64,000 nt of DNA, taken from Heptranchias perlo (lineage: Eukaryota). The translations under genes and the position numbers were made by a program. Positions 1 through 64,000 of this stretch are shown one piece after another. Location of the stretch: positions 24,118,001-24,182,000 of the forward strand of contig NC_090335.1 of the NCBI RefSeq assembly GCF_035084215.1, in the 5' to 3' direction. How positions within the stretch are numbered: position 1 is the first letter of the stretch; each line of letters begins with the position of its first letter. The notes below the pieces were generated by a model. That model was not told the DNA's origin and did not search any database. It saw only the letters and a program-made list of their open reading frames with translations.

Positions 1-308
1 CTTAATGTCACGTTGTCTAAACAAGGCTAGTATCTGTTACTTTCTTGGACCATTAAAATTAAAATTTATTGAGGTGAATGGAAACCCATCAATATTGGAC
101 AGTATTTCATTTTATGAAGCACCTCAATTCATTACAAAACTTCTCCAGAAAGGCATAACTGCTCATTAAACAAAAAAGTTTTCATTCAACATTTTATTTT
201 TACTTTGATAAAATCTTTTTGGTTACAATGAACAAATTCAGGTTTATATAAAGAGAAAAAATCACCTTCCTAAGCTGCTCTTTTTGTCACTATTAACAAC
301 ATTCTTAC

Positions 309-830
309 CTGTTGATTTCTGTTTTCCCGCTGACAGCAAGATCTGCAAATGCTAACAGACTTATCCACACACTCTGCAGCATCTTTCTCTTTAAGCCCTC
401 TATAAAATACTCCACAGGGTAAGTGCAACCTAAACACTTCCAGCTGGAAAGACTTCAACCTTTCTCTCTCATACACACACTGCTTCTGGTTGTGACACTA
501 TTTCACTGAAAAGAATCTCTCTTGCTGCTCTTATTTCTCGCTCTCCCACTCACTGTTCGGCGGTAGTTATGTAAATGAAACAGTCTGACAGTCTCGGTGA
601 AGCACTCGGTGACGTTTCTGCTCTCAGGATTGCCTGCAGTTCTGGGGGGCAGGAGCTGTACGAATTGCTGAGGTGGGCTTGCTATAATGAATTGCCGGGG
701 GTGGGTAGGTGGGCCAGAGCCAGAGGTCTCCATGCTTTGCCTCCCAGACACAATAATGGATTGATTGATACAGCGCACCCTGCTGCTCGCTCACATGGAA
801 ACCACAGCGAAAGCCTCTTCTGTTGAGACT
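309..830 (-). other. Possible promoter / non-coding first exon of a host gene running off the left edge
   Basis: Non-repetitive sequence; minus-strand donor CAACAG|GTAAGAAT with exon end at 309; TGACGT half-site near 610 and TGATTGAT near 762. No recognisable protein. Confidence 0.25.
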
Positions 831-1960
831 TCTTAAATTGAAAACATTTTACTATTAATATTCACAATAGTGTAAGGCGTTCTTTTCTCTTTATTTAACG
901 TATGAGGAGTGCACCTTATAATGGCGAAACAAGCTTTGTTTTAGTGGAATTACTGAAAAGTGTTGAGGGGGGAGTAAATTAATTTACCCATTAATAAAAA
1001 AAGGACAAGGATGGTATTTGTTTTTCTGCACAAGAACATAAATTGGTTTTTCATTTTGTGTCACCTTCCTAGCTCTTTTTTGTCATTGTGTAATGACAAT
1101 GTTCACATCGTTCCTTTTTATAGTTAAACTCCTTCACCGTATTTTACATATTTATAAAACTTTATTTTATTTATTTTTAAATCAGTTTCCCTCTTTTTTT
1201 TCCTCTTCTCTTGGAGGCAATGACTCGTGCTGGGGTTCATTTTCATGTTGCAGTTCCACAGGCATCATAAGTACCTTCTGCTACCTCTTCGAGATGGTGA
1301 GTCTTCACAATGTGAGCTTAGACAATGACTTCACTATCAACGAGCTGCTTCACTGATCCTGTCCTCACACACAAACTTTCCTGAATAACAATCAGGAGTA
1401 AAATTTCCTCTAATGGTACTGTGCTTAAGTGTATACCTGTGGGCAGTGAGTGAATTGAGTGGGTATTGTGTGAAGAACAACATGAGAATGATGGTACTGG
1501 CCCTGAATTTGGTAGGCGGCTGGCTTCGCCATCTTCACTCCCTTTATGCCAATGATCCGGTCTGACCTTGTCAACGGAACTCAAAGTCTTTATATTAAGA
1601 GTTCCTCTTCTGTCCTTATCTGCTCCCTTCTGTCATGTGGCACCTTGTCCTTTAAGAGTTGAGTGGCTGGAACTCTCAGGAGTGCAGACAGTGACACCCA
1701 TGTGCTCATTGCGTGGCCCATAATGAGTGTGAGTTCAGTAATTACATCATCCAGTTAGATTTTCTTTGATGTATTTTTTGGACAGAGCCCTTTGAGAATG
1801 TCAGAATGGCAAGAAATTAAAGGTATATAAGTTACTGCTGTAAAGCATACCCTGCTGCAGATTGGGCATTAATCATATAACATTCAAAGAGCTGTAAGGT
1901 AGTCTGAATGGGAGGAAAACGTTGTGGCATGCAAACTTTGCCAGTCTACTTGGTATAAGG

Positions 1961-2075
1961 TCACTTGGTATGAGTTCTGAAGGAAGGTCATCGACCTGAA
2001 AGGTTAATTCTGTTTCTCTCTTCACAGATGCCGCCAGCCCTGCTGAGTATTTCCAGCATTTTCTGTTTTTATTTA
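1961..2075 (+). mobile_element. Short PLE family-B pseudo-LTR insertion (hammerhead-only)
   Basis: TSD TGGTATAAGG at 1951-1960 and 2076-2085; homologous to the repeats at 33215-33393 and 42190-42626. Confidence 0.75.
1972..2010 (+). ncRNA. Degenerate minimal hammerhead ribozyme (family B)
   Basis: GAGTT-CTGAAGG-A-AGGTC-ATC-GACCT-GAAA-GGT-T-AATTC. Stems I and II pair, but core A9>G and the stem-III palindrome is broken. Confidence 0.55.
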
Positions 2076-3247
2076 TGGTATAAGGCTATAGTGGGTAGTC
2101 TTAGCTGTTGAGGTGTGCAAACTTCTTCTGCATTTGCTACCAGGTCCATTACATTGTGGAAACAGCTTTGACATGGTCTGACACCACCTCCCATGCATTC
2201 TCTAAGTTTCATCTATGTGGACGGTGCCTTGCAGTACCTAATGGGGCAATCCTCCTTTGCTGCACTTTTTCCAGCAGCATCCTTACAGGTGTATGGGCAA
2301 ATCAAGGAACTGATTGATGCCTCTGCTCCAAGTAGCCTATGATTTATAATGCGATCAAACTTTTATCCACCAATCTTTTTAAAATGCTTTTAAATCATTG
2401 CAGTGGCACCAGGTATTCCAGCTCAAGAACAGTGAGCTCCCAGTGACTGGCATGTTACACACTAGGAACTTGCTGCACATACATAATCAGGCCTGACCCC
2501 ACAAAAGTCGGAGGAGGTTAGTCACGCACTGAAAGGTACAAAGTCCGCTATGCAAAGTTCCCGTTCAATCTGTGAACATTGCAGAAAATCTGTGCTTTTC
2601 TGTGTAAGATGTTCCAACAATAATGTATTCAAGGCATGCTTGTTCTCATGTGTGGAGAAATTTCCATTGAGGCCAGCCCAAGTCACAGACAGTATTGTCT
2701 TTTTCCTTGTAAGCAGTTCATTTATTGAACTGTGGTGAAACTGGACCAGTCCAGGATGCAGGCCAGTTTGGGTTTATTGAGACCTCTGAATTTGATCATT
2801 TTTTTTTTACACACATCTTTCTTCTCCTATTTTCTTTCCACTCTGTTTCTTTCTGTAGTTTTAGTTAGGTTGGTAAAGATAGGTTCAGGCCTGCTCAGAG
2901 TCAGAGGTGGTGAAGATTGTATGAAATCTGAACGGTTTGAAATTGGACCAATTCAGATAAACTCAAAAAGATCTTAACTTTTGTCCATTTTGGATGGCGT
3001 GTCCATCAAATAAAAGTAGCATGGTCCCACGTGGACTTTGATACATTTTTATCACACACAGTGTGCAAAGGCACATTGGCAATACCACAGTGACAAATAT
3101 GCAAATATCCACCGTCTCTCTGTCAACTTCTTTTACTGGCAGCTAGAAGTGATTGTCAAATGCTCCAAGCTACCTTTAGTCCTCAATGACTTTTGTCAAT
3201 GACAATTTTTATGTCCATAATAGACAGGCAAAGCCAGTACTTATCTC

Positions 3248-3529
3248 AGGTATCAACCTTGGCTCAGTGGTAGCACTCTCACCTTTGAGTCTGATGGTTG
3301 TGGGTTCAAGTCCCATAATAGAGACTTGAGCACATAATCTAGGCTGATACCGAGGCAGTGCTGCAGGGTTGGAGGTGCCGTCTTTCAGATGAGACATTAA
3401 ACTGAGGCCCTGTCTGTCCTCTCAGGCGAACGTAAAAGATCCTGTTGCACTATTTGAAGAAAAGCAGGGGAGTTCTCCCTGGTGTCCTGGCCAATATTTA
3501 CCTCTCAACCAACATCACTAAAAAACAGA
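3248..3529 (+). mobile_element. Deu-domain SINE (SacSINE1-like), 5' part
   Basis: tRNA-like head with A box TGGCTCAGTGG and B box GGTTCAAGTCC, followed by Deu core (GGTGCCGTCTTTCAGATGAGACATTAAAC...GGCCAATATTT). Confidence 0.8.
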
Positions 3530-3785
3530 GCAGCAGCTATATGTAAACTAGCTGGAGCAATCTCTTATCTTTATCTTGACTGGATTCAAACTTGTCAACA
3601 AAGAATCTACCTAATCAGCTTCTTTTAATAGGTCAAAGTGCCTGTCTGCAAACTCTCATCTTTCTTGGTTCTGGGTTTAAATATGCTCTACTGACTCTGA
3701 CCCTCTCTAACTTGATATCAGGCATCTCAGGCTACCTCTAAAGCAGACCAAAAAAGTTAGATTTAAATACAAATAACAGAGAAAG

Positions 3786-4165
3786 AATCATAGAATGCTA
3801 CAGTACAGAAGCAGGCCATTTGGCCGATGAAGCATGTAATGGTGTTTCCCACCATATGAGCCTTCTTGTCTAATCCCATTTTCGAGCTCAATCCCCATTA
3901 CTATTATTCCTTTTCAAGCATCTACCTAATTCCCTTTTAAAAGAAATTATGGACTCTGTTTCTATAATGGTTTGCTCCAGCCACATTCTAACCATCCCCT
4001 GTGTAAAGTACAGTTTCCTAACCTGCCCTTTAATTCTTTTTGTTATTATCTTTAAACTTGTGCCCTCTCATTACATTTTGCCGACCAGTGGAAACAATCC
4101 ATCACTATTTACTACATCGTAACCTTTCATAATCTTGAAGACCACTATCAAGTCACCTCTTAACC
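3786..4165 (-). mobile_element. CR1 LINE 3' fragment
   Basis: Reverse complement of the CR1 ORF2 end and 3' UTR seen in other copies in the window. Confidence 0.75.
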
Positions 4166-4184
4166 TTTACAATTTCAATGAAAA

Positions 4185-4465
4185 CCTTAAAATTAGAGCG
4201 AGGCAGTTCAGGGGTGATGTCAGGAAGCACTTCTTCACACAAAGAGTAGTGGAAATCTGGAACTCTCTCCCCCCCAAAAAGCTGTTGAGGCTGGGGGTGA
4301 ATTGAAAATTTCAAAACTGAGATCGATAGATTTTTGTTAGGCAAGGGTATTAAGGGTTACGGAACCAAGGCGGGTAAATGGAGTTAAGATACAGATCAGC
4401 CATGATCTAATTAAATGGTGGAACAGGCTCGAGGGGCTGAATGGCCTACTCCTGTTCCTATGTAC
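4185..4465 (+). mobile_element. CR1 LINE 3' fragment
   Basis: RKHFFTQRVVEIWNSL motif; 3' UTR ...GGCCTACTCCTGTTCCTATG. Confidence 0.85.
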
Positions 4466-6694
4466 CTAAAAGAAAGTACAATGTGCAGCAAGTTACTGAA
4501 ACAGAACCAACTGTGTGCAGCTCTGGAGATGATGATATATATTTATTCTCAATACTAGAACAGTGCACCATCGATTCGATGATCAGCATTGAGCCCAGGG
4601 AACGCCTATTTCCCATGCACAAATGTCAGAAAAAAGGGGATACGCACCAATTACGCCAGGTCTTCGTTGCTTTTATATTGCCCTTGGATTTCTGGAGCTT
4701 GGCTTGAGGGGTGGAGTAGGGCCTATGCCTGCAATCCTGCACCTGCAATAGTTGCAGGCTTAGCACAACCGTGATACTGAGGTGGAAGATGGCATTTCCA
4801 GGCCTCCCACTCAATTTCCTGTGCTTGTAGCCTAGGGACACCCATTTCGAGTGGCACCTCAAGAAGCTAGTAGCGAACCTTGCACCTGGAATCTCCACGG
4901 ATCGGAGGGTCTGAGGAGGCCGGGAAGCAAGGCGGAGAAATGCTGGAGGTTAGGTGGCATTCTTTTATTTCCAGTACCATATGGATTTTTATGTCTGGAG
5001 GTCCTCTTGTTGCTGTTCTTCAACAGCAGCCAGAAGACCCTGAGACTAGCAGCCAGGTCTACAGCCGCCTTTCTGTTTCCTTTCCCATTTCCCGAAACAA
5101 GGCCCTGTTGATGGCTCAGCCTACTAAATTCTAGCATCGATCACTGGTTGCTGAAAGTCTAGACTTATGACGATTTGATAATCCTGCTGACTACATGTCA
5201 CAACATTGTTATGAATTGTAAAAGATCAACAATTAAGAATATTTTACTGTCTTAATATGGATATGAGGGGCATAGGTGAGTATTGCTTTTAATTGTAACT
5301 TGGAACCAAGGAAGTGGCTTGGAGTCTCAAAGGATGGACAATCTTTTAAAAATAATTGTGATCTGCCCGAATACACGGGAGCCTGAAGGGTAACCCCACG
5401 GGGTCAAGGCGGGGTGGGGGGGGGGACATGGTTTGTGGTGGTCCTGGGCAACTCTCCACAAAAAGGAGGCCAGGCATTGGATTTTCCAATTCCATGCAAC
5501 ATGTGCCTGAAGTGACACTTCCTGCACCCCCCCCACCCACCCGCTCCCCCCCCCACCCCGCCCCTGGCCTTCTGCAGATTAGCTACCCTCCCATTAACAC
5601 TGCAGGGTCAGTATTGGACAATGGGGATGTTTGGGGCTGAGCAACTTGTTTGGAGACCTAAATATAATTTTCAACATCAATATAACCTCAAAGTGAATAC
5701 GGAGTGGGAAAAAAAAACAAAATGCCACACAACTGAATCAACAGAGCAAAGTAACCCTCTGCTGCTGACTACAGTGGTTATCAGGTTACTGTGGAAACGG
5801 ATTATACCCAGGCCCAGAACTTACATTCAGGCTTTGTTGGTTTCTGTTAGACTAGCTGCAGTTTTACATTGACGAATGTTATGTGTTTCTAAATCTGGAA
5901 AACCTAATCTTCTTGAAACTATGTTCTCTGCAAAGCCTAATAATGGTAAACGTCCAAAGGTTATATTTTCCTTTTCTGTGTGGACAGTGCGAGGGGAAAG
6001 TATGGGAGAAAATTGTACTCGGAGACTCAGAGATGATTGTTTCTATGTTACTAATTTGTTTATGTGGTTACTTCTGTTTTCCCTTCAATTTAATCTCTTC
6101 ACACTTGGTTTGAGTTACCCGTTTATGCTACAAATATATTGTTAGTTAAAAAAAATTACAACACATTAAAGCAACACTTCAATTCTCTCACATAGTTATC
6201 AACAGTCTTTTTATTCACAGCTCAATCCTATAAGTAAAACAAATCTCTGCATGCTTTGAAATCAATGCTGTTCTGAGAATGAAGACTCTGAAGAATACAA
6301 TTGTGTATCTAGAGAATTATTTAATATTGCATGTTATAAATTGCACGTTGCTGATCAACCCAACAAGGTGTGGCATTTAAAAGATTGAGGAATTTTGGTC
6401 AGTGAATCATGTAGACCAGGAAGGTCGCCAATATAATTTTGTGATCTCTGTTGAGGCAATGATACGGATGCTACAATTAACCTCAGTACCCTTGCCATAG
6501 GGAGGGTAAAACTGGTCAGGGTTCTTGCTTCTAAACTATACGTTTGGAGATGTTGGTTGAGGACAGGATCAGTCTCAGTTCCACTCCCCCTGTTGACATT
6601 TATTATCAAGGCCCACACTGGAATAATACCCATGGGTGAGGTACCACTGGGTGGCTATGGATGATGAAAGTGCCCATTAGCAAAGAGTCAATGG

Positions 6695-9352
6695 GGTAGG
6701 GAAGGAAGAAGGGGGCGTGGGGTAGCTGTACTAATTAGGGACAACATAATGGCAATAGAAAAAAGGGACATAAGTAACATTAAAAAGAAACAGATTCTGA
6801 ATGGATTGAGACAAAGGATAAGAAGGGATCGATCATGTTAATAGGGGTATTCTACAGACCACCTAATAGTGGAAGGGAAGTGGAGGATGAAATATGTAGG
6901 CAAATCTATGAAATGAGTAAAGAACAATAATTATGGGAGATTTCAACAACCCCCAAATAAACTGGCAAGAAGACATAGGGAAAGGGGAAAAGGGAATGGA
7001 GTTTTTACAGTGTGTACAGGACTCCTTTGTTACCCAGTATGTGAGAAGCCCAACAAAAGAGGAATCACTGCTGGATCTAGTAATGGGAAATGAACCAGAG
7101 CAGATATAAGAAGTAAGTGTAGGGGAACATCTAGGCAATAGCGATCATAACATAATAAGGTTTAAAATAATGATTGAGAGAGACATAAGTAAGACAAAAA
7201 CCAAAGTAATAGATTGGAAAAAAGCTAATTTTGAGGGGATGGAAGTGGAACTAGGGAAGGTAAACTGGAAAAAAAATTGACAGAAAAAGAGATAGAACAG
7301 CAATAGGAAATATTTAAAACTCAATAGAGTTCAGGAGAAATATATTCCTCTAAAAAGCTAGAACAAACTAGCCAATGATGAAATACCAGGGATGAATAAA
7401 GAGATAAGGGTAAAATTGAAACTAAAGAAAAAAGCATGGACTAAGTACACAGACAATAAAAAGGGAATGACAAAAGGGAATATGAAGAGGTTAGGAAAGA
7501 AGTCAAAAAAACAATTAGGAAAGCCCAAAGGAACTACAAAATTAAATTATCAAGAAATAGTAAAGTATTCACAGACAAATAAATAACAAAAGAAAAATCA
7601 GGATAGGGATAGGGCCATTAAGGGATGCACAAGATAAACAAACAGGTAATGACAGCAAAATGGCAGAAATATTGAATAGTTACTTTGCCTCAGTATTTAC
7701 CAGGGAGACTAACAAGGTGGTAATGACATTAGAAGAAGAGATCAAAAAAAAAACATTTAAGATAGAAAGGGGGGAGATAAAACTTAGAGAGGATAAAATC
7801 CCTGGTCTGGATGGATTGCATCCGCGAATATAGCAGAGGCACTATTACATATATATGAAAAATCATTAGAGAAGGGAATAGTGCCAGAGGACTGACAGAC
7901 AGATAATGTTATTCCCATATTTAAAAAGGGAGATAGAACAAGTCCAGGGAACTATGGACCTAATAGCATAACGTCAGTGGTAGGAAGGATAATGGATTCT
8001 TTACTCAAAGATATAATAGAGAAACATCTAGAAAATGAAAATATAATAAAGAATAATCAACACGGATTTCAGAAGGGAAGGTCATGCTTGACCAACCTTA
8101 TTGAATTCTGTGAAGAAGTAACAGAAAGAGTAGACAAGGGTAATGTAGTAGATGTAATATACTTGGATTTTCAAAAGGCCTTCGATAAGGTGTCACATTG
8201 TAGACTCATGACTAAGGTCAGAGCATGTGGAGTCAGGGGACATGGAGCAGAATGGATAGCAAGTTGGCTACAAAACAGAAAACAGAGAGTGGGGTTAAGG
8301 TCAGCTGCTCATACTGGCAAAAGATGGGAAGTGGTGTTCCACAAGGATCGGTGCTGGGACCACTGTTGATCACAATTTACATTAATGATTTAGATTTGGG
8401 AATCGTAAGTACAATTTTAAAATTTGTGGACAACACCAAATTGGGTGGTGTAATTAATACAAAGAAAGAATGTGCCAAAATGTAAGAGGACGTTAATAAA
8501 CTTGAAGAATGGACGTGTAATTGGCAAATGAATTTCAACATAGGTAAGTGTGAAGTGGTGCGTTTTGGTAGGAAGAATAAGGAAGACACATACTGCTTGA
8601 ATAATAAGAGTCTGAATGGGGTAGAGGAGCAAAGGGATCTCAGGGTACAGATACACAAATCACTAAAAGTAGTGACGCAGGTTAATAAGACCATAAAAAA
8701 GGCAATCAAGCACTGGGGTGCATCTCTAGAGGGATAGAATTGAAAAGCAGAGAAGTTATGTTAAACTTGTGTGGAACATTGGTTAGACCACACTTGGAGT
8801 ACTGTCCACAGTTCTGGTCTCCATACTGTAGAAAGGATATAGAGGCATTGAAGAGGGTGAAAAAAAGATTCATAAGGATGATACCAGAACTGAGAGGATA
8901 TAGCTATCAGGAAAGGCTGAACAGGCTGGGGCTCTTTTGTCTAGAAAAGAGAAGGCTGAGGGATGACCTGATAGAGGCCTTTAAGATAATGAAAGGATTT
9001 GATAGGGTAGACGTAGAAAAAATGTTTCCACTTGTGAGGGAGTCGAAAACTAGAGGTCATAAATATAAAATAGTTGCTAATAAAGCCAATAGGGAATTCA
9101 GGAGAAATTTCTTTACCCAAATTGTGGTAAGAATGTTGAACTCGCTATCACAAGGAGTAGTTGAGGCAAATAGTATAGATAGATTAAAGGGGAAGCTAGA
9201 TAAGCACATGAGGGAGAAAGGAATAGAAGGATATGTTGATAGGGTTAGAAGAAGAGGGGTGGGAGAAGGCTCGTGTGGAGCATAAATGCTGGCATGGGCC
9301 AGTTGGGCCGAATGGCCTGTTTCTGTGCTGTGGACTCGATGTAACTTGATGT
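6695..9352 (+). mobile_element. CR1 LINE, 5'-truncated, disrupted ORF2 (APE endonuclease part + RT)
   Basis: IIMGDFN and LDLVM endonuclease motifs; QHGFQKGRSCLTNL, YLDFQKAFDKV, GVPQGSVLGP, RPHLEYC, RRNFFTQ; multiple frameshifts and stops. Confidence 0.95.
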
Positions 9353-9545
9353 AAAACAGATTATCTGGTCATTATTACATTGCACTTTGTGGGAGCTTGC
9401 TGTGTGCAGATTGGCTGCTGTATGCCCTACATTACAACAGCGACTACACGTTAAAAGTACTTCATTGGCTTTGGGACCTCCTGAGGTCATGAAAGGCACT
9501 ATATAAGTGCGAATCTCTTTTTTCTTTCTTTTTTCTTTCTTTCTT
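9353..9545 (+). mobile_element. Deu-domain SINE 3' half with (TTTC)n tail
   Basis: AAAACAGATTATCTGGTCATT...CTACATTACAACAG...GAAAGGCACTATATAAGTGC. The same tail occurs at ~36120-36235 and ~52040-52150. Confidence 0.75.
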
Positions 9546-10819
9546 TCTTTCCTTCTGATACCTTACTCTGATTCCTTCTGTGTATCAGCACAGGGTCTTT
9601 TGCATATATCTATCTCTTTTCCATTATGTGCATGTATGTCCTGTGCTCCTAATTGATATTAATATTCATATTTTCACTTTGTGGTTCTCTTTAGACTGTA
9701 CACCTCCTTCTGGAACTCAGTGGCCCTGAACATAGGAGACAGCATTGACTCCGTCACTGATACACTGCCATACTTGCCATCTTCTTTGTTATTTAGGGGA
9801 CTCCCTCACCAAAAATGTGCTTTCATCTCCCTAACTGCATTCACTAGCCTTCTTGCTGAAAATGGCTTTGTACTTTCTGAAAATGCTTTTGTCACCTTCC
9901 ACCACCAGTTCACATGCCATAGCTAGACTGTTGGATTTTTTGACCTATTTCACAGTTGCCGTTGAGGGAGGTGATGTGCTACGGCTGTTCATTAGTAAAT
10001 CTGTTAAACATTTGAAAAATGTACTTTACTTCTGTTTTTTCTTATAAATTGAGGAATGTTAGACCCAATGTTGTGATGTTATGTAATCGTTTTATTGCGG
10101 GAAAATGATTGCTGCACCAGGATTATTTTGGTTGCACTTACTCGCCTAAATTTTGCCCACCCAGAACTGTTCAAAACAAATGTTATTTGACTTCCCCACT
10201 GTCACATTGGAGTAATAATGAGCCACCGACTGCATAACAGCTAGAATTTTGTATTGTTGTAAAGCACAGATTTATTACTGGGTGCTAAAAATTGAAGTAT
10301 TTTCATATTTTTAATTTACTGAGAGTTATCAGTGATGTAGAGAGTACTAACCTCAAGGATCATAAAGCATAGAAGACAGATTTGAAGAGCTGCAGATGAA
10401 AGTGCAGAGAGGAACTTGCTCTTTCCTTGCTGTGAATTTTCAGTTGTGTAGTGCTGTTTGGATGGATTTTATAGCAGTTGCAAAGTGCTTCTTTGGGCAG
10501 TAAATGTGCCTTTGCTGGAATTCCCACCCGTTTGCATTTTCTCCTGGCATTATCATTAAGGGGGAAGGAACGTTTAGAGGGGGAACCTATCACAGATCGG
10601 AAACCTGTCCTGTTTCAAATCGTAAAAGACTCCGTATAGTAAACTTTCTGAAGCTCCACGTCCATCACAGAGCCTCACTCACCAGGAGCACAGATCAGAG
10701 GCCAGTGTGCCTGATTTGTAGCGCTTGTGATTTTCTGATCACTTAAATTAAATTAAAGTTACCCATTGGAAAATTGGGATCAGTATGATTCAGCCGCACT
10801 GACCTTTGTGGCCAATTCT

Positions 10820-11252
10820 CCTATCTGTTCCCCTTAGACCAGAGAAGGTTAAGGGGAGTTTTAATAGAGGTGTTCAAAATTATGAAGGGTTTTGACAGAG
10901 TAGATAGAGCAAAACTGTTTTCACTGGCAGGAGGGTCAGGAACCAGAGGACACAGATTTAAGATAATTGCCAGAAGAACCAGGGGGAAGATGAGGTGAAA
11001 TGTTGTTACGCAGTGAGTTGTTCTGATCTGGAATGCATTGCCTGAAAGGGCGGTGGAAGCAAATTCAGTAGTAACTTTCAAAGAGGGAATTTGATAAATG
11101 CTTGAAAAGGAAAACTTTGCAGGGCTATGGGGAATGAGCGGGGGTTGGGGTGGGGTGGGTGGGACAAATTGGATAGCTCTTTCAAAGAGCCGGCACAGGC
11201 ATGGTGGGCTGAATAGCTTCCTTCTGTGCTGTAAGATTCTATGATTCTATGA
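10820..11252 (+). mobile_element. CR1 LINE 3' fragment
   Basis: RRLRGVLIEVFKIMKGFDRVD; (ATTCTATG)n tail. Confidence 0.85.
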
Positions 11253-11725
11253 TCTGCACTTTCATCTATGGAGGGCCCATACCAGGAGCCTCGCAAAATT
11301 TAACTGTACATTTTTCATATTTCTTTATGGCCGCTTGTATCTGGCCTGCATTGTGATTAGTTCAAATGGTTTCTGCATGGCTGGGAGCAGGCAGTGCAGA
11401 TGGAACACATATTATTTGGACCAGGTACTATGTAAATAGTGTAACTTTAGAGCTCCTTTGTTTCTATGATGTTTTTAATTACATTTGAGGACAACATGCA
11501 CGGCCACAGACAAGCTACGGAAGGCGATGCTTTCCTGCCTTACTGTTTGCCAGAGAGAAGAAGATCTTCAGCAAACAAGCTAGGCTGTTTGATGTGGGAA
11601 TTGAAACAGTTAAGGGGTCGAGGACTAATATGTAGTTATGATGTGGAGATGCCGGTGATGGATTGGGGTTGACAATTGTAAACAATTTTACAACACCAAG
11701 TTATAGTCCAGCAATTTTATTTTAA

Positions 11726-11766
11726 ATTCACAAGCTTTCGGAGATTTTCTCCTTCCTCAGGCAAAT
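11726..11766 (-). ncRNA. Minimal type-I hammerhead ribozyme (family A)
   Basis: Exact inverted copy of 13183-13223. Confidence 0.85.
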
Positions 11767-11879
11767 GTTTCAGGATCTCCTTGAAGCCTACGCATTTATA
11801 CATATTGAACAATACATGGTGTTTACAGACTGCCCCTGCAACTGCCCGTTGCCAAGGCAATCACCGTGTTCAGACAAAT

Positions 11880-12936
11880 TCACAACATCAACAAGTTCCA
11901 TCCCACCATCAAGCTCACCATGGACTACTCCTCAGAATCAGTTTCTTTCTTGGACACACGAATCTCCATCAAAGACGGGCACCTCAGCACCTCACTCTAC
12001 CGCAAGCCCACGGACAACCTCACGATGCCTCACTTTTCCAGCTTCCACCCTAACCACGTCAAAGAGGCCATCCCCTATGGACAGGCCCTGCGAATACACA
12101 GGGTCTGCTCAGACGAGGAGGAACGCGATGGACACCTACAGACGCTGAAAGACGCCCTAGTAAGAACGGGATATGACGCTCGACTCATCGATCGACAGTT
12201 CCGACGGGCCACAGCAAAAAATCGCATAGACCTCCTCAGGAGACTAACACGGGACGCAACCAACAGAGTACCCTTTGTCGTCCAGTACTTCCCCGGAGCG
12301 GAGAAACTACGCCATGTTCTCCGCAGCCTTCAACATGTCATCAATGAGGACAAACACCTCGCTATGGCCATCCCCACACCTCCACTACTCGCCTTTAAAC
12401 AGCCACCCAACCTCAAACAGACCATCGTTCGCAGCAAACTACCTAGCTTTCAAGAGAACAGCGTCCACGACGCCACACAACCCTGCCACGGTAACCTCTG
12501 CAAGACATGCCAGATCATCGACACAGATACCACCATCACACGAGATGACACCACCCACCAGGTGCATGGTTCATACTCCTGTGACTCGGCCAACGTTGTC
12601 TACCTCATACGTTGCAGGAAAGGATGCCCCAGAACATGGTACATTGGCGAGACCATGCAGACGCTGCGACAACGGATGAACGGACACCGCGCAACAATCG
12701 CCAAACAGGAGGGTTCCCTCCCAGTCGGGGAACACTTCAGCAGTCATGGACATTCATCCACCGACCTTCGGGTAAGCGTACTCCAAGGCGGCCTTCGAGA
12801 CACACGACAACGCAAAATCGTCGAGCAGAAATTGATAGCCAAGTTCCGCACCCATGAGGACGGCCTCAACCGGGATCTTGGGTTCATGTCACGCTACACG
12901 TTACCCCACCAGCGAACAAATGTTATCTGTTTTTAA
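11880..12936 (+). pseudogene. 5'-truncated PLE ORF: RT C-terminus/thumb, Cys linker, GIY-YIG endonuclease
   Basis: FHPTIKLT..SVSFLDTRI..SLYRKPTD (RT); CHGNLCKTC linker (Cys knuckle typical of the Neptune group); NVVYLIRC..WYIGET..RMNGH..EQKLI..GLNRD (GIY-YIG). Uninterrupted for ~350 codons. Confidence 0.92.
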
Positions 12937-13087
12937 TATAATGGGTCATTTGCTGGCTCTCTCTGCCTTCCGGATGTTTCTGCCTCTCTCTGTGTTTTTT
13001 TTTCTCTGTTTTTTTTCCCTGTTTGTTTTTTTGTTGAATGTGTCTTCGGGGGTTCTGCAGATGACACCTCTCTGTCTGAACACGGTG

Positions 13088-13154
13088 ATTGCCTTGGCAA
13101 CGGGCAGTTGCAGGGGCAGTCTGTAAACACCATGTATTGTTCAATATGTATAAA
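13088..13154 (+). promoter_or_regulatory. Putative PLE pseudo-LTR promoter (X-box-like, MYB-like, TATA)
   Basis: ATTGCCTTGGCAAC at 13088-13101, CAACGG/CAGTTG, TATAAA at 13149-13154; same motifs and spacing at 16058-16124. Confidence 0.5.
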
Positions 13155-13182
13155 TGCGTAGGCTTCAAGGAGATCCTGAAAC

Positions 13183-13223
13183 ATTTGCCTGAGGAAGGAG
13201 AAAATCTCCGAAAGCTTGTGAAT
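13183..13223 (+). ncRNA. Minimal type-I hammerhead ribozyme (family A)
   Basis: ATTTGC-CTGAGGA-A-GGAGA-AAA-TCTCC-GAAA-GCT-T-GTGAAT: CUGANGA/GAAA core, stem II, palindromic AGCU stem III, stem I with G-U pairs. Confidence 0.85.
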
Positions 13224-14455
13224 TTAAAATAAAATTGCTGGACTATAACTTGGTGTTGTAAAATTGTTTATAATATGTAGTTGTTCATCCTCTCCCTATC
13301 CATTGTTTAAAAATCTTTAAAAGCTGTGAGAAGGAGACATAGCTACCCAGTTGGGATGACTGACCCACGGTGAGGTGTGAATCTGTTGTAGAAGGCACTT
13401 CATCCAGGGTGTCCAATGCTGGTGTTGATTGACAGCTCCATGCTCAGAGTCTGCCCGACAGAAAAATAAACACTGGAATATTTTCTCAGTTTTGTTCCCC
13501 TTTCACTATCCTGCCATGGAGACGGCGATAAATGGAGGATTCTGTGGGGGTAATTTTGACTTTGTGCGATAGTGTAAAACGGGCGATACTGATTCAGCCT
13601 GTTAGACATCTTTCTCAATTTTAATTTCCATTGACTTCAACAAGGACACAAGATGTTTAAATTACTGCATAGCCCATTTCATCACACATCAGCAAAAAGT
13701 AAGATCCTCTTCAAAGTACGTTCCTTCAATGTGTTATTCCAGCCCTGATTCAAAAAATAGATTGTCATGTTGGTGATTGTTGTAAAAGAACATTCAACGT
13801 GCTGTATGTAGTATTTATTATTGAACTGACTAGATAACTTTGAATTATCTGATCTTTCAGAGCTCCTTTCAACATGTCAGAAAGAGAAAGAAAAAGAAAA
13901 CAATATTTATTATTTTAAAACAGACTTTCCAGAGTTAATGCACTATCTGCCTGGGAGTCAGTCTCATATATAAGAAACTTTATCCCTGTCATTCACAGTC
14001 AAGGGAACTTAATTATCCTTGAAATTTACAACTGAAATAACAGTGGTAAATACACAGTAGGCTTACAGTTGGCATTACTTATTCACTACACTCCCCTGTG
14101 TATGGTGAGAATGCACTTCAATACTTTTGACAGATAAAGTGACTGTGAGAAATGTTTGAGAAGCAGTGACCCCAGCCATCGGTTTTCATCATTAGTCCCT
14201 CTCATCCATCGCAATATAAATCAAGCTGTGCGGAGATTTATTTTAGCATCTGCCAGCAGATAATCTATGGATTGGCTCTGGTTATTCCAGGGCTCACGGA
14301 GCCGATAGAGCACAGCCATATCGTTTACCTGACGGCTGCAGTTTGTATGTCTTCATGGTTTTTTAATCTGTATGTTAGCTCAATCTTAAGAAACTACTGA
14401 ATAATCTTCACTTCTATATAGCTATCCAGATACTGGATCAAACCCAGAAAATCTA

Positions 14456-14830
14456 GGGGTTGATTTTAACCCCGTGCAGGTTTCAGGCAGTCAGGGGAAG
14501 AGGAGAGTGCGAAATGCACTCACTGGCCTAAGTTTCTAGGGTAATATAACTCCTGGGCCTCATTTAAATGTCGCCAGTCCACTTCCCTCCATGAACAGGC
14601 GGGAAGCGGGCACAGAGCGATTGCCGGCAAGGAAATATCAGGCGGCCTTTGGCTTACAGGTAAGTGGCGGGATGGGGGTTTCGGCAGTGTCTTGTTCCTC
14701 CAGGCCCCACAAAGGAAAGTTTTACACTTATCTTGGTGGGCCTCTTTGTCCTTCCCCCCCCTGTTGCCGACCTGCTTCATAGGACCCCGAATACTTTTTA
14801 TGCATGAGGCCTCTGCCTGAGTCTGGCTGT
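14456..14830 (+). mobile_element. Non-autonomous Harbinger-type MITE, 5' part
   Basis: Starts GGGGTTGATTTTAACC and is colinear with 54842-55150. Confidence 0.55.
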
Positions 14831-14950
14831 GGCCTCATCTGACACACTTAAACATCCACTCCCTCCACCACTGATGCACCGTGGCTGTGGTACTACATAG
14901 TTGTAAACAATTTTACAACACCAAGTTATAGTCCAGCAATTTTATTTTAA

Positions 14951-14991
14951 ATTCACAAGCTTTCGGAGGCTACCTCCTTCCTCAGGTGAAC
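14951..14991 (-). ncRNA. Minimal type-I hammerhead ribozyme (family A)
   Basis: Inverted copy of 16159-16199. Confidence 0.85.
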
Positions 14992-16057
14992 GATGTGGAA
15001 ATGAAGTCCTCGAAATGAAGTCGCATTTATAATTCACAGAACAATGCTGGTGATAACAGACAGTTTTTTCAACTGCCCGTTGCCAAGGCAATCAGTGTGC
15101 AGACAGACAGGTGTTACCTGCCAGGTCTCAGAATATACAAATCACCAAAAAAAACAACAAACAAAAAAAAACAGAGATAGAGAGGTAGAAACATAGAAAA
15201 GACAGCAACTGACCCGTTATATTAAAAACAGATAACATTTGTTCGCTGGTGGGGTAACGTGTAGCGTGACATGAACCCAAGATCCCGGTTGAGGCCGTCC
15301 TCATGGGTGCGGAACTTGGCTATCAATTTCTGCTCTACGATTTTGCGTTGTCGTGTGTCTCGAAGGCCGCCTTGGAGTACGCTTACCCGAAGGTCGGTGG
15401 CTGAATGTCCTTGACTGCTGAAGTGTTCCCCGACTGGGAGGGAACCCTCCTGTTTGGCGATTGTTGCGCGGTGTCCGTTCATCCGTTGTCGCAGTGTCTG
15501 CATGGTCTCGCCAATGTACCATGCTCTGGGGCATCCTTTCCTGCAACGTATGAGGTAGACAACGTTGGCCGAGTCACTCGGCCAATGTTGTCTACCTCAT
15601 ACGTTGCAGGAAAGGATGCCCCGGAGCATGGTACATTGGCGAGACCATGCAGACACTGCGACAACGGATGAACGGACACCGCGCAACAATCGCCAAACAG
15701 GAGGGTTCCCTCCCAGTCGGGGAACACTTCAGCAGTCAAGGACATTCAGCCACCGACCTTCGGGTAAGCGTACTCCAAGGCGGCCTTCGAGACACACGAC
15801 AACGCAAAATCGTAGAGCAGAAATTGATAGCCAAGTTCCGCACCCATGAGGACGGCCTCAACCGGGATCTTGGGTTCATGTCACGCTACACGTTACCCCA
15901 CCAGCGAACAAATGTTATCTGTTTTTAATATAACGGGTCAGTTGCTGTCTTTTCTATGTTTCTACCTCTCTATCTCTGTTTTTTTTTGTTTGTTGTTTTT
16001 TTTGGTGATTTGTATATTCTGAGACCTGGCAGGTAACACCTGTCTGTCTGCACACTG

Positions 16058-16152
16058 ATTGCCTTGGCAACGGGCAGTTGAAAAAACTGTCTGTTATCAC
16101 CAGCATTGTTCTGTGAATTATAAATGCGACTTCATTTCGAGGACTTCATTTC
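16058..16152 (+). promoter_or_regulatory. Putative PLE pseudo-LTR promoter with Inr
   Basis: X-box-like 16058-16071; TATAAA 16119-16124; Inr TCATTTC 16146-16152 with A+1 at 16148, 29 nt after the TATA start. Confidence 0.55.
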
Positions 16153-16158
16153 CACATC

Positions 16159-16199
16159 GTTCACCTGAGGAAGGAGGTAGCCTCCGAAAGCTTGTGAAT
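16159..16199 (+). ncRNA. Minimal type-I hammerhead ribozyme (family A)
   Basis: GTTCAC-CTGAGGA-A-GGAGG-TAG-CCTCC-GAAA-GCT-T-GTGAAT. Confidence 0.88.
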
Positions 16200-17024
16200 T
16201 TAAAATAAAATTGCTGGACTATAACTTGGTGTTGTAAAATTGTTTACAATTGTCAACCCCAGTCCATCACCGGCATCTCCACATCAGTACTACATAGTGT
16301 ATACTATCTACAGGATGCACTGCAGCAACTCACCAAGGCTTCTTTGGCAGCACCTCCCAAACCCATGACCTCCACCATCTAGAAGGACAAGGGCAGCAAG
16401 TGCATGGGAACACCATCACTTCCAAGTTCCTCTCCAAGTCACGCAACATCCCACCTTGGACATAAATAACCGTTCCTTCATCATCGCTGGGTCAATATCC
16501 TGGAACTCCTGAACTAACAGCATTGTGGGAGCAGCTTCACCACATGGACTGCAGCTGTTCAAGAAGAAGGCTCACCACCACCTTCTCAAGGGCAACTAGG
16601 ACTGGGCGAGAAATGCTGGCCTCGCCTGCAACGTCCACATCCCAAGAATGAATTTAAAAAAAACACAATTATCAGGAAGTGTTTCTGGTGAGGTCAACAC
16701 TAATGGCTTTGCAATTAAAAAGTATTCACATATCGAGGCCAAATAGTGTCAGTACAGCCATATGTGGCTATCTTGTCTGTAGCCCTGCCTTTTCTCACTA
16801 AACAGTTACTAGCTACACCTACTGAATGTGAATTGTATCTCACACAGGATTTGAATTGTGACAGGACACCAATGCATCACAGTAAGATGGCAATAGGCAG
16901 AATAGAGATTCAAGGGCCATGAATTTTGTGAAAGTACGCGTTAGAACAAGAAGAGGAAATAGACTAATGAGCATGCCCTTGCAGTTGTTCTAGTTTGTGA
17001 ATTTTAAAATGAATGTCAGTTCAT

Positions 17025-17563
17025 AGACTTGAAAAATTGGATCTTTTTTCATTAGAACAACGCAGATTATGAGGCAGTATGATAGAAGTGTTTAAAATTA
17101 GGAATGTAAGGAATCTTACAACACCAGGTTATAGTCCAACAGTTTTATTTGGTGTTGTAAGATTACTTACATTTGTCCACCCCAGTCCATCACCGGCATC
17201 TCCACATTAAAATTAGGAAAGGATGGGACAGGGTAGATAAAAGTAGACTGGTTTCAGTGGTTGAGGGATCAAGAGAAGGGCCCGTAGATACGAGATCAAA
17301 GGTAAGAGATTTAGAACAGAGATTAGGAGAAACATTTATGCAGAGAGTTGTGAGGCTATGGAATTCACTTCCAGGGTTAGTAGTTGAGGTAGAAACTAGG
17401 TCAACATCCGAGATTAGATTAGATAGGCGGATGAAGGAAAAGGGGTTGACGAGATACAGGAATAGGGTGGGTAAACGTGATTGGAACCATTTTATCACTT
17501 GAAGGGTAAACATACACGTGGACTGGTTGGGCCTGTTTCTGTGTTGTAACTTCTATGTATTTC
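17025..17563 (+). mobile_element. Old CR1 3' fragment interrupted by a mini-PLE
   Basis: IEVFKI | RKGWDRVDK..FMQRVVRLWNSLP continues across the insertion. Confidence 0.75.
17105..17206. mobile_element. 102-bp inverted PLE terminus insertion (family-A variant)
   Basis: TSD TTAAAATTAGGAA at 17092-17104 and 17207-17219; inverted TGTAAGGAATCTTACAACACCA / TGGTGTTGTAAGATTACTTACA plus tail CCCCAGTCCATCACCGGCATCTCCACA. Confidence 0.88.
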
Positions 17564-17908
17564 CTATCTTCTTTCCTCTAAATCTTCTTTCAGCACCACT
17601 CATTGTCACAGCACAAGTATGCCCACTTTTAGATGCTCCCAAGCTTGAATGTCTCCTCATCTCATGAAACACTTTTCCCTCTTATCAGCCATTACTTCTG
17701 ACATGGGCTTCTTCAATGTCACTTCCTAGTATGTTATAACCTGTTTCTGTGGTGCAACTTCTATGTATTTCTATGTATAATGCCTACAGTGCTGATACAG
17801 CAGTAATAGGTGCAAGAACTGAAAGGGGACATGATTATAAGTTTAAAAATATTCTAAACTAAACATATCTTAAGGAGTTAAATACATCATACATTATGTT
17901 CTTATTCA

Positions 17909-18270
17909 GGTGGATGCGGTAAGGATGTTCCCAAGGATGGGTGAAACTAGAACGAGGGGGCATAATCTTAGAATAAGGGGCTGCTCTTTCAAAACTGAGA
18001 TGAGGAGAAACTTCTTCACTCAGAGGGTAGTAGGTCTGTGGAATTTGCTGCCCCAGGAAGCTGTGGAAGCTACATCATTAAATAAATTTAAAACAGAAAT
18101 AGACAGTTTCCTAGAAGTAAAGGGAATTAGGGGTTACGGGGAGTGGGCAGGAAATTGGACATGAATTTAGATTTGAGGTTAGGATCAGATCAGCCATGAT
18201 CTTATTGAATGGCGGAGCAGGCTCGAAGGGCCGATTGGCCTACTCCTGCTCCTATTTCTTATGTTCTTAT
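17909..18270 (+). mobile_element. CR1 LINE 3' fragment
   Basis: MFPRMGETRTRGHNLRI..RRNFFTQRVVGLWN and 3' UTR. Confidence 0.9.
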
Positions 18271-18789
18271 ACTAAAAATTGTTAAGTTTGGAAATAGACT
18301 GCTCTCTGGCATGATCAAAGTGGAGTCAGGTGAAGCATTCAAATATGGAAATGGTCTGATTGCTAACAGTACAGGGACTGGAGGGATACAGGCTTGAATT
18401 GAAAATAGAACAGGATGAATCTGATTTTAGTGGATCCTGTACATGGACTTAGAGAACAGAGATGCTCAAATGGTTAACAGCTCTTTTTTTGTCCCTACTT
18501 TCTTATGTTTTCAAAGAATGAAAAGCATACTTTGATGTTCTGAATAACATGTCACGCATATATATTTAAAGTATCTTGAATGGGTTGATATATTCAAAGA
18601 TTATGAAGGGCCCTGGACATTTTCTTGTTTTACAAACAGTTGTCAATTATTGTACTTGAATTAAGAGCAGCTGTTGATTTGACCCAAGCCTTTGGCCTCC
18701 CTTCACTTAATTGTCCTCCTATATCCGTGTCGTAAAGTTGCTCTGAGACATATGCTTTGCATGAGGCGTGCAATACATATGTAAGTTGG

Positions 18790-19250
18790 TACAATTATTT
18801 ATCTCTATTAACAATAGCTATTAATTATTTCATTTGCATTCAGAGATGTTAGTTATTAAACTAAGTGCAGTTATTAATTATTACAATTACATTATGAATA
18901 GTTAATAGCTTTTCTTGCATTAAGAAAAGATAATAATTATGGTATTTGGATGAACTATAATTGCATATTATAGTTTTTGTGTTGGTTATTTAGTTATTAA
19001 TTATGTTATATCTGTTAGGACCAATTATTAATTAATTTATTTGTACATGAGCAGTTATTAACTTATATATGAACAATTCATTATTTTGTTATGAGCAATT
19101 CTTAAGATCAGTTATTAACTATTGTGTTTATATAAGTAACAATTATAGTATTTTGTATTAAAAACACTTAATATTTGTACTTGTCTTAGGAGCAGTTTTA
19201 ATAATTTTGCTTGTGTTAAGAATTGTCATTAATTTTTACACTTGTATTTT
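18790..19250. repeat. Degenerate AT-rich tandem array
   Basis: Recurring (GC)AGTTATTAA(TT) core at ~18851, 18867, 18992, 19051, 19109 and 19191. Confidence 0.5.
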
Positions 19251-21949
19251 TCCGCATAATTGAATTTAGCAAACAGTATATTTGATACATTTTAAATATA
19301 AGTGACCTTGATTTGCCTAATTTGTCAGTCACATTGGTCCTTCATTTATGAGTGGAACGTAAGAATGAATCGCGGGAACGTGATCAAAAATGAAGATGTA
19401 TTTAAAAGATTAGCTCTTTGACAGGCAGGATTTATTTTGTGTTTGAACTCTGTATATTGCAAGTGAAGCAAGATATCCTTTTTCATATGATACATTGCCG
19501 ACTGAATCCATTGTAGTGGGATCTTGTGTATATTCTCTTTTCACAACTTTTAATAACTTGATAGTTTGAGAAGTAACACAGCCATAAGGACCACAGCTGC
19601 TGTACATCCATTATAGCTTTTTCTTCTATTTCCCAACAGTGACATTGAAGGTTGGGATGAGATTTGACTCTCTACAGACAAATATTAAAACCTGCAAAAT
19701 CCAGAAGCGAGGACATATGATTCCTCTTTAGTTCCTCTTGTGGCTTGATTGACTCACAATATGGGTTTAAAATTTACACTGTGTGTTATTCTAACCATGT
19801 AGAAGCATGCAACCTGTTATCAATAATCATCCTGCTTCATCCATGACCATTCCCTACCCCCAGGTCGCACATTTAAGACAGCTGACTGTCAACCTGCTCA
19901 CAGGCTGTACCATTGCTGCTCTTGGTCTTCAACTGCTGTGAAGTACATGGATTGAAATTGCACTGTGCAATGTTAGTAACAAGCATGTTAACGGCGGGTT
20001 TGAAATTCTTCTGTCTGGTAGTCTAATGAAAGGGTTAACCGGTTCTGAAATATTCAAATACTTCTGTTTACTTTGAGTTTTTTCACTTTGTAATTTTAAC
20101 CCATAAAACAAATGTGGCTGTAAGAGAGATCAGAGCTTCAATGAAAAAGTCAGTAGTAATTCATCAATATTCAAGGTACGTAATTAAAAGGAACTAGAAT
20201 CATACTCCATAGACAAATGCTTTAAACAGTGAAGCAGACTGTATTTTACATGTTCTCAACAGCTTCATCAAGTAAAATAATTTTTAAAAACACAGTTATA
20301 GAGATTGATGTGGTGAGATTGGAGGGTTTTAAACATGCGGCATTAATCAGTGGCAGGCATTGAATATAACTTCTTGTCTGTACATACTCCAAAGAAAATT
20401 GTACAGTATCACAGTGAGAGACTGGAAAAGGAAATGAACAAATATTTGAGGGGAAGGAACCAAAGCAACCAATAAAAGTACAAATAAATAAAATTCAAGT
20501 CATCTTTTATCAAGAGCCTTTTCCTTAACAGGATACAAAACTTAATTCTTTTAAAATAAATAAATTATAGCACCATAATTTCTGTCTTTCTTTTCAAATT
20601 CTCTTTTCAGTAGGATTGATACCTTTTTCTAGTTGGGTCAGAGGGAGAGACCATGATCTTAGTTCTGATATTTGATTTGCTGCATTAGAAAATGTATTGA
20701 AAACCTTAATAATCTTAAGAATTAATGCTTCTACATCACAAGACATGGAATATAAAGGAAGAAATTAAATTATTTTAAAATTTGAACTTTTGGTGTCAGG
20801 ACTTTATTTTCAAAACTTTCAGACAATCCGCTCAAAAGGCGGACTATTGTGTTCAAAGCTGGACAGAGGCACCCCTACTATCCAGATGTTCATGTCTGGA
20901 ATGTTCACTATCAACTTACAAGACAATTAATCGCTGTATGACCTTCTCCTCAGTTTCTATCCTCAAGTCATTCCCTAGATCTGTCAACAAGGGGCTAGAC
21001 TGACGGGCCTTGATTCGATTTATTTTCTGTATGTTGAAACAGGGTGTATGTTTTGTGGAGTACTGCTCCCTGTATAAGGTACTTTGCAGTTGGAAGGCTC
21101 TAAAATAAAGGCCTGATACTCGAGGTCCAATATTCCGACTATATGCTTGTGGCAGGGAGTCTTGTCTGCTGGGTGCGTTTTTTTAGAAATTCAGGCAGGG
21201 TCCTGAGTTAATGATTGGATAATTGTGTGCAGCATACACCCAAATTTCCGACATGCACTCTTGGTAGGCGAGACTCCCTGCCAGAAGCACAAAGTCACAA
21301 AATTTCCCCTTATTAGTTCAGTTGTTAAAATAGAAATTAATTTTTTTCCCATTGACTTCTGTCTGTATGATGTAGAGCCATTAATTCTTAAGGTTATTAA
21401 GATTTTCAATCAATTTTTATCATTGGCAGATCATGATCGCACTCCCACCTTGTCTGGTGTTGGATTTAGGGAAAAGTAGCCCCAATGCCACCCTAACTAG
21501 AACAACTTACTTAATAGAGACTGGAGATGAATCTTGGGTCTCCTGGTCTGTATGTTGGGTCTCCTGGTCTGTATGGTGAATTGCCACGCCAGACAGTGTA
21601 TTTACCAACTCAGCCATTGAGAGAGTCCCAAGTGTGGCATATCCAGTTACAAATCATAAAATGAACGGGGGTTAAATTGGATATCCCCCAAAAATGGGCG
21701 TGGGGATCATGGTACGTGATTAACCCACGTCAGTTCATTGCACTGCAGGCAGCACGTTAAATTCATGCTGCCTGCTGTTTTACATGATTGCTGTGTGCAG
21801 CCAGAGCTACCTGCGCTGTTCATTGGCTGCACGATATCACGGGTGGCTAGCACTGCTTAAAGGCAGCTTGTACCTCTTAAAGGGGAGGTGCACTGTGGCT
21901 GATGGAATTGGTGTCAGGAAGTGGATTGCTTTGGAAGACATTTTGTGAA

Positions 21950-24900
21950 AATGTCTCAACCTGCACGAGAGCGTGGACCATGAATTTCTGATAATGCACT
22001 GGAGGCCTTGATGCAAAAGGTGGAGAGAAGGAGGGACATCCCGTATCCATAGAGGGGGCAGGAGGCCATCCAGACATATGCTCAAGAGGCAGTAGGAGGA
22101 AGTAGCAGATGAAGTCAATGATAGGAGCATAGCGCCAAGAACATTGATGCAGTGCAAGAAGTTCAATGATCTGACACGAGTTGTCAAGGTGAGTGAGTTC
22201 AATCTTCAAATGACATGTCCTATCAACTGCACGACTAGCCTCATCCACTACTCAATTCACTACACCCCCATTACCCACCTACTAACAATCTCTATCAATC
22301 AATACTGAACCCTTCAATTCGTAAGATTTACCTCACCCTCACACACTTAGCACTGTTGCAAGTTTCACACCCACAACTCACAGCTCATACACATTGGCAA
22401 CCATTCAACCATGACAGTCACATCACCCAAACATCTTGCAGGACACTCATTGACACACTTCCCTCTTTCTTGCAGGAGAAGGTGGCGCATAACAGGAGGC
22501 AGCAGGAAAGAACTGGAGGAGGACAAGCGTGCCAAAATGTCCTCACCCCCATGGAGGAGACAGTGCTGGCCATCATGGGAAGGGGCATCACTGAGGCTGT
22601 GGCCACTGGCGGCGCTGGAGGGATCAATGATGAGGGTCTCTGCGTACCTAATCCTCCTTCTCTCTTCCCACTTCTCCCTCATCTCACAATCTTTTCTGAC
22701 TCACAGATGGTGTAAGCACGCACTTTTCTCCTCTCCCTCATCAGAACCCAACCCGTGTTCCTTTGTCATTTCAGATACACAAGAACTGGAACCTGACCCG
22801 TCTGAGGAGGCGGAGGAAGAAGACAGTGATGATGAAGAGACATCGTCACTCAATCTTACACTCGCAGCCACCAGCTCAGAGACTGACACAGCACGCACTT
22901 TAGAGGCTAGAATAGAGGAAGGATCTGCATGTGGTGAGTCACTAGGCACAAATGAGCAGGAGCCAGGTTGGGGAAGAAAGGATACCGCAGGTGCCAGCTC
23001 ACCGGAGGGTGAGGTCGCACACTAGTTCTGCTGCAGAGGATTCAGATGAAGACTTCGATGGGACAGGCTACAGAAGAAGGCTGATGGGCGTTCACAATCA
23101 AATGCTTGGTGTACTGGAAAGCCTGCGTACAATGTCAAGGAGCATGGAGGAGTCCACCTCCAATTTGGCACAGGGCTTTGCACTGAGCTTGGAGCCCATC
23201 CTTGCCCACATGGAACAGGTGGTCACCTCCATCAACACACCTGTGGAACCCACCATGATGCAGCGTCTGATGACTGATGTTGCAGCTCCATCAAATCTCA
23301 GACAGCTGCCTTGGAAGCTCAGACTGCTGCCATCATGGCTCTGGACACCACTGTTGAAAGGGACTTCCAGAGTGTCATAGCATTCCAGCAATCTGTTCTC
23401 CAGATGAAATATATCCCAGGCTGTTAAAGAGAAGCAAGGGAGGAAATAGCAGAGGCTCTGACCATCATTTTTCAATCCTCCCTGGCTACAGGCGTGATGC
23501 CGGAGGACTTGAGGGCTAATAACATTGTACCATTGTTTAAAAGGGGAGAAAGGGATAGACTGAGTAATTATAGGCCAGTCAGCCTAACCTCGGTGGTGGG
23601 CAAATTATTGGAAACAATTCTGAGGGCTAGTATTAATCGTCATTTAGAATGGCACGGATTAATCAAGGACAGTCAGCATGGATTTGTTAAGGGAAGGTCG
23701 TGTCTGACTAACTTGACTGAATTTTTTGAAGCGGTAACAAGGAGGGTCGATGAGGATAGGATGTTTGATGTAGTCCACATGGATTTTAGCACGGCTTTTG
23801 AAAAGGTCCACATGGCAGACTAGTCAAAAAAAGTAAAAGTCCACTGGATCCAAGGGAAAGTGGCTAGTTGGATCCAAAATTGGCTCAGTGGCAGGAAGGA
23901 AATGGTAATGGTCGACGGGTGTTTTTGTGACTGGAAGGCTGTTTCCAGTGAGGTTCCGCAGGGCTCAGTACTAGGTCCCTTGCTTTTTGTGGTATACATT
24001 AATGATTTAGACTTAAATTTAGGGGGCATGATTAAGAAATTTGCAGATGATACAAAAATTGGCCGTGTGGTTGATAGTGAGGAAGAAAGCTGTAGACTGC
24101 AGGAAGATATTAATGGACGGGTCAGGTGGGCAGAAAAGTGGCAAATGGAATTCAATCTGGAGAAGTGAGGGAGAGCAAACAAGGCAAGGGAATACACAGT
24201 AAATGGGAGGATACTGAGAGGTGTAGAGGAACAGAGGGACCTTGGAGTGCCTGTCCCTGAAGATAGCAGGGCAGGTAGAGAAGCTGGTTAAGAAGGCATA
24301 CAGGATACTTTCTGCATAGAATATAAGAGTAGGGCTGGAACTGTATAAAACATTGATTAGGTCACAGCTTGAGTACTGCATACAGTTCTGGTCACCACAA
24401 TGCAGGAAAGATGTGATTGCACTAGAGAGGGTACAGAGGAGATTTATGAAGATGTTGCCAGGACTGGTGAATTTTAGCTATGGGGAAAGATTGGATAGGC
24501 TGAGGTTGTTTTCTTTGGAACAAAGGAGGCTGAGGGGAGATTTAATTGAGGTGTACAAAATTATGAGGGGCCTAGATAGAGTGGATAGGAAGGACCTATT
24601 TCGCTTAGCAGAGAGGTCAATAATCAGGGGGCATAGATTTAAAGTAATTGGTAGACGGATTAGAGGGGAGCTGAGGAGAAAGGTTTTCATCCAGAGGGTG
24701 GTGGGGGTCTGGAATTCACTGCCTGAAAGGGTGGTAGAGGCAGAAACCCTCATCGCATTTAAGAAGTTCCTGGATATGCACTTGAAGTGCCGTGACATAC
24801 AAGGCTACGGACCAAGTGCTGGAAAGTGGGATTAGGCATGATAGCTCTTTTTTGGCTGGCACAGACATGATGGGCCGAATGGCTTCCTTCTGTACCGTAA

Positions 24901-25288
24901 ATTTCTATGATTCTATGACCAGGATTGCTGAGGTGCTGCCCAGGAGAGTGGAAGTGGCTCCATGGAAGAGGATTCTGCTGTCCTCTCTCAGGATGACAGC
25001 ATTCCTGCTCCCATCCCTGCCACTCTGCCAATGCCCTTGCTGTTGCCTGTCAGCCGGCCAGCCCAGACTGCTGCATCCCAGGCTGAGATGGTACAGTCTG
25101 AAGCCGGGCCCTCTAGTCCCAGAGCTGCTCGAGGTCATCCTCCAAGGCCATCTGCAGTCTCTTCAATTGAAGGTCAGCAGCCTTCCACCACCCATGCTCC
25201 AGCTACTGGTGAAGCACTTTGTATGAGCACTAGGAAAGGTAAAGACACACAAACGACAGGCTCTAAGAGAATGCACAAGGGTGAGTAG
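21950..25288 (+). pseudogene. Harbinger Myb/SANT-like gene, disrupted (3 exons, CR1 in exon 3)
   Basis: QCKKFNDLTRVVK|GT; AG|EKVAHNRRQQERTGGG; acidic/Ser-rich exon 3 resumes after 24917. Confidence 0.8.
23402..24917 (+). mobile_element. CR1 LINE 3' 1.5 kb (RT), nested
   Basis: NYRPVSLTSVVGK, QHGFVKGRSCLTNL, VPQGSVLGP, KFADDTK; (TTCTATGA)n tail. Confidence 0.95.
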
Positions 25289-25386
25289 TTTCATTTTGTA
25301 TGCATTATTTAATGAGTGAATTGATAAATCTGGATTTGAATTTGCATTTGGTGGTGATTTTTATTTCTGCGGTGAACTGAGGACGA

Positions 25387-39360: not shown

Positions 39361-39657
39361 TCACAAAGGGAATACACCAGGGTGTTTATTATTTTGTACT
39401 TTGTTTCTTATATAATGTCACATTCCAGATATTAAATAGTCTATTCTCACCACTCCTGCCACCTCTCGTCCATTCTTCCGCGGCTTGTGCAATAGTTGCG
39501 TTCCGTGGAGGCCATCATGACGGCGAACACCTGCTGCCACCCATTGGGCACACTGCTGTGGGTGCAGGATTACTGGCAGCACTCTTCAGTGGAGGGGGCT
39601 GGTATGGCCGCTCGCATGTGCAGGTGAGGAGATGCGAGCGCCTCGCAGTGTCTGACT

Positions 39658-40902
39658 CTAGGAGAACCGTTGACGTATGAGTGCGTCCCTGGCCCGGCGA
39701 CCATCCCGGTGAGTCGCGGCTCGGCGCATGGGTCGTCCAACATCCTCTGGCGCGTCCTCCTCCTCCGCCTCCTCCTCCTCCTCCTCCTCCTCCTCGCCCT
39801 CGCCTTCCTCAATGTGGGTGGCGGGTGTGGATGGGGCCTCCTCCAGCGGCACCCCTCTCTGTTGGGCCATGTTGTGTAGGGCACAGCAGACAACTATGAT
39901 TCGTCCCACTCTGAATGGTGTGTATTGGAGCGCTCCCCCAGAACGATCAAGGCACCTGAAGCGCATCTTGAGAAGCCCTATGGTCTGCTCAATTGTAGAC
40001 CTGGTAGCAGTGTGGCTGTCATTGTACCGACGCTCCGGCTCGGTGATGGGGTTCCTCAGAGGTGTCATGAGCCACGTGTGGAGCGGATACCCCTTGTCGC
40101 CGAGGAGCCAGCCGTTGCCGGCGTTGGGTGCCTGCAGGATGGGCGGGACGGCGGACTCCCTGAGGACGAAGGCATCGTGGCAGCTGCCGGGATATCTGGC
40201 GCACACGTGTAGGAATCTCTGGCGGTGGTCACAGATGAGCTGGGCGTTCATGGAGTGATACCCCTTCCTGTTGATGAACAGCCCTGGCTCATGCGGAGGT
40301 GCCCGTATTGCGATGTGGGTGCAGTCGATTACACCCTGCACCCGTGGGAAGCCGGCCATGGCATGGAATCCAACCGCCCTCTCCATCTGGCTGCGCTCGT
40401 CCATGGCGAAGTTGATGTAGTGGGAGGCCCTGCGGAACAACCCATCGGTGACCTGCCTTATGCACTTGTGTGCAGAGGACTGACAGACCCCGGTGATGTC
40501 CCCGGTGGCACCCTGGAAGGAACCGGATGCGAAGAAGTTGAGGGCAGTGGTGACTTTGACGGCGACAGGTAAGAAGATGCTGCTTGGTCCATCAGGGAGC
40601 AGCTCGTCGTTAAGGAGGCTGCAGATGTCGGCGACTACCTGGCGATTGACTCTGAGCCTCCGTATGCACTGCTCCTCGGAGAGGTCCATGAAGCTGAGCC
40701 TCGCTCTGTACACCCTGTGCGGAGGGTAGTGCCTCCTGCGACGCATCTCTCTCTGCGGTTGCCCTCCCTCCTGCTGTGCAGGTGGGTGTGCCGCAGCACC
40801 GTGTTGGGGGGCCCCACCTCTCCGAGACGGACGGCGTGGACTGCGAGGCTGCTGGGGCTGGTCATCCTGTTCGTCCTCCGACGATGTCAACGCACCACCC
40901 AT
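39658..40902 (-). CDS. Harbinger (HARBI1-family) DDE transposase, ~414 aa
   Basis: FFASGSFQ, GFPRVQGVIDCTHI, NRKGYHSMNAQLICD, YPGSCHD, LLGDKGY, RSTIEQTIGLLKMRFRCL, CCALHN; no stops. The ATG at 40902 is preceded by a CAG acceptor. Confidence 0.93.
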   Translation of the reverse strand: MGGALTSSEDEQDDQPQQPRSPRRPSRRGGAPQHGAAAHPPAQQEGGQPQREMRRRRHYPPHRVYRARLSFMDLSEEQCIRRLRVNRQVVADICSLLNDELLPDGPSSIFLPVAVKVTTALNFFASGSFQGATGDITGVCQSSAHKCIRQVTDGLFRRASHYINFAMDERSQMERAVGFHAMAGFPRVQGVIDCTHIAIRAPPHEPGLFINRKGYHSMNAQLICDHRQRFLHVCARYPGSCHDAFVLRESAVPPILQAPNAGNGWLLGDKGYPLHTWLMTPLRNPITEPERRYNDSHTATRSTIEQTIGLLKMRFRCLDRSGGALQYTPFRVGRIIVVCCALHNMAQQRGVPLEEAPSTPATHIEEGEGEEEEEEEEEAEEEDAPEDVGRPMRRAATHRDGRRARDALIRQRFS

Positions 40903-42189
40903 CTGGCAGGTGTTGGTGTGAGGGGTTGTGCAGGGTAGGTGGGTGGGTCCTCGGACTGGGGCTGCGGTTTCGTGTCGGTCTGTCCTCTGGCTTGGCGGGG
41001 GTTGGTGGAGGGCAGGGGTTGCCCTATGTGACGCGGTGGCCCCCTGCGTGGGTGAGGGCTCTCCCCCGTGGAGCGCACCTTGGCACCTGCCACAGGCTGC
41101 TGGCTGCAACACGCCTGGTTTGAAAGGTACTGTTTCCCCCAGTGTGGGAGACTGACTGCGTTGAACCTAAAATCCCACACTTTCTCTTTTGACAGCTGCT
41201 TCAGCTCATTAACTGACCACAACGAGCAAGTTAAGTGCTCTCAAGTGGAACCCCGCTGGCTTTAATTGCCTGCGGGATTCCCACCAGCGGGGCTTGCGCG
41301 CGCAGGCCCGCATGTCAGCGCGGTACCCGGAAGTGGCCGGGATTTCGTCCGAATCCGGTCACGTGACCGGAGATCGGGATTTTCGGGGCCCCCCCCGCTG
41401 GAAACCCGCAGGTAACCCGACCCTAAAATCGAGCCCCTGATTACAGGTAGAAAAGGCTTTTTTACTTCACACTGTCCTGGAGGATACACGTCATCAGGGA
41501 TTTATCTGGACTGCTCCAATCTTGTATGGAGGTGCTGAAAGCTAAGCATAAACCATGTCAGCCTGTATCACTGAGGGGTACCTACAGCAAACAATAAGAG
41601 GTCTATTCAACTTTTGCCATGCATGCTGTTGGAGCCTAGTGATGACTGGTGCTATATTTACTGTAATAATGCACCCATGTTGAGTGTGGATGCCCAAAGT
41701 AGGATAACTTGATGTGAGGCAGGAATCCAATATTCCCATGAGGAATTTTTTTTTCCTTAGGAAATCTGTTCTCAGTTTATGTGCTTAGCACACAGACTTC
41801 AGATAAAAATATTATAACAAGAAACATTATATTACAGGAACAGCAAAGGCCACCTACCTTGCTTCTAAATGCTGAATTATTCATAAAGGGGGTTTTAAAA
41901 AATTTTACTTATAAGGAAACTATTTTTGGAAAGTAAGTCTTTTGACTTACAAAGGCCGTCGGGAATGCCCCATTCAGGATTCTTCAGTAGCCTCTACGTC
42001 CGCCAATGACTGATAAATGTAAAATTAAAACAAAAACATCCTGTGAAGCCAGTTTGAGGAGGAGTGCTCCCCCGAACCCACAGGAGTCATGATTGCCACC
42101 CCTCCCCCCACCCCCCCCCTCCCTCACCCCCAGTAGCCCGCTCGGTTCTGGCACAGGTTAATTTCTTGGCCAATAGCGAAATTCATGGA

Positions 42190-42626
42190 CTAAAAACAGA
42201 AAATGCTGGAGAAGCTCAGCAAGTGAGGCAGCACCTGTGGAGAAAGAAACAGAGTTAACGTTTCAGGTTGAAGACCTTTCGTCAGAACTGGAAGATGTTA
42301 AAGAGTTAAAATGTTTAAGCAAGTACAGAGGCAGGGAAAGGGAGGGAGGGAGGGGTGGGGAGGAAAGAACAAAAGGGAAGGTCTGTGATAGGGTAGAGGG
42401 CATGAAAGATTAAAGGACAAAAGGGATGATGGTGCAAGTCAAGGAAGGTGGTAATGGGACAGGTTAAGAAATAAAAGATTGATCAGGAGTAGCTGTAAAT
42501 GGCCGCAGTGGAACCATTACCAGCATTAGCTAACCGAAAAAATGGGAGCAATGGTTATGATCTGAAGTTATTGAAATCAATGAAACCCTTATTTCAGATT
42601 TCCAGCATCCGCATTATTTTGCGTGT
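42190..42626 (-). mobile_element. PLE family-B 3' fragment with short inverted tail
   Basis: TSD GAAATTCATGGA at 42178-42189 and 42627-42638; minus arm starts TAAAAACAGAAAATGCTGG; plus arm TTATTTCAGATTTCCAGCATCCGCATTATTTTGC. Confidence 0.82.
42253..42289 (-). ncRNA. Minimal type-I hammerhead ribozyme (family B)
   Basis: AGTT-CTGACGA-A-AGGT-CTTCA-ACCT-GAAA-CGT-T-AACT. Confidence 0.78.
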
Positions 42627-43611
42627 GAAATTCATGGAGTAGCCTTATTCAGTTTATGTTACTCATCTGATGACAAGACATTTTTCCTTTTGATGCATGA
42701 TGAGGTTCATTAAAGGCATAATATTTTTTATGTAATCACTATAGTTTATCAAGAAATAATCAACAGCTGAGTATTGAGATGTAATAAGGTCAGTACTTCT
42801 TTAAAGTCCTTGGAGTAGATTTCGACTTTGTGCGATTGTGTAAAACGGTTGATAGTGAGTTGGTAGCCCGTTTTACATCTCTCCCGATTTTTATTTCCAT
42901 AGGCTTGACCGTTGCAGGCTATTCTGCAAGCTATTCAACAAAGGGCAACCTTGTAGCTGAAAGTGATCTTGTCCTCATCCAATAGCCACATATATGGATT
43001 TCTAGCAGGGGTCTCAGCATAGTGATCCCTCCCTAGCCCAGAGACTCAGAGCCCAATTCTAGCAACAGTAACTATGCCTTGTTTAAGATCAACTAATTCA
43101 GGACAGCCCCAAGATTGAACCTGATACCAATATTATAGAAATGTTGACATACAGCTCCCTACTTAGCAGCTGGATAACTCCACCGTCCGCTCCACCGGTC
43201 CAACCAGAGTGTGGTAACATGTTTTGACTATTTCCTTTCGACCACCTGTGATAATTTGCTCAAAAAAAAGGTTCTAGGTGTATCGTACAGGTAGGAAGCA
43301 AAATTCCATGATGCACATACTGATTAGAGGCATCCTGTAAAAACTACTTTGATTCCTCTTTGCTGTTCGGTTAAGATAGTCATCTCTCAGTTTGATTTGA
43401 TTGACATTACTTAAATACAACAGAATAGCAAAAAGATTTAAAAGATGTTATCAGACTCCATGATTTCAATACAAGCCTTTCAAGTTCACTTTTAGAAGTG
43501 TACCATGTGCTCTCCTGGTCTTACATCATTCACTGTCGAGTATCAACAGCTGTCAATTCCTCAGCTTGATGAGTTTAAAACCTACAATGAAGGGCACATT
43601 ATTAACATAAT

Positions 43612-46416
43612 GGCCCGGAATTTGCCCCGAAAGTAATGGTGATCCTAACAGGGCTGACTGTCGTTTCAGGGCAAATGGAAGAGCAACTTCCGGCGAGCGC
43701 ACATGTGCAGTCAAGTGTGGAAATCTGGAAGTTGCTCTACCAACTGCCCAGTTCCCCCGAAAGCTGCGCGGGAAGGAGATCTTGCCGGCTGGTTCCCCCT
43801 TCAAATGGCTGCAATGGAGCGAAGTTGCTCTCCTGCCCAGCTGGAAACAAATCATTTTTGCCAGATCAAGGTAAGTCCAAATTTTTTTAGTCTAACCAAA
43901 GGTTTAACGATGTGGTAAGTCTTAGGGCCCGATGTTAGCAGGGCTGCGGGTTCTCGCCGGGGGTCTATCGGGCGCATGGGTAACGCGCCCGGCGAAATGA
44001 GTCAGCCACACGCGCGATCGTAGCATAATTAGATCCACTTACCTGGTCCTCCGGGTTCCCCACTGCTGATCTGTGCGTCGGGCGGGCTGCGCATGCGCAG
44101 TAAGATCTGTCAGCTGGAGGAGCTCTATTTAAAGGGGCAGTCCTCCACTGACAGATGCTGCAACAAACAGAAAAAATTACAGCATGGAGCAGCCCAGGGG
44201 GAAGGCTGCTCCCAGTTTAATGATGGTATCAATACATGGGGTGAGGAGGAGGGGGAGGACAGAGATCTTCCCCCCAGCGGGCGGGAGGAAGCGGCCTGCC
44301 TCTGCCACCAGGAAGGCCTGGCTCGAGGTGGCAGAGGAGGTCACCAGCACCACCAACATATCGCCCACCCGCATAAAGTGCAGGAGGCGCTCCAATGACC
44401 TCAGTAGGTCAGCCAAAGTGAGTACACTTACTCTTTCCCCTACACTCCGTCTGCCACATCACCGCCCCCACCCCACATCTCCTTCAGCACTGCCAACACT
44501 ACTCTGTCACATCACCCCACATACCCACTCAAACCTCATCCTCATCTTACCTGCACCTACTCACCTCGCCAGTACTCATCCCGCCACTACCACTCAACCC
44601 AATCCTCATACAATCTCATGGCTCTATCTCATACTCACCCTCTCGTGCATCTCTTTCACGGCCAGCCTCACTCAACCTGCCACTACCTGTGCTGCAGCCA
44701 CAGGGCATGCATCACATATGTGCAGTAGGCAGCGTAAGGCAAATGTGTCGTGAGCATGAAGGGGATGCACAAGGGTGTTTGAGGGTTTGTCATGGTTGTT
44801 ACTTATATTGAATTTCTGACCAACTCACATTACATATCATATTGGCACCACTACTGCCACGTCTTCGCGAATCTTGTCTGGTTCGTGCAATAATGCCCTC
44901 TCCTGAGGATCACTATGAAGACCCACAACTGATGCCAGCCATTGTGTCACTGCAGAGTGGGTGTAGGTGTATGTGCAGGGCTCTTTTGTGCAGACGACTG
45001 AGAGACGTCGGCGATGTCCCCGGTTGCACCCTGGAAGGATGCGGAGGAGAAGTTGTTGAGGGCAGTGGTGACTTTGACAGCGACAGGTAAGAAGATGGTG
45101 CTCGGGCCGGCCAGGAGCAGCTCGACATGAAGGAGGCTGCAGATGTCCACGACTACATGTCGAGTGACTCTGAGCCTCCGTGTGCACTGCTGCTCAGAGA
45201 GGTCCAGGAAGCTGAGCCTCGGTCTGTGGACCCTGTGGCGAGGGTAGTGCCCTCTGCGACGCATCTCTCTCTGCGGTTGCCCTTCCTCCTGCTGTACAGG
45301 TGGATGTGTCACAGCACTCTGTTGTGGAGCTCCACGTGTCAGAGGTGGATGGCGTGGATGGCGAGGCTGGTGAGGCTGGTGATGCTGTTCACCCTCCGAG
45401 GAGGTCATGACTGTAGTTACGGCGGCCCCCATCCGGAAGATGTACATCTGAGGGGGTCCGCAAAGTAGGTACATGTCTCTGGATCCCGGGGTAAGCGTGC
45501 AAGTTGGTGACTTTGATTGTCAGGGGGAGGGTGGTGGAGGCCAAACTTTGTCCCAAGTGACAGAGTGGCCTTGGGCAATGGGTGAGGGTCTCCCCCCCAC
45601 ACCTGTCAAATGGACCTTTGCAGCTGCCACAGGCTGACAGCTGCAACAGGTCCATTTGAAGTGGGAGTGTTTCCCACAGTATGGGAAACAGTCCCAGTTT
45701 GCTCTAAAATCCCACCCCTCCTCACATAATCCCTTAATCAGGTCAGTTAATGACCTGAACAAGCAAAATAAATACCTTCAAGTGGCGCCCCACTGGCTTT
45801 AATTGCCTGCGGGATTCCCACCAGCGGGGGCTGCGCGTGCACACCGGCACGTCAGCGGGGAACCCGGAAGTGTGCGGGTTCGAGGCGGGCTCCGGCCCCG
45901 CTCTGGGATTTCCCGATTTTCGGGGCCCCCCTGCCAGGAACGCACCCGCTGGCGGGTGCTAAAATGCTGCCCTTAATGACTGCCAAACCACCTCTCTGGC
46001 ACTGAAAATGAACTTTCTCAAGTGTGGAGTCTCATTCCTTCAAAATGTAATTGTTGTTGGACTTTTAAAAAAAAAAAAAATTTTTATTTTTTAACCTTTT
46101 CTTTCTGTCTGTTTTATTTATGTCTTTTAATTCAATATTTCATACCGTCTCTTTATTTCGCTTTCTGTAACTGGTTTTACATTGAATTCACTATTTTAAC
46201 TAACACTTCCTGGTTGTGTGTCTGCGTGGCTTGTTAGCGATACTTCAGTCTGATTGGTTAAGGGGATACATGGTTCCACACCCCTCTGTGAGGACACTGC
46301 GCTTTTTTCAGCTCCCCTTTGCAGGAAGTTGGCGCCCAAAAGCTCGTGGATAAGCAATGGGTAAGTTTAAATCTAACGACCGGTGGGCGTTCGCCGCTCA
46401 GTGCAAAATCGGGGTC
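43612..46416. mobile_element. Harbinger-type MITE hosting a nested Harbinger
   Basis: Imperfect TIR GGCCCGGAATTTGC / GCAAAATCGGGGTC; TSD AAT. Confidence 0.65.
43925..45972. mobile_element. Internally deleted Harbinger (Myb exon 1 on +, transposase N-terminus on -)
   Basis: TSD TTA at 43922-43924 and 45973-45975; ends GGGCCCGATGTTAGCA / TGCTAAAATGCTGCCC; ORFs 44184 and 44947-45474 are homologous to the intact copy. Confidence 0.9.
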
Positions 46417-46789
46417 AATATTATGATTTCTGCTTTGTAACATAATTCTAAAATGGTATTTTAATTAAGTTCTGAAATCATTTAGCGAGCTGATATTTGA
46501 GTAATGTGCTCTTTCAAACATATATTCATTCACATGTGATCCTTGCATGTTCCTTTATAGATAATTGAGACTTCGGAATAATTCAGGTCATGTGCCTGTC
46601 TGACACCAGCACATTACTTTAAAGTGATTAAATCTAAATTTACAGACTTTACTGGAGTACTTGCAATTTTGAATCAATAGGGACTGCCATGAAGTTCCTG
46701 AAGTGTATCAGGAAGCAGAATTCTGGGTAGCATCATTTTTTAATCAACTCAGTTGCTGTCTAAGATGTTGACAGAGTCAATATTCCTGT

Positions 46790-47590
46790 GCCATCAGATT
46801 GCTTGGCCAGCATCCAGTCTTGGATGAGCTGCAATTTCATCCAGCTAAACATTAGGAAATTGAACCCATCATCTTTGACCCCTGCTACAGACTCTGTACT
46901 CTTGCCAGCCCCCTCCCCAGCTACTGGCTCAGGCTGAACCAGACTCTTTGCAACCTCGGTGTCCTCTCCAACCCTGAGCTGAGCTTTCGACCCGATATCT
47001 TCTCCATCACAAAGACCGCCTACCTCCACCTCTGTAACATCGTCCGCTTCCGCCCCTGCCTCGGCCCATATTCCATTGAAACCTTCATCCATGCTTTTGT
47101 CACCTCAAGACTCGACTTTTCCAATACTCTCCTGGCCGGCCTCTCGTCCCCCTTAAACTTCAGCTCATCTAAAATTCTGCTGCCTGTATCCTACCCCGCA
47201 CCAAGTCCCACTCGTTTGTCCTTGTTGACCTACATTGGCTCCCGTTCCCCCAATGCCTCAAATTTAAAATTCTTATCCTCATGTTTAAATCCCTTAATGG
47301 CCTCTCCTCTCCCTATCTCTGTAACCTCCTCCAACATTATAACTCCCTCCCTAGCCCTTCCCTCCTTTTGCCTTACCATTGTTGGCCAGGTCTTCAGCTG
47401 CCTAGACCCCATGCTCTGGAATTCCCTCCCAAAACCCCACCACCTTCTTAAAACACTTATTTGACCAAGCTTTTTGTAATCCCTAATATCTCCTTCTTGG
47501 TTTGGGGTTCTATTATTTGATTACGTCTCTGTGACGTGCCTTGGGACATTTTTCTACTTTAAGGCACTATATGAAAGGTTGTGGCTGTGC
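46790..47590 (+). mobile_element. L2-type LINE 3' fragment
   Basis: IQSWMSCNF.QLNI, NLGVL, ETFIHAFVTSRLDFSNTLLAGL, LHWLP, PMLWNSLP. Confidence 0.85.
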
Positions 47591-47847
47591 TTGTTGTTAT
47601 TGTTCGATTCCAAGCCCTCTTTAAAAGTTAAAGCCAAATATTGTAGCATTCTTCCAAGGAAGCTCAGATGCCAGACCAATTGGAAATTCAGTAAAATGGC
47701 TAACGCAGACGAAATTTGTTGCCCTTTAACCTGGTCAAGGATTTAGACAATGGCCATGGTTGCTTGCAATGTGCGAGAGTCAACTCTAATTCCAATTTAC
47801 TCCATTTTGCAGTTCAGGAACTTTGAGTTCACAATGATTCTATTCAT

Positions 47848-49331
47848 GATACTCTTCCAAAGCTCTCTCGACTCAGGAACTGTTCCTTTAGATTGGAAAA
47901 TTGCACATGTCACTTCGTTATTTAAGAAAGGTGAAAGAGGGAATCCAGGGAATTATAAACCAGTTAGCCTAACATCTGTTGTCGGGAAATTATTAGAGTC
48001 TATAATTAAGGATAGGGTGACTGAACACCTTGAGAATTTTCAGTTGATCAGGGAGAGCCAGCATGGGTTTGTAAAGGGTAGGTTATGCCTGATGAACCTT
48101 ATTGAATTTTTTGAAGAGGTGACTAAAGTAGTGGACAAGGGAATGTCTATGGATGTTGTTTATATGAATTTCTAGAAGGCATTTGATAAAGTCCCTCATA
48201 AGAGACTTTTAGCTAAAGTTGAAGCTTATGGAATTGGGGGCAAATTATTGACCTGGTTAGGAAATTGGCTGAGTGGCAGGAGACAGAGAGTAGAGATAAT
48301 GGGCAGGTACTCAAATTGACAGGATGTGACTAGTGGTGTCCCACAGGGATCTCTATTGGGGCCTCAACTATTCACTGTATTTATTAACGATTTAGATGAC
48401 AGGATAGAGAGCCACATATCCAAGTTTGCTGATGATACAAAGATAGGTAGCATTGTAAGCAGTGTAGATGGAAACATAAAATTACGAAGAGATATTAATA
48501 GATTAAATGAATGGGCAAAACTGTGGCAAATGGATTTCAATGTAGGCAAGTGTGAGGTCATCCACTTTGGACCTAAAAATGATAGGCTAGAGTACTTTCT
48601 AAATGGTGAAAAGCTCGAAACAGTGGAGGTCCAACGAGACTTAGGGGTCCATGTACATAGATCATTAAAATGCCATGGACAGATGCAGAAAATAATCATA
48701 AAGGCTAATGGAATGCTGGCCTTTATATCTAGAGGACTGGAATACAAAGGAGTAGAAGTTATGCTGCAGCTATACAAAACCCTGGTTAGACTACATCTGG
48801 AGTACTGTGTTCAGTTCTGGGCACCGCACCTTAGGAAGGATATATTGACCTTGGAGGGAGTGCAGCGTTGGTTTACTAGAATGATACCTGGACTCCAAGG
48901 GTTAAATTACGAGGAGAGATTACACAAACTAGGGTTGTGTTCCCTGGAATTTAGAAGATTATGGGGTAATTTGATCAAAGTTTTTAAGATATTAAGGGGA
49001 ACTGATAGGGTAGACAGAGAAAAACTATTTCCACTGGTTGGGGAGTCTGGGACTAGGGGACATAGCCTAAAAATTAAAGCCAGGACTTTCAGGAAGTGAA
49101 GTTAGGAAACACTTCTACACACAAAGGGTGGTAGAAGTTTGGAACTCTCTTCCGCAAATAGCAGTTGATGCTAGCTCAATTGTTAATTTTAAATCTGAGA
49201 TTGATAGATTTTTGTTAACCAAAGGTATTAAGGTTATGGTGTGTATATGGAATTAGGTCACAGAGCAGCTATGATCTCATATAATGGTGGAACAGGCTCA
49301 AGGGGCTAAATGGCCTACTCCTGTTCCTATG
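47848..49331 (+). mobile_element. CR1 LINE 3' 1.5 kb (RT), with stops
   Basis: DWKIAHVT..NYKPVSLTS, GVPQGSLLGP, KFADDTK, HLEYCVQFW. Confidence 0.95.
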
Positions 49332-51199
49332 ATACTGTCCTAAAATAAAACATTAATGGGCAGAATATGGGTCTGTGAAATTTCAAGTTACTTGACCAAC
49401 TTATTTTGCTGAATTCCGTTTAATTTTGATGCCCCTCCCTACTCTAGGAAAAGTAATTTAAAATTTTATAATAAGAATGATGACTGTCTCATTTATTATT
49501 TAGCTTTCTAACGAGTAGCCTGATTTAACTGATAAAAGACAATGGATTCCTCTGTCCGTTTAAGTTTCTGTATGCAGTGCACTATTCCTGAGCGTGAGGA
49601 AGGCCCCTGCTAATGTTGTTGTTTAAAGGTGGCTGGTCAAAGATGTATGAGAGTGGTGCCTCTTTACAAGGCCAATGAGGCTAAGAGGGCAGAGCCAGGG
49701 GTGACGACTCCCTTCCCTAGGAGTTCCTTGGCACAAAAAGGACCCAGGGTAAGATTGGAGGGTATTACACAAGGGAGATGAGGCATACCCATCCTCCAGA
49801 AGGCAGCAAGTGGGCCCTACAAGTGGTGCAGGCCACAGATACAGCCTGGATCCCTGAAGGTAAGGTAATAATTTCTTTTTAAAAATCCTAGATTGACCCC
49901 CATACAAATGGCGCGTTGGTGGGGGTTCCCATGAGTTCTTCCGACTCAACCGGACATCGGATTTTCCAGCAGCATGGGGCAGGTAAGTGCCGGAGACGCG
50001 CCCGTGGTGGTGGGGATGCCCATTAGGCCAATGGAAATAAGATGCAAAATGTGGCAGGGACAGCGCGGGAGGGCACAGCGGGTGTGAATGTGGCATAACT
50101 TGGGACCACGGTCTGCGGATTTTCGGGGCCATTGAGTTTGCAAAAGCTTTGCTTAGAATTTTTGGTGAATCAGGAGACTGTGAGCTTGCAAAAGCTTAGT
50201 TAATAAAGTTCGCCATCTGATGGAGGGAAGGACTGATTTCCTTTTTAACATTGGACTGAGTATTTTGTTTAAGAGGAAAATTCAGGCTCTAACAACATAG
50301 TTTTGGTGCATAAAATTTTCCTTCAAGCAATCTACTTCGTAATGCAAATTAATTGTTTTTCTTCGTCTACACAATTAAAGACTTCATAGTTGACAGTTTC
50401 TACATATCAGGTATTGTTGGAGAGCTCGTTAGCAGAATTTTATCATCAAATAATGATGATGTCTGATTGCCAGCTGCTGCTGGTAGAAATACATGGGCAA
50501 CTAGTGTTAATATACAAGATCTTTATTAATTAGGAGACTGGGTAAGCTAAATTGCTAGGGATTAAACATGAAAGGAATTTCTCTGTGGTGAAAGTCACAC
50601 TATACTCTGGGAAAAAGCAAACTATAGAATGCACAGAGCTAGATTCCCATGCATATCACCAAGTTCTGGCTGGCATCTTGACATAATTTAATGACAAAGC
50701 AATAATGGCTGCCATTGGGTTTGCCTTTTCCTCACAGTTCTCTCCCCTCCTTCCTTTGAAGTCACAAAGGCAGGTGTTTCCAGGGTGGGTGCGGACTGGA
50801 GGGCAATGTGCGTGCACAGCCCTTGGGCAGCACTGGAGCGCCTGGATTTCCTGGAGGTGCCCATTTACATCGAGAGGGTGGAGGTGTGTAATTGGAGCAG
50901 GGCCACCCAGTTCGAGCACATGTTGCACCTTAAAAGTCTGAGGCTGATTTAAAGGGGCACAGAGCAAAAGGAGGCAGAACCAAGGCGGTGGAGGCACTAT
51001 TGAGTGACCACGAGATTCTTGCTAAGAACCTAAGTGACTGTTTTGGCAGCTTCTGATAGTTTTATAAAGGGCAAGAAAAAATTGAAACTGGATGATAGGC
51101 ATAAAATCCTTTCAAAGTATTAGTGACTGAAGTCTGGCCTGGAATGTAAGTGCTGTTTGTTGGTTTTAAAATTCGATCCCTTGATACTGCTCTTCTGCT

Positions 51200-51431
51200 T
51201 CTTTGGCAGGATGGGGGTGTCATCAGCAAAGGGCTCCGCAGTTTGACAAGGCAAGCACGGAAGCACAGGTGTGGGCTGCGGAATGGCGGAGGGGAGGTGC
51301 TGTACCCTGCCACGGGCAAAAAAGTCTCAAGACCAGCTGGACGCAATGCATGGCAGCAGATAGCAGAAGAACTGATGCGTGCGTGGATGCAGTGCCAAAA
51401 GAAGTTCACTGACCTTGCCAGAAGAGGCAAG
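51200..51431 (+). mobile_element. Degraded Harbinger Myb exon 1
   Basis: EVLYP..NAWQQIAEE..AWMQCQKKFTDLARRGK|GT. Confidence 0.7.
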
Positions 51432-53449
51432 GTAGGGCTGGCTTTCCCTGTCACCAAGGAGAAGGTGATTGTCGTGTGCGCCTCAATGCATTCTGTCTCT
51501 CACTACCTCTCTTCCTTTGCACGTGTCCTGAAAACCTCTGAATGGAAATAGACTTGGTGCTGTAGAAGAGCAGAGGGATTTGGGGGTACAGGTTCACAAG
51601 ACATTAAAAGCAGGTTGATGAGGCTGTAAAAAAAACGAATTAAATTATAAGTTTTATCACAAGATTTATAATGATGAGCCTATATAAAATTTTAATAAGA
51701 CCTCAATTAGATTGTGTGCAGTATTGGGCTCTACACTATAGGGTGGGTTCTGAGGCTTTAGATTGGGTACAATGCAGATTCATGAGGATGCTGCCTGGTA
51801 TGAGGAAATACAAATATGAAGAAAGATTTGAAAAAATTGGGTCTTTATTGGTCTGGCAATATTTCTCCATTTAGCAGTTAATAGTTCAGCGTGGGCATGC
51901 AAACCTGCATACAGATGCAAATTTCAGTTCACAGAGACACGGCCTGCTTATAGAAACTGACATCCAGACACCAACATAGAGAAAGGTCCTGGGAATAAAA
52001 AGTCCAAACCAGAACAATATCTACAGATATTTTTAGATCTTTCCTACATCACAACAGTGACTACACTTCAAAAATACTTCATTGGCTGCAAACCATTTTG
52101 GGACGACCTGAAGTCATGAAAGACCCAATATAAATGCAAGTCTTTCTTTTCTATGTGATAAAACCACAATCTATTTTAATGAACATACCAAGTCCACACG
52201 TGATTAATATTTAATGTAAATACAAAAATCCTTTCAACTTTCCCTTGTAAAGTGATGGATAGCTGTTGAAAGCCCTATATAAAATATGTCTGTTTAGTAA
52301 TCTGTTTACTTTAGGTGCCCACATTGTTCATCTTGCACTGAACAACTGTGGTTTTAGTGTACCCAGAAATTTCAATTGGAAATTTAAATATTTCTACTAC
52401 CCACCCTCCAAAAAAATCAATAGTATCTAACTGCATAATCTCCAGTCTTACATTTTAATTATGACTTATTAAACATTTTGAACATCCTTCCCTGCTGCCA
52501 GCCCTTTGATCACTGACTCTGTTTCATTTCTATTCCCCTTTCCCTTTTTGTATTAATATCAGATTTCTGGAGAGTCAGAAGCCTGTAAACTTCAAACAAA
52601 AACATATCTGATCAGGCAACTTCTCCAGTTATTGATCTGCCCAAAAAATAGATGTTGCCCAGTTGAATTACTATTATAATATTTTTACTAATTGCCCAAT
52701 ATATCTTTTTAAAAAATTGATGAGGCTAATTTCTCTGGAAAACATCTCAAGGACATTTCATAGTAAATTTGGACAAGTTATTCTAGTCTCATGTATTACA
52801 TTGTGTAGTCAGTGAGGCTACATTTGGAGTACTGTAAGCTAAATATTCAAGCCTGATTTGGGCATGAAATTAGTATAATGTGGGTGGGGGACAAAATTGG
52901 GGAGGCCCCGTTTTTGCCACATTTCTCCCCCTTTCTGGCCAGAATTCCAACGGAGGGGGACTCGGTGCTTCCTCTGCTCATGCCTCCTCTCTTGGGATGT
53001 CACAGTTGGAGGTGGGGTTGGTGGGATGCCATGCTCCTCAAGAAATCCCACCCATTCCACCGAGCATACCTTGCACGAAACAGTTGTGCTTACCTTAAAA
53101 TGGCTGTAAGTCAGACTTATGGCTCTAAGTTATGAAGAGGCCCTCTCAGAACTGAACTTGTTTTCATTGGAAAAAAAGAAAGTGAGAGGACATAATCTGG
53201 TTTTTAAAATGCTGACGGGGCGGAAAATATAGCAGACTATGAGCGAGGCTTCAGATTGTAAGGAACATTTTCCCACAGATTAATGGATTTGTGGAGTAGA
53301 CTACCAGCTAAATAAATTACTATTCTACTTAAATTAATATTTAGTTAGGAATGGTTTTGAGAGTCTTGCCAATGAGTATGAATGAGATTGCCAACTGAAA
53401 ATATGAAAAGGAAGGCTAATTTATCAAGGATGAATAATATTGAATGTAT

Positions 53450-53916
53450 GCTAGTGTAGTGGTTATGTTACTGGACTAGTAATCCAGAGAACATGAGTGC
53501 AAATCCCACCATGGCAGTTTGAGAATTTGAGTTTTGTTTTTTAATAAAATCTAGAAATAAAAAGCTGGTATTAGTAAAAGTGACCATGATGCTGAAGGAT
53601 TGTCGTAAAAACCCAACTGGTTCACTCATGTCCTTTATGGAAGGAAACCTGCCATCCTTAGACCATCTGGCCTATATCCAGTCCCCACACCAACGCAGTT
53701 GACTCATAACTGCCCTCTGAAGTGGCCTAGCAAGTCACTTAGTTGCATCAAACCGCTACAAAGAATAACTCCCTACCTAACAGCATTGTGGGAGCACCTT
53801 CACCACATGTAATGCAGTGGATCAAGATGGTTCACCATCACCTTCTCAAGGCAACTAGGGAAAGTCAATAAATGCCAGCCTTTCCAGCAACACCCATCCC
53901 GAGAATGAATAAAAAA
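53450..53916 (+). mobile_element. tRNA-derived SINE with LINE-derived tail
   Basis: tRNA-like head (TAGTGTAGTGG..GAGTGCAAATCCC); the 3' ~150 nt match the LINE tail at 16505-16660. Confidence 0.75.
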
Positions 53917-54841
53917 CGGTTAGATGGGTATTCTGGACTTTTGCTTGATTGCCCTTTGGCGGGTGAGGAGAAACTCTGAAGAATTATCTGCACATTAAAA
54001 TAGAATGCATCACAGCGCAGATTGTATGCGATTTAGGGAGAAATGGGCTCGATGGAGTGAATGACCCTTTCTTGTTGCATATAGTGTTACAATAAGGCGT
54101 GAGTGCTAGCAGCCTATTTGACTATGTAGGCATCACAGCCAAGCCTAATGCAGCATCCGCATGCAGCATCCACACTATGCACATCCCAGTAAGGGTCATC
54201 AGCAGTGATCAGGATTCAGCGGGAACCCGAACTGAATTTCTTCTTTCCTGGGTCAGGAGTACCGAAGCTAACTGGAAAATGTCAATTTTCAGACTTTTAT
54301 TTATAGGCGAAACAGTATCTTGTATTAGGAACGAGATTTTGGAGGAACGGCCTATACTTTAAAACTAAGTTGTTATGAGGATGAAGTTATCTTTAAAAAT
54401 TAGCCGATGTTATAAATAGCAAATCGTTCTTTCCACCTGTGACACACTATTCTCTAAGCTCACACTGTTGTCACCATTAAGTCAGCCCAGATCGGAAGTC
54501 AAATCTGGGAGCTTTTACTCTGTATGGTCTGGTCCCACAAAAAGCAGAGCCACTGGGGGCACCCACCCTCAATTTTCATTGCTATTATATGGGTGAATTG
54601 ATAAAATTTAATTTGTGCCGTGAGGTAGATGACAATGGAATTTTTTGCACGGTAAACTAAACAGAAATTGTGTTGGAGATTGGGCTTCTCCTTTTAGCTG
54701 ACGTAGATTAACAACAAGGTTTTAGTTTCTATTTAAGTCAAAGTTCCTAATCACAAATGTGAGACTGATACGTTGTGAATGCTGGGTTTTCTTCATCATA
54801 CTTAAAGCAGGTCAACCTCGAGCTGCCTGCCTGACATTAAA

Positions 54842-55444
54842 GGGTCAAATTTAACCTGGAGCAGGTTTTGGGCAGGCGGGTTTTGGGCAGGGGGGGGGGG
54901 GGTGCGTTGAGTGGGTAAAATATTGGGCTATTTTAACTCCCAGGCCTCATTTAGATGCTGCCAGTCCACTTCCTGCCATGAACGGGCGTGAAGACGGGGC
55001 AGAGCGGCTGTCGGCAGGTAAAGATCAGGCAGTCCTTGGCCGCCCGCCGGCTTCCAGGTAAGTGGCAAACAGGGGGTTTTGGGAGGGTCTCACGGGAGGG
55101 GAGGGGGTGGAGTGAGGCAGGGGAAGCACTTCTGCTCCTCCTCGCCCCACAAAGGGAGGTTTTACCAGAAGGGCCTCTTCTGCCTTCAGGCCTACTGGGA
55201 AAGCCACAGCAGCTCAGGCCCCGGTTAAAATTGCATCAGGGTCCTATTGATGTCATAGCACCCCAATTTGGATAGATTTATGAGGCTCCCGCCTGCTTTA
55301 GGAGGGCACCTCATTCGCCTGCAAAACCCTGCAGGTCAACATCGCAGTCTGAAATGGCTGGGATCTGAGCAGGTAAGTAACTTGCTTGATTAGAACTATC
55401 CACCCTCCTGGTTTCCACCAGATGGGTAGGGTTAAAATCGACCC
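54842..55444. mobile_element. Non-autonomous Harbinger-type MITE
   Basis: TIR GGGTCAAATTTAACC / GGTTAAAATCGACCC (13/15); TSD not preserved. Confidence 0.65.
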
Positions 55445-55739
55445 CTGAGACTTGGATGAGCCATAACTTCCTCCAGCTCAGTGTCGATAAAACCGAAGCT
55501 GTCCCTTTGGCTTCTTCTGCGTCATAGGTTTGAATTCCATCAGTTCCCCTGGTTTCCATCTGAAGCTAAGCCCACAGATGCAAAGCCTCAGCATCCTGCA
55601 TGGCACTGGGCTCAATTTCCTTCTCCACATCCAATCTGTCACTAAAACCATCCCCAAATATTGTATTAAAATAAGTATTTATAATGCCTGAACAAAAGGA
55701 AAAATGATGCTCGCCTGATAGCTCAGGAATTTTATCCAG

Positions 55740-56000
55740 TGAGTAGCTGAACCATACAATCCAGAAACGCTTGTGTTGAGCTGACAGATCTCAGCCAACA
55801 CAGGAATAGGAGAGCTACAGTTGGCCCTCGGACAAGGCGGGGAGGGGAAATCAACAGAGTTCCTGTTCCCAATCGGTACCCTGCCATTCCTGCTGGAAGT
55901 GCACATGTGTGGATGCCGGGTGAAGATGGGTTGGCTGTGATGCTCCCATGGTTAAATAGCCTGCTGACACTCAACGTCAAAGCTCACAAATGAAGATTAG
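55740..56000 (+). mobile_element. Ancient SINE-like repeat (related pieces at ~42930-43130 and ~54100-54290 on -)
   Basis: Shared core GGAAATCA..GTTCCTG..CCTGCTGGAAGTGC..TGTGGATG..GGCTGTGATGC..AATAGCCTGCTGACACTCA. Confidence 0.55.
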
Positions 56001-57376
56001 TTGAGGTACTAGAAAGCAACTGGTGGGGAGTTAAAATCTACCCCAATGTTTTCAAGATGGAGGGGGCGAGGGACGGGAAAAAATAGCAGAAAAAGGAGAA
56101 AATTAAATTATAAAAAAGCGAAATGTAAGATCATATTCTCAGACTTTGTACATTGTGTCCCGGGCCTTTGATCATTCAAGCTGATAAAAGGAACAGATTT
56201 TTAAAAAAGAGAACAGATTGCCTCCCATTGTAATTCTTTAATTATTCTGTCAAGCAGTCCGTTCCTGCCAATGGTCTCCATTGTGATAAATAGCAGCCGG
56301 AATTCTGCATCTGCACTCAAGCCAAAATTAATCATCTGAAGCCTGGAAATAAATGGTCCTATTCAAATACTGCAAAAAAAGAGAGACTTTCATTTTACAT
56401 AACCAGAGCTTTTTAAATGGTTATGGGAACAGAACTGGTTTGAAGTCTCATTGGTTGTTTGGAGCCAATATACTATCCGCAGTGAGAAAGAATGCTAGTA
56501 GCCACAGTGCCCAAAATAAAAAAATCTGGCATGCAGCTTCCAGCAACTGTCCACAGTCTCTTTCTTGATGATTAATAACAAGCTGCTGCTCAGTATTCTC
56601 TCTGCTGTCAATTAAAAAGGGGAAAGAGAAACTGTGATGGAACGTTATAATCACTGTTCCTCAAAGCTTCTATCCACAGTAATTTTAAATGTAGTATAAC
56701 CATAGCAAAGATTCGGTCAACATCTTCCCAATTTGCCAAAAATCAGTGAGGATTTTTGGACACGAGAGCAAATAGGTTCATTTATTTATTTTCTTTCAGG
56801 TAATTTGATATGTACCTGGTGAAGCAAAGGCACCACATCAACTGGAAGAAATAGTTCAAATCCAGGGGGGCTCGAAGTGGATATTGACGACGGCAGATGT
56901 TGTAACTAATGAAACATGGCCATCAAATACCATATTCAGCAATCAGGTGGCATCACCTTTCAAGGTTTCCACAAGGAATCTAACCAGCATCAGAAGGTTT
57001 TGATGCTTTGATCCATGTAGACGCAGAATGGTCCCTTGCAGCACAAGATAGCAGCTTTGCTCTGGCATTTAGGTCCCAAGAAATCTCTGGCATTGCATGC
57101 TGCTTTAATTACTCCACAGCTCATGTTAATAGTTTCAGGTTCCACACAAAACTTCTTGATAAAGGCGAGAACCTGGTTCTCAATCATCTTGGCACTTCAA
57201 AGAATGTAGACAATGCTCTCTCTGCTGTTTGCTTTGCTATCTCTCCATGTTTATATGAGGCACCATATGATTGACAGTGAAATCACAGCCACACATTTTA
57301 GAGAATGCATATAATGGCCCTGGTTTACTGCCTATAATATAATGAAAGGAGTGAATTCCTAATCTCTTTTGATGTG

Positions 57377-57506
57377 CACACCACCTGAGGAAGGAGGAAG
57401 CCTCCGAAAGCTTGTGGGATTAAAAATAAAATTGTTGGACTATAACTTGGTGTTGTAAAATTGTTTACAATTGTCAACCCCAGTCCATCACCGGCATCTC
57501 CACATA
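57377..57506 (+). mobile_element. 130-bp hammerhead-only PLE family-A insertion (distal tail)
   Basis: TSD TTTTGATGTG at 57367-57376 and 57507-57516. Confidence 0.9.
57381..57417 (+). ncRNA. Minimal hammerhead ribozyme (family A)
   Basis: CCAC-CTGAGGA-A-GGAGG-AAG-CCTCC-GAAA-GCT-T-GTGG. Confidence 0.82.
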
Positions 57507-57885
57507 TTTTGATGTGGTGCAGTCTCAGATTGTGCTTCACGACACATACTGAGGGGATTTATTCTGTGGTGGATTTACGTGGAAATAGCACTGAAACTGT
57601 AAATGTAACTTTGACAAGGACCGGCTCAAATTTCCTTGGTATATCTTTGTTAAATGCTCTTGATGGATTCCAACACTATTAGCACCCTCGAAAGGGGTTC
57701 GGGGTGGGGGGTGGGGGGAGAGATAAAATCTAGTGATGCTGCGACAGCTGAAAGGTCCAAGACAGCCATTTTGTGTCTGTAACAATGTCAATCACTGCAA
57801 TGTCTAATGCTGATGCTTCTTCAGGGCACCGAGCCCACAAATTTAAGGGCTCTTCAGTTACGATGTCACTCTCTGTAATCTAGTG

Positions 57886-57983
57886 TAAACAATTTTACAA
57901 CACCAAGTTATAGTCCAACAATTTTATTTGAAATTCACAAGCTTTCGGAGGCTTCCTCCTTCCTCAGGTGAATGTTGTGGAAA
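57886..57983 (-). mobile_element. 98-bp hammerhead-only PLE family-A insertion (proximal end)
   Basis: TSD TCTGTAATCTAGTG at 57872-57885 and 57984-57997. Confidence 0.9.
57933..57973 (-). ncRNA. Minimal hammerhead ribozyme (family A)
   Basis: ATTCAC-CTGAGGA-A-GGAGG-AAG-CCTCC-GAAA-GCT-T-GTGAAT, with a perfect 6-bp stem I. Confidence 0.88.
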
Positions 57984-59747
57984 TCTGTAATCTAGTGAAG
58001 GAGGACCCAGCTTTTTGGGACAAGAGAATGAGGCCCATGAAGGCCTGATCCAGGCCCATAGAAGGAGGTAGCCGTGGCTGTGTGTACCACCTCCAACAAC
58101 CCCAGCAAGGCTACTCAATGCTGAAAGTTCACTGATCTCTCCAAGGTAACAGAAGGCAGTCATAACTTGCAACAATGCACTATAATAAGCTTCCTACCCA
58201 GTTGTAGCACCATCTGGAACGTACCACATATGTACAGGTACCATAATACCCTTAACACCCCCTTCCTTCTTGTGCAACTGTTCCTTTACTCACAGCTGAA
58301 CACAGAGGGAAGCAGTGGGCTGCTTACATGACAGGATATTTCATTGCCATCCTCATCCCATTAAGGAATGCTTTCTGAAACCTGAGTTTCATTTCATATG
58401 ATGGCATGCAGTTCACTCTCTCAACTTTCCTCTTGGAAATGCCCACAAATCTCCTGCAAATCATTGGCCAGCCACCTTCGAACCTCCTGCCACAATAGGA
58501 GAAGTAAGAGGCTGGGATTGAGCAGCGACACAATATCAGACACCGGGGGAAGCATGGTGGCCTTGAACAAAAGGAAGGTTATCAGATTTGTTTTCAGTGA
58601 AATCTTTTTGTCACCGATGGGATGTGTGTGGAATGCTTTGGGGCAATGGCTGCACAAAGGAATAGTGGAATGAAAGCCTTGGAATACAGCCAAATGTCAG
58701 CAATCAACTAAGTTGAGTTTGTTGCCGAAGGGGCACCGTCATCGGATTAAGTGGCACCTTTGTAGTTGACTCCTATTGCAATGTCAAATGGTTAGCTCCA
58801 TTTGCTCGATATAGGTGGCTGTCTGGGATAAGCAGGGACAGGGTAAGAGGTGGGGACTGTATAACCCTCTTTATACCACATATAATTCAAACAAAGAAAA
58901 AGAGCTGTCTCGAACTTGCTCGGGTTGTGCACCTAACTTAGAAAGCTTGCAAATGCCGACCAACAGTTTCAAAAAACTGATACAGCCTACAGAAAGCTCA
59001 AGAACAGCCCTGAATCTGGGTCTTAAAACATGCGAGGACAAGTAGTTAAACTGAAAGTGTAATGGGATATGGGCTTGTCATAACCTGAGTAGTGGGTACA
59101 CCCAACAGTCAATCACTTTTATCACAGATGTAAAACAACTGAAGTACACAAAAAATGAGGCTTGTAGCAGTAATAAATGTAGAAATCACTGAGGGTGGGG
59201 GGGAGGGGACGATTGGGAAGGGGGAGAGGAGCAGTCCTGCTCCTTGTGACTCCACAAAAAAACATTTTAGAAGCTTTGAGGCCTTTTTTTGAGTGGCCTT
59301 CAGCGGTCCCTTTGGTTAGGCTGCTCAAAACTCATGCATCACAAGCTCCAATTGGGGCACACAAATTTAGGAGTCCGGATCTGAAATGAGCAGCCGCCTA
59401 AAATAAGATCCCAACCAATTTAGCAGTGACCCAAATTCCAGTGCAGATCGGGTGCAGGCCTCTGCACTGCTAGTTTGGTTCTCATTACACCCGTTAAAGG
59501 CCCATAAAATGGCCGCAACGATGTTTAAATCTAGACCCACTTGGGCGGAACTTTCAACCTCAGCAGAGGCGAGAAATGGGAGTGATCAGATCGGCCACCC
59601 ATTATACACTCAGCCTGAATTTCCTTTCCATTGCAAGTTTTGCCGATTGTCTATAAGAGCAGGGAAGAGGCTGGGTACTTCTTGAATGAGTGGATTACCT
59701 CCTGACCCCACGAAGCCCACCATTTACAAAGTTCAAGTCAGGAAAGG

Positions 59748-60155
59748 CCAAACAGGCTGGGCTCTTTTCTTTAGAAAAGAGAGGGCTGAGAGGTGACCTA
59801 ATAAAGGCCTTTAAAATTACGAACGGGTTTGATAGGGGGCGGGGGAGACAAAGCTAGGGGCCACAAATATAAACATAAGATAGTCACCAATAAATCCAAT
59901 AGGGAATTCAGGAGAAACTTCTTTGTGCAAGGAATGGTGAGAATGTGGAACTCGTTAGTAGTTGAGGCAGTTAGCATAGATGCATTTAAGGGGAAGCTAG
60001 ATAAACACATGAGGGAGAAAGGAATAGAAGGATATGCTGATAGGGTTAAATGAAGAGGGGTGAGAGGAGGCTCGTGTGGAGCATAAACGCTGGTATAGAC
60101 CAGTTGGGCCAAATGGACTGTTTCTGTGCTGTAGAATCTATGTAATTCCGTGTAA
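59748..60155 (+). mobile_element. CR1 3' fragment (same subfamily as 6695-9352)
   Basis: NREFRRNFFVQGMVRMWNS..KGKLDKHMREKGIEGY. Confidence 0.85.
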
Positions 60156-60294
60156 TTTTATGACTGTGATGGATTGCTCACCACTCACCTGGGATATTCT
60201 CATGTGAGATTGTACACTCCTGTCATATGATCATAATCTCACTCCTGTGTGGAGTGTACTGGTAATTCCAGATATTTGCCTTGTTTTCTCTTGG

Positions 60295-60532
60295 CTAAAG
60301 AACCAGAGGTGGGAGGAGGAGAAATTTTTTCACACAGCGAGTTGTTATGATCTGGAATGCACTGGTGGTGAAAGCAGATTCAATAATAATTTTGAGAAGG
60401 GAACTGGATGAATACTTGGTAAAAATTTTCAGGGCTTTGGTGAAAGAGCAGGGGAATGAGACCAATTGAGCCAGCACAGGCATGATGGACCAAATGGCCT
60501 CCTTCTGTGCTGTATCATTGAATGATTCTATG
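60295..60532 (+). mobile_element. CR1 3' fragment
   Basis: RRNFFTQRVVMIWNAL and 3' UTR. Confidence 0.75.
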
Positions 60533-62259
60533 TATGCTGGGATAGCCCTGCTTCTGTAGGGGCTCCTGCTTTTTTCTCTGTTCAGCCAGTGAAAGCATGA
60601 GGAAAGTCTGGCAAATCTCAAACAGTGACGAGAAAGACAGAAATAGAGAAGAAGAAAAATAGGGGAAAAAAAAGGAAGTGATAGAAAAAGGATGAGAGAG
60701 AAAGAGTAAAAGGGAAACAAGCAGAAGAGGATAAAAGAGAGATGAGAAGAATATATTAATGTGCTTGGCTGTCTCTTGTGGCCCATGAAATAGATGCAGC
60801 TTGTCACTTTTAATCGTGTTTATGTTTTGGGTGTGAAGTGATACCTCAGGTATATGGCTCCTGACTGAAAATCTCACAGATGTGATATCTCCAGTGTTTC
60901 CCAGCTTTGGAGCACATGTGGAAGATACACACGTATCAAGTGTCAATGCAATTGAAGAGGAATGAAAATGATCACCCATGTCCTCCTTTACCAGTGTTAA
61001 TTCACATTTCAACTGGGCATTTGAAAGCTCAAGTATAATGTGCCATAATACTGTTACATTGTGGTGAATTTGACTGCTTATAAAATATTTACAAACATTT
61101 CATCAGGATGAATACTCACATCTCTCTGTGCAGGGATGTAAAGGTTTCATTGTGGATCTCTTGTGATTAAGTTTGCAAATTTGGTAGTGGGGTTGCAAAC
61201 CAGAGTTTTAGACAAACTCTTGCCTGAAAGTCAGAGAATGACATTATAGATACAACGCAGACAGTGCCCCAGACATCCTCAGAATAGTTATTTGGATAAC
61301 AGACGCTGGCTGATTAGTGTTCTTTTTCAAAATCTCATGCTGTGGCCAGACTTTGAATCGATTAAAAAAAAAACTAATGGCTAGAACTGAAGTAAGTGAT
61401 CTGTGATGAATGACATTCCTAAAATCATTAACCATCTGTGTGATTATCAATGTTCAACAGCAAAGGCTGTTGCTGCCCTCCTGTGGCATTTCCACAAATC
61501 ACATGCTCTATTCTTGGTCTTACTTTACCATTTCCCCTTCTTGTCAGATCCTTGTTATCTTCTCACTCATGGGACCGGATTTTCCTCTGGGAATCTGTCT
61601 GTTTTCAGGCGGAAAATATGGTGGGAGGCCTGTTGCCGAATCCCCACCCCTAAAACTGGTCGCTCACATTTTCCTCCATCACTATTGTCATCTATATTGC
61701 TCACCTGGCCACGGCCCACCCTACCACATGTAGATGATGGTGAGGGGGGAGGGGGCTGTGGGACGGGGCTTAGGACTCTGGCTGACTTTGTTCCCATCCC
61801 TAAACCACCAATGGAGGGGAAGGCCAAAAGAGAGAAGGACGGTGGATGTGGGAGGCAGGAGGAATCATTCTCGTGGACGTGGGGTATGCGATCTGGCCAC
61901 CTCTCCCTCATCTAGCCCCTCCACCTGCCTGCTTTTCTGCTGCTGGAAGCTTTCAAAGCCAGTTTAAAATACCGACGTGCACATTTTGGGAGCTCCTGTC
62001 CCATTTATATGTAGCCCCACCCACTTTAGGCATTGCTGTGAGTGCCCTGCTGCTACTCCAGCACATTTTCCTTCCCATTAGTGACAGACTCCCTTTGAAG
62101 ATGGCAGATACCGATGGACACTCACCCTGAAGTGAACTGATTCCGACCCTGGAAAACGGGTTGGCATCATGATGGGCCTGACCCACTTCTGGCAAGCGAT
62201 ACCGCCCTTAGGGAACACCCCCCCTCCCCTCCCCATAGTTTTGCGATGAGGAGATCAAT

Positions 62260-62630
62260 TAATCTACTTGGAGATGGACTCCTCCATGTTCTGCAACATT
62301 GTGGGGTGCAAGCTCTCTGGCGGGCTGCCTGGTGCACCTAGCATTTCCAAGTGTATGCCCATCAGACTTGTTCACTAGCCTGGGCCCTCGTAGTCTGCTT
62401 CTGAGTCCTCTGCAGCAGAACTAGTATGTGACCTCGCCCTCTGGCGGGCTGGCACCTGTGGCGTCCTATCCCCTTGCCCTGGCTCCTGCGCAGTTATGCC
62501 CGGTGAGCCACTACATGCAGATGCCTCCTCTAATCTAGCCTCTAAAATCTGTGCATTGACAATATCTAAGCTGGTGCTTGCGGGAGTCCTCCACTGGCTG
62601 AGGGGCGTCGACATAATCAGCAGCTGAAAT
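62260..62630 (-). mobile_element. Harbinger Myb exon-3 remnant
   Basis: LEARLEEASACSGSPG..QVPARQRARSHTSSAAEDSE matches 22900-23050. Confidence 0.8.
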
Positions 62631-63930
62631 GCAAGAGAGGGACAAGGACTAGCTTGTGGTGAGAGGGAGAGCAGAGAGAAAGAAGTGGGTGTTGAAAAAC
62701 ATCTGCAGCTTGTCATGCAGAGTGCGTGGAGTGAAGGGGAAGTCAGAAGAAGCAAAGAGGACCAGGTGTGGAGAAACCCTGTGTGACTTCTCCTCCAGCG
62801 TTGCCCGTTGCCACAGAAATCCGATTTTGGGGGCGATTGCATTTCTGGGCCATGGTTCACAAAAGTTCTCCACTGCTGGGGGTTTTCCTTGCATCATGTT
62901 TGGGTCTGTTGTAGACTAATTGATAAGAGATTCATTGCTATGATTAGTCAACAACTCCATTATCGTCGTATCATGCGACTATCAAGATGGTAGAAGGTGA
63001 ACTGGATGGATCTTGGTCTTTTTCCATCCAATAATTCCAATGTCCCTGTGTAATTTTAACTATCGGGCAGCTCAGGCAGAACAGCCAGCCATTCTCTCCG
63101 ACAGGAGGCCTGGACCATTTTGAGAATGGGGCCCCATTAACAAGCCCCAAATGGGCGTCCCGCTGCAGCTCGCTGGCTCCGGGCTGGCGCAATATTGGGC
63201 GGCCCAGAGGCTGCCCCAGCCAGCAGGATGATAAGTCTGATGAGCAGGTGATCCCAGAGGGGGGAGGAGCCCCAGGCGGCAGCTGCCCACATCATTGTTA
63301 TGGAGCCCGGAGGATTTTTCACATACCTTGTTGGGGCCTCTTTCTCGTGATTGCCAGGTTTTACTGACCAGACGTCTGTGGCACACGCTGTACCCGGTAG
63401 GCCATCAAAACTGCATTGGGGTCCTAGGTACGTCATGGGACCCCGAATTGCATAGAATAATGAGGCTCCCGCCTGATTCAGGTGGGTCGCCCAGCGGAAG
63501 GCTCTGGGGAAAATGGCGATGGAATGGGGGCGGGGCGGTAAGTCGACCACCTCAATGTTAACTCCATTACCATCCCATTTCCATCTGTCGTAGGGAGTTA
63601 AAATCTCACCTAGAACGTATGACTTTAAAGTCAGGACTGAATTATGTCTCCCTGCCCTGGTTCAATTTGTCCCTCGCCCTTTAACCCCGCTTCACCTGAA
63701 GATTAGTATTGCTCACGACTTCAGTGGGACTGAAACTCGGGCAAGGCGTATGACAGGAGGCCGGTGCAAAATAGCTCGTTCTGCACTACACCCAAGATCA
63801 ATTTCTACCCCCTACTTTGTGCAAACCTACAGGAGATTACGAGTATAAATTTAAAGTTATATCATTCCAATGCCAAAAGTCCATCTGTGAGCCACGCCAC
63901 AGGTTTGTAGTACTGCAGAAGTAAAACAAT

Positions 63931-64000
63931 GGGCTTCGTTTTAGCACCCGCTATCAGGTGCGTTCCTGGGGGGGGGGCTCCGAAAATCGGGGAATCCCAG
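63931..64000 (-). mobile_element. Terminus of another Harbinger copy extending beyond the window
   Basis: GGGCTTCGTTTTAGCACCCGC..GGTGCGTTCCTGG..CCGAAAATCGGG is the reverse complement of 45900-45972. Confidence 0.85.

Follow-up and report, generated by a model that had tools for sequence, protein, structure and literature searches.

What hammerhead ribozymes do in Penelope-like elements (PLEs) was described as unclear (PMC8557442). The window analysed here, a stretch of 64,000 nucleotides from Heptranchias perlo, carries nine minimal hammerhead motifs, which raises the question of whether the RNAs copied into this DNA were uncut, cut or cut and re-joined. Since one of the families concerned is young, with 44,320 exact copies of a 32-mer, the ends of its copies can be counted. 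All positions with a sign are relative to the predicted cut.

Nine hammerhead motifs in seven insertions

The nine motifs all lie at the coordinates given in the preliminary description, and the cuts predicted there at 13217 and 16193 coincide with U17 of both motifs. The nine motifs occupy seven insertions of two PLE families. The arms with the motifs at 11726 and 13183 are 99.5% identical, those at 14951 and 16159 99.6%, both with 12-bp TSDs; each pair thus represents the two arms of a single insertion, and the nine motifs are not independent. The features of the window are as follows.

1973..2073, plus strand: family 2 stub with short end; first bases AGTT, at the predicted start site (-33); hammerhead degenerate, with its U17 at 2005; TSD TGGTATAAGG
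11638..13270, unstranded: head-to-head insertion of family 1 (subfamily A) whose minus arm has the long end and whose plus arm has the short end and an ORF truncated at its 5' side; TSD of 12 bp, TAATATGTAGTT
11726..11766, minus strand: minimal hammerhead, subfamily A, U17 at 11732
11884..12936, plus strand: 3' part of a PLE ORF with RT thumb, CX4CxxC linker and GIY-YIG region
13149..13154, plus strand: TATAAA at -69 from the cut, putative promoter element; subfamily A short copies mostly end at -39
13183..13223, plus strand: minimal hammerhead, subfamily A, U17 at 13217
14902..16286, unstranded: family 1 subfamily B near-perfect palindrome of 1349 bp plus one-sided tail; 12-bp TSD GTACTACATAGT
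14951..14991, minus strand: minimal hammerhead, subfamily B, U17 at 14957
16119..16151, plus strand: putative promoter with TATAAA (-75) plus an initiator-like TCATTT whose A lies at -46 (16148); most short copies of subfamily B end at -46 to -44
16159..16199, plus strand: minimal hammerhead, subfamily B, U17 at 16193
17105..17210, unstranded: family 1 head-to-head stub, too short for a hammerhead; TSD with AAAATTAGGAA
33214..33393, unstranded: family 2 head-to-head stub; minus-arm hammerhead, U17 at 33317; 5' end at about -31
42191..42628, unstranded: family 2 insertion; minus-arm hammerhead, U17 at 42257; long end on the opposite arm; TSD GAAATTCATGGA
57374..57506, plus strand: single-arm stub from the CCAC/GTGG subfamily of family 1, with a long end; U17 at 57413; TSD TTTTGATGTG
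57885..57984, minus strand: family 1 single-arm stub from about -45, U17 at 57939; short end; TSD TCTGTAATCTAGTG

The stub at 17105..17210 was missing from the earlier list. Two TSDs of the window hinted at a common preference for ACTACATA targets, an idea rejected because the other TSDs do not show it.

Structure and conservation of the motifs

Eight of the nine motifs matched a strict descriptor made up of CUGANGA, an optional extra nucleotide, a stem II with 4 bp or more, and GAAA-NN-U-H; 50 Markov versions of the window averaged 0.02 matches, with a maximum of 1. The exception is the motif at 1972 (CUGAAGGA, AGGU), which had already been called degenerate. The motif at 33313 has lost the 5' arm of stem I at the inversion junction and retains 2 pairs. 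The extra A and U17, said to be kept in both families, were present in 25/25 matches from 76 random 10-kb stretches, neither being demanded by the descriptor used there. The extra nucleotide after A9 was found in all 28 variants and a palindromic 15.2-16.2 in 27 of them, the palindrome being retained as GC or CG. The pair G10.1-C11.1, which is the published consensus for PLE hammerheads (over 80%), occurs in 23/23 family 1 variants; family 2 has A-U (4) or G-U (1). No catalytic-core position varies recurrently (at most 3/250 arms each), unlike N7 and positions in stems and loops.

Conservation of the structure as such is supported, with 91% of cells paired and a covariation score of 0.509 compared to 0.190 for shuffled alignments, much of which derives from the single split between the two families. 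The proposed stem covariation stood in part. In stem I, CCAC/GTGG is a genuine subfamily, as CCGC/GTGG is seen again at another locus (L143), which rules out a chance junction at 57381; ATTTGC, GTTCAC and ATTCAC reflect wobble changes on one side, the partner GTGAAT being invariant, and no double changes. In stem II, the pair given as AGGTC/GACCT is actually AGGTC/AACCT at 42253, with 4 bp. Folding of monomers and dimers lent no support to a stable double hammerhead: the intended double form (-23.5 kcal/mol) gains no energy over two monomers (2 x -12.2 kcal/mol). An Rfam scan returned no hammerhead family match and four sub-threshold miRNA hairpins; as the library covers the minimal form poorly, this negative is uninformative.

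In many respects the motifs are of a known kind. They share with published PLE minimal hammerheads the CUGANGA core, the extra nucleotide between 9 and 10.1, the palindromic 15.2-16.2, the lack of a stem III loop, the frequent U17 (supplement alignment), the thousands of solo copies and the division into sequence families. The extra nucleotide is listed as a general feature of PLE hammerheads (Cervera and de la Pena 2014), and the supplement of the same paper shows U17 across many animals, among them a turtle with an AGCU-U motif; the extra A and UU site are therefore not special. The hammerhead variants of Lunse et al. 2017 may already include these motifs. Nothing was found on position 17 in PMC6155905, and a search of the supplement file on published PLE hammerheads did not turn up the word 'shark'. 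Unlike the published forms, those of the window have a shorter stem II (5 bp) and, in family 2, A10.1-U11.1 instead of G-C. The genome-wide number of motifs is about 10^5, compared to 4,000-9,000 reported for coelacanth and Xenopus.

Two Penelope-like host families

The PLE origin claimed for the motifs was borne out. [quoted passage not shown] Family 2 pLTRs lie downstream of PLE ORF remnants about 30% identical to the family 1 ORF. The motifs are thus almost certainly minimal hammerheads in the terminal repeats of two Penelope-like retrotransposon families. [quoted passage not shown] Such a CX4CxxC linker points to the Neptune/Nematis type, being common to both clades; for the Neptune clade it has been defined as CX2-5CxxC (PMC8557442).

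The 3' ends of the elements occupy two fixed positions, one at +54 to +60, the other at +90 to +96. Among inverted pairs, 65/66 combine one long with one short end, and at least 8 nt are common to both outer ends in 63/66. In 5/14 short pairs, all five with 12-13-bp TSDs, the arms differ at recurrent variant sites, which suggests two RNAs. The head-to-head arms, the 30-40-bp tail at one end and the short TSDs resemble EN+ PLE insertions with inverted pLTRs plus tail, and TATA and initiator-like motifs are also present in the pLTR of Adineta Pen2a (both PMC3846280, PMC8557442); the quantified rule of one long and one short end goes beyond these reports. Since some pairs hold two variants, double priming fits better than the self-priming on antisense templates proposed in PMC3846280.

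A close parallel is Poseidon of Anolis carolinensis, for which internal initiation of reverse transcription at two sites, cutting of both strands, a protein-assisted hammerhead and unprocessed RNA as dominant substrate were reported (Frangieh et al. 2024, PMC11167929). Shared with it are the two fixed start points defining the tail, the cutting of both strands, a hammerhead near the ORF start and uncut RNA as main template. The systems differ in the linker and in hammerhead position, which is about 95 nt upstream of the AUG here and overlaps the ORF start in Poseidon. A term search of PMC11167929 did not bring up any statement about where transcription starts or about circular templates. Like non-LTR retrozymes, which are non-autonomous hammerhead repeats from PLE pLTRs (bioRxiv 10.64898/2026.07.22.740005), solo hammerheads derive from pLTRs here; unlike them, the nine motifs are dispersed or head-to-head PLE ends and form no tandem retrozyme units. 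At least two consecutive short tandem units, each with a hammerhead, occur only outside the window, in a family 1 array (L366; 404 bp, 10 hammerheads).

Short copies end at a predicted start site

The preliminary description suggested that templates had been uncut or re-ligated. In agreement with this, genome-wide counts show that copies do not end preferentially at the cut: only 109 of the 44,320 exact matches to +1..+32 diverge exactly there (non-T at both -2 and -1), which after chance correction corresponds to about 0.5%, compared to about 0.4% per position over -6..+9. A hand tally of 100 matches listed gave 8 ends at +1, 23 at +4 and 16 at -6.

The ends of short copies instead cluster at -46, -39 and -33 in three subfamilies, in each case 29-30 nt downstream of a TATA-like box. 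Among the first 100 matches listed for each (hand tallies), 49 of subfamily B end in -48..-42 and 6 in -59..-49, 36 of subfamily A end in -41..-36 with the mode at -39 (21 copies), and 19 of family 2 end in -34..-31 and 6 in -51..-35. A scripted tally of the first 30 loci, using a tolerant match, placed 17/30 (B) and 9/30 (A) in the peak. The peak shifts with the box (-75, -69, -62), while the edge of stem I is constant at -35 in A and B, and non-inverted copies end at the same base as inverted ones. The pile-up is consistent with run-off at the start of an uncut RNA, and solo-hammerhead stubs probably arose in this way, from the 5' end of uncut linear RNA.

Long copies pass both the predicted start and the predicted cut

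Long arms behave differently. Those spanning a whole unit stop in -36..-48 in 1/44 cases (Fisher p 7e-8 and 9e-4 compared to the scripted tallies for B and A, respectively) and at +1 in 1/52. Having passed both the predicted start and the predicted cut, they imply circular or multi-unit templates, and the counts suggest copying from such RNA. The template of long copies was likely endless in effect; that it was a covalent circle made by the ribozyme has a little under even odds. A broad excess of long-arm ends in +20..-10 (11/58; 0.63% per nt compared to about 0.2%; Poisson p 0.001) makes a minority of cut linear templates possible; four of these 11 ends are on its upstream side, before the cut. 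Over 355 nt, the tandem units of a single insertion show 0.79 substitutions between them (19 subfamily A pairs), compared to 4.04 between loci; some pairs are discordant, with 14 (L355) and 13 (L384) substitutions.

Alternative explanations

From these counts we favour, with a probability of roughly 0.5, two kinds of template: uncut linear RNA, and an effectively endless RNA that may be a hammerhead-cut and re-joined circle. The most serious alternative, against which we would nonetheless bet, dispenses with circles: the templates of long copies would be linear transcripts, either multi-unit or read through from the host, or the enzyme would jump repeatedly between the 5' end of the RNA and a downstream pLTR, and the hammerhead would cut non-template RNA, e.g. 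limiting transposition or processing mRNA for translation. Arrays of up to 3-4 units do exist, linear multi-unit read-through accounts for long arms too, start-site stubs require no cleavage, and in Anolis hammerhead mutants left in vitro insertion unaltered (PMC11167929). However, as every pLTR has the same promoter, many full-length copies should then end at the upstream start site, where only the one arm in 44 does, and linear copying alone would be expected to shorten arrays with each cycle. That Naiad PLEs thrive without canonical hammerheads (PMC8557442) also counts against the two-template explanation, as do the A10.1-U11.1 pair of family 2, the discordant tandem pairs and the lack of a predicted energy gain for the double hammerhead.

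An unlikely reading takes the motif to be kept mainly as a signal for RNA pairing or protein binding, with the palindrome joining two RNAs in a dimeric complex, both target ends thereby being primed and cleavage incidental. U17 is regarded as a site of slow cleavage, which would suit this, as would the use of both start points in 65/66 inverted insertions, the different variants in 5/14 short pairs and the palindrome retained as GC or CG; the Anolis protein is, moreover, a predicted dimer (PMC11167929). Yet the lack of recurrent core variants next to varying N7, stem and loop positions argues against it, as do the lack of predicted stabilisation by a 4-bp palindrome and the demonstration that a PLE hammerhead cleaves with protein (PMC11167929). 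Least probable is that the short ends mark no transcription start and reflect, at the margin of the structured motif, stalling of the reverse transcriptase or an artefact of microhomology. The peaks do lie 0-11 nt upstream of stem I within A or T runs, which could favour microhomology junctions, and many junctions are inversions using short homology; however, from A to B the peak moves 6-7 nt with the TATA box on an unchanged fold, the same sequence stops almost none of the long arms, and non-inverted copies share the end base.

Proposed mechanism and implications

The favoured two-template reading can be set out as a series of proposed steps. The pLTR promoter would fire at -46, -39 or -33, and the protein would cut the two strands of the target at a spacing of about 12 bp and prime reverse transcription internally, once at each start point and often on two RNAs. 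On uncut linear RNA, run-off at the 5' end after 90-140 nt would leave solo-hammerhead stubs. In a minority of transcripts spanning a unit, two hammerheads would pair via the palindrome (AGCU or ACGU) and cleave slowly, probably with help from protein, and the unit would be ligated into a circle serving as template for full-length and tandem copies. In a bolder version, less likely than not, a dimeric complex would prime both target ends at two fixed, complementary start points, sometimes on two different RNAs; the stubs from uncut promoter transcripts would be dead ends, and each full-length or tandem copy would come off a unit-length RNA circle made by the hammerhead. A circle model for PLE hammerheads was proposed earlier (PMC4209133).

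The counts reject the two simplest models, namely a template ending at the cut and full-length copies made from promoter-initiated monomers. The mechanism makes predictions to the base: starts at -46, -39 and -33, a circle of 3.08 kb joined at the cut, and one priming at +55 plus one at +94 per insertion. The end counts also explain why solo hammerheads are so abundant in such genomes. If the bolder version is true, these data would offer, on the scale of a genome, the first in vivo evidence on the role of PLE hammerheads.

Hammerhead motifs and the elements that carry them

All nine hammerhead sites claimed in the preliminary description were found in the window, and eight of them match a strict hammerhead descriptor, compared to a mean of 0.02 matches in Markov controls of the window (n=50). 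Motif 1972 is degenerate, stem I is mostly missing from motif 33313, and stem II of motif 42253 has 4 bp. Self-comparison and target-site duplications (TSDs) assign the motifs to seven insertions and reveal an eighth stub, without hammerhead, at 17105. Extrapolation from 76 random 10-kb stretches of the 3.25-Gb genome, which contained 25 descriptor matches, gives about 107,000 motifs (95% interval 69,000-158,000). The extra A and U17 were present in all 25 matches. They are not special to these motifs, as the motif, the extra A and the UU site are already published for Penelope-like elements (PLEs): in Cervera and de la Pena (2014; PMC4209133), the minimal hammerheads of PLEs have a palindromic stem III and carry one additional nucleotide, located between 9 and 10.1, and U17 is frequent in the alignment.

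The proposed PLE origin is borne out. Family 1 (AGCU palindrome) is a young PLE with tandem units of 3.08 kb and an intact ORF, whose AUG lies about 95 nt downstream of the hammerhead and whose 902-aa protein has a reverse transcriptase (RT) domain, a CX4CxxC linker and a GIY-YIG C-terminus. Family 2 (ACGU) is older; its terminal repeat (pLTR) comes after remnants of an ORF that share about 30% identity with family 1 and have a linker of the type seen there. Each family 2 copy in the window has TTAAC (branch-point-like) across the predicted cut, followed by a pyrimidine tract and, at about +22, CAG; the arrangement looks like a 3' splice site, for which it is a candidate:

42234-42258, minus strand, family 2 TTAAC, pyrimidine tract and CAG
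33294-33318, minus strand, the same
2004-2028, plus strand, the same

The window further contains:

37263-41394, PIF/Harbinger-type element that has a Myb/SANT ORF as well as a DDE_Tnp_4 transposase frame, open over 502 aa from stop to stop
43925-45931, decayed second PIF/Harbinger-type copy, from self-comparison
7896-9344, 23428-24835, 25390-27124 and 47747-49349, LINE reverse transcriptase fragments (RVT_1 match at 25553-27124), which we take to be CR1-like

New PLE copies often lie inside or next to older PLE ends or LINE fragments, with AT-rich TSDs of 10-14 bp (loci L213-L232, L043 and L044).

The claimed stem covariation holds in part. In an alignment of 28 variants picked by hand from 111 distinct motif strings, whose core is preset by the search pattern, 91.2% of stem cells are paired and the covariation score (0.509) exceeds those of shuffled (0.190) and slid (at most 0.120) controls, but many double changes trace to the single split between the two families; inside family 1, double changes affect a single pair of stem I and two of stem II. 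Recurrent variants among 250 arms, chosen via a downstream anchor and biased by the locus-finding route, fall at N7, in the 5' strand of stem I (all wobble-compatible), in stem II and in the loop; the core, the extra A and U17 show none in this set, with at most 3/250 arms deviating at each.

Copy ends at the cut site and at a putative start site

Positions are numbered from the first base 3' of U17, the predicted cut (+1), which places C3 at -29. Among 44,320 genomic copies matching +1..+32 exactly, 109 carry non-T at both -2 and -1. After chance correction, ends at the cut amount to about 0.5%, against about 0.4% per position over -6..+9 (1,417 matches; the anchors differ slightly). A pile-up of ends at the cut site is thereby ruled out in these copies, in agreement with the earlier suggestion that templates were uncut or re-ligated. 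In a hand count of 100 copies among the matches listed, 8 ended at +1, 23 at +4 and 16 at -6, the latter two being fold-backs at DNA palindromes.

Upstream ends were tallied by hand in the first 100 matches listed per subfamily, all on contig C1, including both arms of inverted pairs and with a leading-letter filter that loses some truncated copies. For subfamily B (10,942 matches), 45 run past -60, 6 end at -59..-49 and 49 at -48..-42 (mode -46). For subfamily A (12,158 matches), 48 run on, 36 end at -41..-36 (mode -39) and 16 further upstream. For family 2 (9,260 matches), 19 end at -34..-31 and 6 at -51..-35; no family 2 peak is visible with the anchor set at -36. A tolerant script placed 17/30 (B) and 9/30 (A) of the first 30 loci in the peak. 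TATAAA starts at -75 in subfamily B and at -69 in subfamily A, and the TATA-like TTAAAAA of family 2 at about -62, so that every peak lies 29-30 nt downstream of its box. The peak coincides with TCATTT in subfamily B and with CCAGTT in family 2, both presumably initiator-like. We read these short-copy ends as run-off where uncut RNA is predicted to start. Stubs of this type account for four of the nine motifs in the window (1972, 33313, 57381 and 57933). In several family 2 stubs that begin at -33 (1972, locus L127 and 3/5 listed rows ending at -33), the preceding base is a G that does not belong to the element; in these few cases it could be a copied cap.

Two-armed insertions and long copies

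Element 3' ends are bimodal (+54..+60 and +90..+96), and 65/66 head-to-head pairs have one end of each class, the exception being mis-paired neighbouring insertions. Both outer ends share at least 8 nt in 63/66 pairs. Arms differ at recurrent variant sites in 5/14 short pairs compared to 3/33 long pairs, two of the latter three being mis-paired or lacking a TSD, which suggests that one insertion can draw on two RNAs.

The ORF start is included in 670 copies genome-wide; 95 motif matches from the first 100 listed yielded 67 long arms once duplicates, the nine units of L366 and arms followed by little ORF had been removed. Only 1/52 end at +1 and 1/44 at -36..-48, the latter count differing from those scripted for short copies at p 7e-8 (B) and 9e-4 (A). 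The remaining ends are scattered, 10 extending past -1058; those at -216 and -618 are reference limits rather than true ends. Since long arms pass both start region and cut site, promoter-initiated monomers are not their source. Against the reading of uncut templates, 11/58 arms end within +20..-10, roughly a threefold excess over the flanks (p 0.001), and a minority of long copies may therefore come from cut templates. In the 19 subfamily-A pairs, out of 31 pairs examined, successive units of an insertion are 0.79 substitutions per 355 nt apart, compared to 4.04 between loci; a few pairs are discordant.

One locus, L366 (G000:C2:21271500-21279500, 1356-5183), is a retrozyme-like 404-bp tandem array with ten family 1 hammerheads and a 12-bp TSD. 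Its unit is a -184..+220 deletion unit, whose junction was seen only there, in 9 copies. One substitution is common to units 8 and 9, and DNA-level expansion is therefore as possible as rolling-circle copying.

Template models

In the literature, PLE hammerhead dimers cleave weakly and a circle model is put forward (PMC4209133); two internal RT initiation sites, cutting of both target strands, protein assistance of the hammerhead and unprocessed RNA as main substrate are reported (Frangieh 2024, PMC11167929); and insertions with a one-end tail, inverted pLTRs and TATA plus initiator-like motifs are described (PMC8557442, PMC3846280, PMC2377424, PMC6765202), the first of these papers calling the function of the hammerhead unclear. 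In the literature searched, with incomplete coverage, we found no report of start-site run-off or of the long-copy contrast. The present analysis contributes a count of ends at the cut site, a control showing that the peak tracks the TATA-like box, the contrast with long arms, and pairs that carry two variants.

A circular template would most simply account for the long copies, and multi-unit read-through RNA also can. A real but less probable alternative is that long copies stem from linear multimers or from template jumps and that the ribozyme acts off-pathway. It is unlikely that the motif serves in pairing or binding instead, and very improbable that the short-end pile-up, found 29-30 nt from the box in each group, is an artefact of RT stalling. 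From the sequence evidence, we give a probability of about 0.5 to the model we consider best, in which a promoter inside the pLTR would drive transcription, internal priming would occur twice per insertion, stubs would be copied from uncut RNA and long copies would be templated by a circle that the ribozyme made.

Follow-up and report, generated by a model that had tools for sequence, protein, structure and literature searches.

Insertions of two families of Penelope-like elements (PLEs) in Heptranchias perlo end at two 3' sites, spaced about 36-37 nt apart in both families, and head-to-head insertions combine one distal with one proximal end almost without exception. Almost all head-to-head insertions accordingly bear a short tail on one side, and the strictness of this already known feature suggests that reverse transcription begins from both strands of the cut on a single RNA, at two fixed positions close to each other. 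From the insertion products we infer that each strand of a staggered cut probably primes on one RNA at its own fixed register, the ends of the two cDNAs then being joined. The window, a stretch of 64,000 nt of contig NC_090335.1, holds eight such insertions (Table 1); all those listed in the initial annotation were found, with coordinates exact or off by a few bases, and their ends are as it had described, with five inverted insertions that pair a distal with a proximal end and three single-ended ones, of which two are proximal and the other distal. Seven of the eight have exact TSDs of 10-14 bp, as had also been claimed, and the end pattern is far beyond chance.

Table 1. Insertions and associated features in the window
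Feature	Position	Strand	Structure	TSD
A1, family-A inverted insertion	11638..13270	.	distal-ended arm 11638-11876 (-); 7-nt junction; proximal-ended arm 11884-13270 (+)	11626-11637/13271-13282, 12 bp, exact
Tail of A1	11638..11676	-	about 37 nt, proximal site to distal site at ORF ATG	
Family-A 5'-truncated coding region	11884..12936	+	RT thumb, Cys linker, GIY-YIG endonuclease	
TATA-like box in A1	13149..13155	+	about 30 nt above short-arm run-off	
Minimal type-I hammerhead motif in pLTR, A1	13182..13223	+		
A2, family-A inverted insertion	14902..16286	.	near-perfect palindrome; proximal-ended arm 14902-15577 (-); distal-ended arm 15573-16286 (+)	14890-14901/16287-16298, 12 bp, exact
Apical 6-bp hairpin in A2	16233..16248	+	3' base is the modal proximal junction (-38/-37)	
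Tail of A2	16249..16286	+		
A3, short inverted insertion, older family-A subfamily	17105..17206	.	proximal arm 17105-17150 (-); distal arm 17149-17206 (+)	17092-17104/17207-17219, 13 bp, exact
A4, family-A single-ended, distal end	57377..57506	+	5' end just above hammerhead	57367-57376/57507-57516, 10 bp, exact
A5, family-A single-ended, proximal end	57886..57983	-		57872-57885/57984-57997, 14 bp, exact
B1, family-B single-ended, proximal end	1961..2075	+	hammerhead core 1977-2005	1951-1960/2076-2085, 10 bp, exact
B2, family-B inverted insertion	33210..33393	.	distal arm to about 33350 (-); proximal arm 33352-33393 (+)	no exact TSD; flanks give decayed 9/10 match only
B3, family-B inverted insertion	42190..42626	.	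proximal arm 42190-42590 (-), extends to end of GIY-YIG ORF; distal arm about 42589-42626 (+), almost nothing but tail	42178-42189/42627-42638, 12 bp, exact

Both families are canonical endonuclease-bearing PLEs. The full-length family-A ORF is intact and encodes 902 aa (L056:1141-3846), and such intact ORFs occur in copies that are 99-100% identical. It matches RVT_1 in Pfam (E=2.5e-10) and has the GxKF/Y-like and DKG motifs and the catalytic DD of a PLE-type RT, with G170-x-x-F173, D296-K297-G298 and D534-D535 invariant across 59 sequences. The C-terminal GIY-YIG region likewise has the CCHH motif and the R, E and N catalytic residues: Y792, C796, C800, Y805, G807, H820, H836 and H842 are invariant, and R816, E866 and N881 almost so. 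Pfam placed no family on the truncated ORF of the window and gave no GIY-YIG score on the full ORF; it assigns GIY-YIG to many homologues. The Neptune-type Cys linker previously ascribed to family A is present, as C-x4-C-x2-C in the window's coding region and as the invariant C753-x4-C758-x2-C761 in the full protein, and this linker type is also that of Nematis; a CX2-5CxxC linker between RT and EN is described for Neptune and Nematis and as absent from Penelope and Poseidon (PMC8557442). No clade-labelled reference protein was among the 120 homologues listed. Family A further shows tandem pLTR organisation (3,081-bp period in L083), 5' truncation, inverted copies, a 30-40 bp tail and TSDs. 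In family B the Cys motif of the linker is present in decayed form, decayed GIY-YIG and linker coding sequence leads into the B end (L016 and window 42190-42590), and RT fragments in B loci are 28-49% identical to family A; no intact family-B ORF was recovered. Sequence matching found no solved structure (best E=0.65), and a complex prediction for two copies of residues 1-200, in which the alignment was unused, scored 0.00, a value that speaks neither for nor against a dimer.

The bimodality of family-A ends held when the ends were collected genome-wide, and a continuous spread was not seen. Among 163 unique core-anchored ends, 160 fell in two clusters, 88 stopping at -47 to -30 and 72 at -4 to +10 relative to the ORF ATG, while one lay between the clusters and two continued into the ORF. 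The distal site lies at the ORF ATG and the proximal site about 37 nt upstream; one end of L085 is situated between the two. For family B, the spacing of 26-30 nt given in the initial annotation was too short, and the median over 21 TSD-bounded pairs is 36 nt.

The pairing rule was upheld genome-wide in both families, with distal/distal and proximal/proximal insertions rare or absent. All 58 TSD-bounded head-to-head insertions of family A were distal/proximal, a count from which 8 of 66 rows had been left out beforehand (four from loci picked for being distal/distal, two mis-pairings within the L075 satellite, one of them scored distal/distal, and two distal/proximal rows with a TSD <10 bp); for 49 ends no TSD was called. 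In family B, 34 of 35 head-to-head pairs were distal/proximal with a tail-score classifier, which replaced an earlier one that over-extended into AT-rich flanks and had returned 23 distal/proximal, 5 'mid' and 3 distal/distal pairs, with 4 missed. Genome-wide, where copy numbers are pattern counts, about 14,000 short pairs were counted and orientation was balanced (distal-left 6,386 versus distal-right 6,307). Distal/distal pairs numbered 61 in family A against ~3,016 expected, a ~49-fold depletion, and 13 against ~308 in family B (~24-fold). Only 2 of the 10 family-A 'distal/distal' loci inspected had two outer distal ends. True distal/distal insertions do occur, namely L091 (with TSD) and L093 (without) in family A and L171-L177, most without TSD, in family B.

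End bimodality and pairing support the earlier proposal that both strands prime reverse transcription at two defined internal RNA sites, and added support comes from the target, the junctions, the proximal-only insertions and the arm lengths. The TSD mode in family A is 12 bp (34/58 insertions), and the target is dyad-symmetric, its profile correlating with its own reverse complement at r = 0.71 over 33 sites, a value that none of 5,000 shuffles matched. Microhomology was found at both junction types (distal, 1.13 vs 0.43 nt, n=31; proximal, 1.65 vs 0.60 nt, n=34), at levels reached by 0 of 5,000 permutations in either case, and no poly(A) was found at insertion ends. We propose that one RNA is bound at the pLTR/ORF junction by the RT-GIY-YIG protein, which probably acts as a pair and would nick both strands of the pseudo-palindromic target so as to leave 3' overhangs, the nicks being 12 bp apart in family A. 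Of the two 3' ends, one would prime at the distal site and the other at the proximal site, at the base of the apical hairpin, each aided by 1-3 nt of pairing, and both cDNAs would copy the same RNA toward its 5' end. Because they would share one RNA, one cDNA must displace or follow the other, and overlapping arms would require strand displacement or re-reading of the RNA. End-to-end joining, often via microhomology, would then give a head-to-head insertion with a one-sided tail, and a single productive primer would give a single distal- or proximal-ended copy.

Comparison of the two arms bears on whether one RNA is copied. In 19 of 19 pairs both arms carried the same sequence variant, against 14% expected, although at least 7 variants recur. 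Arm length classes, tallied by hand for 31 pairs, were long/long in 8, short/short in 23 and mixed in none (Fisher p = 1.3e-7). Two RNAs from the same source locus, held by an asymmetric complex whose protomers are fixed on the distal and the proximal register, would make strand displacement unnecessary and still account for the pairing rule and the overlap of the arms, and dimeric action has been proposed for PLE hammerheads (PMC4209133). Non-identical arms were seen in 12 of 33 pairs with both arms of at least 75 nt, a few pairs differ at diagnostic-looking sites, and the differences in L065, L118, L119 and L126 could reflect two RNAs instead of later mutation; the two arms of L092, a complex insertion, resemble different subfamilies. 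However, two RNAs fit poorly with 19 same-variant pairs and with the lack of mixed pairs, since RNAs of both classes would be expected from a single tandem source, and they require an extra source of asymmetry, which one RNA with two sites supplies itself. We consider two RNAs unlikely. Later gene conversion could have inflated arm identity in short palindromes.

Among 55 pairs the proximal arm was longer in 23, the distal arm in 17, and 15 were equal, the proximal excess sometimes exceeding 500 nt (A1, -1426 vs -237; L089; L047). These lengths bear on a fold-back route, in which the distal-primed cDNA copies itself and the endonuclease stops or cuts the copy at the proximal site; related ideas of self-priming and 'EN-mediated resolution' have been advanced (PMC3846280, PMC8557442). 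Such a route predicts identical arms, a one-sided tail and palindromic centres, in line with the 32 pairs whose distal arm is longer or equal and with the near-perfect palindrome of A2, and it may be the source of a minority of events. But an arm copied from the distal cDNA cannot outgrow it, so the proximal-longer class contradicts fold-back as a general route. The TSD-bearing proximal-only insertions, which are common, also speak against it, as does the extension in vitro of both strands from RNA at both sites (PMC11167929), and we regard fold-back as improbable.

The junctions lie at widely differing positions that recur in mirror-image form (-126/-131 and -131/-126), every insertion is flanked by a TSD of its own, and the rule is common to several subfamilies and to two unrelated families. 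All this makes it very hard to believe that the inverted structure was inherited from inverted sources or arose once the element was in place, through recombination, deletion or gene conversion, with the tail rule as a by-product, even though hairpin-forming repeats can be homogenised later and a few junction types do recur.

Most products are short, probably because the junction lies ~130-138 nt from the proposed start of a pLTR-promoted transcript. The 5' run-off modes, -131 and -138/-137, belong to subfamilies in which the TATA box is offset by 6-7 nt and the hammerhead position is constant; only 7/24 and 14/52 short arms end exactly at TATA+29/30. Judging from sequence, the run-off position may be the transcription start and the TATA-like box a putative promoter. 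The hammerhead motif comprises CUGANGA, stem II, GAAA and a palindromic stem III; stems I and II are predicted, and across 19 copies 3 of their pairs show compensatory changes. An Rfam search returned no hammerhead, its matches being of hairpin type and ascribed to chance, and single pLTR ends had unremarkable folding z-scores (-0.25 to -1.8). Hammerhead cleavage was rejected as the main 5' boundary, as ~11 of 108 arms end at -100 to -80 versus 49 at -140 to -121. The motif shares its minimal core, palindromic helix III and pLTR location with the metazoan PLE hammerheads of Cervera and de la Pena 2014 (PMC4209133), where motif pairs on opposite strands, 100-700 bp apart, are described; most short arms here run through the hammerhead as far as about TATA+30 and do not stop at its cleavage site.

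The one-sided tail as a structural hallmark was previously known, and the present counts make an 'optional' feature a strict rule with sharp predictions: equal start sites excluded per molecule, copying of only one RNA, cleavage of a dyad target with a 12-nt stagger, and arms that run off where the RNA has a defined 5' end. The intact 902-aa ORFs in nearly identical copies are a ready substrate, and cDNA written from both ends of a cut is relevant to RNA-templated DNA insertion. That programmed two-register priming is the integration mode of EN+ PLEs as a whole class, with a protein pair on one RNA cutting a dyad target at a fixed stagger and giving each DNA strand a different, mutually exclusive start site, is, on balance, only slightly favoured; if true, this one rule would account throughout the class for the tail, for the inversion of pLTRs and for the abundance of ~130-nt solo copies.

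In L1 twin priming, both strands of the cut target prime one RNA to leave an inversion between TSDs, the first primer using the poly(A) tail and the second a variable internal site, with non-overlapping arms. The priming by both strands proposed here is the only resemblance: in the present families neither site varies, both being internal and ~37 nt from each other, and the arms form overlapping inverted repeats; twin priming of the L1 type was rejected, given ends without poly(A), fixed sites and overlapping arms. Canonical EN+ PLEs show an inverted pLTR with a one-sided tail, as here (Arkhipova et al. 2013, PMC3846280; Craig et al. 2021, PMC8557442), and the origin of this arrangement is named as an open mechanistic question in PMC8557442. 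The tail is treated in these two papers as qualitative and optional, arising via self-priming or EN resolution, whereas here it is near-obligate, counted, and accompanied by evidence against fold-back as a general route. Most ingredients of the mechanism are in print (PMC11167929, PMC8557442, PMC3846280), among them inverted pLTRs tailed on one side, a pair of internal start sites, extension of both strands and the prediction of a dimer. In the main texts of the open literature we found no prior report of near-obligate pairing, of one-RNA evidence or of the argument against fold-back, and no paper dealing with a pairing rule, with twin priming in PLEs or with the structure of a PLE.

The closest system is PAc, a Poseidon element of Anolis carolinensis (Frangieh et al. 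2024, PMC11167929), in which both strands were cut and extended in vitro and a dimer was predicted. The main text of that study, which used a full-length PLE protein, reports neither pairing per molecule nor TSD lengths nor inverted products, and it presents the later steps as unvalidated. PAc and the families here share a pair of neighbouring internal RT start sites that delimit the tail, AT-rich targets and a pLTR hammerhead, and the genomic ends here are consistent with internal initiation of the PAc type. The differences are that PAc initiates ~111-118 nt into the ORF rather than at the ATG and ~37 nt before it, that PAc is described as initiating with no homology whereas 1-3 nt of microhomology occur here (PMC11167929), and that the Cys linker of the families here is absent from Penelope/Poseidon.

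All eight Penelope-like element (PLE) insertions claimed by the initial annotation were found in the window (of a 3.25-Gb genome) with the end classes it had read, and seven of them have exact TSDs (10, 12, 12, 13, 12, 10 and 14 bp); the insertion at 33215-33393 has no exact TSD, matching at only 9 of 10 positions. Its spacing of 26-30 nt between the two family-B end sites had to be corrected to a median of 36 nt, measured in the 21 of 35 pairs that are TSD-bounded. The distal site of family A coincides with the ORF ATG, from which positions are counted; the proximal one lies at the base, on the 3' side, of a 6-bp apical hairpin, of which one pair shows compensatory change in 2 of 19 copies. 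The two-site distribution expected from the window was recovered among 163 unique, core-anchored ends in loci fetched from the same genome: 88 lie at -47..-30, 72 at -4..+10, two run through, and a single end falls between the sites, in a copy with a deletion in the tail (the segment between them). Single-ended insertions with TSDs comprise both proximal-only and distal-only classes. The genome contains 65,207 copies of a 27-mer lying upstream of both sites, 31,073 of one spanning the proximal site, and at least 700 of one spanning the distal site into the ORF, the last a lower bound because that 27-mer is subfamily-specific.

The pairing of one distal with one proximal end, also proposed from the window, is real and far stricter than the "optional" of the literature. 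Genome-wide counts used exact gapped patterns for short head-to-head pairs, whose inverted arms lie less than about 250 bp apart. Family A has 13,355 such pairs with both cores, 6,386 distal-left and 6,307 distal-right, and its distal/distal pairs number 61 against about 3,016 expected under independence. Pairs without either tail marker amount to about 5% by subtraction, a rough figure because the count patterns are not nested, and one that includes mutated tails. Of ten inspected "distal/distal" loci, just two (L091, L093) are bounded by distal ends on both outer sides, the others being internal tandem junctions. All 58 TSD-bounded inverted family-A insertions are distal/proximal, after removal of 8 of 66 rows (four from loci selected as distal/distal, two satellite mis-pairings and two with TSDs below 10 bp); 49 family-A ends have no TSD call. 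Family B gave 1,041 short pairs, 532 and 602 with one tail marker, and 13 distal/distal pairs against about 308 expected; 34 of the 35 fetched follow the distal/proximal pattern, the exception having a decayed tail that scores slightly below the cut-off. Longer insertions conform as well, among the fetched loci. Four loci (L092, L094, L096, L099) have outer proximal and distal ends, a 12-bp TSD and one additional internal arm, as though a cDNA had returned to the junction and begun again there.

Under the standard TPRT geometry, a TSD around a pair of outward-pointing 3' ends implies that the target was nicked twice, leaving 3' overhangs that could each serve as a primer. TSD lengths in the 58 family-A insertions (12 bp in 34, 13 in 14, longer in 8, shorter in 2) fit a constant stagger of 12 nt with occasional extension by chance. 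The reconstructed target is dyad-symmetric, approximately C..TGWY/NNNNTWWANNNN/RWCA..G, and its profile correlates with its own reverse complement at r = 0.71, a value reached by none of 5,000 shuffles (33 sites). Microhomology is 1.13 nt at distal junctions (0.43 permuted, n=31) and 1.65 nt at proximal junctions (0.60 permuted, n=34), while arm-arm junctions typically show 1-7 nt overlaps or short inserts. The same target sequence in separate host-repeat copies was hit by distinct insertions (L037 and L068; L046, L065, L119, L120, L131 and L144), in line with a sequence preference. The extra 5' bases of the first family-B insertion (1961-1972) duplicate part of the neighbouring target sequence.

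The two arms of an insertion are alike: 21 of 33 pairs show no difference over 75 nt, whereas arms from separate insertions agree that fully in 7% of comparisons, and recurrent variants, unmutated in both arms, agree in 19 of 19 cases against 14% expected. Arm lengths are long/long in 8 pairs, short/short in 23 and mixed in none (p = 1.3e-7; hand tally of loci not chosen for short pairs). Later conversion could raise arm matching, but long-spacer insertions such as that at 11638-13270 match too; that the inverted structure as a whole was inherited or changed after insertion is scarcely plausible. Differences at diagnostic-looking sites in a few pairs (L065, L118, L119, L126), and the complex insertion L092, whose arms resemble different subfamilies, count against a strict one-RNA rule. 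Two RNAs held within an asymmetric complex are an unlikely source of the arms. We consider it probable that a protein pair on a single RNA would nick the dyad target 12 bp apart, that the two target strands would prime at different registers, one distal and one proximal, and that both cDNAs would extend 5'-ward and then unite by their ends. Equal pairs would be excluded because one RNA offers two registers, whereas a symmetric two-RNA complex would not explain the exclusion; a dimer is assumed because of the dyad target and the prediction made for PAc, a Poseidon-type PLE of Anolis carolinensis studied in vitro.

Fold-back of one cDNA with EN resolution would also give inverted arms from one RNA, but is quite improbable. 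A copy of the distal cDNA is never longer than its template, yet in 23 of 55 insertions it is the proximal arm that extends further 5' (distal arm in 17, equal in 15; 3 of the 58 were not measurable), and the tail cannot be gained by copying a proximal cDNA; fold-back therefore fails as a general route. The arms of the insertion at 14902-16286 halt at one common position (15560-15590), about 700 nt in, and together form a near-perfect 1.35-kb palindrome. Distal arms with little beyond the tail (42589-42626, L079:807-862, L018) are what one would expect were the distal cDNA to end at the start point of the proximal one.

The 5' ends of 108 arms include 49 at -140..-121 and 33 past -200. The mode differs between two subfamilies: it is -131 (7/24) when the TATA-like box lies at -161, and -138/-137 (12/52), with 14/52 ending at TATA+29/30, when the box lies at -167; the hammerhead core is fixed at -121 in both. 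Judged from these positions, short arms may be run-off products ending where a pLTR-promoted transcript begins. A minor cluster at -100..-80 (L059, L123, L135, L043, L044, L053) falls on or close to the palindromic helix III of the hammerhead and its predicted cleavage site. Hammerhead core motifs occur in the pLTRs of both families, with compensatory changes among family-A copies; an Rfam search of the pLTRs detected no hammerheads.

The family-A ORF (902 aa) is intact in tandem copies of 3,081-bp period and 99-100% identity. Its protein has an RVT_1 domain (Pfam) and, across 59 aligned sequences, invariant DKG and catalytic DD residues, a GIY-YIG domain with CCHH residues, and the Cys linker noted earlier, C753-x4-C758-x2-C761, also invariant. 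A CX2-5CxxC-type RT-EN linker is described, in the part of PMC8557442 available to us, as a mark of Neptune and Nematis; by its sequence, the family-A linker would fit either alike. The nearest named homologues are from sharks (Heptranchias perlo, 93-95% identity; Scyliorhinus torazame, 80-84%), pointing to a shark-like host. Recent activity is evident from tandem insertions (L204:541-9873, L083, L198) that span 6-9 kb and whose intact ORFs are 99-100% identical; one of these insertions landed inside an older-subfamily copy. The tail/ORF junction recurs in nine copies of 404-bp period at G000:C2:21273036-21276294, an array that is possibly retrozyme-like. Upstream of family-B ends lies decayed GIY-YIG and linker coding sequence (L016; window 42190-42590), and RT fragments lying in family-B loci share 28-49% identity with family A.

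Among other elements of the window, the ORF facing the transposase ORF is presumably Myb/SANT-like, and the two have a layout like that of a PIF/Harbinger transposon; the LINE fragments we take to be CR1/L2-like.

Other elements in the window
Feature	Position	Strand	Remark
DDE_Tnp_4 transposase ORF	39661-41163	-	Pfam; within 37458-41166
Decayed relatives	near 22239-23380, 27186-27616, 43925-45931, 51150-51551		
LINE fragment, RVT_1 domain	25556-27124	-	Pfam
Related LINE copies	7896-9285, 47747-49099		

Both families are newly described members of a class that is already known, as is its structural hallmark. We found no statement of the pairing rule in the searchable literature, key subscription papers lying beyond the search, and the accessible portions of PMC8969392, PMC9977147 and bioRxiv 10.64898/2026.07.22.740005 hold nothing on pairing. 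Hammerhead pairs on opposite strands have been noted in PLEs (PMC4209133, in the sections available). For PAc, the portion of PMC11167929 at hand reports two internal RT start sites that delimit the tail and predicts a dimer; both strands were extended there, without a bulk difference between them; inverted products, TSDs and per-molecule pairing are absent from that text. To what is known, the present families add near-obligate pairing, evidence for one RNA, a fixed dyad target and a case against fold-back.

Follow-up and report, generated by a model that had tools for sequence, protein, structure and literature searches.

The window analysed here, a 64,000-nt stretch of the Heptranchias perlo genome (NC_090335.1, positions 24,118,001 to 24,182,000), has repeats that seem to resemble those of cartilaginous fish and carries inserts that consist of little more than a hammerhead ribozyme, which raises the question of what sets the ends of such short copies. 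A clean case lies on the minus strand at 57886–57983: as an earlier note on this DNA had claimed, it is a 98-bp solo insert between identical 14-bp TSDs (57872–57885 and 57984–57997), and it belongs to a Neptune-like PLE that we call family 1. It reads (A)TTTCCAC..., with A+1 at 57984 common to TSD and insert, and runs from the initiator T+2 to the proximal 3' end, TTGTTTA; its 5' start, the A/T of CATTTCC 17 nt above hammerhead C3 (57967), matches the initiator that had been predicted separately at 16148. A minimal type I hammerhead occupies 57933–57973 on the minus strand in the order stem I 5' strand, CUGAGGA (containing C3), stem II, GAAA with a GCUU palindromic stem III, and stem I 3' strand; stems I and II are present in both the MFE and the centroid fold, and the cut is predicted after 57939. 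A second solo insert of family 1, on the plus strand at 57377–57506, starts at C3-8 (C3 = 57385), 5 nt short of the initiator A in the best-matching long copy, has a ~37-nt tail at its end, and is flanked by 10-bp TSDs (57367–57376 and 57507–57516). Both inserts share CUGAGGA, a hairpin that forms stem II, GAAA, a stem III consisting of a four-base palindrome, and a stem I that is short; the hammerheads were identified via the core motif and stems I and II, by eye and by folding, and a search against Rfam at E≤1 returned no hammerhead. Exact pattern searches of the 3.25-Gb genome returned 63,150 copies of a 32-nt 3' anchor and 15,569 copies of the 33-nt hammerhead core compared with 0 for reversed-pattern controls, indicating that the short inserts are not chance occurrences.

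The initiator at 16148 belongs to a long-long head-to-head family-1 insertion at 14902–16286 (proximal arm left, tail arm right; 12-bp TSDs at 14890–14901 and 16287–16298). Here a TATA-like box, TATAAATG, at 16119–16126 on the plus strand, the same as in most long copies, precedes the initiator-like TCATTTC at 16146–16152 (plus strand), whose A at 16148 is TATA+29 and is the site of a genome-wide cliff of 5' ends. A second long-long head-to-head insertion, at 11638–13270 (12-bp TSDs at 11626–11637 and 13271–13282), includes the 3' part of a predicted RT/EN ORF. The complete reading frame was found in the family-1 copy L125, whose pLTRs are in partial tandem: a single 902-aa ORF (L125:1872–4580) stands directly after pLTR and tail, matches Pfam RVT_1 (E 3.3e-10) and has a CX4CxxC linker; Pfam gave no GIY-YIG match at E≤0.001, and inspection of the sequence by eye shows a VVY...YIG pair of motifs close to the C-terminus. 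A Zn-finger-like CX2-5CxxC linker between RT and EN, common to Neptune and Nematis, is the criterion given in the accessible part of PMC8557442, by which the predicted protein identifies family 1 as a Neptune-like Penelope-like element. Neptune-type EN+ units, as far as they are described in the accessible parts of PMC8557442 and PMC3846280, resemble those found here in having a pLTR with an adjacent inverted 5'-truncated copy, a 30–40-bp tail at one end only and a TSD, a hammerhead in the pLTR, and a single ORF (predicted RT-EN here) with a CX4CxxC linker. The 3' extents of family-1 arms were bimodal, at 2–5 and 38–40 nt past the anchor, and only one end of an insertion bears the tail. The tail ends at the distal RT start site, immediately before the ORF ATG (L125:1872–4580; window 16246–16286); it thus closes the 5' UTR, and run-off copies hold no ORF.

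Three further observations concern these insertions. The 14902–16286 insertion is a near-perfect palindrome with 674-nt arms and a 1-nt spacer, both long arms ending at one point, as could result if they had a broken RNA end in common or if one arm had served as template for the other; Rfam matches to mir-633 at 15537–15613 are the centre of this palindrome. A small head-to-head doublet at 17105–17215, a more diverged family-1 relative with a TSD-like flank and no hammerhead in either arm, gives rise to an Rfam mir-3015 match. At L027, one arm of a short doublet has ~18 nt at the junction that read as the reverse complement of the ORF 3' end, which suggests a template switch.

Next, we mapped the 5' ends of family-1 copies. 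From 407 stretches we obtained 384 family-1 arms and measured their 5' reach against real long copies (81 and 93 references); arms with under 150–200 nt upstream or 60–90 nt downstream in the sampled stretch were left out before counting, and the samples are almost all from contig C1 and of exact-match (young) copies. Among 222 anchor-found arms, the per-base end rate was 3.0% at C3-20 to C3-7 (71/169 at risk), 1.0% at C3-6 to C3+6, 0.19–0.58% across and below the ribozyme (0.58% at the cut site, C3+26 to C3+33; 10/217), 0.41% at C3-45 to C3-21, and 0.16% further upstream (13/88). As a control, uniformly cut long copies passed through the same pipeline gave a flat histogram, with 170/320 called exactly. 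Relative to the initiator A, 17 of 225 arms ended at A+1 and 27 at T+2, with 1–4 per base just upstream. Only about a third of arms end right at A+1/T+2 (44/140 at risk); the remainder fall short of it by anything from a few bases to tens of bases and give the distribution a 3' tail of shortened copies beyond the initiator peak. Nested exact counts for the 16148 subfamily across the genome fell from 4590 copies reaching TATA+33 to 3580 at +30, 1907 at +27 and 1737 at +24, which are losses of 22%, 47% (across the TCA of the initiator-like motif) and 9% per three-base step; point mutations are part of these counts, as is any subfamily whose upstream letters differ, and the 9% step bounds mutation. 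The peak that the earlier note had expected at the initiator is therefore present, and neither uniform 5' ends nor a peak at the ribozyme cleavage site was observed: only 1/222 arms starts within 1 nt of the start of the cleavage product. That so few ends lie at the cut site speaks against cleavage of the template and, together with the intact core of 157/173 short arms spanning C3, supports the proposal that the copies spread in an uncleaved state. It seems probable to us that 5' ends of short PLE inserts pile up at an initiator-like base 27–33 nt behind a TATA-like box since reverse transcription probably starts internally, 100–140 nt into an uncut RNA, and runs off its first base. The claim that short inserts are complete run-off cDNAs and not random truncations is thus supported by the initiator peak; the template may have been the 5' pLTR of a full-length transcript or any pLTR-started RNA.

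If the end of the template were made by processing, such that a longer tandem transcript is cut or trimmed and not initiated there, the peak might be expected to keep a fixed distance from the ribozyme. Such processing could be by an endonuclease, by a 5'-3' exonuclease stalled by a bound protein or by the hammerhead fold, or by cleavage of the poly(A) type after CA, in which TATAAA would act as a variant signal. The TATA-to-C3 distance within family 1 varies from 38 to 47 nt, and the ends were found at +29/+30 (C3-17/-16) in 14/31 arms of subfamily S46, at +27 to +32 in S44 types, and at +30 (C3-10/-9) in 6/27 arms of S40. Subfamilies S38/S39 (TATA-to-C3 distance 38–39) show a shoulder of ends at +18 to +27, upstream of the predicted start, with 16/59 ends in this interval for S38 in a sample selected for reaching C3-10, which thereby excludes its own +29/+30 ends; these ends near C3-13 to C3-19 resemble the S44/S46 peak and count in favour of processing. 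So does a subfamily with TTCAAATG instead of TATAAATG (L031, L040, L044, L061, L069 and L071), in which the peak survives the loss of the TATA consensus: it keeps the same A/T peak, 16/22 of its arms are short, and the TATA box itself may therefore not be needed, hinting at an initiator-driven or internal promoter.

The window also contains copies of a second hammerhead family, which differs from family 1 in sequence and has the same layout. The earlier note had lumped the two: 57377, 57886 and 16148 are family 1, and 1961–2075 and 33215 are family 2. The insert at 1961–2075 (10-bp TSDs at 1951–1960 and 2076–2085) consists of 12 nt of filler (1961–1972) followed by the solo short element proper at 1973–2075 (plus strand), which starts at C3-4, the position of the A of an initiator-like CCAGTT. 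At 33215–33393 lies a lopsided head-to-head pair of two unequal arms, a minus arm with tail and hammerhead (33215–33347, start C3-2) and a plus arm without hammerhead (33351–33393), while a long minus-strand arm at 42186–42330 runs through the TATA-like box and continues past 42330. The statement that the window copies begin at or near hammerhead stem I thus holds for 57377–57506 (C3-8), 1973 (C3-4) and the 33215 arm (C3-2), with the corrections that 1961–1972 is filler and that the 33215 arm is no solo. Hammerhead, two 3' end classes, head-to-head pairs and the TSD at 1951/2076 indicate that family 2 is probably an EN+ Penelope-like element as well. Its TATA-like box (TTAAAAAC/TCAAAAAC), a poor TATA match, lies 31–34 nt above C3. 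In 140 arms (8/148 anchor matches with an alignment score under 12 were excluded), 32/98 at risk ended at C3-6 to C3-0, which is TATA-like +28 to +34 around the A of CCAGTT, and only 3/63 at risk at C3-20 to C3-14. Since family 2 and S40 peak at other distances from C3, the peak tracks box +27 to +34 and the initiator-like YA step, not the ribozyme, which speaks against processing; in addition, most copies retain the A of CA, which cleavage after CA would remove. All considered, processing appears to us an unlikely source of the template end. Splicing was examined as a source of the family-2 ends, CCAG/TT resembling a 3' splice site, and was rejected: 20/32 peak arms keep at least one letter of the would-be intron end, and there is no common upstream exon.

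We then examined the letters at the junctions. Long arms read ATTTCC with three T's in 77/78 cases and never more, whereas short arms had four or more T's in ATTT(T)CC in 20/51 versus 0/78 (Fisher p 5e-10), and the T run was preceded by A in 12/13 four-T cases and in 7/7 unpaired cases where either A or another letter could stand; the two arms of a pair do not count as independent here, and where a doublet is perfect its A may derive from the partner. Extra T's after A are what would be expected at an RNA 5' end, and they fit slippage at initiation better than processing; bacterial RNA polymerase is established to slip on homopolymers at the start site (PMC8812562), and Pol II slippage within 10 bases of the start is reported in the accessible text of PMC5055313, with reference to Pal and Luse 2002. 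Stutter by RT at the end of its template would give the same picture, and both place the RNA end at that A, so the extra T's locate it either way. Both arms of L068 have 7 T's, and both arms of L032 and of L205 have 4; the seven T's of L068 suggest that the two arms come from one RNA molecule or that one was copied from the other. An untemplated cap G, which the earlier note had considered, was not in excess (G before 6/17 family-1 arms starting at A+1 and 3/6 in family 2), a point on the side of processing. A depth step near 16150 in four presumed-RNA contig sets is no evidence, because short genomic copies would give the same.

Stutter could also occur with no RNA end at all, if RT stalled or jumped at a hot spot just above stem I (the U run, or short palindromes serving as microhomology); palindromes such as GGAGCTCC and AT/AAATTT overlaps are indeed present at many pair junctions. 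However, partnerless solos have the same peak (28/50 at TATA+26 to +33, and 12/27 of those with a TSD), few ends fall at a second ATTTC located five bases upstream (3 at -5), no fold was found upstream of stem I in the 16148 copy, long copies pass the site with exactly three T's, and family 2 has other letters at its peak. We therefore regard such a hot spot as very unlikely, and favour run-off at an RNA end.

Short copies were mostly not solo insertions but head-to-head pairs, a product that the earlier note does not mention, with 57886–57983 a clean member of a solo minority (50 short unpaired arms, 27 with TSD). We found 116 head-to-head pairs, 103 of which had 9–16-bp TSDs (mode 12–13) compared with 1/300 mismatched controls, and 101/103 TSD pairs combined one proximal and one tail arm. 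Arm lengths were concordant within pairs (29 long-long, 66 short-short and 6 mixed; Fisher p 4e-19), and short-short arms had 11/357 diagnostic differences versus 33% for random arms. The proximal arm reached further 5' in 26 pairs, the tail arm in 20, and the two were within 2 nt in 20; the longer arm extended past +26 in 15/67 short-short pairs. Fold-back of one tail-primed cDNA is disfavoured, the tail-less arm reaching further 5' in 26/66 pairs. Two RNAs held together by the palindromic stem III are disfavoured as a general rule by the length concordance and the 11/357 differences; they may explain a minority, given that 7/68 pairs differ at the CUGA[G/C]GA site and that a minority thus use two RNAs.

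A mechanism that would join these observations runs as follows. Pol II would start at the A of CATTTCC and sometimes slip on the U run. In a related element (Frangieh 2024, in the part accessible), the protein nicks both target strands and the cDNA starts at a proximal or a tail site ~37 nt apart. The start site in the upstream pLTR is only 100–140 nt from the first base of the RNA, so the cDNA would run off there, and the copies do span TSS to start site, keeping the intact hammerhead and having neither TATA box nor ORF. If the downstream pLTR were used instead, synthesis would continue into the ORF and give long copies. Of two nicks 12–13 bp apart, each would usually prime a cDNA on the same pLTR, the two cDNAs beginning at different start sites; the head-to-head doublet would be two run-off cDNA ends joined, and a solo such as 57886–57983 would result from the less frequent joining of one cDNA to the target. 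That the start is capped, that both arms copy one RNA and the manner in which ends are joined are what we infer from the sequences. In its most specific form, in which one protein dimer nicks both strands 12–13 bp apart, makes two copies of one stretch within a single uncut capped RNA (one copy per internal start site), runs off at the TSS with the U's from Pol II slippage retained, and fuses the two cDNA ends, the proposal is tentative: we see it as quite possible, if somewhat short of probable. If true, this single-dimer double-copy model would explain the clade-wide inverted pLTR and one-sided tail without antisense templates, hammerhead cleavage would have no part in insertion, and the start sites of any PLE could be mapped from DNA alone.

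The two internal start sites have a precedent in Anolis carolinensis Poseidon PAc, for which the accessible part of PMC11167929 reports that two internal RT start sites bound the tail, that both target strands are nicked and extended, that hammerhead cleavage is not needed, and that uncleaved RNA is the dominant substrate, with no reads ending at the cut site. In PAc the ORF starts inside the hammerhead and the start sites are 111+ nt into it, whereas here the ATG is directly after the tail. For the elements of PMC8557442 and PMC3846280, the accessible text calls short parts 5'-truncated and puts head-to-head palindromes down to self-priming on an antisense template; in contrast, the ends described here peak at the initiator, the arm with the longer 5' reach can be either of the two, and each arm uses one of the two start sites. 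The pLTR of Adineta Pen2a is noted there to have a TATA box and an Inr-like motif. Minimal hammerheads of metazoan PLEs (PMC4209133, accessible part) likewise occur as thousands of single motifs and as opposite-strand doublets 100–700 bp apart, and have a palindromic stem III and low monomer activity; that work took them for probably truncated PLEs and proposed template self-cleavage and circularisation, whereas the distribution of ends here argues for an uncut RNA source.

A SINE-like or retrozyme-like family that propagated itself, being copied from short masters and driven by an internal promoter, would also fill the genome with short copies, and the very high copy number would suit it. The accessible text of PMC2377424 describes an internal TATA-less promoter in D. 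virilis Penelope; for the same reason, the earlier term 'promoter-less' for the short copies, from which the TATA box is absent, is secure for that box only. Animal non-LTR retrozymes derived from pLTRs are described in the accessible part of bioRxiv 10.64898/2026.07.22.740005 and are, like the copies here, non-coding and hammerhead-bearing; those are tandem repeats with a hammerhead per unit, whereas the copies in the window are solos or head-to-head pairs with TSDs and no head-to-tail tandem units. No head-to-tail arrays of short units stood out on inspection of the stretches. Moreover, every subfamily has short arms that match long copies of its own subfamily, sequences above family-2 junctions have only partner-arm words in common, and the 5' ends would mark a start site even so. 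An independent short family is for these reasons highly improbable in our view, and copying from the uncut RNAs of long elements remains the preferred reading.

Earlier work already describes pLTRs that are inverted and truncated, tails on one side only, and minimal hammerheads dispersed in large numbers, among them doublets on opposite strands (accessible parts of PMC8557442, PMC3846280 and PMC4209133). A literature search of titles and abstract starts, with subscription papers outside its coverage, found no mapping of PLE 5' ends to a start site, and the accessible part of PMC11167929 contained none for genomic copies, with its Fig. S2 on genomic copy ends possibly bearing on novelty. The element class is thus known, and the rule for where its short copies begin is well supported and apparently undescribed. 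It touches three puzzles of the Penelope cycle, namely inverted pLTRs in insertions, the tail on one end only and the role of the hammerhead; it turns 'random 5' truncation' into a testable run-off model, and the end statistics lend in-genome support to the result, obtained in vitro, that the template is uncut RNA. If short copies are, as is likely, DNA copies of the start of uncut RNA, the genome itself would show where the element RNA starts and how it is copied. Extrapolating from 71/222 sampled arms to the 63,150 exact anchors gives ~20,000 arms in the initiator window, and with most short arms keeping the ribozyme core, a large pool of latent hammerheads.

Finally, we observed that ~9/140 family-2 arms are broken at C3+25 to C3+27 by another repeat with GGGCCCG-like inverted ends (L200:-, L340:- and L391:+; also L300, L309, L372, L395, L402, L339 and L381), which looks like a Harbinger-type element. 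A literature search found nothing on repeat insertion at a hammerhead cleavage triplet. At L200 and L340 the upstream hammerhead half is 2049 and 1767 nt away, respectively, with a duplication (3-bp TSD) of the triplet that precedes the predicted cut site; L391 resembles them with a distance of 935 nt. Judging from these junctions, the target preference of the interrupting repeat looks to coincide with the ribozyme cleavage triplet.
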